From assembly GCA_002793435.1 (NCBI GenBank), contig PFQF01000028.1:1-35137 (forward strand): a stretch of 35,137 nucleotides of DNA, written 5' to 3'. Below the pieces are notes generated by a model that searched no databases, was not told the DNA's origin, and saw only the letters and a list, made by a program, of their open reading frames with translations. Positions within the stretch are counted from its first letter, which is position 1. The number at the start of each line of letters is the position of its first letter. The stretch comes from Candidatus Berkelbacteria bacterium CG_4_10_14_0_2_um_filter_35_9_33_12. Lineage in GTDB: Bacteria; Patescibacteriota; UBA1384; GWA2-35-9. Both the position numbers and the translations under genes were made by a program. Shown in pieces: positions 1-35,137 of this stretch.

Positions 1-96
1 AAACAATATCAAAATATTAAATTCTAAATTCCAAACTGTTTATTATTTTGTATTTTGATATTAGATATTGTTTAGAGTTTAGATATTAGGATTTAG
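1..96. repeat. Heptamer-unit palindromic repeat, copy truncated by the window edge
   Basis: 1..96 is the exact reverse complement of 4919..5014; centre AAACTGTTT; contains the recF stop codon (93..95). Confidence 0.9.
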
Positions 97-1115
97 AGTT
101 TGATAATTTCTCCTTCAATCTCTTGCTCCTCTATCGAACTCAAAATCACCTGTCCGTTTTTAGTTGTGTCTAAAACCAACTTCTGATTATCTTTGTCTAA
201 TTCTGAAAAAATATCGTCTAAAAGTAAAATGACCAATTTATTCTTAATTTGGCTTTCAAGCAACTCTTTCTCAGCTAACTTTAAAAAAATTATAGCCGTT
301 TTTTGTTGCCCTCGAGAGCCAAAATTAGCCAAATTTTTACCCTTAAAATTGATCAAAAGGTCATCATGGTGTGATCCGATAGTTGTATGATTATATTTAA
401 TGTCTATTTTTCTCTGTTGACTCAAAGTTTCCTGATTAATTAATGTTAATTTGGGGACGATTTTTAGCGATCTAAAATCGCTCTTACCCAATCCAATAAT
501 TCGTTGGTAATTTTCTTGAAGAAGCTTAAAAAATTCAACTCTTTTTTGATTAATTTTTCTATTTAAGATGACTAATTGTTCGTCCCAAATATCTAATAAA
601 TTTTCATTTAAGCGATTGACTGAAATTAAAAAGAGTTGCCGGTTGCGTTGTTTAATGACTCTATTATATTCAACTAAATCTTTTAGATAAATCTTGGAAT
701 ATTGGCAAATTGCCGAGTTAATAAATTTTCTCCGATAACTAGGGCTACCTAATAAAATATTTAGATCATCTTCCCAAAAAAGAACAGTTGGTATTTCTCC
801 AATTAGTTTAGAAACTGGAACCTTATTTTTATTTATCGAAACAGTTTTTTTATCAGAAAAATTAACAAAAATCTCTTTTTTATCACCATCATTATTTTCA
901 AAACTAGATTTTAAATTAAAATATTCGTTCTCATTATTAATCAAATATTTTTCTCTTTTAACCCGAAAACTTTTAAAGATTGATGAATATCGAATTGCTT
1001 CTAATAAATTACTTTTTCCTGACCCGTTTTTACCAATTATTTGAGTCTTTTCTGAAAATTTAAAACTCTTTTTTTTAAAAGACCTGAAATTTTCTAAAGT
1101 AATTTTATTTAACAT
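93..1115 (-). CDS. recF: DNA replication/repair protein RecF
   Basis: N-terminal LENFRSF, Walker A GKNGSGKSN, signature SRGQQK, Walker B LLLDDIFSELD; downstream of dnaN. Confidence 0.93.
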   Translation of the reverse strand: MLNKITLENFRSFKKKSFKFSEKTQIIGKNGSGKSNLLEAIRYSSIFKSFRVKREKYLINNENEYFNLKSSFENNDGDKKEIFVNFSDKKTVSINKNKVPVSKLIGEIPTVLFWEDDLNILLGSPSYRRKFINSAICQYSKIYLKDLVEYNRVIKQRNRQLFLISVNRLNENLLDIWDEQLVILNRKINQKRVEFFKLLQENYQRIIGLGKSDFRSLKIVPKLTLINQETLSQQRKIDIKYNHTTIGSHHDDLLINFKGKNLANFGSRGQQKTAIIFLKLAEKELLESQIKNKLVILLLDDIFSELDKDNQKLVLDTTKNGQVILSSIEEQEIEGEIIKL

Positions 1116-1124
1116 AAATATGAG

Positions 1125-1257
1125 TTAAATCCTAAATCCTAATTTCTAAACTCTAAACAATATCTAATATCAAAATACAAAATATTAAACAGTTTGAAAT
1201 TTAGAATTTAATATTTTGAATTTGTTTAGATATTAGATATTAGGATTTAGGATTTAA
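1125..1257. repeat. Full-length ~133-bp heptamer-unit palindromic repeat
   Basis: TTAAATCCTAAATCCTAA at the left end pairs with TTAGGATTTAGGATTTAA at the right end; centre AAACAGTTT at 1187..1195. Confidence 0.9.
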
Positions 1258-1264
1258 ATTTGTA

Positions 1265-2374
1265 TTATTCTTCCTTCTCTTCCACTTTAAGTGGCATAAC
1301 AATATAGATAAAGTTATTTATTTCACTCGAACCTATCTTAACTGGACTCGACGGACCATTAAGTAAAAGTGTAATTTTTTGACAATTAATTTTATCTAAT
1401 AGTTCTAAAATAAATTTAACATTAAAAGTAATTCTCACATCTTCTCCATTAATTTCAGTATTGACTTTAGAAATATTTTCCCCGAATTGGTCGGAACGAG
1501 CAATAATGGTTAAATTTTTGTCTTTAATTTTAAAAACTACATTCCCTGAATTATCTCGGCTGAACGATTGTGCTAGTTTTAAACTGTCAATTAATTCTTT
1601 TTTTTCAATTGTAATATCGGTCTTAAAACTACTCGGAATAATTTCTTTATACTCGGGAAAATTACCTGAAATTAATTTCGAAATAATTGTCGTTTTAGGA
1701 TCGTTTATTTCAATTTGATTTGATGAAATATTTAACTCAATCTTGGAATCATCTTTAGTAAAAATTTTAACTAATTCTAAGACAGTTGTTGCTGGAATTA
1801 ATATTTCCACTTCATCATCAACCCCAATATCGGTTAAAGTAATTTCTGCTAATCTATAACTATCTGTCCCGACTAAAGTTAATTGATTATGTATTATTTT
1901 CAAATAAACGCCAGTTAATACCGGTCTGGTTTCGTCAATAGCGCAAGCAAAAACAACTTTTTCTAAAGCGGAAAAAAATTCATTTTTATCTAATTTTATT
2001 TTTAAACCATCTTCACTACCTGGGATTGGTGGAAAATCATTGACTGAGAGTGTGTTTAATGAAGCATTGTTTTTTTCAGAAATAAGATTAAATTTAGTCC
2101 CATCTAATTCTAAAGAAATATTATTATCTTTATTTAACGAAACAAATTCATACATTAAACGAGCCGGAACGGTTAATTTGCCACTATTTTTTACATTCGC
2201 TCCAATTTTTGTAACAACCGCCATCTCTAAATTGGTACTAGAAAGAATTAATTTTCCGTTACTAGCTTCGATCAAAACATTATTCAAAATCGGTAAAATT
2301 GTATTTCTACCCGTAACTCGTGAAATTATCGCTAATCCGCTCACTAAATTTTCAGATAAACATATAGCTTTCAT
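1265..2374 (-). CDS. dnaN: DNA polymerase III beta sliding clamp
   Basis: ILPILNNVLI, STNLE, TDSYRLAE, FPEY, C-terminal YIVMPL; 369 aa; next to dnaA. Confidence 0.97.
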   Translation of the reverse strand: MKAICLSENLVSGLAIISRVTGRNTILPILNNVLIEASNGKLILSSTNLEMAVVTKIGANVKNSGKLTVPARLMYEFVSLNKDNNISLELDGTKFNLISEKNNASLNTLSVNDFPPIPGSEDGLKIKLDKNEFFSALEKVVFACAIDETRPVLTGVYLKIIHNQLTLVGTDSYRLAEITLTDIGVDDEVEILIPATTVLELVKIFTKDDSKIELNISSNQIEINDPKTTIISKLISGNFPEYKEIIPSSFKTDITIEKKELIDSLKLAQSFSRDNSGNVVFKIKDKNLTIIARSDQFGENISKVNTEINGEDVRITFNVKFILELLDKINCQKITLLLNGPSSPVKIGSSEINNFIYIVMPLKVEEKEE

Positions 2375-2479
2375 TTTTTAGTTTTGTTTAAAGATTTAGA
2401 AATTAGTTATGGTTTAGTAGTTAGTATCTATACTTACAGTCTAATAACTTATTCTCTTTTCTTTATTATTAACTTCTTT

Positions 2480-2659
2480 TTAAATAATTAGTAGTAATAG
2501 TAAAGGTTGTGAATATGTGGACTGAACCATAATTTTGGGTGTGTATAAATACCATTTATGTGTGATTATATATGTTTGTAAATATGTTGATAACTAATTT
2601 AAAATTTAAAAATTAAAAATTAAAAACATTATTCACAAGTTATTAACAAGTTATACACA
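2480..2659. promoter_or_regulatory. oriC, dnaA-dnaN part: DnaA boxes, DnaA-trios and AT-rich tract
   Basis: TGTGTATAA 2540..2548, TTATTCACA 2629..2637, TTATTAACA 2640..2648, TTATACACA 2651..2659, weaker boxes at 2508, 2516 and 2585; TAGTAGTAATAGTA trios at 2489..2502. Confidence 0.88.
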
Positions 2660-2666
2660 ACTTTAA

Positions 2667-4001
2667 TTATATTATGCTCAGTTTCTGTTCTATTTCTTCA
2701 ATCTGTTTCATTAATTCAATATCTTCATTAACTTTTTTAGCAATTAATTTTTCACCGTGCATAATTGTAGTATGGTCTTTCCCGCCTAATATAGCTCCAA
2801 TCTTTGGATAAGACATTTTGGTTCTTTTTTTTAAAATAAACATACAGATTTGGCGGGGTAAAACTAAATTATGCGTTCTTCTTTTTGATATTAATTCATC
2901 TTTGGTAATTCCGTAATAGAGTGAAACCACCTCAATTAATTTTTCAGGGGTTTCACCTTTATTGTCGGAAATTAAATCTTTTAATGATTGTTTGGTTGAT
3001 TCGAGCGAGATTTCAATTCCTAATAATTTAGCATCCGTCACAACTTTTGTTAAAGCACCTTCTAATTCACGTATATTTTTGGTTATATATCTTGCAATAT
3101 ACTCCAAAACTTCTGTTTCTATTTTCTTTTTTATAACACTGGCTTTGATTTCTAAAACTGCCATTCTGGTTTCAAAATCAGGTTGAGATATATCAACAAT
3201 CATACCCCATGCCAAGCGAGATGAAATTCGTTCCTCCAGATCAGGAATAGCTTTTGGTACTCTGTCAGAAGTCATCACAATTTGGTGATTGGTTTGATGG
3301 AGTGAATTAAAAGTGTGAAAAAATTCTTCTTGAGTGCCTTCTTTCTTCGATAAAAACTGAATATCGTCAATTAAAAAAATATCGGTTTGGCGATATTTTC
3401 GCTTAAATTCATCCATCTTTTTAGCTTTAATAGCGTTTATATATTCATTAGCAAAATGTTCACAGGAAACATAGAGAATTTTCGCTTCCGGCTTATTTTT
3501 TTTAATTGCATTACCAATTGCTTGGAGCAAATGGGTTTTGCCCAAACCAACTCCACCATAGATAAACAGTGGATTATGCTCTAAGCCAGGATTTTCTGCT
3601 ACCGCTTGACTAGTTGCATAAGCGAGACGATTTGATTGACCAATAACAAAAGTTTCAAAAACATAATTGGGATTTAAATTATGTTTTGGCTTGACAGAAG
3701 CATAATTATTATTTTGTGTACCTATTGAAAATAACAATCTTTCATTACTTGGTTTTTTGTTATTAATCACAAATTCAACACTTTTGATATCGTTTAAGTA
3801 TTTACGGAGTGTTTTAACAATTATTGAGTGATATTTTTTGTCTAGCCAAGTTTTAACAAAAGTACTCGGGACCGACACGATTACATGGCAATTTTTGTAG
3901 TTAGTCAGTTTGGTATCTTTGATCCAAGTTTTAAAATTGGCTTTGGATAAAGTAACTTCAAGTTCACCTAAAGTATTTTGCCATATTTCTTCTAAGTTCA
4001 T
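2667..4001 (-). CDS. dnaA: Chromosomal replication initiator DnaA
   Basis: NPLFIYGGVGLGKTHL, IDDIQFL, QEEFFHTFN, NIRELEGAL, GGKDHTTIMH; ATG at 4001 (MNLEEIW) preferred to the track start at 4019. Confidence 0.98.
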   Translation of the reverse strand: MNLEEIWQNTLGELEVTLSKANFKTWIKDTKLTNYKNCHVIVSVPSTFVKTWLDKKYHSIIVKTLRKYLNDIKSVEFVINNKKPSNERLLFSIGTQNNNYASVKPKHNLNPNYVFETFVIGQSNRLAYATSQAVAENPGLEHNPLFIYGGVGLGKTHLLQAIGNAIKKNKPEAKILYVSCEHFANEYINAIKAKKMDEFKRKYRQTDIFLIDDIQFLSKKEGTQEEFFHTFNSLHQTNHQIVMTSDRVPKAIPDLEERISSRLAWGMIVDISQPDFETRMAVLEIKASVIKKKIETEVLEYIARYITKNIRELEGALTKVVTDAKLLGIEISLESTKQSLKDLISDNKGETPEKLIEVVSLYYGITKDELISKRRTHNLVLPRQICMFILKKRTKMSYPKIGAILGGKDHTTIMHGEKLIAKKVNEDIELMKQIEEIEQKLSII

Positions 4002-4038
4002 ATGAAATAATATTAACACACACGAACTACTTTACAAG

Positions 4039-4107
4039 TTATCCACAGATTTGTCAAAGATTGTGGAAATCAACCCGTTGCGGGTCTGTGGATAGTGCTG
4101 TGGAGAA
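4039..4107. promoter_or_regulatory. DnaA-box cluster upstream of dnaA (second oriC part or autoregulation)
   Basis: Perfect TTATCCACA 4039..4047; TGTGGAAAT 4062..4070, TGTGGATAG 4087..4095, TGTGGAGAA 4099..4107. Confidence 0.85.
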
Positions 4108-4183
4108 CTTTCGGTTAATTACCAATTTTAAATAACAAATTTTAATTTAATATCAAATGATTAAATTTCAAATTAATATAATA

Positions 4184-4212
4184 TTGACCAACACAACTTA
4201 ATAAGCTATAGT
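4184..4212 (+). promoter_or_regulatory. Sigma70-type promoter of rpmH
   Basis: TTGACC-17bp-TATAGT, ending 6 nt before the rpmH ATG. Confidence 0.65.
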
Positions 4213-4218
4213 ATGTTT

Positions 4219-4356
4219 ATGCCTAAAAGAACTTACAAACCTAAAAAAAGAGTCACTAAAAGAGAGCACGGTTTTATGAAACGTATGGCGACTAAAGCTG
4301 GTCGCAATGTATTAAAACGCCGTCGAGCTAAGGGAAGAAAGCAGTTAAGTCGCTAA
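4219..4356 (+). CDS. rpmH: 50S ribosomal protein L34 (absent from the ORF track)
   Basis: Hand translation [45 protein letters not shown] (45 aa); canonical position between dnaA and rnpA. Confidence 0.97.
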
Positions 4357-4357
4357 T

Positions 4358-4693
4358 ATGTTAGCTAAAAACAACCGACTTAGAGATAAAAAAAAGATCT
4401 CTTACATTTTCAAAAAAGGCAAACGAACCAATGGCTCGTTCTTTTCACTTGTTTATCTACCGTCGGGTGAAAATAATTTTAAAGCAGTTTTTTTGATTGC
4501 TAAAAAAGTCTCCCAAAAAGCTACTCGGCGCAACCGAATACGGAGGCTATTATCTGAATCGGTGCGCTTAATTCAAAAAGAAAAAAACTTGCCCAAGATT
4601 AATTTAGTTGTTCGGGTTTTGTTCGACCCAAAAGATGTCAAGTTGGATAATATAAAAAAGGATTTTGAAAAATGTTTCGAAAAATTATCCTGA
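4358..4693 (+). CDS. rnpA: Ribonuclease P protein component
   Basis: MLAKNNRL start and RNR motif KKVSQKATRRNRIRR; follows rpmH. Confidence 0.93.
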   Translation: MLAKNNRLRDKKKISYIFKKGKRTNGSFFSLVYLPSGENNFKAVFLIAKKVSQKATRRNRIRRLLSESVRLIQKEKNLPKINLVVRVLFDPKDVKLDNIKKDFEKCFEKLS

Positions 4694-4905
4694 AATTCAT
4701 CGGTTTTTACCAAAAAACTTTATCCCCCGATAAAGGTTATTTCAAAAAATATTTTCCTGCTGGCTATTGTCCATTTACTCCTCATTGTTCTGACTATTGC
4801 TATCAAGCAGTTGAAAAATATGGTAGTCTAAAAGGACTGGCAAAATGTGCCGGGCGTGTTGTTCGTTGTCACCCGTGGACGAAAGGTGGAAAAGACCCAG
4901 TCTAA
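4672..4905 (+). CDS. yidD: Membrane protein insertion efficiency factor YidD
   Basis: YQKTLSP, CPFTPHCSDY, RCHPWTKGGKDPV. Confidence 0.93.
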   Translation: MFRKIILKFIGFYQKTLSPDKGYFKKYFPAGYCPFTPHCSDYCYQAVEKYGSLKGLAKCAGRVVRCHPWTKGGKDPV

Positions 4906-5044
4906 TAAATTCTAAATCCTAAATCCTAATATCTAAACTCTAAACAATATCTAATATCAAAATACAAAATAATAAACAGTTTGGAATTTAGAATTTAATA
5001 TTTTGATATTGTTTAGAAATTAGGATTTAGGATTTATGATTTTA
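4906..5044. repeat. Full-length heptamer-unit palindromic repeat
   Basis: Fills the yidD-yidC gap; very similar to 1125..1257; centre AAACAGTTT 4974..4982. Confidence 0.9.
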
Positions 5045-5049
5045 AAAAA

Positions 5050-5862
5050 ATGAAATATTTTCTAAAAATTGTATTATACAATCCCCTCTATAACCTTTTA
5101 ATTGGTTTAACCTTGATAATACCCGGTCATTCGGTCGGCTGGGCAATTATTATTATTACCATATTAATTCGTTTATTTTTATTAATCCCCTCTTCGAAAT
5201 CAATCCATCAGCAAAAAAAGATTCAAGAAATTCAACCTCAACTTCAAAAACTGAAAGAGGAGTATAAAGACGATCAAAAAAAATTGACTCAAAAAACTCT
5301 AGCTCTCTATAAAAAATATAAAATCAATCCTATTGGTTCATGCTTACCGCTTTTAATTCAAGTGCCGATTTTAATTATTCTTTATCAAGTTTTTATTCGT
5401 GGATTATCAACTGCCAGTTTTAATAGTCTCTATCCATTTATTTCCCAGCCCGAGAGTCTGAACACTATTTTTTTTGGTTTAGATTTAACCAAACCTGATT
5501 TATGGGTTTTGCCGATTTTAGCCGGAGTATCGCAATTTTTCCAATCTTGGCAACTGCAACCCAAAGTAAAAAATCAATCCGTTGCTAACGATCCGAGCAC
5601 TATGATGATGAAGCAGATGATGCATGTTTTCCCGGTGATAACAGTTTTGATCAGCCGATCGTTGCCTTCTGCTCTACCAATCTATTGGGTGGTTTCTACC
5701 CTGTTTTCAATCATTCAACAGCAATCAATTTTATCTAAAAAAACCAAAGAGATTACAAGCAATGTTGTGGTTGAAATGGATGGAAATAAAGAGGTTAAAA
5801 AAGAGAGCGAAACATTCAAATCTAAAAAAGGCACTACAATAACTATCCGAAAAAAATCCTAA
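5050..5862 (+). CDS. yidC: Membrane protein insertase YidC/Oxa1 (short form)
   Basis: GWAIIIITILIR, NPIGSCLPLLIQVP, ALPIYWVVSTLFSIIQQ. Confidence 0.95.
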   Translation: MKYFLKIVLYNPLYNLLIGLTLIIPGHSVGWAIIIITILIRLFLLIPSSKSIHQQKKIQEIQPQLQKLKEEYKDDQKKLTQKTLALYKKYKINPIGSCLPLLIQVPILIILYQVFIRGLSTASFNSLYPFISQPESLNTIFFGLDLTKPDLWVLPILAGVSQFFQSWQLQPKVKNQSVANDPSTMMMKQMMHVFPVITVLISRSLPSALPIYWVVSTLFSIIQQQSILSKKTKEITSNVVVEMDGNKEVKKESETFKSKKGTTITIRKKS

Positions 5863-5901
5863 ACGCTGGACGCTAAATCCTAAACGCTATATAATATAAA
5901 T

Positions 5902-6210
5902 ATGCAAGGAGAGGAAACACAAAACCCGGTTAAGGATCAATTAAAGTCGATACCCACCTCGGAGGTGACCGAAGGGCTCCTACGAGGTGAAAAAAACGGT
6001 ATTTCTGACGGACCTTATACACTCGATGAATTAATGGGTGAAGAATTTCGCCCTAAAGAAATAGAATCTCCTGATTCTAAACCTAAATCCCTAAATTCCT
6101 CCATTCCTAAACCCTTGCCGTCAAAACACCTAGATTCTCTAAGGCAAAACACCGGTATTCCGACAAGACCGCTAACTATCGGATCAAAAAAAATTGATAT
6201 TTCCCCTTAA
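5902..6210 (+). CDS. Hypothetical protein, Pro/Ser-rich
   Basis: 102-aa ORF, TATAAT 6 nt before the ATG, terminator downstream; no recognised motif. Confidence 0.55.
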   Translation: MQGEETQNPVKDQLKSIPTSEVTEGLLRGEKNGISDGPYTLDELMGEEFRPKEIESPDSKPKSLNSSIPKPLPSKHLDSLRQNTGIPTRPLTIGSKKIDISP

Positions 6211-6231
6211 CCTACTTGACCTACCCAACCT
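6208..6231. repeat. 9-bp-unit (ACCTAY-type) repeat tract
   Basis: TAACCTACTTGACCTACCCAACCT; 6208..6223 is the exact reverse complement of 9884..9899. Confidence 0.7.
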
Positions 6232-6242
6232 GCTCTTATTAG

Positions 6243-6272
6243 AAAAACCCCCCTGCGAATGCGGGGGTTTTT
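6243..6272. terminator. Bidirectional intrinsic terminator
   Basis: AAAAACCCCC-CTGCGAATGC-GGGGGTTTTT between convergent ORFs. Confidence 0.8.
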
Positions 6273-6287
6273 GTATTTGATAAAGCA

Positions 6288-6884
6288 TTAAAACGATCGT
6301 TGCTTTTTTCTCAATCGTCTTGAAGGTTGTTGATTTTCATTTTTTCTATGATTTGTGTGTCGTTTCTTGCCGGTCGGACCGATTCTTTTTTTTCTTGACA
6401 AGATATCTTCGGCAATAAATGGTCTTAATTCTCTTAGGTCAATTAATTTAAAGCCATTACCGAAATAATCGTGATTCAAAACTTCCTTAATTGCATAAAC
6501 TTCAATCTTTTTTTGATGATCTTGATGAGCGTGATTAAGATTGTCAAAATACCCACCATCACCTGCAATAAGCACAATTGTGTCAACATCATCTCGGTTA
6601 GAAAAGTATTCAATTTCTTCCTGAAGAAGATAATCAATATCCTGATCAATGTATTGACCGCAAATAACTTTCAAATGGTACTTGCGTTTTAGTTTACGGT
6701 GAAAACAACGGATTGAATTAGAGTGGGGTAATTTGCAAAAAATAGTTTTTGCGACAACTCTTCGTTCCGTTGTCAATATATTTATCAGTTTTAAGTAATC
6801 AACCCGAATTGCCATAATCCGTGCTATATTGTAAAAATTCGGACCATCAATCAAAATAACAATCCTTTCTCTCGAGTCTTCCAC
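6288..6884 (-). CDS. NYN domain (LabA/DUF88, PIN-like) protein
   Basis: IVILIDGPNF, DIDYLL, IVLIAGDGGY; GTG start with GAGGT RBS; basic C-terminal tail. Confidence 0.8.
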   Translation of the reverse strand: MEDSRERIVILIDGPNFYNIARIMAIRVDYLKLINILTTERRVVAKTIFCKLPHSNSIRCFHRKLKRKYHLKVICGQYIDQDIDYLLQEEIEYFSNRDDVDTIVLIAGDGGYFDNLNHAHQDHQKKIEVYAIKEVLNHDYFGNGFKLIDLRELRPFIAEDILSRKKRIGPTGKKRHTNHRKNENQQPSRRLRKKQRSF

Positions 6885-6916
6885 ACAGACACCTCACTTT
6901 CAAAGAACTTAACCTA

Positions 6917-6944
6917 AGTATAGACGAATTATTGTATTAGTCAA
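6917..6944 (-). promoter_or_regulatory. Sigma70-type promoter of the NYN gene
   Basis: Minus-strand TTGACT-16bp-TATACT. Confidence 0.6.
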
Positions 6945-6952
6945 TATCTTTT

Positions 6953-6985
6953 ACCTATAAAACCTATCTAACTTATCAAGCCTAT
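6953..6985. repeat. 9-bp-unit repeat tract
   Basis: ACCTATAAA ACCTATCTA ACTTATCAA GCCTAT. Confidence 0.65.
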
Positions 6986-7001
6986 TTTTGGTGTTTTTAT
7001 C

Positions 7002-7030
7002 TTGACAGAAGTCAAGAACTATGCTAAACT
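7002..7030 (+). promoter_or_regulatory. Sigma70-type promoter of the RNase J-like gene
   Basis: TTGACA-17bp-TAAACT with extended -10 TG. Confidence 0.75.
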
Positions 7031-7090
7031 CTACTCAATCGCACTTGTACATTGTAGTCAACACTTTTGCCACGAAAGGATGTGGTTTAG

Positions 7091-8428
7091 ATGGCAAAGC
7101 AAGGGCTTTTCACAAGCCGAGACAAAACTCGACTTGGGAAAGCAGTCGCAAAACTAGAAAAAAGAAAAAATATTGATATAAAAATTATCCCGCTTGGCGG
7201 ACAGTCAGCAATTGGTGTACAGAATTGCTGGTTGATAATTTACAAAAACATTCAAATATTACTTGATTGTGGTCGAAAGATCGCCAATTTGAGAAACTAC
7301 AATATAGGAGAAATTCCTAATCATTTCAATCCTGATTATTCAAAAATTGATTTTTCAAAACCATTATATGTCATTTTATCCCACGGGCATCTTGACCATA
7401 TTTTAGGTTTAGTTAAGCTAGTTCAGCTTTGTAAAGAGTGTAATTGTCAGGTAGCTATCTATGGCGCTGAAAAGACAATCAAGGTTGCCAAAAGGGTATT
7501 GCGTGTCAACAAACTTATCGAGCTGGAAACATTTGTTTATGATTTTATAGAATTTAATACCAATAGTTATTTTCAAGTCGCTGAGATTATGATTGAATCT
7601 TTTGAAGTTTTTCACTCAATCCCCGGTTCGGTTGGCTTGGTCTTAACAATTGAAGGTAAAAAAATAGTTTATCTGACTGACTTCAAGTATTGCCGTGATT
7701 CTGATCCACAAATCCCGCAAACCTCTCGTAGGTTTCAGAAAATTGGTAAACAGAATATCGACACATTGATTGTGGATGTGACTGGTATCATTAAAAACGG
7801 GTGGGTTAGTCCCGTCTCGTTGGTCACTCATCAATTTAGAGAAATATTTGAAGACAAGAACAATGCTGAAAAAAGAATTTTCATTACCACTTTTGCATCC
7901 GATATTCAAACCATCGGAGAAATTGCTGATCTAGCAAATGTGGTTGGTGGTCGACTAGTTGAGTTTGATGGTGCCACAATGAAATTCTTTGCTGAAGACA
8001 TTGAACTAGAGAATCAAGATCAATATACAAATCCGCCAGTTATCTTTGTAACCGGTTCTCAAGGTGAAAAAGGGTCCAGTCTTGGCAAAATTGCCAAGGA
8101 TGACCATTTCATTTTTGAGTTAGATGATAATGACCTGGTAGTTTTTACTTCTACTACCCTTGGACAAAATGCTTTGCAAGTGGAGGCGATGATTGCTAGC
8201 CTAGAACAGCAAGGTGCCAGTGTGCTTATTGCCCGGCACGAGTCCGGGCATGGCGCCAGAAAAGATATAATCCAAGCAGTTCTCGATTTTCTGCCAGATG
8301 TGGTGATCCCTTGCCATGCTGGTCGAGCCAATCGGGCAAAGCTAAAAGAAATAATCGAAAAAGACGAATTTCTTTCTTCTCGAGTCACGGCTTTGTTGCT
8401 CGAAGACGGAGATTCGTATCAGATGTAG
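7091..8428 (+). CDS. RNase J-like MBL/beta-CASP hydrolase, divergent and lacking the C-terminal domain
   Basis: IIPLGG, LLDCG, SHGHLDHILG, HSIPG, TDFK, TTFAS, TGSQGE, HESGH, PCH; 445 aa. Confidence 0.85.
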   Translation: MAKQGLFTSRDKTRLGKAVAKLEKRKNIDIKIIPLGGQSAIGVQNCWLIIYKNIQILLDCGRKIANLRNYNIGEIPNHFNPDYSKIDFSKPLYVILSHGHLDHILGLVKLVQLCKECNCQVAIYGAEKTIKVAKRVLRVNKLIELETFVYDFIEFNTNSYFQVAEIMIESFEVFHSIPGSVGLVLTIEGKKIVYLTDFKYCRDSDPQIPQTSRRFQKIGKQNIDTLIVDVTGIIKNGWVSPVSLVTHQFREIFEDKNNAEKRIFITTFASDIQTIGEIADLANVVGGRLVEFDGATMKFFAEDIELENQDQYTNPPVIFVTGSQGEKGSSLGKIAKDDHFIFELDDNDLVVFTSTTLGQNALQVEAMIASLEQQGASVLIARHESGHGARKDIIQAVLDFLPDVVIPCHAGRANRAKLKEIIEKDEFLSSRVTALLLEDGDSYQM

Positions 8429-8434
8429 CAATAT

Positions 8435-8473
8435 CCCGCCCAGCGTACCGAAAGGTACAAACGGCGGGTTTTA
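8435..8473 (+). terminator. Intrinsic terminator with nested GAAA tetraloop
   Basis: CCCGCC..GTACC-GAAA-GGTAC..GGCGGG-TTTT. Confidence 0.75.
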
Positions 8474-8488
8474 TTATTTGTTTTTATT

Positions 8489-8521
8489 GCCTATATAACC
8501 TATAAAACTTATCTTACCTAT
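8489..8521. repeat. 9-bp-unit repeat tract
   Basis: GCCTATATA ACCTATAAA ACTTATCTT ACCTAT, directly abutting a -35 box. Confidence 0.65.
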
Positions 8522-8549
8522 TGACAATCCCAACAATATATGCTATGCT
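8521..8549 (+). promoter_or_regulatory. Sigma70-type promoter of the GC-rich ORF
   Basis: TTGACA-17bp-TATGCT with extended -10 TG. Confidence 0.75.
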
Positions 8550-8699
8550 ATCAGCACAATCGTTCGTTGACATAGAAATCTTTTTATCAATTTCTGAAAA
8601 ATATAATATCTCTAATCTAAAACCGTAATCATTCGGTCAGGGAAATATATTATAAAAGAAATTTGGTAATTAGAAATACAAAAAAAGAAGGAGAAAAAA

Positions 8700-9566
8700 A
8701 TGGGAAAGAACATCCCAATACGTCGGCATGAGGCTGGCGGACAGAGAGAAAAAAAGGATGATCAGCACCCACTAAGAGACGGGCAGGCTGATGTCCTTGT
8801 TACGGTAGTCGGTACGCACGGCAGTGAGCGTGCGTACGCAGAGGTAGCACAGATTATCTCCTCGAATATCGAGGAGCTGGACGAAGGCATGAAGGTTTTC
8901 GTCCAGGATACGGTTGCCGAACGAATGGTTCGCGACCGAAAAGGGCAATGGGGCCCCGGATCACAAATGGTGGTCCGGGTATCCCGGAATACGAGTGAGA
9001 AGTTCTCCCAAAAGTGGCCCCTTTGGGGATTCTTTTGGGACATGTACCACACGGACAATGTCCGAGTGGTACCCCGTGACCCCGACGATGTCGTCGAGGA
9101 GCAAAATGCCTCGTCGATCGAGAGTCTTGAGAAAGAAATACTCGATCTTGTTGAGCGCAAAGAAGCGCTCAATGTTAACGACACCTGTCTCGAGCAGAAG
9201 ACGCTCGAGGCTGTCTGTGCTCTCGAGTTGCTCTTGTCCGAGGAGGATATGGGTAAAATCGATGAGCGAGAATGGGCGGCAAAGATCGCGTTGACTTCGC
9301 TAAAGAAGTCAATCGCGATACTGGAGCGTCCTGGAGAATTCCAGTCGGGTGTCAAGGACCGATGTGGGTCCTTGGTCGAGCGCCTCCGGGCGTCGATCAA
9401 GAAGATGCCACCGCCCACTCGAAAGAATGGCAACGGCTCCTCCCCGAGTGGGGAGGAGGGTCACCTAACGGTGACCATTGCTGACATCGTCGGCAATCTG
9501 GAGCTGAACCCCGCCCAGGACAACCCCGACGATGTCGTCGAGGAGCCGGAAGCCATTCCGGCATAA
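8700..9566 (+). CDS. Hypothetical GC-rich orphan protein with a predicted helical/coiled-coil middle
   Basis: 288 aa, AAGGAG RBS, own promoter and terminator; GC far above the flanks; PDDVVEE occurs twice. Confidence 0.7.
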   Translation: MGKNIPIRRHEAGGQREKKDDQHPLRDGQADVLVTVVGTHGSERAYAEVAQIISSNIEELDEGMKVFVQDTVAERMVRDRKGQWGPGSQMVVRVSRNTSEKFSQKWPLWGFFWDMYHTDNVRVVPRDPDDVVEEQNASSIESLEKEILDLVERKEALNVNDTCLEQKTLEAVCALELLLSEEDMGKIDEREWAAKIALTSLKKSIAILERPGEFQSGVKDRCGSLVERLRASIKKMPPPTRKNGNGSSPSGEEGHLTVTIADIVGNLELNPAQDNPDDVVEEPEAIPA

Positions 9567-9801
9567 CACTTCCCCCTGTTCTAGGCACCCCGCATTCGTT
9601 GGGCAGGGGTAGAAGGGAGGTGATGGGCTTTGAAGAAGCCTGGTCATCTGGAATTTTGGGGCGCTGGGGTGCCCGTTGAAGACTTAAAGGGAAGCCATCC
9701 CCAGTTCCGGCTTCCCGAACCCCTTTCCTGGTAGGGGATGCGTAAAAATTAACCGGGAGGAGAGAGCGACCAGGAATGGCTCTCTCCTCCCATCCATTTA
9801 C

Positions 9802-9835
9802 AAACCTGTCAGCAATGCGCTGAGCGGGTTTTTTC
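9802..9835 (+). terminator. Intrinsic terminator
   Basis: AAACCTG-TCAGC-AATGC-GCTGA-GCGGGTTTTTT. Confidence 0.65.
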
Positions 9836-9855
9836 TTGTCAAAAAACGAGAGAGA

Positions 9856-9900
9856 GTAGGAAAAGTAGGTTTGGTAGGTAACTTAGGTCAAGTAGGTTAT
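9856..9900. repeat. Five 9-bp units upstream of the four-helix-bundle gene
   Basis: GTAGGAAAA GTAGGTTTG GTAGGTAAC TTAGGTCAA GTAGGTTAT. Confidence 0.8.
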
Positions 9901-9909
9901 AATACTAAT

Positions 9910-10466
9910 ATGTCTTTGCGGTATGAAAACTTAATAATTTACAAACAAGCTGTTATTATCTTTTCTTTGATCTAAATGATTATTTTTGTAAAACCTATCT
10001 TAAGGACTATGCTGAAAAGCGAACCGTTGAACAGATGCAACAAGCGTCAAGAAGCGGAAAACAAAACATAGTTGAAGGTATCTCAGAGATTAGTACAAGT
10101 TTACAGATAAATTTAGTGGCTGTTTCAAAAGCATCTTACCTAGAGTTTCTTGAAGATTATAAAGACTATTTGAGCAGAAACAGATTTAAAGTTTGGGACA
10201 AAAATGACCCTAGTTTATCTGTAATTAGGTTTTCTTCTACTACCTACCAGACCTACCTAACCTACAAAATCCTACCCATTTCTATCAAAAAACTTCTTAC
10301 TCAACCAGAGTCTTTTTGTAACTTAATGATAACTTTATTGAATCAAGAAACTTATATTATGTTGGATAAGTTTGTCAAAACACTTGAGAGCCAGTTTATT
10401 AAAACTGGCGGTTATGGAGAAAACCTGACCAAAAAAAGACTTGATTTTCGGAGAAAAAAGCAGTAG
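9910..10466 (+). pseudogene. Four-helix-bundle protein (TIGR02436/TIGR04258-like, 23S-IVP/Avd fold), frameshifted
   Basis: MSLRYENLIIYKQAVIIF from 9910; TCTTT duplication at 9959..9968; continues in another frame FDLNDYFCKTY..RTVEQMQQASRSGKQNIVEG..ASYLEFLEDY..FIKTGGYGENL. Confidence 0.8.
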
Positions 10467-10478
10467 GTTGGGTAGGAT

Positions 10479-11669
10479 ATGTTAATCAAAACCATTCTAG
10501 CGATCGAGACTTCGTGCGACGAAACTTCGGCATCAGTACTTCAGGTTAACCCCAGAGGTGAACCGAGAGCTAATTTAAAGGTTAAGGTGCTTTCATCTGT
10601 GGTTTACTCGCAGGTATTGACACATCGAAAAACTCAAGGGGTAGTGCCTGAAGTAGCGGCTCGGGAGCATTCGGTTAAGATTATACCAGTAATAAAAAAG
10701 GCACTTTTGGATGCTCAAATAGTTCTAAAACAATCAAGCTTGAGCCGAAAAGAGTTTATTTCAAAGCATATTGATTACATAGCGGTAACCACTAATCCCG
10801 GTCTTTTTGGCTCATTAATGGTTGGGGTTGAAACAGCTAAAACTCTTTCTTACTTGTACAATAAACCAATTATACCTGTAAACCACATTCATGGGCATTT
10901 AGCATCAGTTTTAACCGAGAAGTTAACCAGTCAAACTGGTTTAGATAAAAAAGCGCAAAAAGTACTATTTCCGATGATTACTCTGACGGTCTCTGGTGGG
11001 CATACCAATCTGGTTTTATCTAAAAAATTAGGCGATTATCAGATTGTTGGGAAAACGCTGGACGACGCCGCCGGTGAAGCGTTTGACAAAATTGCTAAAA
11101 TGCTCGATCTTGATTACCCTGGTGGGGTGGAAGTTGCCAGAATAGCTGACCAGTACCAACAAGAAGTAGTAAGTAGTAAGTATTATGTATTAAGCGAAGA
11201 CAAAAGAATACCCCATAATATTAGCCCCATAATACATAATACAGACTTTAACTTTCCTCGTCCTGTGCTCCACTCTCACGATTTCAATTTCTCTTTCTCT
11301 GGCTTGAAGACAGCTGTCTATTACCAACTCCGAAAAATGGATAAGCGTTGCATAAAAATTATGCAAGGATATATCTGCTACGAGGCACAAAAAGCGATTG
11401 TGGAGGTGTTGGTTGCCAAGACCCTGAAAGCGGCTGAAAAGTATCAAGTTAAAACGGTTGGTTTGGCTGGCGGAGTTGCCAGCAATTTTTTCTTGAGGAA
11501 GAAACTAAAATTTAAAATTAAAAATTTAAAATTAAAAATTGCCCTTTCAGTAGCTCCGAAAGAATTATGCACGGATAACGCTACAATGATCGCTCTGTCA
11601 GCGGGAATAGATTTGTATTTAGGGAGAAACATTAAATCGTGGGAGAGGGTGGTAGCGAGTAGTAACTAA
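10479..11669 (+). CDS. tsaD: tRNA t6A37 threonylcarbamoyltransferase TsaD, with repeat-derived insertions
   Basis: ILAIETSCDET, GVVPEVAAREH, NHIHGH, VSGGHT, DDAAGEAFDK, FSFSGLKTA, CTDNATMI. Confidence 0.96.
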   Translation: MLIKTILAIETSCDETSASVLQVNPRGEPRANLKVKVLSSVVYSQVLTHRKTQGVVPEVAAREHSVKIIPVIKKALLDAQIVLKQSSLSRKEFISKHIDYIAVTTNPGLFGSLMVGVETAKTLSYLYNKPIIPVNHIHGHLASVLTEKLTSQTGLDKKAQKVLFPMITLTVSGGHTNLVLSKKLGDYQIVGKTLDDAAGEAFDKIAKMLDLDYPGGVEVARIADQYQQEVVSSKYYVLSEDKRIPHNISPIIHNTDFNFPRPVLHSHDFNFSFSGLKTAVYYQLRKMDKRCIKIMQGYICYEAQKAIVEVLVAKTLKAAEKYQVKTVGLAGGVASNFFLRKKLKFKIKNLKLKIALSVAPKELCTDNATMIALSAGIDLYLGRNIKSWERVVASSN

Positions 11670-11765
11670 GCAAGAATAATTCATTTCAAAACCTTGCCTA
11701 TCTAACCTATATGACCTATAATCAAGACGGGTATAAAGGAATGTAGGAATCTAGAGATAAAGAAA

Positions 11766-13934
11766 ATGGACAAGCAATACAATTTTAAAGAAAACGAGGA
11801 GAAGCTCTATAAAGAGTGGGCAAAAAAAGATGTGTGGAAGCCAAAGGGCGAGGGCAAGCCGTTCGTGATGGTGATTCCTCCACCAAATGTAACTGGCTCA
11901 CTCCATATGGGGCATGCTTTAAACACAACTTGCCAAGATATTTTAGCCCGTTATTATCGTCAAAAAGGACGACCGGTCAAGTGGGTGGTTGGGACTGATC
12001 ATGCCGGGATTGCGACGCAAACTAAGGTTGAAAAAGCGCTCCTCAAAAAAGGCATCAAAAAAAACGAGATCTCAAAAGAAGAATTTCTAAAACATATTTG
12101 GTTATGGAAAGAAGAGTATGGCAACCAAATTATTCATCAACTTCAACGATTGGGAGCAAGTTGCGATTGGTCAAAAATTTACTTTACAATGGACAATGAT
12201 TATCAAGAGGCGGTTAAAACTGCTTTCAAGCATTTCTACGATCAAGGGTTGATTTATCAAGCCGACCGTGTTGTCAACTGGTGTACTCGCTGTCAGACAT
12301 CGCTGTCGGATTTGGAGGTTGAGTATCGAAAGGAAAATACGAAGCTATATTATTTTAAATACGATAAAGATTTTCCGATTGTGATTGCTACCACTCGTCC
12401 GGAAACAAAATTGGGAGACAGCGCTGTTGCAGTTAACCCAAAAGATAAAAGATATAAAAAATATATTGGGCAAACAATCAGTGCCGATTTTGTTGGACAA
12501 AAATTAAATTTAAAAATTATTGCCGACCCGATGGTGGATATGAAGTTTGGTACTGGCGCTTTAGGTGTAACCCCAGCACATTCGTTGGCGGATGCTGAAT
12601 TGGCTGAAAAATATAGTCTCAAATCGATTCAAGTTATTGATAGATTCGGAAAAATTGTAAGCAATTTTTCCGAAGGTTTAAAGGTACGAAAATTTAAAGG
12701 TTTAAGGGCGATAGAAGCTAGAGAAAAGATTATTGAAGAGTTGGAGAAGAAAGGATTGATTGAAAAAATCGAGGATATCAAACACAACATATCTATTTGT
12801 TATCGGTGCGAGAGAGAGATTGAACCGATGACATCGAAACAATGGTTTGTTTCGATGAAACCCGAAACCCGAAATCCGAAATCCGAAACAATATCAAAAT
12901 CTAAAATTCAAAATAAATCATTACGAGAATTAGGGATGGAAGCGGTTAAGTCGGGAAAGGTTCAATTTGTGCCGAAAAAGTGGGAAAAGGTTTATCTGAA
13001 TTGGATGGAAAATGTTAAAGACTGGTGTATTTCAAGACAGCTTGTTTGGGGACACCGTATGCCCGTTTTCATTAAAAAACAAGCTACGAATTTAAAATTT
13101 AAAATTAAAAATTTAAAATTAAACGATAAAGACATCTATGTTGGGGACAATCCGCCTGAGGGGTTTGAACAAGTTGACGATGTTCTCGATACTTGGTTTT
13201 CTTCGGCGTTATGGTCGTTTGCGACTTTGGGCTACCCAAAAAAATTGGATAAAAAATATTATCCGACAACGGTACTTTCGACCGCAAGAGATATTATCCA
13301 TCTTTGGGTTTCTAGAATGATTTTTTCGTCACTAGATTTAACCGGCGAAATCCCGTTTGAAAAAGTTTATATCCACCCAACAATTTATAATCAAGAAGGC
13401 AAACGGATGTCAAAATCACTTGGAACTGGGCTAGACCCGATTGAATTAATCGATAAATATGGCGCTGACGCTGTTCGTTTTGGTTTAACGCTTTTAAATA
13501 CTGGAGTTCAAGATATCAAATTTAGTGAAGTTCACATTTTAGCGGGGAGGAAATTTGCCAATAAACTATGGAATATAGCTCGATTTATAGAGATGAATGA
13601 GATGAATCGGAAATTTTTAATTTCTAATTTTCAATTTTCATTAAATTTTCAAAACCCAATTTACAATCTATATTTTAATAAAGTCGATAAACTGGAAACA
13701 GAGACAGAGAGGGATTTGGAGCAGTTTCGGTTTGGGCAAGCTTTGGAAAGAATTTACCACTTTATTTGGCATGATTTTGCCGATAAAATGATTGAAGAAA
13801 CAAAGCAAGACGAAAGTGATGAAAAAATGGTATTTTTGCAAACGGTGTTTTCTCGCCTACTTAATTTAGTTGAACCATTTATGCCGTTTGTGGCTAGTAA
13901 GCTAAAATCCGAAACCCGAATACCGAAATTCTAA
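11766..13934 (+). CDS. valS: Valine--tRNA ligase, short form without the C-terminal coiled coil
   Basis: PPPNVTGSLHMGH, GTDHAGIATQ, DWCISRQLVWGH, DVLDTWFSS, RMSKSLG. Confidence 0.96.
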   Translation: MDKQYNFKENEEKLYKEWAKKDVWKPKGEGKPFVMVIPPPNVTGSLHMGHALNTTCQDILARYYRQKGRPVKWVVGTDHAGIATQTKVEKALLKKGIKKNEISKEEFLKHIWLWKEEYGNQIIHQLQRLGASCDWSKIYFTMDNDYQEAVKTAFKHFYDQGLIYQADRVVNWCTRCQTSLSDLEVEYRKENTKLYYFKYDKDFPIVIATTRPETKLGDSAVAVNPKDKRYKKYIGQTISADFVGQKLNLKIIADPMVDMKFGTGALGVTPAHSLADAELAEKYSLKSIQVIDRFGKIVSNFSEGLKVRKFKGLRAIEAREKIIEELEKKGLIEKIEDIKHNISICYRCEREIEPMTSKQWFVSMKPETRNPKSETISKSKIQNKSLRELGMEAVKSGKVQFVPKKWEKVYLNWMENVKDWCISRQLVWGHRMPVFIKKQATNLKFKIKNLKLNDKDIYVGDNPPEGFEQVDDVLDTWFSSALWSFATLGYPKKLDKKYYPTTVLSTARDIIHLWVSRMIFSSLDLTGEIPFEKVYIHPTIYNQEGKRMSKSLGTGLDPIELIDKYGADAVRFGLTLLNTGVQDIKFSEVHILAGRKFANKLWNIARFIEMNEMNRKFLISNFQFSLNFQNPIYNLYFNKVDKLETETERDLEQFRFGQALERIYHFIWHDFADKMIEETKQDESDEKMVFLQTVFSRLLNLVEPFMPFVASKLKSETRIPKF

Positions 13935-13972
13935 ACAAATTCAAATATTAAAATTATAAATTACAAACTGAA

Positions 13973-14039
13973 TGTCATCCCAGACTCGATCGGGGATCCA
14001 TAAATAATAGTCTAGATTCCCGCTTTTGTGGGAATGACA
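13973..14039. repeat. REP/RPE/dRS3-like GC-richer palindromic element
   Basis: TGTCATCCCAGACTCGATCGGGGATCCA...TAGATTCCCGCTTTTGTGGGAATGACA; terminal TGTCAT/ATGACA inverted repeat with two sub-hairpins. Confidence 0.75.
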
Positions 14040-14057
14040 ATCGTAACAATAATTTTT

Positions 14058-15263
14058 ATGCAAAAAATTAAAAATATTTACCATCTTTTACGGGCGGTTG
14101 TTGCCAATTTTCGCTATGGATTTCCGACCAGAAAATTATTAACAGTTGCGGTAACCGGCACGAACGGTAAAACTTCAACTGTCAATTTTATTGGTCAGAC
14201 GCTCGACCTTTTAGGTGAAAAAACGGCTTGGATTACGACGATTGATTTTAAGGTCGCTGATAAAACTTGGCAAAATAAAACCAAGATGACAGCACTTGAC
14301 CCGATGCAATTTCAAAAAATTGCCAAAGATGCGGTTAAGGCGGGTTGTAAGTATTTTATTTTTGAAGCCACCTCCCACGCTATTGATCAAAAACGGATTT
14401 GGGGAACGCATATCAATGTTGTAGTGCTAACTAATGTGACTCGGGATCATTTGGATTATCATAAAACATTTAAAAATTATCTAAAAACTAAGCTCAAAAT
14501 ATTTAAACGCAAGACTAAAGCGGTGATAAATTTAGACGATGAAAACAGCAAAAAATTTATTAAGAAATGTCGCAAAATTATTACTTATTCAATCAAAAAT
14601 CCTAAAGCGGATCTAAATTTAAAAAATTGTGAAATTAAGAACGATCAATTATTGGGCGAATTTAATCAATCCAATTTATTGGCTTCGCTTGGCGTTTTAA
14701 TCAGTTTGGGTTTTGACAAAAAAGTAATTGAGAAAAATATTTCTAAACTTAAAAATATTCGGGGAAGAATGGAATTAATTGAATGCGGGCAAAATTTCAA
14801 GGTGGTGATTGATTACGCTCATACGCCGGACGCTTTTAAAAAATTGTATAGAGCTCTATTGCCATTGAAGAAAAATAAAATCATTCATGTTTTTGGTGCC
14901 ACTGGCGCTCGGGATAAGGGTAAAAGACCAATATTAGCCAAAATCGCTTCGCAATTTGCGGACAAAATAATTTTGACTAACGAAGATCCGTATCACGAAA
15001 AACCGGCACAAATTATCAACGAAATAGCGATAGGAATTCCCAAAATATTTACTGATTTTGAAATAATCATTGATCGAAAACGAGCGATTAAAAAAGCTGT
15101 TCAAGTGGCTAAAAAAGACGATATTGTACTAATTACTGGCAAAGGGCACGAGGAAATTATGGCAGTTTCGGATGGAACGAAAAAAGGCTTTATGTTGGTG
15201 GAGTTTGATGAGAGAGAAATAGTGCGAAATACAATACAAAAAATTCTAAATACCAAATCCTAA
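14058..15263 (+). CDS. murE: UDP-MurNAc-tripeptide synthetase MurE-like (no N-terminal domain)
   Basis: VTGTNGKTS, EATSHA, TNVTRDHLDYH, GRME, DYAHTPD, GARDKGKRP, TNEDP, GKGHE; the track start at 14028 lies inside the palindrome. Confidence 0.9.
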   Translation: MQKIKNIYHLLRAVVANFRYGFPTRKLLTVAVTGTNGKTSTVNFIGQTLDLLGEKTAWITTIDFKVADKTWQNKTKMTALDPMQFQKIAKDAVKAGCKYFIFEATSHAIDQKRIWGTHINVVVLTNVTRDHLDYHKTFKNYLKTKLKIFKRKTKAVINLDDENSKKFIKKCRKIITYSIKNPKADLNLKNCEIKNDQLLGEFNQSNLLASLGVLISLGFDKKVIEKNISKLKNIRGRMELIECGQNFKVVIDYAHTPDAFKKLYRALLPLKKNKIIHVFGATGARDKGKRPILAKIASQFADKIILTNEDPYHEKPAQIINEIAIGIPKIFTDFEIIIDRKRAIKKAVQVAKKDDIVLITGKGHEEIMAVSDGTKKGFMLVEFDEREIVRNTIQKILNTKS

Positions 15264-15370
15264 ACACTAAACAAATTCAAAATATTAAATTCTAAATTCC
15301 AAACGGTTTGTTATTTGGTATTTTGGATTTAGATATTGTTTAGAGTTTAGAAATTAGAGATTAGGATTTA
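15241..15370. repeat. Full-length heptamer-unit palindromic repeat overlapping the murE 3' end
   Basis: Same layout as 1..96, centre AAACGGTTT; encodes the last MurE residues and the TAA. Confidence 0.88.
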
Positions 15371-15386
15371 TTTATCAAATTTTAAA

Positions 15387-16292
15387 ATGAATTTTTTGAG
15401 ATCCATTTATTGGCAAAAGTTTCAACAAAAGTACGGACGCAATGTCAGCCGTTTTGACGACTTAAATACTATCTATTTTCCATTGAAAAAAGGTTTGTGT
15501 TGGGGGTTGGTGTCGGCATTTGAGGAAAAAGATCGAGCTAAAATTAAAACTATTATCAAAAATGCTCGAGAAAATAAAGCCATATATTTAAAGTTTGAAC
15601 CGACCGAAGATTTTGATTGGGGGAAAACAGATTATAAAATTGTTCCGTCAAAAGATATTCATCCGTTACAGACACTAGTTTTGGATTTGATAAAATCTGA
15701 AGCTGAATTGATTGTCTCGATGAAACAAAAAACTCGCTATAATATTCGCTTAGCCAGTAAAAAAGGAGTTAAAATTGTTAAAAATCCGGATCAAGGGGTG
15801 GAAATATTTTATCACTTAGTCAAAGAAACTGAAGCGAGAGATAAAGCCAAATTTCATAACTTGAAATATTATCAAACTATGTATGCGGTTTTGCACAATC
15901 AATATCATCGGCTCGATGTTTATTTAGCCAAATTTGAAAACAACTATTTAGCCGGAGCGATTATCTATCACGATTTTGAAAACAAGACCAGCTACTACTT
16001 GCATGGCGCTTCATCAGATCAAATGAAAAATTTAATGGCGCCTTATTTATTACAGTGGCAGATAATTAAAGATTGCCGAGAAGCAAGTCAAAAAAAGTAC
16101 GATTTTTTCGGTATAAAAACAGCCACGACCGACCGATTAATGGCGGACGAAAAACATTCTTGGTATGGGATCACCAAGTTTAAACTTGGTTTTGCGCCCA
16201 AAGGTAAATTGATTAATTATTCTAAAGCGAAAGATTTGATCCTTAAGCCATTTTGGTATAAAATTTATACAGTCTACCAAAAAATAAGATAG
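15387..16292 (+). CDS. FemAB/FemX-family peptidoglycan bridge peptidyltransferase
   Basis: NFLRSIYW, MKQKTRYNIRLA, YYLHGASS, APYLLQW, YDFFGI, GITKFKLGF. Confidence 0.9.
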   Translation: MNFLRSIYWQKFQQKYGRNVSRFDDLNTIYFPLKKGLCWGLVSAFEEKDRAKIKTIIKNARENKAIYLKFEPTEDFDWGKTDYKIVPSKDIHPLQTLVLDLIKSEAELIVSMKQKTRYNIRLASKKGVKIVKNPDQGVEIFYHLVKETEARDKAKFHNLKYYQTMYAVLHNQYHRLDVYLAKFENNYLAGAIIYHDFENKTSYYLHGASSDQMKNLMAPYLLQWQIIKDCREASQKKYDFFGIKTATTDRLMADEKHSWYGITKFKLGFAPKGKLINYSKAKDLILKPFWYKIYTVYQKIR

Positions 16293-16297
16293 AAATT

Positions 16298-16855
16298 TTG
16301 CTCGAAAAAAGAGAATCAAAATTAAAGGTTTTGATATTGGTCTTAGCGATAGGGCTATTTTTTTATTGGCACACCAGTTTGCCGAGTCGGGGAAAAGGAG
16401 AGTATCAAATTGTCTTTCCAACCAATATTTACACTGAAACCACCAACGATCAAGCCGTCAAAGATTTTTTAGCCAAAACATCGGGGCTAAAAGAGTTATT
16501 TGATAAAGCGCTCGAATATTATGGGGATGAAAAATATTTAGAAGCGGGTGTGATTTTAGAAAGGATTGTTAGTGAAAATAAAACTTTTCGGGATGGATAT
16601 TATTTTTTGGCTGAAACCTATTTAAAGCTGAGCGAAAATGACAATGATAAAAAAAACGCAATGACACGGCAAATTGACGAGACAAAATATGAAATCCAAT
16701 TTAATTATTTAGACAAAGCTGAAATTGTGCTTCGCAAAGCGTTACAAATTGATCCAATTGATAGCAAAATTTATCAACTTTTAGGTGATGTGATGGAGAA
16801 AAAAGGTAATGCGACTCAGGCTGGAGAGTATCGGAAGAAAGGAGAAAAATTCTAA
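16298..16855 (+). CDS. Membrane-anchored TPR protein
   Basis: N-terminal hydrophobic helix; TPR-like RDGYYFLAETY and KALQIDPIDSKIYQLLG. Confidence 0.7.
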   Translation: MLEKRESKLKVLILVLAIGLFFYWHTSLPSRGKGEYQIVFPTNIYTETTNDQAVKDFLAKTSGLKELFDKALEYYGDEKYLEAGVILERIVSENKTFRDGYYFLAETYLKLSENDNDKKNAMTRQIDETKYEIQFNYLDKAEIVLRKALQIDPIDSKIYQLLGDVMEKKGNATQAGEYRKKGEKF

Positions 16856-16919
16856 ATTTGATTATTAATTATGAAATCTTAATTCTTAATTATTTTGAAA
16901 TTTGTGTTATAATATCACT

Positions 16920-17303
16920 ATGAGCAATAAAGTCGATGACAACTGGATGACAAGTGATCCAATTAGCGAGGAGGTGTTGGAGGGTCAGTTGGCATTGGAT
17001 GTTTATCAAACTGAAGATGATGTAATTATCAAAGCACCGTTAGCCGGCGTGGAAGCAGATGATTTAGAAATTGGTTTGACTGACGACGTGGTGACGATTA
17101 AAGGACATCGGAAAGTCGATCAAGAAATTTCTCAAGAGAACTATTTTGCGCAGGAATGCTATTGGGGACATTTTTCACGCACTTATTTATTGCCGATAAA
17201 AGTTGATTCGGATGAAGGCAAAGCGGAAATAAAAAACGGTATCTTAATTATCACCTTGCCAAAGCTTGAGAAGACCAAGACGAGGTACATCAAAGTTAGT
17301 TAA
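16920..17303 (+). CDS. Hsp20/alpha-crystallin small heat-shock protein
   Basis: EGQLALDVYQT, ECYWGHFSR, AEIKNGILIITLPK; ATG at 16920 preferred. Confidence 0.9.
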   Translation: MSNKVDDNWMTSDPISEEVLEGQLALDVYQTEDDVIIKAPLAGVEADDLEIGLTDDVVTIKGHRKVDQEISQENYFAQECYWGHFSRTYLLPIKVDSDEGKAEIKNGILIITLPKLEKTKTRYIKVS

Positions 17304-17330
17304 TAGTTTTAAGTTATTAGTTATTTTTTT

Positions 17331-17900
17331 ATGTTTCGACCTTATCACACTAACGTTGTTCAATATGTATTGAGCTATACTTATGCATTAGCTCGCTGGA
17401 TTATTTGGTTAGTTGTGGGATTGGTGCTAGTGCACATTTTTATAGCGACAATTTTTATTGTTGACGGACCATCGATGGATCCAAATTTAGCGACTAATGA
17501 TTTTATGCTGGTTAATAAAATTGCTTATTTAACTTCAAATCCAAATCGAGGCGATATTGTGGTCTTAAAATTTCCCGGCGATCCAGATAAAAGAAAGTTT
17601 GTTAAACGAGTAATCGGGCTACCGGGCGAAACAGTTGAGGTCAGGAAGGGTAAAATTTATATTAACTCCCAACTATTGCTCGAGTCATATCTTGACTCCG
17701 ATATGAATAGCGGTCAAGATCAAAAAGTGTTTTTGGGTGAAGATGAATATTTTACTTGCGGGGATAATCGTCCTAATTCTAACGATTCCCGTTTTTTTGG
17801 ACCTGTGCCAAAGAACTATTTAATCGGCAGAACTCGTTTTATTTTCTTACCAATCAGCCGTTTTGGATTTAAAACAAATGAGGATTATAATATAAATTAG
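17331..17900 (+). CDS. lepB: Signal peptidase I
   Basis: VDGPSMDPNL (Ser), RGDIVV, FVKRVIGLPG (Lys), GDNRPNSNDSRFFG. Confidence 0.95.
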   Translation: MFRPYHTNVVQYVLSYTYALARWIIWLVVGLVLVHIFIATIFIVDGPSMDPNLATNDFMLVNKIAYLTSNPNRGDIVVLKFPGDPDKRKFVKRVIGLPGETVEVRKGKIYINSQLLLESYLDSDMNSGQDQKVFLGEDEYFTCGDNRPNSNDSRFFGPVPKNYLIGRTRFIFLPISRFGFKTNEDYNIN

Positions 17901-17919
17901 CAAATAGTTAGAGTGGCGT

Positions 17920-17948
17920 TTGACTTCTTTGAAGGTTCGTGATAGTCT
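17920..17948 (+). promoter_or_regulatory. Promoter of rpsO-pnp
   Basis: TTGACT-17bp-TAGTCT with extended TG. Confidence 0.55.
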
Positions 17949-17984
17949 AATTAAAGTTATAAATTATAAATTGCTATTTTTTTT

Positions 17985-18338
17985 ATGGCAAAGACAACTA
18001 ATAAAAAAACGGTAAAATCAAAAAACTTAACTAAAAAAACAACGGTTAAGAAAATTGCTAAACCAAAAAAAGTTAAGACAAAAATTAAAGCCAAGGATTT
18101 AATTAAGAAGTATCAAGCTCATAAAAATGATACTGGTTCGACTGAAGTCCAAGTCGTCAATCTATCGGAAAAGATTGAGTATTTAGCTAAGCATTTAAAG
18201 AAACATGGTAAAGATTACGACTCAAAGAGGGGGCTTTTGATGATGGTCGGGAAAAGGCGCAGATTACTAAATTACTTAAAACAAAAAGAAATTGAAAAAT
18301 ATCAAAAACTAATTGAAGAACTAGGGCTTAGAAAATGA
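17985..18338 (+). CDS. rpsO: 30S ribosomal protein S15 with Lys-rich N-terminal extension
   Basis: DTGSTEVQV, SKRGLLMMVGKRRRLLNYL, LGLRK; directly upstream of pnp. Confidence 0.96.
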   Translation: MAKTTNKKTVKSKNLTKKTTVKKIAKPKKVKTKIKAKDLIKKYQAHKNDTGSTEVQVVNLSEKIEYLAKHLKKHGKDYDSKRGLLMMVGKRRRLLNYLKQKEIEKYQKLIEELGLRK

Positions 18339-20470
18339 TTAAAAAAGTTAAAAGCGTTAAAACAAAATTTGGGGATAACAATTTAATCCTTGAAACTGGC
18401 AAAATTGCCAATTTGGCGACGGCTTCCGTAGTTGCAACTTGGGGAGAAACAGTTGTTCTTTCGACAGTTACCGTTAATCTTGAAACGAATGATGATATCA
18501 ATTATTTACCCTTGCAAGTTGAATATGAAGAGCGGTTCTATGCGACTGGTAAAATTTCTGGTTCTCATTTTATTAAGCGAGAAGGCAAACCATCCGATAA
18601 AGCGGTTTTATCGGCACGCCAAATTGACCGACCGATTCGTCCCCTTTTCCCTAAATCCTTAAGAAATGAGATTCAAATTGTAGTCACGGTCTTATCTTAC
18701 GACGGGATTCACAATACAGCGGTTTTGGGTACGATTGCGACTTCGGCGGCTTTAATGCAAACCAGTTTGCCGTTTGAAGGACCAATCGGTTCGGCAAGAG
18801 TGGCAAAAATTGATGGTAAAATAGTTGTTTGTCCAGATGATAGTCAGGTTGCCAATTGTGATATGGATATTTTAGTTGCGGCTACACGAGATAGAATAAT
18901 GATGCTTGAGATTGAAGGAAAAGAAGCGAATGAAAAAGAGGTAGTTGAGGGTATTAAATTAGCCCATAGTGAAATTAAAAAAATTCTTGATATTCAAACT
19001 CAACTGGAGAAAAAAGCCGAATTTATTCTCGAAACCAAAGATGAATTAATCGAAATGGAAAAAGAGATTAAAGATTTTCTTGGCAAAAAATTGGAAGCGG
19101 TGATGACAGAAAAAGACAAGAACAAGAGAGAAGTCAAACTGAACGAGTTTGAACAATCAGTATTGGACAATTTTGAAGGCAATTATAAACAAATTAATTT
19201 AAAAGAAAGTTTTTCAAAATTAGTTGAGAAAGAGATTAGAAAGACAATTTTGACAAAGGGGGTTCGACCGGATGGCAGAAAATTGGACGAAATTCGACCG
19301 ATCGATATTGAGGTTGGTTTACTGCCTCGGACACATGGTTCGGGTCTTTTCAGTCGTGGGCAAACACAATCATTGTCAATCGTAACTTTGGGAGCGCCGG
19401 GAGATGAACAGACAATCGAAACAATGGAAGAGGAAGGAACAAAGCGCTATATGCATCACTACAATTTTCCACCTTTTTCAACTGGCGAAATTAGACAAAT
19501 GCGATCGACTTCACGCAGGGAAATCGGACACGGCGTCTTAGCGGAAAAAGCACTTATTCCAGTTTTGCCGAGCAAGCAAAATTTTCCTTACACAATTCGG
19601 GTTGTAAGCGAGATCATGGCGTCGAACGGTTCGTCTTCAATGGCGGCGACCTGTGGTTCGACTTTAGCATTATTGGATGCTGGCGTGCCTTTGTCTAAAC
19701 CAGTGGCTGGAATTGCGATTGGTTTAATTACTCCAGAAGATTTTAAGGCTAAGCCAGGTGACGATTTTATTATTTTGACTGATATTGCTGGAATTGAAGA
19801 TTTTGCTGGCGATATGGATTTCAAAGTCGCTGGGACAAAGGACGGGATTACAGCCGTTCAAATGGATACAAAATTAAAAGGCTTAACTTATCCAATTATT
19901 GAAAAAGCTTTTAAAGCGGCTAAGAAAGCCCGTCTCGAACTGATCGAGAAGATTAAAGCTGTTATTCCGAACCATCGAAGCGAATTAAGCCCATACGCAC
20001 CTCGGATTGAAAAAATGATTATCGACCCAACCCGAATCGCTGAATTAATCGGACCGGGGGGAAAAACTATTCGCAAAATTGTCGAGGATGCCGGAGGTAA
20101 AGAAATGATTTCAATCGATATTGATGATAGCGGTTTGGTAATGATCACATCTAACTCACCAAAAGCAAGTCAATATGCTAAAACAACGATTGAAAATTTG
20201 CTTAAAACAGTTGAAGTCGGTGAAATTTACGAGGTTGTAATTAGCGATATTCTTAAAGATCGTAATAGTGGCGTCGAGATTGGTGCAATTGCTGATGTTT
20301 TGCCCGGCAAATCTGGTATGATCCATATTTCGGAGATTGCTAATTTTAGAGTTCCGAGCGTCTCTTCGCAACTAAGAATTGGACAAACAGTTAAAGTTAA
20401 AGTTGTGGGTGTGGATAAAGAACGAGGCAGAATCGCTCTTTCGATTAAACAGGTAGCAGAAAAAGTTTAG
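18335..20470 (+). CDS. pnp: Polyribonucleotide nucleotidyltransferase
   Basis: RQIDRPIRPLF, RTHGSGLFSRGQTQ, RREIGHG, SNGSSSMA, GDMDFKVAGT, KH and S1 domains. Confidence 0.98.
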   Translation: MIKKVKSVKTKFGDNNLILETGKIANLATASVVATWGETVVLSTVTVNLETNDDINYLPLQVEYEERFYATGKISGSHFIKREGKPSDKAVLSARQIDRPIRPLFPKSLRNEIQIVVTVLSYDGIHNTAVLGTIATSAALMQTSLPFEGPIGSARVAKIDGKIVVCPDDSQVANCDMDILVAATRDRIMMLEIEGKEANEKEVVEGIKLAHSEIKKILDIQTQLEKKAEFILETKDELIEMEKEIKDFLGKKLEAVMTEKDKNKREVKLNEFEQSVLDNFEGNYKQINLKESFSKLVEKEIRKTILTKGVRPDGRKLDEIRPIDIEVGLLPRTHGSGLFSRGQTQSLSIVTLGAPGDEQTIETMEEEGTKRYMHHYNFPPFSTGEIRQMRSTSRREIGHGVLAEKALIPVLPSKQNFPYTIRVVSEIMASNGSSSMAATCGSTLALLDAGVPLSKPVAGIAIGLITPEDFKAKPGDDFIILTDIAGIEDFAGDMDFKVAGTKDGITAVQMDTKLKGLTYPIIEKAFKAAKKARLELIEKIKAVIPNHRSELSPYAPRIEKMIIDPTRIAELIGPGGKTIRKIVEDAGGKEMISIDIDDSGLVMITSNSPKASQYAKTTIENLLKTVEVGEIYEVVISDILKDRNSGVEIGAIADVLPGKSGMIHISEIANFRVPSVSSQLRIGQTVKVKVVGVDKERGRIALSIKQVAEKV

Positions 20471-20637
20471 AATCTCGAATCTCGAATTTTGAATTTTGAT
20501 ATTGTAATTATTAGATATTCTATATTCAGTAATCTAGATTATAAATTATATAATTTGGTTATTGACATTGTAAAAACAAAACTAGTAGTGTATGATACGA
20601 GCAAGTATTTAAATAATAACTTCTATAAGGAGGAAGT

Positions 20638-20991
20638 GTGGAAAAGATTTACACATTAGTGAATCAAGCGTTAGTGGCTTATTCGCCACCGGGATCAGGT
20701 TTTGATAGTCCTGTGCCATCAGGTTCAAGTATTGACACGGGTAGAAAGTTTAAAGATCTACCAACCACAATTGCGACTCTGTTTAACTTTATTATTGGAG
20801 TGGCGGCGGTAGTTTTTGTTATTCTGTTAATGGTCGGTGGTATTACCTATTTAACTGGTGCTGGAAACGAGGAGCAAGTTAATAAATCCAAGAAGTTGAT
20901 GATCGATTCAATAATCGGCTTAGTAGTCGTTTTGGCGGCGTGGGCAATCGGTACCTATGTCCTCAACGCCTTTGGTTATTCAGTTAGTTAA
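20638..20991 (+). CDS. TrbC/VirB2-like (T4SS_pilin-type) pilin 1
   Basis: AAGGAGG RBS with GTG; two TM helices joined by GGITYLTGAGNEEQVNKSKKLMIDSIIG. Confidence 0.8.
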   Translation: MEKIYTLVNQALVAYSPPGSGFDSPVPSGSSIDTGRKFKDLPTTIATLFNFIIGVAAVVFVILLMVGGITYLTGAGNEEQVNKSKKLMIDSIIGLVVVLAAWAIGTYVLNAFGYSVS

Positions 20992-21023
20992 AAATAATTG
21001 ATAAAAATTAAATAAGCTTGTTT

Positions 21024-21434
21024 ATGCTACTCAAGTTGTTGAACATGTTTTTGGTAGATCACGCTTTGGCGATTAGTGTGTTGCCGACCAAACCACCAGA
21101 AGGAGTCCCCGATTTGTTTGGAGGGGGTGAAAAAGAAGGGGGGGTGAGTACGGCTGGCGATAATCTTGCCGATATTATTAGTTTTATTTTTGATTTTGTT
21201 ATAGCAATTTCAGGAGGAATTTTCGTAATAATGTTTCTTATCGGTGGGGTAACTTATTTAACCGGCGCTGGTAACGACGAACAAACTAGTAAAGGCAAAA
21301 AGATGTTAATTGATGCGGTTGTAGGTATTTTTATCGTATTAGTTGCCTGGGGAATCGGGACTTATGTTATTAATGTATTTAAAACCACAAATACAAATAC
21401 AAAACCATCAGGACCATTATGGACATGGACATAA
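21024..21434 (+). CDS. TrbC/VirB2-like pilin 2
   Basis: HALA processing-like motif; GGVTYLTGAGNDEQTSKGKKMLIDAVVG; start codon uncertain (21018/21024/21045). Confidence 0.8.
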   Translation: MLLKLLNMFLVDHALAISVLPTKPPEGVPDLFGGGEKEGGVSTAGDNLADIISFIFDFVIAISGGIFVIMFLIGGVTYLTGAGNDEQTSKGKKMLIDAVVGIFIVLVAWGIGTYVINVFKTTNTNTKPSGPLWTWT

Positions 21435-21787
21435 TTAATTTATTCTTAATTGATAAAGCGTTGGCTTTTAACGATTACAATGTTTTTCCCAACCGACCGG
21501 AAAATGTGCCGAGTAAATTTTCGGGATCTGGCGGGGTAAACAATGCCAGCGGTAATCTAGCTAAGATCATTGAATTTATTTTCAATTTTGTAATTGCTAT
21601 TGCTGGAGCAATATTTGTCATTATGCTACTAATCGGTGGAATTACTTATTTGGTTGGCGCTGGTAATGAAGAACAGATTGGCAAGGGAAAGAAAATGATG
21701 ATTGATGCCATAATCGGAATTTTTATTGTGCTTGCTTCTTGGGCAATCGGTACCTATATTCTTAACGCTTTTGGATATAGATCTTAA
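21419..21787 (+). CDS. TrbC/VirB2-like pilin 3
   Basis: KALA motif; GGITYLVGAGNEEQIGKGKKMMIDAIIG. Confidence 0.8.
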   Translation: MDMDIINLFLIDKALAFNDYNVFPNRPENVPSKFSGSGGVNNASGNLAKIIEFIFNFVIAIAGAIFVIMLLIGGITYLVGAGNEEQIGKGKKMMIDAIIGIFIVLASWAIGTYILNAFGYRS

Positions 21788-21789
21788 AG

Positions 21790-21883
21790 AAAATCTAAAA
21801 TCCTAAATCTAAAACTGTTTAGAGAATTTGAAAATTTGAATTTATTATTTGTTTAGAATTTCGTACTTCGGATTTTGGATTTA
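21790..21883. repeat. Partial heptamer-unit repeat downstream of pilB
   Basis: 21798..21844 matches 23469..23515 at 46 of 47 positions, same orientation. Confidence 0.85.
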
Positions 21884-21889
21884 ATGTAC

Positions 21890-23428
21890 TCATTGCATTG
21901 TCACTCTTCTTACTTCTGCTTCGCTTGTCAGACCGAGCTTGACTTTTTTCATCCCGTCTTCAAACATAGTTCTCATTCCAATTTGTTTAGCTTTAGTTTG
22001 GAATTCTTCCAGTGTTGCTTTTCTGACGATTAAATCATTGAATTCTTTGGTGGGCTTAAGAGCTTCGATGATTGGTAATCTTCCTTTATAGCCAGTTCCT
22101 CCACAGTTTTTACACTGTGGTTTTTTGGTGTCATTATTTTGACAAACTATACAGATTTTTCTAACCAATCTTTGGGCGATAATTAAATTAATTGAACCAG
22201 CCAGTAAATAAGGAGCGGCGTTCATATTTAACAGTCTTGGAATTGCCGCCGCCGCCGTATTAGTATGCAATGTTGAAAAAACTAAATGCCCAGTGATTGA
22301 AGCGTGAAGAGCAATATCGGCAGTATCATTATCTCGGATTTCACCGACCATTATGATATCTGGATCTTGTCGGACGACCGATCTTAGAGCAGAAGCAAAT
22401 GTGTAATTGGCGGCTAGATTAACTTGAGTTTGATCAATGCCTTTGATGCGGTACTCAATCGGATCTTCAATCGTAATAATTTTGACTTCTGGTTTATTCA
22501 ATTTATTCAAGATTGAATAGAGAGTAGTCGTTTTCCCAGAACCAGTTGGACCAGTATTTAAAATCAAGCCATTCGGAGCCAGTATCGCTTCATTAATTAA
22601 CTTCATTGCTTCCGGGTTAAAACCTAATTCATCGAGATTTAATAGCCGTGTATCTTCGAGTAAAATTCTCATTACAACCGCTTCTCCATATGCAGTTGGT
22701 AAAACAGAAACACGAACATCAATTGTGTGCTGACCGACTTTTTTTTCAAAACGCCCGTCTTGAGGTTGGTTAGAGATGTCGAGTTTCAAGCGGGATAAAT
22801 TTTTTACTCTCGCCAAAACAGCTTTGTACTGAATATTGGTAATGTCGCTGATATCTCTTAAGACGCCATCTAAACGATAGCGAAGACGAACTGATCCATT
22901 GGCTGGCTCAATGTGAATGTCGGAAGCATCGAGATTGACGGCGCCAGCTAAAATCAAATCGATCATTTCAGTCGTCGAAACTTTAGTAATTTGGCTGGAA
23001 ATATCTTCTAATGTGTGAACAACATTTGCCCAGTCGCTCATTTCTTTGAGTTTGGCTTTTTCTGCTTTGTTAATGCGATTTTTTTCAATTTTATCAAAGA
23101 GGTTTAAACAGTATTCAAATGAAGTTTGGCTACACAATGCTTTTTTGAAGCCAATTTTGAGTAAGCCTCCTTTTTGTCTGAGAAAATTTTCTTGAGTATC
23201 ATTGAGTAAATTTGGGGTGGTGCACCAAACTGTGCTACCAACTTTCATATAAGGCGCAATTTGATTAATTTTAGCTTCATCTTTTGTAAACAATGATAAA
23301 ACATGATCGGCTATCTGATAATTGATCAGATTAACATATTGAACACCAAAATTGCGTGCCAAGGTTTGGGTAATGTTCTCTTCTTGCGAACGTTTGATTG
23401 ATGATAGCTGACCAGAAATATCTTGCAT
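21890..23428 (-). CDS. pilB: GspE/PulE/PilB-family type IV pilus assembly ATPase
   Basis: ASDIHIEP, PQDGRF, GPTGSGKTTTLY, TIEDPIEY, RQDPDIIMVGEIRD, TGHLVFSTLH, CxxC..CxxC, GYKGR. Confidence 0.9.
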   Translation of the reverse strand: MQDISGQLSSIKRSQEENITQTLARNFGVQYVNLINYQIADHVLSLFTKDEAKINQIAPYMKVGSTVWCTTPNLLNDTQENFLRQKGGLLKIGFKKALCSQTSFEYCLNLFDKIEKNRINKAEKAKLKEMSDWANVVHTLEDISSQITKVSTTEMIDLILAGAVNLDASDIHIEPANGSVRLRYRLDGVLRDISDITNIQYKAVLARVKNLSRLKLDISNQPQDGRFEKKVGQHTIDVRVSVLPTAYGEAVVMRILLEDTRLLNLDELGFNPEAMKLINEAILAPNGLILNTGPTGSGKTTTLYSILNKLNKPEVKIITIEDPIEYRIKGIDQTQVNLAANYTFASALRSVVRQDPDIIMVGEIRDNDTADIALHASITGHLVFSTLHTNTAAAAIPRLLNMNAAPYLLAGSINLIIAQRLVRKICIVCQNNDTKKPQCKNCGGTGYKGRLPIIEALKPTKEFNDLIVRKATLEEFQTKAKQIGMRTMFEDGMKKVKLGLTSEAEVRRVTMQ

Positions 23429-23468
23429 ATAGATATTATAGCATTAAATCAATTAATTGATTTAATGC

Positions 23469-23562
23469 AAATCCTAAATTTAAAACTGTTTAGAGAATTT
23501 GAAAATTTGAATTTAGATATTGTTTCGGATTTAGAAATTCGTGCTTCGGATTTTAGGATTTA
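23469..23562. repeat. Partial heptamer-unit repeat upstream of pilB
   Basis: Direct near-copy of 21798..21883. Confidence 0.85.
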
Positions 23563-23612
23563 TCAAATGCGTTATGTTATAATATATTCAAAGATTAAAT
23601 AGCGTTTTGTGT

Positions 23613-25787
23613 ATGGCAAGAAAAAGAAAATATACTAAGCATAACGACAAAAGTTGGGTGAAAAAATTTGATTGGACGATTGATCCTCAAACTGGTCGGG
23701 AAATATTTGCGATCATCTTTTTTATCGTTGGAATTTTATCAGCCTTAGCACTTTTCAATCTGGGTGGTGAGTTTAGCAATTCGACCATCGAATTGATGAT
23801 TAGCCTTTTTGGAATTTCAGGATTTATTGTGCCTTTGATTTTTGTGGCTCTGGGGATCTATTTTTGGAATGAAAAAGAAGCCGGTATTAAAATTCTACAA
23901 ATTTTTGGTTTGGTAGCACTATTTATATTTTTACCGAGCTTATTTCTTACGAAGGGTGGATCAATCGGGATTAGTTTTTCTGAGTATTTTTTGAGTCTCT
24001 TTGGTGAAATTGGCGGTTACTTAATTTTAGTTGGCTTGAACATTATTTGTTTAGTTTTAGCAACCGGAAAAAGATTGAAACAAATAATGGCTTGGATTTT
24101 TAATCGAGGCGGTGGTGATAAAAAACCAGAAAAAGAAGCTCGAGTCTCTGTTTTTGAAACAGTTTGGCAAAAAATATCGAAAAAAAATGGTGACGGAAAA
24201 GTGCCAGTCGTTAGAATAGTCGGGGATGGAAATCAAGTTAAAAATTCATTCGATGGTGCTTGGACTTTTCCGACAACGGATATTTTGCAGACTTCAAATA
24301 CTAAAGCTTCTGCCGGAAATATCCAAAAGAATGTTGAGATAATCCAAAAGTCGCTCAAAGACTTTAGTATTTCGGTGACGATGGGCGATGTCAATATTGG
24401 TCCAACCGTTACTCAATATACATTTAAACCCCACGATGGAGTTAAGCTTAATCAGATTACCGCAAGAAGCAATGATCTATCTTTAGCATTGGCGGCTCAC
24501 CCGATTCGTGTTGAAGCACCAATTCCTGGCAAAGCGGCAGTTGGGGTTGAGGTTCCGAATAAAGTTTCAGCGGTAGTTACGCTACGGGAGATACTTGAGT
24601 CTAAAGAGTATTCAGAGAGTAAAAGTGGTGGCACAATTCCATTGGGAAGAGATGTTGCCGGCATACCAATTGTGGTTGATTTGCACAAAATGCCCCACCT
24701 TTTAATTGCTGGGGCGACCGGTTCAGGAAAGTCGGTCTGTATCAACTCGATCATTTTAGCGCTTTTGTATCAAAATTCACCTAACGATATGAAACTGATT
24801 TTAGTCGATCCAAAAAGAGTTGAATTTTCGATGTATAACGAAATACCTCATTTACTTTGTCCAGTTATTACTGAACCGGACAAAACAGTTAATGCGCTTA
24901 AGTGGGCTGTTAATGAAATGGAAAAAAGATACCATATATTATCAGAAAATCATAAGCGAAATATTGTTGAGTACAATCAATCGGGTCCAGCTCAAAAAAT
25001 GCCCTATATAGTGGTTATAATTGACGAATTGGCTGATTTAATGGTTCAATCGGCAAACGAAGTTGAAGTGGCAATTGTGCGGATTGCTCAAATGGCACGA
25101 GCGGTTGGAATCCATTTAATTGTGGCAACTCAACGACCGTCAGTTAATGTCATCACAGGTTTAATTAAAGCTAACATTACCAGTCGGATTGGGTTTGCGG
25201 TGGCTAGCCAAGTTGATTCTAGGACGATTCTTGACCAAGCCGGTTCGGAAAAATTGTTAGGCAACGGGGATATGTTATTTATGTCGAACGAATTTGGCAA
25301 ACCCAAAAGAATTCAAGGTGTCTTTGTGGGTGAAAAAGACATTCACAATATTACCGATTTTATGCGTAGCCAGGGGCAATCAAGCTATGTCGAAGATATT
25401 ATTAATTACCGCACACCGTCTAAATACGGTAGTACGCCGAGTGGCGTTGATATTGACGATGAACTTTACGGAGAGGCAAAAAATATTGTCATTCAAGCTA
25501 ATAAAGCATCAGCTTCACTTTTGCAGAGACGGTTGCGAATTGGTTATGCTCGAGCAGCCAGACTGCTTGACATACTTGAAGAAAATGGTATTGTTGGACA
25601 ACAGGCAGGTTCTAAGCCAAGAGATGTTATCGCCACGACCGAAAGAGTCGTCCGTGAACCGACCTCAACGACTAATTACTCTTCTCAGCCACCAATTCGT
25701 TCTCAAATACAACCGGCTCCTGTGAGCGAAGAGCCAATAATAAATCAAGACCACAATGTTCAAAACCAAAGCCATCCCGACCAATAG
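23613..25787 (+). CDS. ftsK: DNA translocase FtsK/SpoIIIE
   Basis: N-terminal TM segments, PHLLIAGATGSGKS, IIDELADLM, ATQRPS, gamma domain SLLQRRLRIGYARAARLLD. Confidence 0.97.
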   Translation: MARKRKYTKHNDKSWVKKFDWTIDPQTGREIFAIIFFIVGILSALALFNLGGEFSNSTIELMISLFGISGFIVPLIFVALGIYFWNEKEAGIKILQIFGLVALFIFLPSLFLTKGGSIGISFSEYFLSLFGEIGGYLILVGLNIICLVLATGKRLKQIMAWIFNRGGGDKKPEKEARVSVFETVWQKISKKNGDGKVPVVRIVGDGNQVKNSFDGAWTFPTTDILQTSNTKASAGNIQKNVEIIQKSLKDFSISVTMGDVNIGPTVTQYTFKPHDGVKLNQITARSNDLSLALAAHPIRVEAPIPGKAAVGVEVPNKVSAVVTLREILESKEYSESKSGGTIPLGRDVAGIPIVVDLHKMPHLLIAGATGSGKSVCINSIILALLYQNSPNDMKLILVDPKRVEFSMYNEIPHLLCPVITEPDKTVNALKWAVNEMEKRYHILSENHKRNIVEYNQSGPAQKMPYIVVIIDELADLMVQSANEVEVAIVRIAQMARAVGIHLIVATQRPSVNVITGLIKANITSRIGFAVASQVDSRTILDQAGSEKLLGNGDMLFMSNEFGKPKRIQGVFVGEKDIHNITDFMRSQGQSSYVEDIINYRTPSKYGSTPSGVDIDDELYGEAKNIVIQANKASASLLQRRLRIGYARAARLLDILEENGIVGQQAGSKPRDVIATTERVVREPTSTTNYSSQPPIRSQIQPAPVSEEPIINQDHNVQNQSHPDQ

Positions 25788-26442
25788 TAAATTAGGTAAA
25801 TTGCTCTACTTGACACGGAGTAAAAAAAAGTTGTCTCTTTCAGATATTGAAGAAAAAACCAATATTCGAAAAAAATATTTAATCGCTCTTGAAAATGGCG
25901 ATTTTTCTGTTTTCCCTGGCAAAGTTTATGCGTTAGGGTTTTGTAAAAAATATTGTGATATTCTTGGCTTGAAACATAATCGAGTTAATCAAATTTTTGA
26001 AAGTGAATTTGCGCTCAAAGAAGATAAAGAAGTTTTTTTTCAGGAAAAAATTGGAACAGCATTTATTTCAGTCACGCCCAAAACTTTTTTGCTAGTGCTG
26101 GGAATTTTAGCGATATTGTTATTGTTGGGATATTTTTATTATCAAATCAACTTGATCTCCGCTCCGCCAAAACTGGAAATTATCAATCCATCAACTGAAA
26201 TTACCACCGACGAAAGTAAAATTATCCTTACTGGAGTGGCAGATATTGATGCCAATTTAAAAATTGATAATCAAGCTATCAATCTAGATAGTTCGGGCAG
26301 TTTTACTCAGGAGATTAGTTTGAAAGAAGGTCTAAATAATATCGAAATTGTCGCTACTAATCGTTTTGATAAAAAGACAACTAAAAATATTAAAGTTCTT
26401 AAAAAAGAGAGCTTAGAAACAACTACCACTACCACAATCTAA
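25756..26442 (+). CDS. RodZ-like HTH + TM + Ig-like protein
   Basis: LSLSDIEEKTNIRKKYLIALENGDF..VYALGF, a single TM, beta-rich C-terminus LKEGLNNIEIVATN; follows ftsK. Confidence 0.8.
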   Translation: MFKTKAIPTNSKLGKLLYLTRSKKKLSLSDIEEKTNIRKKYLIALENGDFSVFPGKVYALGFCKKYCDILGLKHNRVNQIFESEFALKEDKEVFFQEKIGTAFISVTPKTFLLVLGILAILLLLGYFYYQINLISAPPKLEIINPSTEITTDESKIILTGVADIDANLKIDNQAINLDSSGSFTQEISLKEGLNNIEIVATNRFDKKTTKNIKVLKKESLETTTTTTI

Positions 26443-26602
26443 TTAAGCATTAAGATCCAGCCTACTGACAGGCAGATCAAAATTAAGAAATAAATTATAC
26501 ATTAAAAATTATTACAAATTGGTTATAAACCATTGGACAAATATAATAATGTGTTATTGTGGTATTGTAAGACTTAATAATAATCACTTACAAAGAAAAA
26601 TT

Positions 26603-27595
26603 ATGAAAAAAACTAAAGTTAATCCAACATCGCTGAAAGCGGCTTTGGCGCAGATCGAAAAAGATTTTGGCGAAGGTGCCATTATGAAATATGGCGAAAT
26701 GGATAAATTAAAAGTGAGTGTTATTTCTTCTGGTTCGCTCTCAGTGGATTTGGCGCTGGGCGTTGGAGGTTTGCCAAGAGGCAGAATTGTTGAAATTTAT
26801 GGACCGGAAAGTTCCGGGAAAACAACCTTAGCTCTGACGACCGTTGCCCAAGCACAAAAAGAGGGTGGTTTGGGCGCTTTTATTGATGCTGAACACGCTC
26901 TTGATCCAGAGTATGCTAAAAATATTGGCGTTAATGTTGACGAACTATTGATATCGCAACCGGATTCAGGCGAACAAGCGTTAGAAATATGTGAAACCTT
27001 AGTTCGTTCCAATGCGTTAGATGTGATTGTCATCGATTCGGTTGCCGCCCTAGTTCCAAAAGCTGAGCTCGAGGGTGATATGGGTGATTCGCATATGGGT
27101 TTGCAAGCCAGATTAATGAGCCAGGCGTTGAGAAAATTGACAGCGGTGGTCAGCAAATCAAAAACGATTGTGATTTTTATCAATCAAATCCGAATGAAAA
27201 TTGGAGTTGTGTTTGGCAACCCGGAGACCACGACTGGGGGCATGGCGTTAAAATTCTATTCATCAATTCGAATTGAGATCCGGAAAATCGAATCGCTAAA
27301 AGTCGGCGATGAATTTATTGGTAATCGAGTTCGGGCTAAAGTGGTTAAAAATAAGGTTGCTCCGCCCTTTAAATCGGCAGAATTTGATATTATGTACGGG
27401 AAGGGCGTTTCAAAAGAAGGCGAAATTTTAGATATGGGCGTAGCCAATGAAGTAGTCATTAAAAGCGGTGCGTGGTATAATTATGGAGAAGAGAAAATTG
27501 GACAAGGCAAAGATTCAGCCCGGCAGTTTTTAACCGATCATCCGGATATAATGAATGAGATATTTGAAGTGATAAAGAAAAAGGTGAAGAAGTAA
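26603..27595 (+). CDS. recA: Recombinase RecA
   Basis: [59 protein letters not shown]; ATG at 26603 preferred. Confidence 0.99.
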
Positions 27596-27658
27596 ATTAC
27601 CAATTACAAATTTTAAATTGCGTTTCTGTAAATTATTGAGGGGGTAATTATTAACATT

Positions 27659-29980
27659 TTGTGGCTTAGGGATGTGTCTCGTCGAGATATTGCCGAGGTT
27701 GGAGGGAAGGGCGCAAATCTAGGGGAATTGATTAGTGCTGGTATTCCGGTACCAAATGGTTTTGTAGTAACTTCAAGCGCTTATCGACAATTTTTGAAGG
27801 ATAACAATTTAGTTCCAAAAATAAAGAAAATATTATCCGATTTAGATGTCGAAAAATCCGATATTTTGAGTAAAAAAGCTTTGGAAATTCAAAAACTGAT
27901 ATTATCTGGGAAAATGTCGGATATTTTGGTAAGTGAAATCAAGGATGCTTACGAAGCGTTAGTGGTTCGATCAGCTTCAAAATTAGTCGCCATTCGTTCC
28001 TCGGCAACAGCGGAAGATTTACCGAGCGCATCCTTTGCTGGTCAGCAAAAAACTTTTTTAAATGTAACTGGAGCAGAACAAGTAGTGGTAAATGTGCAAA
28101 AAGCATTTGCATCACTTTTCGAGGCTAGAGCTATCTATTATAGGTCAATAAACCATTTTGATCATTTTCAGGTGGCACTGGCTTCGCCGGTCCAGCAAAT
28201 GGTACAAGCTGATAAATCGGGTATATTATTTACCGTCAACCCACTAACTAGCAATGAGGATGAATTGGTGATTGAGGCTGGGTTAGGGTTGGGTGAAACG
28301 ATTGTGTCGGGCTCGGTCAATCCAGATCAATATATCATTGATAAAGCCTCGTTCAGAATTAAAGATCAACATATTGCCAAACAAGCTTGGAAAATGGTTT
28401 ATGATTTAGCGACGGGGAAAAATGTTCATCTCAACTTGACTGTGGCTGAACAAACGACTCAAAAGATCAGCAATGAAGAAATTTTGCAACTCGCTCGATT
28501 GGGATTAAAAATTGAAAATTATTATCGTTTTCCACAGGATACTGAATGGGCAATTCAATCGGGACGGTTATTTTTTGTTCAATCTCGTACGATTACGACA
28601 TTAAAAAAAAGCGTTCAACCAAAATCGGATGTTGGAATTCCTGAAAATACCAAAATCAGCTCGGGTGAACCATTATTAAAGGGTATTCCAGCTTCGATCG
28701 GAACTGTAACTGGTAAAGTAAAAATTATTCATTCTCCGGCAGAAAATAACGATATCCAAGTTGGCGATATTTTGGTCGCCGAGATGACCAATCCGTCTTT
28801 CGTGCCAGCGATGAAAAGAGCGACTGCGATTGTGACGGATAGCGGGGGTATGACTTCGCACGCCGCCATTGTTTCAAGAGAATTAGGCAAACCGGCAGTG
28901 GTTGGTACGGGTCAAGCGACCCATCAGTTAAAAGATGGCGAGGAAATCACGGTTGATGGCGCAAGAGGTTATATTTATCGTGGAAAAATTGAGAGCCAAA
29001 CTATTATTGATGAGCATATTGTTGAATCGCAAATCTCAACGCCCAACGACATTTCGATTTTGCGAGATGTGGTGCCAGTTACCGGAACAATAGTTTATCT
29101 CAATTTAGCTGAGCCGGCTGGTGCTAAAGAAGCCAGTAAATTACCGGTCGATGGAGTCGGATTACTAAGGGCGGAGTTTATGATTGCTGAAGTTGGCATC
29201 CATCCCCAAGCTTTGATTGCTCAGAAAAAAGAAGAGGAGTTTGTAAAATCTTTGACACAAGGAATTTTCGATTTTGCGAGTGCATTTAAGCCGAGACCGG
29301 TCATTTACCGAACGACCGATTTTAAAACTAATGAATACAGTGGACTAACGGGTGGGGAAAAATTTGAGCCTAAAGAAGAGAACCCAATGATTGGTTTTCG
29401 AGGTGCTAATCGTTATGTGACCAATCCGGAAGTATTTAAACTTGAAATTGAAGCCTTGAAACGAGTCCGTGAAAAATTTAATTTAAAAAATGTGCATATT
29501 ATGATTCCGTTTGTCCGTACGGTTGATGAGTTAAATAAAACACTTGAAATAATGAAGGAAAATGGGCTGGAACGATCGAAAGATTTAAAAATTTGGATTA
29601 TGGTTGAGGTGCCTTCGACAGTGCTTTTGATTGATAAGTTTTGCCAATGTGAAATTGATGGTGTCTCTATTGGCACGAACGATTTGACTCAGCTGATTTT
29701 AGGTGTTGACCGGGATAATGAAAAATTATCCTATCAATATGATGAACGAGATCCAGCTGTTTTAATGGCGATAGCGAGAGTAATTAATGTATGTAAACTT
29801 TATCACAAAACTATCTCAATTTGCGGTAATGCGGCTTCTACCTACCCAGAAATTGTTGATTTTATGGTTCGCCACGGTGCTACTTCAGTCTCGGTTTCGG
29901 CTGATGTGGCGATTCAGACCAAAAAACTTATTGCTTCAATCGAAAAAAAGATCTTATTAGAACATCAGTGCGGAGCTTGA
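27659..29980 (+). CDS. ppsA: Phosphoenolpyruvate synthase
   Basis: VGGKGANLGE, RSSATAED, SFAGQQ, GGMTSHAAIVSRE (phospho-His), EENPMIGFRG, SIGTNDLTQ; start uncertain. Confidence 0.96.
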   Translation: MWLRDVSRRDIAEVGGKGANLGELISAGIPVPNGFVVTSSAYRQFLKDNNLVPKIKKILSDLDVEKSDILSKKALEIQKLILSGKMSDILVSEIKDAYEALVVRSASKLVAIRSSATAEDLPSASFAGQQKTFLNVTGAEQVVVNVQKAFASLFEARAIYYRSINHFDHFQVALASPVQQMVQADKSGILFTVNPLTSNEDELVIEAGLGLGETIVSGSVNPDQYIIDKASFRIKDQHIAKQAWKMVYDLATGKNVHLNLTVAEQTTQKISNEEILQLARLGLKIENYYRFPQDTEWAIQSGRLFFVQSRTITTLKKSVQPKSDVGIPENTKISSGEPLLKGIPASIGTVTGKVKIIHSPAENNDIQVGDILVAEMTNPSFVPAMKRATAIVTDSGGMTSHAAIVSRELGKPAVVGTGQATHQLKDGEEITVDGARGYIYRGKIESQTIIDEHIVESQISTPNDISILRDVVPVTGTIVYLNLAEPAGAKEASKLPVDGVGLLRAEFMIAEVGIHPQALIAQKKEEEFVKSLTQGIFDFASAFKPRPVIYRTTDFKTNEYSGLTGGEKFEPKEENPMIGFRGANRYVTNPEVFKLEIEALKRVREKFNLKNVHIMIPFVRTVDELNKTLEIMKENGLERSKDLKIWIMVEVPSTVLLIDKFCQCEIDGVSIGTNDLTQLILGVDRDNEKLSYQYDERDPAVLMAIARVINVCKLYHKTISICGNAASTYPEIVDFMVRHGATSVSVSADVAIQTKKLIASIEKKILLEHQCGA

Positions 29981-30043
29981 GATATATCGGTAACATCCGT
30001 TACATCAGTTGAAATGGTTTCTTGTCCAGCGTATACTGTGTGC

Positions 30044-31171
30044 GTGGAACCGTTAGCATCAATAATCAGACCTAAATATTTGTCCGAATTCATTGGACAA
30101 TCTCATTTAGTTGGAGTAGGAAAACCTCTTCGAATTGCTTCAGAAAACCAACATTTATTCTCATTTATTTTATGGGGACCTCCGGGGGTTGGTAAAACTA
30201 CTTTAGCCAGAATATATGCGAATGCGTTGAATGTAAAGTATTTTGAGCTTTCGGCTGTTTCTTCTGGGAAAGAAGATATTAGAAAAATCGTTAGATTTCT
30301 AACCAAAGAAAACGAAGCCAAACTATTATTTTTAGATGAAATACATCGCTTTAGCAAAGCGCAACAGGATTTTTTATTGCCATTTGTTGAATCAGGTGAG
30401 ATTACATTGGTTGGAGCAACGACAGAAAATCCCAGTTTTGAAATTATAGCACCTTTGCTTTCTAGATGCCGAGTGTTTATTTTAAACCAACTTCAACCTA
30501 AAGAAATGGAAAAAATAATTGAACGAACTGAACTAAAAATTGGAGCTGACGCAATAGATTGGTTAATTACTATGGCGGACGGCGATGCTAGACAAGCAAT
30601 TTCAATGTTAGAAAATACAAACAAATTATACGGTAAAATTACAGTTGAGAATTTAAAAAACACACTTCAATCTAAGCTGTTACGTTATGATAAAAAAGGC
30701 GAAGAACATTATAATCTTATTTCTGCGTTTATAAAATCAATGAGAGCTAATCAGCCGGATGCAACACTTTATTATTTAGCTAGGATGATTGGCGCAGGCG
30801 AAGACCCAAAATTTATTGCTAGACGAATGGTAATTTTTGCCAGCGAAGATATTGGTTTAGTGCAACCAACTGCGTTAGTGGTTGCGAACGAAATTTTTAG
30901 AGCAGTTGAGACTGTTGGATATCCAGAATGCGCTATCAATTTAGCGCATGGGGCAGTCTATTTATCTCAAGCTAAAAAAGACCGGTCAGTTTATAATGGT
31001 TTACGACAAGCACAGGCAGACTCAAATAAATATGGAAATTTATCAATACCACTAAAGTTACGCAATGCTCCGACAAAATTAATGAAAGAGCTTGAATACG
31101 GAAAAGATTATCAAAAATATAGTCAAGAAGATTTATTGCCAGATGAATTAAAGGGAAGAAAGTATTTATAG
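30044..31171 (+). CDS. rarA: Replication-associated recombination protein A (RarA/MgsA)
   Basis: PLASIIRP, WGPPGVGKTT, DEIHRF, GATTENPSF, SAFIKSMR, ASEDIG, RNAPTKLMK; GTG at 30044 after TTGAAA-17bp-TATACT. Confidence 0.95.
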   Translation: MEPLASIIRPKYLSEFIGQSHLVGVGKPLRIASENQHLFSFILWGPPGVGKTTLARIYANALNVKYFELSAVSSGKEDIRKIVRFLTKENEAKLLFLDEIHRFSKAQQDFLLPFVESGEITLVGATTENPSFEIIAPLLSRCRVFILNQLQPKEMEKIIERTELKIGADAIDWLITMADGDARQAISMLENTNKLYGKITVENLKNTLQSKLLRYDKKGEEHYNLISAFIKSMRANQPDATLYYLARMIGAGEDPKFIARRMVIFASEDIGLVQPTALVVANEIFRAVETVGYPECAINLAHGAVYLSQAKKDRSVYNGLRQAQADSNKYGNLSIPLKLRNAPTKLMKELEYGKDYQKYSQEDLLPDELKGRKYL

Positions 31172-31194
31172 GGAATAATTTTGTTCTTAATAGC

Positions 31195-31284
31195 TGGCGG
31201 TGGGACAGAGATTCGAACTCTGGGTGTTCTTTCGAACACACACGCTTTCCAGGCGTGCGCACTAGTCCACTATGCGATCCCACC
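31195..31284 (-). tRNA. tRNA-Ser(GGA)
   Basis: GGTGGGA/TCCCACC acceptor stem + G-CCA, anticodon arm CACGC-CTGGAAA-GCGTG, long variable arm GTGTTC-GAAA-GAACAC, T-loop GTTCGAATC. Confidence 0.97.
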
Positions 31285-31364
31285 CTACCAGATTATGGTA
31301 TAATAAAGTCAGATATTATTCAATAAAATTCTAGATTATAAATTATTAATTATTAGGAGGAATA

Positions 31365-32195
31365 ATGGAAAATTCTTATCAAAAATTAGAAAATAGTAAA
31401 TTGCTCGACTTGACTGGTAAAACAGCGATTGTGACCGGTGGGGCGATGGGGATTGGCAGAGGGATAGTTGAGAGATTGGCTGAGGCGGGGGCAAATGTGG
31501 TGATCGCTGATTTTGATCTTGAATCTGCCAACAAAACCGTCGAAGAACTAACCGCTAAACGTTATTCGCTGTACGCTGTCAAAGCTGATGTTTCAAGCGA
31601 AGAAGATGTGCAAAATATGGTCAAATCAACCGTTGAAAAGTTTGGTAGTGTTGATATTTTGGTCAATAATGCCGGTATTTATCCATCCGTGCCACTTTCC
31701 AAAATGGCTAAAGAAGATTTTGAAAAAGTGATTGCGGTTAATTTGCGGGGCGTATTTTTGTGCGTTGAAGAAGTCAGCGATCAAATGATTACGCAGGGAA
31801 AAAGTGGAAAGATTATCAACATTACATCTATTGACGCCTTGCATCCTTCGATGATTGGACTGTCAGCCTACGATGCTAGCAAACACGGTGTTTGGGGTTT
31901 TACCAAAAATGTAGCGTTAGAACTGGCGGAGCATAAAATTTGGGTTAACGCAGTTGCGCCGGGGGGGATTGCCACCCCGGGCGTGGCAAAAATGAACCAA
32001 CCCAAAGAGGGTCAAGCACCAGCGCCTCAAGTAAATCAAGAAGAAATGATTAAAGCCTTTATGGCAAAAATTCCGATGCATCGTTTTGGTGAAAGTGATG
32101 AAATCGGCAAAGTGGTATTGTTCTTAGCCAGCGATATGTCTAGCTTTATGACTGGCTCGCAAATCGTGGTTGACGGTGGAGCGTTGTTGAGTTAA
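31365..32195 (+). CDS. SDR-family NAD(P)-dependent oxidoreductase
   Basis: TGGAMGIG, NNAG, YDASK, VNAVAPG, TGSQIVVDGG; AGGAGG RBS. Confidence 0.93.
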   Translation: MENSYQKLENSKLLDLTGKTAIVTGGAMGIGRGIVERLAEAGANVVIADFDLESANKTVEELTAKRYSLYAVKADVSSEEDVQNMVKSTVEKFGSVDILVNNAGIYPSVPLSKMAKEDFEKVIAVNLRGVFLCVEEVSDQMITQGKSGKIINITSIDALHPSMIGLSAYDASKHGVWGFTKNVALELAEHKIWVNAVAPGGIATPGVAKMNQPKEGQAPAPQVNQEEMIKAFMAKIPMHRFGESDEIGKVVLFLASDMSSFMTGSQIVVDGGALLS

Positions 32196-32327
32196 CTTTT
32201 TATAAAGTTCATCAAGTTTATAAAGTTTTATTAAAGTTTCCATTTTTAATGTTTAATAAATTATCAAGGATCAATTTATTCTTAAATCCAAAACCTTAAA
32301 TCATAAATATATATAGAAAGGAGTTTT

Positions 32328-32738
32328 ATGAACATTATTGAAAATGTAATCATGATAACTCTGGGGTTGATTGCTTTTATTGTAATTAATTTATTCATAA
32401 TAAAAATATTAAAAAATAATTGTAGAAGTCTTTCTATCGAAATTTCTACGAATAATGCGTTATTAATATCACTAATCACAACCCTGCAAATTGTTATTAT
32501 TATGGGAATCGCATCGTTTATTACGCCTATTAATATGTACGTAATTATTATTTATAGTATAGTTTTCATTTTCGGAATTTTTTATTTATTACTACATAAA
32601 TTTACAAGGTTAAATTTTAAACAAATATTAAGAATTGCATTTGCAATAGGCATCTCAATGTTTTTAATATTTTTCTTTTTTGCAATGATTGGACTATTTA
32701 TAGCATTTTATTTTGCATCAAAATCGGGCTCAATATAA
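32328..32738 (+). CDS. Hypothetical membrane protein (about 4 TM)
   Basis: GAAAGGAG RBS; four hydrophobic stretches; very AT-rich. Confidence 0.65.
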   Translation: MNIIENVIMITLGLIAFIVINLFIIKILKNNCRSLSIEISTNNALLISLITTLQIVIIMGIASFITPINMYVIIIYSIVFIFGIFYLLLHKFTRLNFKQILRIAFAIGISMFLIFFFFAMIGLFIAFYFASKSGSI

Positions 32739-32813
32739 TACAATTCCAAGTATCATTAAGTTGTCAATTATCAAATTCCAAACATTAAAATATTTATTAA
32801 TAAAGGAGGAATA

Positions 32814-32939
32814 ATGGAAGATCAAAAGTGTGAGTGTGGAGCAGAGCTTTGTGAGGACTGCAAATGTTCTTGCAATGAGGAAGTTTGTAAGAAGTGTTGC
32901 AAATGTGATGAAGATTGTGACTGCGGTTGTAAAAAATAA
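32814..32939 (+). CDS. Small Cys-rich metallothionein-like protein (absent from the ORF track)
   Basis: AAGGAGGA RBS; MEDQKCECGAELCEDCKCSCNEEVCKKCCKCDEDCDCGCKK, 41 aa, 13 Cys. Confidence 0.8.
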   Translation: MEDQKCECGAELCEDCKCSCNEEVCKKCCKCDEDCDCGCKK

Positions 32940-32988
32940 ATTAGTTTCAAAATTTTCTTTTTAATTTCAACGTTTGCAAAACATATTC

Positions 32989-33068
32989 AAACTGACTAAG
33001 TGTTTTTTGTGTATCATAAAACATTCTGGTATTCTGGTGAATATCAGAATGTTGTTAGTCAGTTTTTT
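32989..33068 (+). terminator. Long inverted repeat followed by a T-run (terminator or operator)
   Basis: AAACTGACTAA/TTAGTCAGTTT enclosing AACATTCTGGTATTC-TGGT-GAATATCAGAATGTT. Confidence 0.45.
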
Positions 33069-33209
33069 CAGTATTAATTTAACTGCGTAGGTTCAAACAC
33101 ATCGTGGACACTCTACCCTAATAATGATAGGGTAATAGATTAACTTAGAAAGGAGTGCTATTTCAATCAATTGGTTTTTATTAATTCTTGTTTATGCTAT
33201 ATTTTAAGT

Positions 33210-33557
33210 ATGAAAATAGTTAAAGATGAAATATTCCTTGACGAGCTCAAAACAATGTCAAAAAATATGTTTGGCAATTTAGTCAAAGCGGTTGTTGATA
33301 TTGAGAAAAAAATAATGGCGGTTAACGCAGAGCTTCACAGTGATGAAGAACAAATACTTTTAGAAAACGGTTCCACGCAAAATAATCTATGGGGAATTAA
33401 CCTATATCCGGAAAAATTTGGCACAGATAACTTTGTTGAGTTTGACTCAATGATAAACTTGCGTCCTTCGCAAAATAATCGCACTCGAGGTGTTGACGAT
33501 CCAAGAGTCCAAGATTTGATTAAGAACATAGTTGATAAATTGACAATAAATGAGTAA
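33210..33557 (+). CDS. DUF5674-like protein
   Basis: LVKAVVDIE, ELHSDEE, NLWGINLYP, FDSMINLRPSQNN; family recalled from memory; ATG at 33210 preferred. Confidence 0.75.
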   Translation: MKIVKDEIFLDELKTMSKNMFGNLVKAVVDIEKKIMAVNAELHSDEEQILLENGSTQNNLWGINLYPEKFGTDNFVEFDSMINLRPSQNNRTRGVDDPRVQDLIKNIVDKLTINE

Positions 33558-33876
33558 TATTTATCATAAAAAATTGGCTATTGGGCGTTGGCAAAAAATG
33601 AGTTTTTTTGAGCAAATGGCAAATATCGGAAGTGAAGTGGAGAGATCAGCTAATTGGAAAGAAAAAGACAAATACAATTTTGAGCTTGCAGTTGAGCGAG
33701 CGCTGGAATTAATGGATCAAACCATTAACGACAAGAAAAATAAAAAACGATTAAGAGAACTCTGCCGTTTACGAGAAGTATTTGTTGATTGGCGATTTGA
33801 AAATAATTATAAGTCTTCATTACAAAACTGGCGCAGTTATTTTTACCCGTTTATTATCGCCCACAGAGCTCAATAA
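33550..33876 (+). CDS. Hypothetical helical protein coupled to the DUF5674-like gene
   Basis: 8-nt overlap with the upstream gene; motifs RWQKMSFFEQMANIGSEVER and RLRELCRLRE. Confidence 0.75.
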   Translation: MSNIYHKKLAIGRWQKMSFFEQMANIGSEVERSANWKEKDKYNFELAVERALELMDQTINDKKNKKRLRELCRLREVFVDWRFENNYKSSLQNWRSYFYPFIIAHRAQ

Positions 33877-34071
33877 AAAAATTTCCCATATCGTCTGGAA
33901 CATGGGCTCTCTACGCCCCATTTTCAAACCAAACAACTACTCGCAAATTTGGTTTTAGCTTTAAACTATCCCGAATAGATTTTGGGATCGTGAGCTGACA
34001 TTTTCGGGTAATATTAGTTGTATATTACAGGGTGTTATTACTATATTAAGTATTACTTATTTTATCAAGTT

Positions 34072-35137
34072 TTAATGATATCGCTTCATCAGCAACGAGT
34101 TAGAGACAACGCTGACCGATGAAAACGCCATCGCTCCGGCGGCGATCATTGGATTTAAAAGTAATCCAGTTAGTGGGTAAAGAACTCCAGCGGCGATTGG
34201 AATGCCGACAATATTATAAAAAAACGCCCAAAAAAGATTTTGCTTGATTTTTTTGAGTGTGTAGGCGGACAAACGGATCGCTTCCACCACATCGCCAACA
34301 TCGTTTCTCATCAGCACAATCTCGCCGGTTTCAAGAGCAATGTCGGAACCGGATCGCATCGCAATACCAAGATCGGCTTGGGCGATCGCCGGTGCGTCGT
34401 TAACACCATCTCCGACAAATGCCACTGCCAACTTTTGGTTGGAATTTCTAATTTCTAATTTCGAATTTCTAAACAAATCTAAATTACTAAAATTCAAATC
34501 ATCCAATTTTTTTTGTTTAGGATTTAGAGTTTCGAATTTAGAGTTTGTCTGTAACTGCTTGATAATATTGGCTTTTTCGCTGGGCAAGATTTGAGCAAAG
34601 ACCAAATCAATGCCGAGTTTTTTGGCTACCGCATTACCGACCCGCTGGTTATCGCCGGTGATTATAGCAGTTTTTATACCCATACTATGTAATTTTTTAA
34701 TTGCTGGTTTTGAACTATTTTTAACAACATCAGCAACCGCAATTAAGGCGATGACTTCTCCATCGTATGCAACCATCATTACCGTCTTTCCCATTTCTTC
34801 CAGCTCAACCATTTGCTTTTCGGCATTATTGATAATTTTTTTATCCAGTAATAATTTGCGTGTTCCAACAATTAATTGCTTATTGTCGTAATAGCCAATC
34901 ACTCCACCACCGGGAACCGAATCAAACTTTTCAATTTTATGCAATTTAATTTTTTTGTCTTTAGCACTATTAACAATGGCGCTCGCCAACGGATGCTCGG
35001 AGTTTTTTTCAAGCGACGCCGCCAATTGCAACGCTTTATCTTTATTTTTGATATTTTTATTCGAAATTAGAATTATATCGGTCAATTTTGGTTCGCCAAT
35101 TGTTAGTGTGCCGGTCTTGTCAAAAACTACCATCGTA
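34072..35137 (-). CDS. copA: Cu(I)-type P1B ATPase, 5'-truncated by the window edge
   Basis: DKTGT, SEHPLA, TGDN, GDGVNDAP, TM motifs YN (WAFFYN) and MAFSS. Confidence 0.9.
   Translation of the reverse strand, partial: TMVVFDKTGTLTIGEPKLTDIILISNKNIKNKDKALQLAASLEKNSEHPLASAIVNSAKDKKIKLHKIEKFDSVPGGGVIGYYDNKQLIVGTRKLLLDKKIINNAEKQMVELEEMGKTVMMVAYDGEVIALIAVADVVKNSSKPAIKKLHSMGIKTAIITGDNQRVGNAVAKKLGIDLVFAQILPSEKANIIKQLQTNSKFETLNPKQKKLDDLNFSNLDLFRNSKLEIRNSNQKLAVAFVGDGVNDAPAIAQADLGIAMRSGSDIALETGEIVLMRNDVGDVVEAIRLSAYTLKKIKQNLFWAFFYNIVGIPIAAGVLYPLTGLLLNPMIAAGAMAFSSVSVVSNSLLMKRYH
34441..34547. repeat. Heptamer-unit palindromic repeat inserted in frame in copA
   Basis: AATTTCT AATTTCT AATTTCG AATTTCT AAACAAAT..TTTGTTT AGGATTT AGAGTTT CGAATTT AGAGTTT; encodes NSKFETLNPKQKKLDDLNFSNLDLFRNSKLEIRNS. 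Confidence 0.88.

Follow-up and report, generated by a model that had tools for sequence, protein, structure and literature searches.

ORF-bearing intervening sequences (IVS) lie in the 23S rRNA genes of Leptospira as well as in that of Coxiella burnetii. In the latter, the IVS with S23p is a hairpin with terminal inverted repeats and a PF05635-type ORF in helix 45; its AT content exceeds that of the host, RNase III excises it, and it has been deemed selfish and horizontally acquired (PMC4990558). CPR 23S genes contain uncharacterised ORF-less insertions of <200 bp at known IVS sites, and some CPR rRNA insertions carry PF05635 ORFs (Tsurumaki et al. 2024, PMC11270868). Among small dispersed repeats, Correia (Neisseria) and ERIC (enterobacteria) are 100–200-bp non-autonomous inverted-repeat elements that are intergenic, co-transcribed and RNase-cut, while Rickettsia palindromic elements (RPE) are ~150-bp palindromes found in frame in protein genes (PMC10969869).

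The window analysed here, the whole 35,137-nt stretch of DNA, contains ~130-bp palindromes of a family that, like the ORF-bearing 23S IVS, includes a hairpin whose terminal inverted repeats enclose a PF05635-type ORF. Unlike those IVS, its arms are phased heptad arrays, most copies are ORF-less and outside rRNA, and the family is multi-copy and extends across many phyla, archaea and phages. We propose, with a probability of roughly 0.6, that the ~130-bp palindromes arose by internal deletion, with loss of the ORF, from a ~470-bp element encoding an IVS protein (PF05635). The accessible part of the CPR study mentions neither a dispersed genomic family, nor heptad arms, nor any connection of the short insertions with PF05635 (PMC11270868). 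We found no published description of the palindromes in the main texts of open-access papers and preprints (such insertions may be among those tabulated in the supplement of PMC11270868), and no Rfam family matched at its gathering score, the sub-threshold hits being plant miRNA-precursor hairpins only (22.7 bits vs a gathering score of 90).

The initial annotation of the window had listed five full or near-full and four partial palindromes with a shared layout, and an nhmmer model built from four window copies recovered all of them, bearing out both coordinates and layout (Table 1). Its five additional "decayed tracts" fared less uniformly: one was found again as a weak remnant (5854–5905) and one as a heptad-like insertion without an HMM match (20452–20561), while those at 4120–4175, 16853–16900 and 27594–27620 were not recovered at E ≤ 1; the tract at 4120–4175, beside DnaA boxes, may simply be AT-rich origin DNA. 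In the 590-kb genome (G000, 94.7% complete) we found 36 loci at E ≤ 1e-3 vs no match in each of three locally shuffled genomes, a similarity beyond that of shuffled AT-rich sequence. Phased CTAANNNCTAANNNCTAA (at most one mismatch) occurs 27 times vs 0.33 expected, a count reached in 0 of 100 shuffles, and the fold z-scores of the copies range from -5.0 to -10.9. That the copies are AT-rich low-complexity DNA alike by chance, or assembly artefacts, might be suspected from the base composition, from the start of the window contig within a copy, and from copies at the ends of several MAG contigs. This explanation is already refuted, and in our estimate negligible, given the shuffle and phase controls, the presence of the family in G048, G068 and G102, each assembled as a single contig, and in a 3.4-Mb chromosome, and the fact that genes with in-frame copies stay open.

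Table 1. Palindrome copies and related features in the window.
Feature	Coordinates	Strand	Evidence
Copy cut by contig start, 3' of recF	1..102	-	nhmmer E 6e-27; 96% identical to 4906-5044 copy
Full ORF-less copy filling recF/dnaN spacer	1123..1256	+	nhmmer E 5e-35
Full ORF-less copy, yidD-like ORF/yidC spacer	4912..5043	+	nhmmer E 3.5e-36
Weak remnant, yidC 3' end	5854..5905	+	nhmmer E 0.17 only; one phased CTAA match 5873-5890
Second element type: inverted 9-mer arrays, weak PF05635-like frame between	9855..10276	+	TRF; sequence
Half copy, in frame within ValRS-like gene, CTAA -> CGAA	12857..12916	+	nhmmer E 0.005
Half copy, 3' end of ValRS-like gene; ORF end 13934 inside copy	13903..13974	-	nhmmer E 1.3e-5
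Full copy, Mur ligase/FemAB spacer	15239..15371	-	nhmmer E 2.6e-36
110-bp heptad-like insertion after PNPase	20452..20561	.	Absent in G001, BLAST blocks abut; no HMM match
Partial copy, pilin gene/T2SSE ATPase gene spacer	21785..21884	+	nhmmer E 6.5e-6
Partial copy, T2SSE ATPase gene/ftsK spacer	23469..23553	-	nhmmer E 4.4e-9
Copy in frame within CopA-like P-type ATPase gene (gene on - strand)	34444..34550	+	nhmmer E 8e-6

Each arm is a heptad array that almost always keeps C-T-A-A, with the other three positions free to vary; CTAAANN units make up its outer part, followed by the hinge CTAAACAA and then by inner CAAAANN units. Across 162 copies the hinge (CTAAACAA/TTGTTTAG) is conserved at 94–100% and the centre AAAC.GTTT at 85–90%. 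The outer heptads are constant at 3–4 per arm, the arms measure ~60 nt, and the copies end in NAAAYYC/GRRTTTN. No ORF is found in the 130-bp copies because stops occur in all frames. The initial annotation had inferred spread or homogenisation through an RNA or ssDNA hairpin, with many arm mismatches forming G-U pairs on one strand. The 162 copies do not support such a constraint. Scored by script on hmmalign columns, the mirrored variable positions are paired at no higher a rate than after shuffling (0.785 vs 0.792), and the arms do not covary; the own arms of a copy are no more complementary than chimeric arms. The G-U proposal is not confirmed either, as folding energy does not differ between the strands (-34.8 vs -34.9 kcal/mol, Wilcoxon p=0.86).

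Integron attC sites have terminal RYYYAAC/GTTRRRY boxes, which the ends of our copies are not, and the copies lie between housekeeping genes and in rRNA. Intrinsic terminators are equally unlike them, as the arms are AT-rich, a T-run is absent from the end profile and there is no GC stem. We know of no palindromic layout or PF05635 link for the cyanobacterial STRR. These are tandem heptamers, described in the RNase P RNA gene (Vioque 1997, cited in PMC2858038), and by description their units differ from the heptads of the palindromes. No conserved flank was detected among 153 copies. Insertion into pre-existing hairpins was considered and rejected, as the flanks are generally not complementary (mean -7.0 vs -6.0 kcal/mol, p=0.19); the 10 of 153 copies that stand out are, all but L136, in rRNA genes or spacers with GC-rich outer stems.

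In their placement, the copies are flush against stop codons and operon junctions, with a median distance of 3 nt to the upstream stop. Nearly half of the element-bearing spacers (49%) would otherwise be ≤40 nt, a class that makes up 2.5% of non-coding bases, and 96 such spacers are tandem, 14 convergent and 8 divergent; relative to the genes, nine copies point the same way and eight the opposite way. In the window, copy 1123–1256 is 8–9 nt from each neighbouring ORF, and copy 15239–15371 supplies the stop codon of the Mur ligase (ORF end 15263). Copies can also be read in frame, as in RPE: the one at 12857–12916 accounts for ~19 extra residues in the ValRS-like protein vs 1gax_A, and in the CopA-like protein residues 2–196 and 234–352 align with the contiguous segments 329–517 and 518–636 of 3j08_A, leaving 37 extra residues. 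In contrast to RPE, as far as descriptions can be compared, such copies are exceptional here, with one of 139 full copies inside a long ORF.

In rRNA genes, copies form helix-tip insertions in both 23S and 16S. The 23S gene gives an Rfam LSU match of 3484 nt vs a 2925-position model, with insertions, one of them after model position 583, and has extra hairpins in place of helix tips at known sites, as an IVS does; we take these sites to be helices 25 and 45 by E. coli numbering. The genome has an RNase III gene. Six RNA runs were matched, each with only 8–11% of sampled words, and in a comparison of three RNA runs and one DNA run the RNA contigs lay on conserved rRNA only, at 90–95% likeness; because these contigs come from other organisms, uncovered rRNA insertions say nothing about IVS excision. 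Three kinds of phage contig have copies on the flanks of head-module genes.

Empty sites were found in a congener (G001, ~85% complete), as would be expected for the non-autonomous, dispersed element tolerated at gene ends that had initially been inferred: two 23S sites and one rRNA-spacer site lack the element there. The 16S 3' spacer site shows a clean 158-bp insertion in G000 with no target duplication, and two of the 23S insertion sites have short GC hairpins in G001 instead. The same inference is supported by paralogs within the genome, which are 92–97% identical, vs only 41–70% for orthologous copies in G001. This low identity holds at 12 of 13 orthologous sites, whose flanks keep 77–90%, and CTAA/TTAG counts at these 12 sites are 0–6 in G001 vs 5–10 in G000; the 13th, which lies within the 23S gene, has 89% identity and counts of 11 vs 9. 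In the window, the G001 counterpart of copy 1123–1256 is decayed (108 bp, 64% identical, CTAA/TTAG 1 vs 10 here), that of copy 15239–15371 retains one arm only and has a different repeat in place of the other, site 21785–21884 holds unrelated sequence, and the ValRS-like ortholog also has an insert equivalent to 12857–12916, but of different heptads. Elsewhere, one Desulfobacteria MAG has two near-identical copies on different contigs.

A host-selected RNA hairpin, serving as an RNase III site, mRNA 3'-end stabiliser or translation insulator between cistrons, with the PF05635 gene as an occasional passenger, would account for several of these observations, namely the copies flush with stops in co-directional gene pairs, those beside phage head-module genes, the constant architecture with 3–4 outer heptads per arm, and the presence of RNase III, an enzyme that cuts Correia elements (PMC10969869). 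In one Planctomycetes pair, moreover, conservation of the orthologous element exceeds that of its flanks, a hint of host-level selection. We nevertheless consider it unlikely, as the copies lack covariation, a pairing excess and the T-run and GC stem of terminators, occur in both orientations to genes, have decayed in the congener at 12 of 13 sites, and are multi-copy in archaea too.

The palindromes share with MITEs their terminal inverted repeats, small size, non-coding nature, many copies, and apparent origin by internal deletion from an element with matching ends, but not a target-site duplication or, in a search covering Y1_Tnp, RVT_1 and neighbour genes, a cognate transposase; the parent here encodes a PF05635 protein instead. 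Likewise, Correia and ERIC elements have target duplications, derive from transposase elements and are each limited to one genus or family, whereas here neither duplication nor transposase was found, the gene of the parent codes for a four-helix bundle, and the family crosses domains. An ordinary MITE, moved in trans by a conventional transposase (e.g. IS200/RAYT-type, IS5, IS630) or by a phage-supplied one, with the PF05635 link as a by-product of mobile-DNA-rich genomes, would fit a multi-copy, polymorphic family whose arms act as terminal inverted repeats, and G000 does have three Y1_Tnp-like ORFs. The absent duplication is compatible with HUH-type enzymes, and CTAA/TTAG with YTAR, the target of IS5. 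This alternative also seems improbable to us. Y1_Tnp, taken as a control family, is not associated with the element in 41 CPR relatives (p=0.22), each Y1 gene is flanked by its own, different palindromes, and the G000 Y1 protein is unmatched in an element-bearing archaeon, a Chloroflexia genome and an Omnitrophota genome; a RAYT/Y1 transposase was thus rejected as the partner. No gene recurs specifically beside the element in 120 cross-phylum loci (largest cluster: ABC ATPases, 11 loci). Of 89 G000 genes without a tblastn match in G001, a list that is noisy at ~85% completeness of the latter, 30 ORFs were annotated, mostly ≥195 aa (restriction-modification, pilus, envelope, housekeeping), and these include no transposase or recombinase.

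REPs are 20–40-bp GC-rich hairpins with a GTAG/CGTC tag (PMC3733652). Like the REP/REPIN-RAYT system, ours has extragenic palindromes, often 3' of genes, kept with a single-copy protein gene flanked by repeats; the partner of REPs and REPINs is a Y1 nuclease, whereas here it is a four-helix bundle, the arms are phased CTAA heptads, and the RAYT-like genes, with their other palindromes, show no association with the element. A resemblance exists between PF05635 and Avd of phage BPP-1 (PMC10053308), but unlike in a DGR, a search of G000 for RVT_1 gave no match, template and variable repeats are absent, and the PF05635 gene stands alone between repeat arrays.

The initial annotation saw no transposase or reverse transcriptase, which holds for the window; however, a protein-coding parent is present elsewhere in the genome. 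On contig C6 (6775–7245), a ~470-bp element has arms that enclose a PF05635 gene (41.1 bits vs a cut-off of 33.8). Window copy 4912–5043 aligns with it in two blocks (58/65 and 49/57 nt) around the ORF, and a window copy aligns likewise with an archaeal locus (67/78 and 48/60 nt). Inverted repeats enclose the PF05635 ORF at C6 and at archaeal locus L265, and the coding sequence for the N-terminus of the protein lies in the hinge and inner heptads of one arm. The archaeal protein, whose gene adjoins heptad arms, shares 64% identity with the CPR protein and matches solved chain 2rld_A (an entry of five chains).

The key result is the co-occurrence with four-helix-bundle genes that the initial annotation had proposed as a check. 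Of 41 CPR relatives, 22 have both element and gene, 2 have the element alone, 5 have the gene alone, and 12 lack both (Fisher p=5e-5); the corresponding numbers for 31 archaeal genomes are 10, 6, 1 and 14 (p=0.002). These tests treat related genomes as independent and so overstate the association. The two 130-nt flanks of PF05635 genes complement each other (-44.4 vs -32.9 kcal/mol, p=3e-5), and 10 of the 35 genes lie past the controls' 5th percentile. The flanks are tandem arrays whose repeat unit varies with protein lineage, in a table that carries no shuffled control, and the units are reverse complements as judged by eye from printed flanks. Phased CTAA/TTAG is found mainly beside proteins at least 45% identical to the G000 protein, with L254 (37% identical, phased CTAA upstream) as an exception. 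Several observations count against derivation from the PF05635 element: an HMM-detectable heptad piece lies within 200 nt of only 6 of 37 PF05635 genes, five of these six having been chosen for apparent adjacency; G000 has one clear PF05635 gene vs ~36 copies; and neither a PF05635 nor a protein match was found in two element-bearing relatives and six element-bearing archaeal genomes, although MAGs are incomplete.

The family was found in 24 of 41 class relatives, 36 of 201 phylum genomes, 16 of 31 relatives of a methanotrophic archaeon, many other bacterial phyla and 9 viral contigs, with no match in cultured phages and plasmids. CPR, Planctomycetes, Chloroflexi, Omnitrophota, methanotrophic archaea and phages have a 130-bp element in common, and few small repeat families would range so widely; single carriers include the Chloroflexia and Omnitrophota genomes and the Desulfobacteria MAG mentioned above. 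If the palindromes derive from the PF05635 element, horizontal transfer would have carried the family between bacteria, archaea and tailed phages, with insertion leaving the target unduplicated, and copies would persist where a protruding AT-rich hairpin with all-frame stops does little harm: right after stops and at operon junctions, at rRNA helix tips as intervening sequences and, rarely, in frame in protein surface loops. The four-helix-bundle protein may recognise the phased units of its own arms, as DNA or RNA, and this recognition might be needed for the spread or maintenance of both full and ORF-less copies. To our knowledge, four-helix bundles have no nuclease or recombinase activity, and the protein could for that reason be cargo or a regulator, not the engine. 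More tentatively, and with clearly less confidence than in the derivation itself, PF05635 genes, "23S rRNA IVS proteins" included, might be the signature of an unrecognised class of mobile elements, with inverted short-unit arrays read in a lineage-specific way, which would need no classical transposase to pass from one to another of bacteria, archaea and phages; rRNA intervening sequences would then stem from such elements.

As the same family occupies rRNA helix tips and ordinary intergenic DNA, with empty sites in a sister species, the origin of IVS becomes testable. So does the way in which bacteria, archaea and phages came to share a 130-bp element, and a PF05635 gene between lineage-specific repeat arrays predicts sequence-specific binding by an "IVS protein" that can be tested at the bench. 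Annotation pipelines should recognise the copies, which break MAG assemblies, add protein residues, supply stops and lengthen rRNA genes. Lastly, the second element type in the window (Table 1) gave nothing in a Pfam search of ORF 10035–10466, and its PF05635 match (C33:9993–10148, 19.7 bits) is under the cut-off; its arrays run as GTAGGT... at 9855–9897 and ACCTAC... at 10242–10276.

To assess the reality of the repeat family, we built a profile from four window copies and searched the whole source genome (G000; 590 kb in 46 contigs, 94.7% complete), of which the window is contig C33. We found 41 loci at E ≤ 1, of which 36 reached E ≤ 1e-3, and no match in three locally shuffled genomes; the similarity between copies thus exceeds that of shuffled AT-rich sequence. 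Indeed, the window has 27 phased CTAA triplets against 0.33 expected, and both strands fold well beyond shuffles (z from -5 to -11). The initial annotation had located the period-7 arrays and long imperfect inverted repeats correctly, and three of the five tracts that it called decayed were not recovered. Contig C33 has 8 copies and C36 has 7, and the origin region and the rRNA operon lie on copy-rich contigs; four of the five largest contigs (C22, C27, C28 and C32, 150 kb) have none, versus about 9 expected.

The anatomy of a copy was read from 162 full copies aligned to the profile. Four letters of the heptad are nearly invariant (C about 95%, T 85-95%, A 99%, A 99%) and the other three positions are free. 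Each arm comprises one terminal NAAAYYC unit and 3-4 CTAAAYY units, the inner units are CAAAANN, and the hinge CTAAACAA/TTGTTTAG is almost without variation; outside the arms we saw neither a duplication nor a conserved flank. The phased TAA of one arm and TAG of the other place stop codons in three frames on both strands, as read from the sequence. G-U pairs favouring one strand had been suggested, but the two strands fold equally well. Nor did the arms covary: mirrored free positions pair at 0.785 versus 0.792 after shuffling, and the two arms of a copy complement each other no better than chimeric ones (-34.8 versus -36.8 kcal/mol). Phased CTAA/TTAG, rather than a copy-specific hairpin, is therefore what defines the family. 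Two copies from separate contigs of one Desulfobacteria MAG (loci L021 and L114), 95% identical over 210 bp, are enclosed by extra outer inverted arms of ~35 nt with TATAGT at start and end, and the unit is therefore extended in some lineages.

The short palindromes are best read as deletion derivatives of an element carrying a PF05635 gene (23S rRNA IVS protein) between repeat-array arms, such as the ~470-bp element on contig C6. An ORF-less copy from the window matches this element over two stretches, of 58/65 and 49/57 nt, separated by about 320 nt. An archaeal PF05635 homolog, 64% identical to the G000 protein, has the same heptad arms, with the hinge and inner heptads coding for its N-terminus (M-T-K-Q-I-Q-M-T-K-T-Q-N-S-K-Q-Y-D-L-E); judged by coordinates, three more archaeal genes adjoin heptad pieces. 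Co-occurrence with four-helix-bundle genes, a check proposed at the outset, was also found, in that PF05635 tracks the element: in 41 relatives both are present in 22, the element only in 2 (a single weak match each), the gene only in 5 and neither in 12 (odds ratio 26, Fisher p = 5e-5), and in 31 archaeal genomes, searched with the G000 protein, the respective counts are 10, 6, 1 and 14 (p = 0.002), p-values that overstate the case because relatives are not independent. Y1_Tnp, the control for mobile-DNA richness, gave p = 0.22 against the element, and PF05635 matched in only 1 of 14 control genomes.

Repeat arrays also accompany other PF05635 genes. The 130-nt upstream and downstream flanks of 35 such genes complement each other better than mismatched pairs do (-44.4 versus -32.9 kcal/mol, p = 3e-5), and about 20 of 39 tabulated genes have tandem arrays upstream and the reverse complement downstream, as read by eye from printed flanks; the upstream arrays are mostly of period 7 in a table without shuffle control. 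The unit differs between protein lineages, being CTACAAA/TTGTAGT for a 51%-identical Phycisphaerales protein and AAGAATN, ACAATTACA, GACAGAA or GTGATTAGG beside others. Phased CTAA/TTAG is found chiefly beside genes whose products share at least about 45% identity with the G000 protein; the exception is locus L254, where phased CTAA lies upstream of a gene for a 37%-identical protein. Heptad pieces detectable by the profile lie near only 6 of 37 PF05635 genes, 5 of these 6 having been picked for adjacency.

Avd binds nucleic acid. Because the repeat unit covaries with the protein lineage and PF05635 resembles this nucleic-acid binder, the PF05635 protein may bind the phased units, and such binding would be required for propagation of the element. 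The similarity to Avd is described in PMC10053308. The archaeal protein matches 2rld_A, an entry with 5 chains.

Mobility was assessed against the congener G001 (protein identity about 88-90%). The initial annotation had called for filled and empty orthologous sites, and we indeed found them: the 23S copies starting at 4868 and 5642 of contig C36 are lacking in G001, where short GC hairpins stand between rRNA flanks that are 97-98% identical, and the copy in the 16S spacer is a clean insertion of 158 bp with no target duplication. Window 20452-20561 is also missing in G001. The profile matches 10 times in G001 versus 41 in G000. The G001 sequence at 12 of the 13 sites in common is 41-70% identical, versus 77-90% for the flanks, and has lost most CTAA/TTAG motifs. 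G000 paralogs reach 97% identity. Individual copies therefore decay, and the intact G000 copies are either young or overwritten by other copies. Two related Planctomycetes contigs are a counter-example: there the flanks are less conserved than the element. Another palindromic repeat, TGAATGTCATCC...GGGAATGACA, takes the place of one heptad-element arm in the G001 Mur ligase/FemAB spacer, and a crude count of the 8-mer TGTCATCC gives 18 in G000 and 36 in G001.

The count in relatives that had been proposed revealed a wide range. Matches were obtained in 24 of 41 same-class relatives, in 36 of 201 evenly drawn genomes of the phylum (three single-contig genomes among them), in 16 of 31 relatives of a Methanophagales MAG and in 9 IMG/VR viral contigs. 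A pattern scan with one genome per species gave at least 120 stretches, and the profile found 151 loci in 119 of the 120 listed. By record titles, the listed stretches include many CPR groups, Omnitrophota, Dehalococcoidia/Chloroflexi, Planctomycetes, Gamma- and Deltaproteobacteria, Nitrospirae, Elusimicrobia, WOR-3, Acidobacteria, Chlamydiae, Clostridia and Methanophagales. The element is AT-rich in every case, at host loci of 31-62% GC. With both strands counted, there are 45 matches in the Methanophagales MAG, 24 in a Phycisphaerales MAG, 23 in a 3.4-Mb deltaproteobacterial chromosome and 19 in a Chloroflexia MAG, so the family is multi-copy there too. One archaeal contig encodes a TrmB-domain protein and an IF-2 protein with a GTP_EFTU_D4 domain, which we take to be aIF5B-like. 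The viral contigs have 1-4 copies each, between portal, head and cement-protein genes; searches of GenBank phages and PLSDB plasmids gave no match. The family is polymorphic, multi-copy and common to bacteria and archaea.

Copies are found at the ends of genes, at the tips of rRNA helices and in a small number of protein loops. In G000, the intergenic copies span nearly the whole gap, the neighbouring ORFs being 7-27 nt away. Among 139 full copies from other phyla, the commonest arrangement is stop, element, start (62 copies), and only one falls within a long ORF. The way in which start codons were called biases the start-side distances, and we therefore relied on the stop side: the upstream stop codon is a median of 3 nt from the element, and in 39% it falls within the element itself. 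After subtraction of the element, 58 of 118 element-bearing spacers are ≤40 nt, a class holding just 2.5% of non-coding bases. In-frame copies, in which CTAA is changed to CGAA, add 37 residues to the CopA-like protein, at residues contiguous in 3j08_A, and about 19 to the ValRS-like protein relative to 1gax_A.

The 23S gene on contig C36 measures 3484 nt against a 2925-position model and has four copies, and one copy lies directly 3' of the 16S gene. Copies in rRNA genes and spacers have GC-rich outer stems; other copies do not. A Paceibacterota 23S and a Thermodesulfovibrionales-labelled 16S also carry copies. The rRNA hairpin is probably removed by RNase III, by analogy with Coxiella (PMC4990558). 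Tsurumaki et al. (PMC11270868) report that known IVS sites of CPR carry short insertions lacking an ORF, which they guessed to be IVS. The closest known system is the ORF-bearing Coxiella IVS, a selfish element of 428 nt whose stems are inverted repeats and which carries an S23p ORF. The heptad family shares some behaviours with each of MITEs, RPEs and REPIN/RAYT but differs from them in defining features. In the open-access literature we found no description of heptad-array arms, ORF-less dispersed derivatives or a cross-domain range. That the family marks a new class of mobile element is conceivable, but we lean against it.

Coordinates of repeat copies and other features
Feature	Contig or locus	Position	Remark
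PF05635 ORF	C6	6823-7179	41.1 bits (cut-off 33.8); between left and right heptad arms
23S copies	C36	4201-4338, 4868-4992, 5642-5785, 6662-6784	helix-tip extensions
Further 23S insertion	C36	4405-4513	109-nt AT-rich hairpin; heptad-like, no profile match
16S helix-6 insertion	C26	~8735-8890	151 nt; heptad-like/related, no profile match
Desulfobacteria copies	L021, L114	733-942, 1421-1630	
Repeat TGAATGTCATCC...GGGAATGACA	C33; G001 C7	13973-14040; ~15500-15600	
9-mer arrays	C33	6953-6985, 8490-8521, 9855-9897, 10242-10276, 11697-11720	short tandem arrays of ACCTAnnAA or complement GTAGGT; intergenic
288-aa ORF	C33	8700-9566	GC-rich (~51%)
DnaA boxes, dnaN-dnaA	C33	2540-2659	four with one mismatch
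DnaA boxes, dnaA-rpmH	C33	4039-4107	one perfect, two with one mismatch
RAYT-like Y1_Tnp ORFs	C46 (L205, L206); C30	1768-2465, 20960-21634; 2289-2621	206-236 aa
ORFs of restriction systems without G001 match	C6; C27; C13	15914-17722; 2602-3462; 	
Group I intron	L039	1074-1328	Rfam, 60.7 bits

The group I intron lies beside Yanofskybacteria 23S fragments, and the same 23S bears a heptad copy. The window itself has housekeeping content (recF, dnaN, dnaA, rnpA, yidC, RNase J, tsaD, a ValRS-like synthetase, Mur ligase, FemAB, PNPase, pilins, FtsK, RecA, PPDK and a CopA-like ATPase). Its DnaA-box region probably represents the origin of replication; near 7 kb the GC skew switches sign, and DnaA boxes across the whole window number 16 versus 10 in shuffles, an excess that is not significant. 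The window's 9-mer arrays look like a second family of element similar to the heptad family. The inverted pair 9855-9897/10242-10276 contains a weak PF05635-like frame, and the pair 8490-8521/9855-9897 encloses the 288-aa ORF, for which Pfam gave no match. Restriction systems among G000 ORFs unmatched in G001 include AlwI-like and DpnI-like enzymes and a type III res/mod pair. Lastly, each of the two Y1_Tnp ORFs on C46 has perfect short palindromes of its own on either side (38 nt and 27 nt); these units resemble minimal IS200-type units or REPtrons and are unrelated to the heptad family.

Follow-up and report, generated by a model that had tools for sequence, protein, structure and literature searches.

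The suffix family of four-helix-bundle proteins travels with its own nonamer arrays across phyla. The member found in the window, a 35,137-nucleotide stretch of a Candidatus Berkelbacteria genome to which all coordinates without a prefix refer (features lie on the + strand unless stated otherwise), looks like a recent, apparently fixed pseudogene rather than a demonstrated phase switch. The reading that we put forward, and hold to be evenly poised between right and wrong, joins the two observations: a suffix gene was inactivated recently, and the arrays around it would be the cis-acting nucleic-acid element of the module, read by an Avd-like oligomer.

The suffix gene and its duplication

The suffix gene spans 9910-10466, between the gene of an upstream GC-rich protein and tsaD. 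In place of a single uninterrupted frame of about 175-195 codons, which is absent from the window copy, two overlapping frames of 21 and 143 codons are found. The 5' fragment (9910..9975) is opened by the ATG at 9910, ends at the TAA at 9973-9975 after 21 codons and codes for most of helix 1. The 3' frame (9939..10466) is open back to 9939, has its first start at ATG 10035 and runs for 143 codons from this ATG to the TAG at 10464-10466, comprising helices 2-4 and the tail. Within 9939-9975, where both frames overlap, lies a frame-shifting tandem duplication of 5 bp, TCTTT TCTTT (TCTTTTCTTT, 9959..9968). The DNA of genome G001 reads ...GTTGTTATCTTTGACCTTAATGAC... at this point, and comparison with this ortholog shows exactly one TCTTT more in the window. 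The proposal of the initial annotation, that removal of one TCTTT restores the gene, is borne out by the single-copy ortholog, which reads through; the 5-bp duplication is the off state. The proteins P0002 and P0005 are likewise uninterrupted across the lesion (...YKQAV(V/I)IFDLNDYFCK...). P0002, the closest intact relative, has 182 amino acids, is 83% identical and comes from the same genus with the same neighbours. As the two intact forms are 81-83% identical to the window gene, they belong to other species-level lineages.

The duplication is present in the contigs of all four other groundwater/aquifer runs (X4, X5, X6 and X9, none flagged as a possible source), which span 9948-9978 without an indel; minority alleles would be invisible in this comparison of contigs. 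Of the 24 runs listed for the sequence, 23 contained it, none of them an RNA run. Since four of four independent run contigs carry both copies, an assembly error is unlikely, and the duplication appears to be real and fixed. Comparison with the G001 ortholog revealed no other stop or frameshift in the gene, and dN/dS is 0.116 over 182 codons (dS 0.75), similar to 0.122 for the adjoining tsaD. The low ratio and the lack of a further lesion point to selection on the gene until recently. In the structure model of the ortholog (pLDDT 87.7) Met42 falls inside helix 2. With helix 1 and the first part of helix 2 missing, the 143-codon remainder cannot form the bundle. There is no alternative start for a longer product, as the 3' frame contains no ATG, GTG or TTG between 9939 and 10035. 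Programmed frameshifting is not suggested by the sequence: on reading the overlap 9939-9975, no X XXY YYZ slippery heptamer was seen.

Membership of the suffix family, as initially proposed, is supported by the NCBIfam profile TIGR04258. This 49-position model matches 10305..10451, the four-helix-bundle suffix domain, with 49.6 bits, or 51.6 bits in a six-frame search of the genome, above the cut-off of 40; the ortholog P0002 scores 60.2. For TIGR02436 (cut-off 24) the 3' frame of the window reaches 18.8 bits, P0002 22.3, P0016 21.9 and P0007 28.7, in matches that are limited to profile positions 13-69 of 109; the N-terminal part with the helix-2 motif of the family aligns to positions 20-68. 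Scores for PF05635 below its threshold of 33.8 range from 19.5 to 29, with 19.5 for the window and 26.0 for P0002. The other paralogue of the genome, on C6, lies above both thresholds with 41.1 (PF05635) and 64.1 bits (TIGR02436). At least 578 suffix-type genes are found in one-genome-per-species data. The TIGR02436/PF05635 superfamily is very widespread, and to our knowledge a role is known only for its DGR member Avd.

The model of the intact ortholog is a four-helix bundle, consistent with the Avd-like fold suggested by the initial annotation. Foldseek matched it to 2gsc (TM (target) 0.67-0.70) and 2rld (0.54-0.75) with probabilities of 0.87-1.0 and E-values of 0.004-0.3, and to 8ub7_E, an Avd chain in a DGR complex, with a TM (target) of 0.76, a probability of 0.98 and an E-value of 0.75; every E-value for this model is above 0.001. 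When the family profile was run against the sequences of solved structures, only 2gsc was found (E 0.079). The most conserved surface of the protein, formed by R36, Q40, R46, S47, K49, Q50 and N51, is invariant while the repeat word of the arrays varies by lineage. Hence, a specificity for the repeat word would have to reside elsewhere.

Nonamer arrays in the window and in the family

Period-9 arrays with matching units are located within 150 bp of both ends of the window gene and in its linker. The upstream array (9856..9900) consists of five 9-mers, four with a GTAGG and one with a TTAGG core, with variable 4-base spacers; TRF assigns it a period of 9 and 4.8 copies, and five units are kept in the same-genus genome. 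The upstream GC-rich gene is closed by a terminator-like hairpin with a T-run (9809..9848; stem 9809-9823, then GCGGGTTTTT), and its transcript therefore probably does not include the array. Fused to the last upstream unit is a TATAAT, a -10-like box (9898..9903), 6 bases before the A of the ATG. This spacing would correspond to the geometry of a leaderless transcript; the -35 is poor, and a promoter scan called no full promoter at the box. The start codon itself is part of a C-N-W-A-T-ATG word, the palindrome-type unit of the family (CTAATATG, 9905..9912). The internal array (10243..10275), four CCTAC 9-mers translated as TYQTYLTYKILP, codes for the loop that links helix 3 to the suffix helix, where homologs have tripeptide repeats, and corresponds to the reverse complement of the arrays on both flanks. 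Two GTAGG 9-mers form the downstream array (10463..10476), which extends over the stop codon to within 2 bases of the tsaD start at 10479, an arrangement that is identical in G001. All window units are non-palindromic half-sites, CCTAC or GTAGG. The repeat words of the arrays can be written as (GTAGGTNNN)n and (ACCTACNNN)n; the word of another lineage is, for example, of the CTTATAAG type.

The motif GTAGG-N4-GTAGG occurs six times in the window, at 9856, 9865 and 10463 on the + strand and at 10243, 10252 and 6211 on the - strand, compared with 0.01 expected occurrences, and none of 100 shuffles reaches six. With 25 found and 24.1 expected, the GTAGG pentamer itself is unenriched; only the 9-base phasing stands out. 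Folded as one RNA, 9850-10485 has a minimum energy of -162.6 kcal/mol against -125.8 +/- 5.9 kcal/mol for 20 shuffles (z -6.2), and in this fold the upstream GUAGG array pairs with the internal CCUAC array. Both the reverse-complement matches and this pairing agree with the fold-back that had been suggested from the complementarity of the internal tract to the flanking 9-mers.

Seven nonamer arrays form one 5.5-kb cluster, the only ones in the 590-kb genome, and all 10 matches to CCTAY-N4-CCTAY or RTAGG-N4-RTAGG in the 590 kb are within C33 6211-11719. Apart from those at the gene, the cluster contains satellite arrays. A CCTAC/CCTAC/CCTGC array (6211..6235) directly follows the stop of ORF 5902-6210. 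An ACCTAT-type array of 3.7 copies (6953..6985) ends 17 bases before a TTGACA-17-TAAACT promoter-like site, a CCTAT-type array of 3.6 copies (8490..8521) abuts a TTGACA-17-TATGCT site, and another CCTAT-type array (11697..11720) fills the spacer of a TTGCCT-17-TATAAT site before valS, where G001 has a conserved array with five units. Overall, matches to the promoter-like consensus are no commoner than in shuffles (13 found, 12.5 expected). In the genus of the window, arrays occur in every neighbouring intergenic gap around the suffix gene, and in G001 no more than 2 kb separates 9 of the 12 nonamer matches from the gene. In five related genomes that lack a match to P0002, the 1-9 nonamer matches are scattered and resemble the reversed-pattern control (4-8). 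The second four-helix-bundle paralogue of the window's genome (C6:6853-7173) is located in the loop of a long hairpin of inverted 7-base arrays, of which at least 14 copies without an ORF are found in the genome.

A survey of the loci of 80 relatives from many phyla, together with the window, places the arrays at the gene throughout the family; as these loci are kin, the counts overstate their independence. Within 150 bp of the gene ends the density of period-9 arrays is 3.19 per kb, 10-15 times that further out (0.20-0.33 per kb). Before the start, 19 of 76 family genes and 1 of 278 other ORFs show a lag-9 self-identity of at least 20/27; for the region after the stop the figures are 11 of 76 and 0 of 278. 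At lags other than 9, only 0-2 of 76 family genes reach this identity. TRF detected arrays upstream in 36/79 loci, inside the gene in 31/81, downstream in 32/76 and anywhere in 58/81, and found no period-9 array in 23/81. The repeat sequence shifts between lineages, and the flanks and linker of one gene stay matched: flank and linker units agree at 7.09 of 9 positions, compared with 5.91 +/- 0.21 when loci are permuted, a value reached in none of 2000 permutations (22 loci). Both paralogues and relatives carry flanking repeats with a period of 7-9 bp in agreement with their internal tract, as had been anticipated.

Across the family, the array unit is often an 8-bp palindrome plus one base, and palindromy in the best register is 0.60, compared with 0.42 for column-permuted arrays. 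CNWAT directly precedes the ATG in 17 of 79 family genes; among other ORFs the count is 2 of 374, and among all ATGs 93 of 7763. Mismatches in palindromic units show no excess of G-T over A-C (37 vs 52 in the flanks, 13 vs 10 inside), which counts against a sense-strand RNA hairpin and does not by itself identify the ligand. No conserved neighbour was found among the 120/143 neighbouring ORFs scanned for the 80 relatives. The 34 ORFs of the window and these neighbours contain no reverse transcriptase, only an RNase H-like RVT_3 in two of the neighbours.

Relation to known systems

In the form used here, the NCBIfam entry TIGR04258 gives a name and no function, and no mention of repeat arrays was seen in it; from the typical gene of this entry the window copy differs by its frameshift. 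In a search of openly accessible full texts, no paper linking the suffix family to repeat arrays was found.

REP elements with their RAYT gene, as well as IS/MITE pairs, consist of a single gene flanked by short palindromic repeats that are thought to be its targets. A similar feature here are the ORF-less repeat copies elsewhere in the genome, in this case those of the 7-base hairpin around the second paralogue. In contrast to these systems, the suffix protein has no nuclease or transposase fold, and the nonamer arrays are confined to a few kb around the gene instead of being dispersed. Among ring or oligomer proteins that recognise short tandem repeats, TRAP reads (G/U)AG repeats, and ParR reads the parC iterons upstream of its own operon. 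The suffix gene similarly has tandem units at its own promoter and start codon, either adjoining or covering them, and their number, three to five, is comparable to the protomer count of an Avd-type pentamer; however, the folds are unrelated, and the suffix-gene repeat continues into the coding sequence.

With the intervening sequences of 23S rRNA (PF05635, 23S_rRNA_IVP or 'S23p') the locus shares a small ORF of the same superfamily, complementary flanks and a location within other transcription units. Unlike these, the window copy is outside an rRNA gene (Rfam finds only one tRNA in the window), its flanks consist of tandem 9-mers instead of a single long inverted repeat, and the repeat is also found in the coding linker. 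Four-helix-bundle ORFs in rRNA insertions of CPR bacteria have been described in a paper that calls the domain functionally uncharacterised (PMC11270868). In the accessible portion of another paper the suffix gene appears only in tables (PMC5524665).

The DGR protein Avd is reported to form a positively charged barrel of five protomers, each of which touches the same RNA stem-loop by way of flipped-out bases; in addition, part of the avd coding sequence base-pairs with RNA from the flank (bioRxiv 10.1101/2023.10.23.563531). The window gene follows the same logic in carrying the complement of its own flank. Unlike Avd, the window gene has neither a reverse transcriptase nor template and variable repeats nearby, the similarity in sequence is only at the level of the superfamily, and the extra suffix helix and the tail are not present in Avd.

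Possible roles of the arrays

Co-occurrence, co-variation and the Avd precedent make binding of the arrays by the suffix protein plausible. The arrays, as a cis-acting nucleic-acid element of the module, would most likely be recognition sites of the encoded Avd-like oligomer, with roughly one unit per protomer. They may be used to control the expression of the suffix gene itself at its promoter and start codon, and possibly also neighbouring promoters. In the window genome the protein partner would just have been lost, with the arrays still present. Counting against this reading are the invariant protein surface beside repeat words that vary by lineage, the 23 of 81 loci in which TRF finds no period-9 array, the half-sites of the window in place of palindromes, and, for the link to promoters, consensus matches that occur about as often as in shuffles. 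A more far-reaching version, which we regard as tentative, sees the suffix protein and the nonamer arrays as one self-contained recognition module of an undescribed kind. Each protomer of the Avd-like barrel would read one 9-base unit, composed of an 8-bp palindrome and one unpaired or flipped base, in duplexes between the flank arrays and the gene's own linker array. Such a module would govern its own start codon and promoter, seed arrays in neighbouring promoters and travel as a whole, across phyla, from one operon or tRNA cluster to another.

Alternatively, the arrays may act as structural elements of the nucleic acid even without being bound by the encoded protein, which would be cargo only. 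We consider this unlikely, though the most probable of the alternatives. Paired arrays would form stems, as in the ORF-bearing rRNA intervening sequences, and would either be cut by RNase III or mark the ends of a portable cassette. Self-complementary units or inverted arrays are observed, the window RNA folds the upstream array onto the linker array (z -6.2), and the C6:6853-7173 paralogue sits in a hairpin loop with at least 14 ORF-less hairpin copies elsewhere, all in agreement with this idea. The same applies to the scatter of the gene over unrelated operons, to its varying position next to pairs of tRNA-Ala and to the co-directional upstream neighbour in 65 of 75 loci. However, with a terminator-like site before the upstream array and a -10 box inside it, this array may not be transcribed with the gene, and there is no G-U bias. 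Furthermore, the satellites in neighbouring gaps are single arrays and not inverted pairs, no recombinase or transposase accompanies the gene among the neighbouring ORFs scanned, and a search of 50,697 phage records gave no match to the family, that of 72,556 plasmid records a single one, on a 568-kb Prevotella replicon. It is improbable that the arrays are a by-product of slippage-prone promoter or AT-rich sequence, or of local gene conversion, without a function tied to the family. The genome is indeed rich in other short-period arrays (190 period-7 TRF matches), three satellite arrays coincide with promoter-like sites, and the linker would tolerate any repeat. This does not fit well with an enrichment of 10-15 times that is seen in many phyla right at the gene ends and at lag 9 only, nor with the co-variation of flank and linker units, the palindromic units, the start codon embedded in a unit and the lack of clusters in the five related genomes without the gene.

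Two further explanations take the locus as a switch. The initial annotation had left open whether the copy is decaying or phase-variable; a recent, fixed pseudogene is favoured, and a reversible on/off switch by TCTTT copy number, through slipped-strand mispairing, is very improbable. A perfect tandem duplication could be removed by slippage, the gene is otherwise intact with a dN/dS of 0.12, and one strain variant, in X5, has an in-frame 3-base deletion at 10355. However, the 5-base unit is present in just two copies and not in a long run of short units, and the contigs of all four runs have both copies, although contigs hide minority alleles. In addition, P0003 (4 members) and P0004, protein clusters from other assemblies, begin at the internal Met, and the intact forms P0002 and P0005 are from other species-level lineages. 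Even less credible is a DNA inversion switch, in which the mutually inverted arrays at 9856-9896 and 10243-10275 would be the arms that flip the 5' two-thirds of the gene: only 5-6 bases per unit are conserved, there is no invertase within the window, neither a contig of inverted order nor the corresponding joints were found in the four runs, and both arrays are direct or palindromic in most relatives.

The window offers a natural knock-out beside an intact sister species with the same arrays. Its arrays have also reached each of the neighbouring intergenic gaps, where they sit at promoter-like sites, and the second paralogue of the genome occupies the loop of a 7-base hairpin element that is dispersed and mostly known here from copies without an ORF. 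The repeat signature of the suffix subfamily is the first concrete, testable handle on the target of these proteins.

Recent breakage of a TIGR04258 family gene

The window, contig C33 of a 590-kb genome (46 contigs, 33% G+C), contains a TIGR04258 family gene that was broken recently. The frame starting at ATG 9910 ends at the TAA at 9973-9975, and the 3' frame, open from 9939 onward, has its first start at ATG 10035 and its stop, TAG, at 10464-10466. With the two family models named in the initial annotation, the 3' frame scores above the cut-off for TIGR04258 (NCBIfam, four helix bundle suffix domain; 49.6 bits, cut-off 40) and below it for TIGR02436 (18.8 bits, cut-off 24); the match to PF05635 is likewise weak (19.5 bits, threshold 33.8). 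Among 5.8 billion proteins searched there were 206 candidates, 160 of them relatives at E ≤0.001, the closest with a Berkelbacteria label. This best relative, P0002, is an intact ortholog of 182 aa and 83% identity, in which, as in a second relative, P0005, the sequence across the break is uninterrupted (...YKQAV(V/I)IFDLNDYFCK...).

The same-genus genome encoding P0002 (G001) has the same gene order as the window, namely a GC-rich gene, a terminator-like hairpin, a five-unit GTAGG array, TATAAT, the family gene and tsaD, and the stop codon of the family gene lies within a two-unit GTAGG array directly before tsaD. At the break, G001 has a single TCTTT and the window two, which confirms exactly the 5-bp duplication that the initial annotation had claimed. 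A 288-codon ORF at 8700-9566, with ~51% G+C and no match to any Pfam or NCBIfam family, is kept directly 5' of the four-helix-bundle gene in G001. Elsewhere in the window, recF, dnaN, dnaA (minus strand), rnpA and yidC at 93-5862 represent a replication origin region, the cumulative GC skew has its minimum at ~6-7 kb, and at 20638-21787 three tandem small T4SS_pilin genes (PF18895) are followed by an oppositely oriented T2SSE ATPase gene.

The duplication was checked for assembly error: Logan contigs of four further groundwater/aquifer sequencing runs (X4, X5, X6 and X9), none of which carries a flag as possible origin of the window, all cover 9948-9978 without an indel relative to the window. 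Run X5 shows an in-frame 3-base deletion at 10355 within the broken gene, matching protein cluster P0003, so the run contigs are not copies of one assembly. In other assemblies, two protein clusters, P0003 (4 members) and P0004, have the internal Met as their start. For the gene and its G001 ortholog, a dN/dS of 0.116 over 182 codons was determined (dS 0.75), the same as for the adjacent tsaD (0.122), and no second stop or frameshift was found in this comparison. Modelling of the ortholog (pLDDT 87.7) puts the position of the break within helix 1 and Met42 within helix 2, so that the 143-codon remainder is predicted to be unable to make a four-helix bundle. We conclude that the broken gene became a pseudogene recently and that, at the resolution of contigs, the lesion is fixed. 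Of the two fates initially suggested, decay or phase variation, the former is favoured, with the duplication in the contigs of all four runs. As contigs hide minority alleles, a phase switch through TCTTT copy number keeps a small probability, but two copies of a five-base unit are a poor slippage tract and we regard it as very unlikely. An inversion switch built on the inverted arrays is more improbable still.

Nine-base arrays at the locus

Arrays of 9-base units lie before, inside and after the gene and in the neighbouring gaps, and they are real and non-random. The upstream array on the + strand (9856-9900, five units) has its last unit fused to TATAAT at 9898-9903; six bases past this box the start codon ATG 9910 is embedded in the word CTAATATG. 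The linker array (10243-10275, four units), inverse to the flanks, is translated as TYQTYLTYKILP, while the downstream array (10463-10476, two units, + strand) overlaps the stop codon. GTAGG-N4-GTAGG occurs 6 times in the window versus 0.01 expected, whereas the GTAGG pentamer alone is not enriched (25 versus 24.1 expected). With a relaxed core (CCTAY/RTAGG), all ten matches of the whole genome fall within 6211-11719 of the window's contig. They include four arrays beyond the gene's three, at 6211, 6953, 8490 and 11697, giving one array in each intergenic gap from the ORF at 5902 through valS. The array at 6953 ends 17 bases before a TTGACA-17-TAAACT site, that at 8490 directly (0 bases) before a TTGACA-17-TATGCT site, and the array at 11697 occupies the whole spacer of a TTGCCT-17-TATAAT site 5' of valS. 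The valS array is kept in G001, with five units, and 9/12 matches there lie ≤2 kb from the family gene. Five related genomes without a P0002 match contain 1-9 scattered matches, no excess over the reversed-pattern control (4-8).

In the window each unit is a half-site of a CCTATAGG-type word, with the left half (CCTAC/CCTAT) in the linker and satellite arrays and the right half (GTAGG) 5' and 3' of the gene. The proposed foldback, in which the internal tract is complementary to the flanks, was recovered: when 9850-10485 is folded as a single RNA, the upstream array pairs with the linker array (z -6.2). Because a terminator-like site (9809-9823, then a T-run) precedes the upstream array and the -10 box lies inside it, this array may not be transcribed with the gene.

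A further ORF of 102 aa (5902-6210, in the region 5860-6235) gave no family match. The phased ACGCT words 5' of it end in TATAAT, 6 bases before the ATG, phased CCTAA words lie within it and a CCTAC array follows; this is possibly a second small gene shaped by repeats, or no gene at all.

Association of gene and arrays across the family

Scanning a single genome for each species gave at least 578 confirmed relatives among at least 601 matched stretches. The best 80 of these relatives (L004-L083) come from CPR groups, Bacteroidota, Verrucomicrobiota, Lentisphaerota, Desulfuromonadales, Acidobacteriota, Planctomycetes-like and Mariprofundaceae genomes. In the alignment, the loop matching TYQTYLTYK of the window has tripeptide repeats in relatives ((S/T)-N-x, (S/T)-Y-x, P-N-x), which also occur at N-termini, in loop 1 and at C-termini; the DNA behind them consists of tandem 9-mers. 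In the best 80 of at least 578 relatives plus the window, the density of TRF period-9 arrays is 3.19 per kb up to 150 bp from the gene ends but 0.20-0.33 per kb at greater distances, and 0.75 per kb in the gene itself. Such arrays were found upstream in 36/79 loci, inside in 31/81, downstream in 32/76 and anywhere in 58/81, with none in 23/81, bearing out the suspected association of paralogues with periodic repeats. Over the 72 bases 5' of the start, a lag-9 self-identity of ≥20/27 was observed for 19/76 family genes versus 1/278 other ORFs of the same loci, and after the stop for 11/76 versus 0/278; lags 6, 7, 8, 10, 11 and 12 gave 0-2/76 family genes. Flank and linker units of the same locus match at 7.09 of 9 positions versus 5.91 ± 0.21 across loci (22 loci; 0/2000 permutations reach the observed value), and arrays >150 bp away match their own locus at ≥8/9 in 11/75 cases versus 59/4275 for other loci. 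The gene-plus-array association hence extends across phyla, with co-varying units. In locus L031 an unusually long array (719-887, 18.8 copies of CCTATAAGA) comes right after the stop codon. We found no paper linking the TIGR04258 family to repeat arrays in the literature searched, the curators' TIGR04258 text and some journals being outside its scope.

The neighbours are unrelated between lineages (120/143 nearest ORFs scanned, leaving out the 23 neighbours of L071-L083), with aminoacyl-tRNA synthetase, peptidase M23, ThiC and ribosomal protein S7 as examples, and no reverse transcriptase was found among those 120. Across L070, L057, L053, L022, L042 and L065, the operons into which the gene is inserted are unrelated: it has cas7 and cas1, or the two ETF subunit genes, on either side, or it follows a RAMP gene, Eco57I-type methylase genes or a type I specificity subunit (restriction-modification). 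The upstream neighbour is co-directional in 65/75 loci. In several CPR loci (25 loci scanned for tRNAs) a tRNA-Ala(CGC)/tRNA-Ala(GGC) pair adjoins the gene, which lies between both (L007, L010, L011), before both (L017) or after both (L013), with the pair on the opposite strand in L006; additional nonamer arrays adjoin the tRNAs in L011 and L017. Searches of 50,697 phage and 72,556 plasmid records gave no family match in the former and one in the latter.

The genome has just one further member of the family (C6:6853-7173; TIGR02436, 64.1 bits), which is flanked by inverted 7-base arrays. Genome-wide, 7-base arrays of ≥3 units number 23 CTAA-type and 24 TTAG-type, versus 0-2 in shuffles, and 44/47 lie outside ORFs ≥80 aa. 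Fifteen inverted pairs with arms 63-99 bases apart correspond to 14 distinct intergenic elements, consisting of a 7-base run (AAATCCT / AATTTCT type), a ~70-base spacer and an inverse run (TTTAGGA type). Two copies lie in the window (1132-1250 and 4912-5030) and 12 elsewhere (e.g. C6:184-303, C36:16016-16149); they fold as long hairpins on both strands (z -8.4 to -11), and no Rfam match was found in the window. In the gene-bearing copy (C6:6780-7238) the arms are 410 bases apart. Its right arm, and its left arm with the paralogue's first codons, resemble the ORF-less copy C6:184-303, so the paralogue sits in the loop of a dispersed 7-base hairpin. The other long pair, on C14 (383 bases), was rejected, since it combines a chance array within coding sequence with the right arm of a normal element.

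Unit symmetry, fold and proposed role of the arrays

Most units, when set in their best register, consist of an 8-bp palindrome and a ninth base (CTAATTAG-N, CTTATAAG-N, CGTATACG-N, CAAATTTG-N and CCTATAGG-N). The arrays score 0.60 for palindromy versus 0.42 after column permutation, and the score reaches ≥0.75 in 45/123 arrays versus 15/123 permuted ones. Coding copies avoid the stop-containing unit form; AATTAG upstream, for example, becomes AATTTG, AATTGG or AATATG inside the gene. The start codon forms a unit end (CNWAT-ATG) in 17/79 family genes, including the window, versus 2/374 other ORF starts and 93/7763 of all ATGs. Within-unit mismatches show no excess of G-T over A-C (37 versus 52 in flanks, 13 versus 10 inside), which speaks against selection for structure in the sense-strand RNA alone.

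The modelled ortholog matches 2gsc and 2rld (PF05635/TIGR02436-type structures) as well as 8ub7_E, the Avd chain, with TM scores (target) of 0.67-0.76 and probabilities of 0.87-1.0, all at E >0.001, so the Avd-like fold claimed at the outset is supported by modelling at the superfamily level. According to a preprint on the DGR ribonucleoprotein (10.1101/2023.10.23.563531), Avd is a pentameric, positively charged barrel, one RNA stem-loop is contacted by all five protomers via flipped-out bases, and within the avd coding sequence bases 369-379 are paired to the flanking spacer RNA. Of the documented cases, this pairing comes closest to a gene carrying the complement of its own flank.

That the arrays are a pure by-product is unlikely. 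The main rival, a protein-independent structural or mobility role of the paired arrays, is possible, with a probability well below that of the reading we favour. In the favoured reading, the arrays would be the cis element of a gene-array module. They are most likely, at about an even chance, putative recognition sites for the encoded Avd-like oligomer, which would act at the promoter and start codon of its own gene.

Follow-up and report, generated by a model that had tools for sequence, protein, structure and literature searches.

The window examined here, a 35,137-nucleotide stretch of DNA from a Candidatus Berkelbacteria bacterium, contains an open reading frame (ORF) of 41 codons whose predicted product is extraordinarily rich in cysteine and which lies near a gene for a P1B-type ATPase (copA). 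The locus raises the questions of whether so short an ORF is a gene at all, whether its product belongs to a known family of metal-binding proteins, and whether its position near copA reveals something about its function. A preliminary description had proposed a metallothionein-like peptide that buffers copper or another soft metal and that potentially represents a new bacterial metallothionein family. We weighed these proposals against the source genome (590,443 bp, 33% G+C, 46 contigs, 94.7% complete; its size is typical of Patescibacteria, the candidate phyla radiation), related genomes, large protein collections and structure predictions.

The gene and its probable transcription unit

The product of the ORF (MEDQKCECGAELCEDCKCSCNEEVCKKCCKCDEDCDCGCKK) has cysteines at positions 6, 8, 13, 16, 18, 20, 25, 28, 29, 31, 35, 37 and 39, and CxC, CxxC, CxCxC and CCxC arrangements are each seen among them. 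Phenylalanine, tryptophan, tyrosine and histidine are all absent, and the protein is acidic, its 12 Asp/Glu outnumbering its 7 Lys. Neither a signal peptide nor a membrane segment is present, and there is no hydrophobic core. The length of 41 residues, the 13 cysteines, the types of motif, the absence of aromatic residues and histidine and the abundance of Asp, Glu and Lys had all been given in the preliminary description, and each proved correct when re-read from the sequence; the strong ribosome-binding site that it mentioned is the AGGAGG listed in Table 1. Among the 3,938 six-frame ORFs of at least 30 amino acids in the whole genome, the cysteine content of this ORF is 31.7% compared to 17.9% for the next-best ORF and a mean of 2.1%, and it is the single ORF with 20% cysteine or more. 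Its cysteine content is far beyond chance. Two ORFs that overlap the gene, at 32822-32950 on the reverse strand and 32830-32964 on the forward strand, are mechanical by-products.

Table 1. Features at the cysteine-rich gene and further copies of the adjacent repeat. Positions are those of the window unless a contig is named.
Feature	Position	Strand	Remark
Promoter-like TTTGCA-16-TATAAT	32712-32739	+	10 of 12 consensus matches, ~75 nt before ATG
Shine-Dalgarno AGGAGG	32804-32809	+	4 nt before ATG
Coding sequence, 41-aa protein with 13 Cys	32814-32939	+	ATG...TAA, stop codon included
Terminator-like compound hairpin and U-run	32989-33070	+	50 nt after the stop codon, minimum-free-energy (MFE) fold
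74-nt repeat	33084-33157 (to ~33165)		between the peptide gene and DUF5674
DUF5674 gene	33171-33557		
P1B-ATPase gene (copA)	34072-35136	-	cut by the window end
Other repeat copy, window's genome (G000)	C5, ~4078-4128		
Other repeat copy, window's genome (G000)	C21, ~12376-12421		
Other repeat copy, window's genome (G000)	C43, ~1960-2039	reverse	

The flanking signals suggest that the gene is transcribed as a unit of its own. Downstream, an outer stem (AAACUGACUAA/UUAGUCAGUUU) encloses a 15-bp inner stem and is followed by the U-run, and the MFE fold has a z-score of -2.3 for the whole 239-nt spacer. A hairpin with a T-run within 120 nt downstream was found at 29 of 46 family genes (the family is described below) compared to 107 of 405 control ORFs from the same loci. 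The promoter-like site overlaps the end of an upstream ORF for a 136-aa membrane protein and is weak evidence, with 15 consensus promoter matches in the region against 11.2 expected. A Shine-Dalgarno-like motif precedes 16 of the 46 family genes and 95 of the 405 control ORFs. We found no upstream operator common to the 46 genes, only AT-rich words being enriched; TAAT-N4-ATTA occurs upstream of 6 of the 46 compared to 4 of 411 controls. A search of positions 32200-34100 against Rfam returned nothing meaningful.

The 74-nt repeat beyond the hairpin has four copies in the assembly, three of them at contig ends. Within it lies the inverted repeat TACCCTA-N7-TAGGGTA, and a ribosome-binding site, AAAGGAG, forms its end. 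Four other groundwater sequencing runs cover it at 3-14 times the depth of its flanks; all of their contigs break there, and an alternative continuation past the repeat enters an ORF seen on contig C43. The repeat may represent a mobile element's end or a shared 5' leader. An inverted repeat downstream of the gene that resembles a CsoR operator was rejected as such because it is part of this multi-copy repeat. On the far side of the repeat, at 33198-33330 at the start of the DUF5674 gene, two of the four runs differ from the window by 21 substitutions and 6 indels, and the side with the peptide gene is identical. Many foreign contigs pile up at 33262-33323, which corresponds to a conserved DUF5674 motif.

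A family with ten invariant cysteines

Searches with the single sequence were almost blind to relatives of the protein: a word-indexed search gave one match, 88% identical, and an exhaustive phmmer search of 1.84 billion representatives gave two. It took six-frame genome searches and profiles to bring the family to light. When 100 related genomes and the window's own were searched in six frames, 21 genomes had a match at E<=10. We inspected 17 of the 20 foreign matches, leaving out the three weak ones (E 0.0022, 0.35 and 6), and an intact small cysteine-rich ORF of the same pattern was present in 16 of the 17 places, the exception being genome G028. The family is accordingly verified in 17 of 101 related genomes, the window's own counted. 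In an even sample of the whole phylum, 16 of 401 genomes had a match at E<=0.001, as did 15 of the 339 of high quality. A profile search of proteins found 48 at E<=0.01; those with names are all called "hypothetical protein", none has a Pfam domain, and their labels include Paceibacterota, Berkelbacteria and Portnoybacteria. A degenerate DNA pattern requiring the cysteines and Met-Pro, applied to bacterial and archaeal genomes at one per species, yielded at least 57 in-frame family members among at least 120 loci. Set aside from that scan were, among the loci listed, 62 out-of-frame chance matches, mostly from high-GC genomes, and one low-complexity poly-cysteine ORF (L125).

Family members are 39-113 amino acids long, and no fused longer form was present in 3,752 candidates of 199-2000 aa. 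Among 31 members whose record labels were examined, 26 carry labels of the Patescibacteria type. The remaining five are labelled "uncultured Gammaproteobacteria" (three), "Pacearchaeota" (one) and "uncultured bacterium" (one). The three gammaproteobacterial loci (L031, L038 and L077) are low in G+C and share their gene order with Buchananbacteria-labelled loci; the "Pacearchaeota archaeon" locus (L067) is also low in G+C and has the neighbours and a near-identical peptide of a Paceibacterota locus. Because of these matches in gene order and near-identical genes, the gammaproteobacterial and pacearchaeal labels are doubtful. Among the sequences searched, the family occurs almost only in Patescibacteria.

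The members share the pattern C-x-C-x9-C-x-C-x4-C-x2-[C]C-x-C-x3-C-x-C-x-C with very few indels. Whether 18, 62 or 80 sequences are aligned, ten cysteines (C6, C8, C18, C20, C25, C29, C31, C35, C37 and C39 in the numbering of the window protein) are invariant; C28, an eleventh, is kept in at least 90% of the sequences in the two larger alignments. According to the preliminary description, a lack of homologues with conserved cysteine spacing would have counted against its proposal, and this family provides such homologues. Both TGT and TGC are used at every cysteine column (for example 42/26, 37/31 and 22/46 among 68 distinct cores); the amino acid has therefore been held while the codon drifted. 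The column counts from the 68 cores are partly circular, as 57 of the input sequences came from the pattern that demands cysteine and Met-Pro, and invariance is better judged on the alignments of 18, 62 and 80 sequences; the mixture of codons is informative either way. The conserved positions other than cysteine include a glycine, and most members have G-M-P-L after the second cysteine. Methionine is present in 61, proline in 65 and Leu/Ile/Val in 66 of the 68 cores, the proline being conserved at 90% or more also in the less circular alignments of 62 and 80 sequences. Histidine occupies one column in 39 of the 68 cores, and Phe or Tyr the preceding column in 29, ahead of the CC pair.

The window protein belongs to a divergent subgroup, together with its genus-mate and one 65%-identical relative, in which GAEL or GKDL replaces GMPL, two cysteines are added and histidine is lacking. 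The window protein and the genus-mate carry GAEL and retain every invariant cysteine. Other variants have acidic tails, and in six members (L011:7830-8066, L014:4270-4482, P0014, P0024, P0030 and P0042) an acidic linker leads to a second, shorter C-terminal cysteine cluster (GCCxCSxCxKGC-like), which may represent a two-domain form. A subfamily of 56-60 amino acids (L042, L063, L070, L099, L103, L111, L117 and L132), labelled Saccharibacteria, Minisyncoccales, Paceibacterota or Patescibacteria, has several aromatic residues, with MF-D-QQEFDKC at the N terminus in most and (A/V/N)(E/D)F at the C terminus in all.

These comparisons bear on whether the ORF is a gene. That it arose by chance in an intergenic spacer is suggested by its short length, by the absence of the exact 41-aa sequence from a collection of 15 billion proteins and by the sources of the 23 runs carrying the gene, none of which is an RNA run and all of which are groundwater or aquifer DNA. 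An ESM Atlas entry matches the sequence letter for letter, and the gene is identical in contigs from the four other groundwater runs; as these show no differences over the gene, they provide no polymorphism information. Against a chance origin stand the conservation of the ORF over many families of the phylum and the synonymous codon turnover at the invariant cysteines. In the same genus, the orthologue differs by 8 synonymous and 3 non-synonymous changes over 37 aligned codons, and DNA identity is 92% for the cysteine-rich gene compared to 81% for the neighbouring SDR gene. The comparative data already refute the chance reading, to which we give practically no credence, and on their evidence the ORF is a real gene, conserved and under purifying selection.

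The copA neighbour and other genes around the family

We then considered the link to copper. As assembled, the stop codon of the ATPase gene lies 1,133 nt downstream of the peptide gene, in line with the distance of about 1.1 kb that had been reported. The path between the two crosses the 74-nt repeat, and because the contigs of the four other runs break at this repeat, the adjacency can be taken only as putative. By its best NCBIfam scores the ATPase is of the Cu type, with 267 bits for TIGR01511 compared to 177 bits for the Cd/Zn subfamily, and its last two membrane helices carry N-x6-YN-x4-P and M-x2-SS-x5-N, which we take to be the motifs of Cu(I) pumps. The gene is convergent to the peptide gene, with DUF5674, an unknown 108-aa ORF, the hairpin and the repeat lying between them, and a scaffold gap truncates it at DKTGT, so that its metal-binding N terminus falls outside the sequence. 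Beyond the window, contig C33 (35138-36064) consists of a run of N and then ~790 nt of DNA with higher G+C and an unrelated ORF; this piece joined beyond the gap may be foreign to the genome. No other E1-E2 ATPase, HMA domain or CsoR was found in the window's assembly.

The neighbourhoods of 46 family loci, surveyed up to 6 kb on each side, consist mostly of housekeeping genes that differ by lineage, and shared blocks are instances of local synteny in related genomes only. Of the 46 loci, 2 (the window and L010) have a P1B-ATPase gene no farther than 6 kb away and at least 3 (L009, whose genus is that of the window, L010 and L079) have CsoR in this range; superoxide reductase (Desulfoferrodoxin) is near in 3 (L010, L015 and L034). 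Conserved linkage to copA, copZ or csoR, or co-transcription with them, was not found in the 46 loci. At the level of whole genomes, a Cu-ATPase above the cut-off was present in 6 of 17 family-positive genomes (8 with fragments counted) compared to 43 of 84 family-negative ones, CsoR in 9 of 17 compared to 42 of 84, and superoxide reductase in 6 of 17 compared to 19 of 84. For none of the three is there any enrichment worth the name, and nine family-positive genomes (79-99% complete) have no Cu-type ATPase. The inference that had been drawn from the proximity of copA is not supported by this comparison: the vicinity occurs in just 2 of 46 loci, the peptide gene has promoter- and terminator-like sites of its own, and genomes with the family carry Cu-ATPase or CsoR no more often than genomes lacking it. 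Examination of the neighbourhoods of homologues, another check that had been proposed, shows that the copA vicinity is not conserved. Its nearness to the peptide gene looks incidental, and coupling to CopA is not supported.

Several neighbourhoods are worth recording in their own right. In two loci of one family, L010 (contig C5 of genome G097, 2836-8033) and L015 (6924-8087), the cysteine-rich gene is the first in a same-strand row; DUF5652 follows it immediately and superoxide reductase comes two to four genes downstream, DUF498 and a 320-aa ORF lying between in L010. Directly adjoining the L010 row are CsoR, DUF5676 and a copA broken into two reading frames (3639-5072 and 5039-5764). A Y-family DinB/IMS polymerase is encoded within 6 kb in 4 of the 46 loci (L010, L012, L013 and L018), from four different families, and other repair genes are near some members (LexA and MPG in L019, HhH-GPD in L056, alkylation repair in L018, and MgsA in the window, L009 and L090). 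After multiple comparisons the linkage to DinB and repair genes is probably chance. In L012, on a contig labelled Saccharibacteria, a 1,316-aa protein with Cas12a-type REC1, RuvC_1 and NUC domains is encoded 2.5 kb downstream (10696-14643, forward strand). In L016 the family gene (8105-8278) is part of the ribosomal-protein/secY cluster, flanked by the methionine aminopeptidase gene and rpsM, a place usually taken by infA and rpmJ.

Likeness to metallothioneins and competing functions

To place the family among known proteins, we compared it with profile libraries and solved structures. The 41-aa protein has zero matches in Pfam and NCBIfam, and for 62 family members NCBIfam returned only noise at E<=10. 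The profile of the prokaryotic metallothioneins (PF02069, Metallothio_Pro) gave no match at E<=1 for the 41-aa protein and none at E<=10 for the 62 members. The dipteran profile PF02067 (Metallothio_5) gave sub-threshold matches at E<=10 in 28 of the 62, with a best E of 0.012, and none for the window protein; not one of the 62 reached its gathering threshold, and this likeness would most simply be compositional. Searched with a profile, the PDB sequences yielded no match at E<=10. In the protein Atlas the closest clusters are unnamed (0.80-0.84) and the nearest named one is "Metallothionein TY1" (0.75-0.76), all of them below 0.85 and leads only.

AlphaFold2, run with the family alignments, gave a mean pLDDT of 85.9 for the 41-aa protein and 89.1 for a typical member of 49 residues. 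Both models have only isolated bridges in the cysteine-rich core, with no core helices or sheets, as would be expected of a fold organised by a metal cluster. Neither of the two models, at sizes of 41-49 residues that give such searches low power, matched a PDB structure with Foldseek (best E 6.6 and 8.8) or reached Z>=2 with VIA-align against 48,161 chains. Since models this small give fold searches little power, a new fold is only a possibility.

Metallothioneins are defined as small cysteine-rich proteins with metal-thiolate clusters (PMC7558416, section 4.3). The window protein resembles this functional superfamily in its size (41 aa, below 10 kDa), its cysteine share of ~32% and its CxC, CC and CxxC motifs. 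Few or no aromatic residues and histidines are a classical criterion for metallothioneins; the window member has none, whereas the family has both in the proportions of cores given above. The 11 conserved cysteines of the family equal in number those of the mammalian alpha domain, whose cluster is M4Cys11, and its predicted fold likewise has no regular secondary structure. By contrast, the family shows no sequence or fold relation to curated or solved metallothioneins, and its cysteine spacing and non-cysteine residues are unusually conserved for such proteins. SmtA and BmtA (PF02069) are also bacterial, small, cytoplasmic and rich in cysteine, with a defined fold round the cluster, which in our family is predicted only. 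The SmtA type is described as having a zinc-finger-like fold with histidine ligands (PDB 1JJD; PMC7558416). The family differs in having no PF02069 match and no fold match, and the window protein lacks histidine. That this lack sets it apart from SmtA/BmtA, as had been argued, is true of the window member and does not extend to the family, in which histidine is frequent.

The way in which such a gene escapes notice has its nearest parallel in MymT, a Cu(I) metallothionein of mycobacteria that is encoded by a small, originally non-annotated ORF, has a mass of 4.9 kDa and a predicted capacity of up to six Cu(I), and is both up-regulated for and required for copper resistance (PMC7558416). Like MymT, the gene described here is a small, overlooked, cysteine-rich ORF; the family has no conserved link to CsoR or CopA, and we set it beside MymT by description only. 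For the dipteran Metallothio_5 proteins, the likeness consists of the sub-threshold matches and the nearest named Atlas cluster, but none of the matches is significant and the window protein is unmatched. By these sequence comparisons, the family belongs to no known metallothionein family. Given the ten invariant cysteines and the lack of any Pfam or NCBIfam match, the proposed new bacterial metallothionein family remains tenable as a hypothesis, and we describe the family as new, lineage-restricted and metallothionein-like, with a putative function.

What might this function be? The balance tips slightly towards a cytoplasmic, metallothionein-like protein that would bind metal in a metal-thiolate cluster and serve to buffer or sequester it. 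With 10-13 thiolates in about 35 residues, no signal peptide or hydrophobic core and a confidently predicted irregular fold, the protein can hardly fold without metal, and a polynuclear metal-thiolate cluster is the most economical reading. The protein would be made from its own short transcription unit and remain in the cytoplasm, where its 10-11 conserved cysteine thiolates (13 in the window protein) would wrap a compact polynuclear cluster. By cysteine count, its capacity would be ~3-4 divalent ions (Zn/Cd) or 4-8 Cu(I). Soft metal ions would thereby be buffered or sequestered as in metallothioneins, and the thiols might also be sacrificed to oxidants. As for the metal, all-thiolate ligation, the conserved methionine and the few copper-gene neighbours hint at Cu(I), and the frequent histidine and the cysteine count of 11 hint at Zn(II).

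The conserved non-cysteine positions and the nearly indel-free spacing could fit a structural or partner-binding module equally well, and the main rival, which we judge unlikely but by no means negligible, is a zinc-cluster micro-protein of the Zn3Cys9 or Zn2Cys6+ZnCys4 kind that serves as a regulator or adaptor by binding a protein or nucleic acid. Consistent with it are the near-fixed cysteine spacing and the conservation of G-M-P-L, a proline and a glycine, the AlphaFold confidence, very high for the size (38 of the 49 residues of the typical member at pLDDT>=90), and the location of the gene among housekeeping genes in most loci. In L017 the gene directly follows one for a SET-domain protein, and eukaryotic SET proteins carry Zn-Cys clusters. 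However, the window protein and its genus-mate have lost GMPL while keeping the invariant cysteines and adding two, which is easier to explain if the cysteines rather than a binding face carry the function. The excess of acidic residues (12 D/E, 7 K) would suit nucleic-acid binding poorly, the neighbourhoods offer no conserved gene as a candidate partner, and, as a weak point, no fused form was seen among proteins of 199-2000 aa.

A role in redox chemistry is improbable in our estimation. Such a mini-protein would hold Fe-S clusters or use its thiols, sacrificially or in electron transfer, in defence against oxidative stress, and the superoxide reductase genes two to four genes away in L010, L015 and L034 (with NifU also near in L034), a ferric-reductase-like flavoprotein encoded directly downstream in L062 and base-excision and translesion repair genes near several loci are consistent with it. 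The three superoxide reductase loci are not independent, however, because L010 and L015 belong to one family (f35), and the enzyme has no match in the window's genome and occurs in only 6 of the 17 family-positive genomes counted above. Ferredoxins have the spacing CxxCxxC...CP, from which the CxC and CC motifs of the family differ. Still far less probable is an exported cysteine-rich peptide or RiPP precursor of the ranthipeptide or sactipeptide kind, or a leader peptide of cysteine codons. The product is small and cysteine-rich, an ABC-transporter gene is no more than 6 kb away in 7 of the 46 loci (directly downstream in L072 and L088), and radical-SAM genes are near in L018 and L061. But the transporter count lumps together any ABC ATPase, which are common in such genomes, radical SAM is near these two annotated loci only, and no adjacent maturase or exporter is conserved. 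Moreover, there is no division into leader and core, no signal peptide and no match to an NCBIfam RiPP model, and a leader peptide would not keep ten invariant cysteines, GMPL and a confidently predicted fold while the genes downstream of it differ.

Returning to the metal-thiolate cluster protein, few bacterial metallothionein families are known, and the family described here is conserved, typically 40-60 residues long with ten invariant cysteines, has no curated model or solved relative and is present in many lineages of its phylum. Gene callers and family libraries miss such genes. By 2020, according to PMC7387436, the biological role of only two bacterial metallothioneins, SmtA and MymT, had been studied. 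In the literature that we searched, to which further papers may be added, none links metallothioneins to Patescibacteria. It is a credible prospect, if one that we place somewhat short of even, that the window protein is the founding member of a new bacterial metallothionein family with its own fold, found almost only in Patescibacteria, which would serve as a general buffer of soft metals and thiols in these ultra-small, metabolically reduced cells. Patescibacteria cannot yet be grown alone. If the reading is true, the family would provide a small, easily made protein with which to study metal and redox homeostasis in these bacteria, and possibly a new metal-cluster fold.
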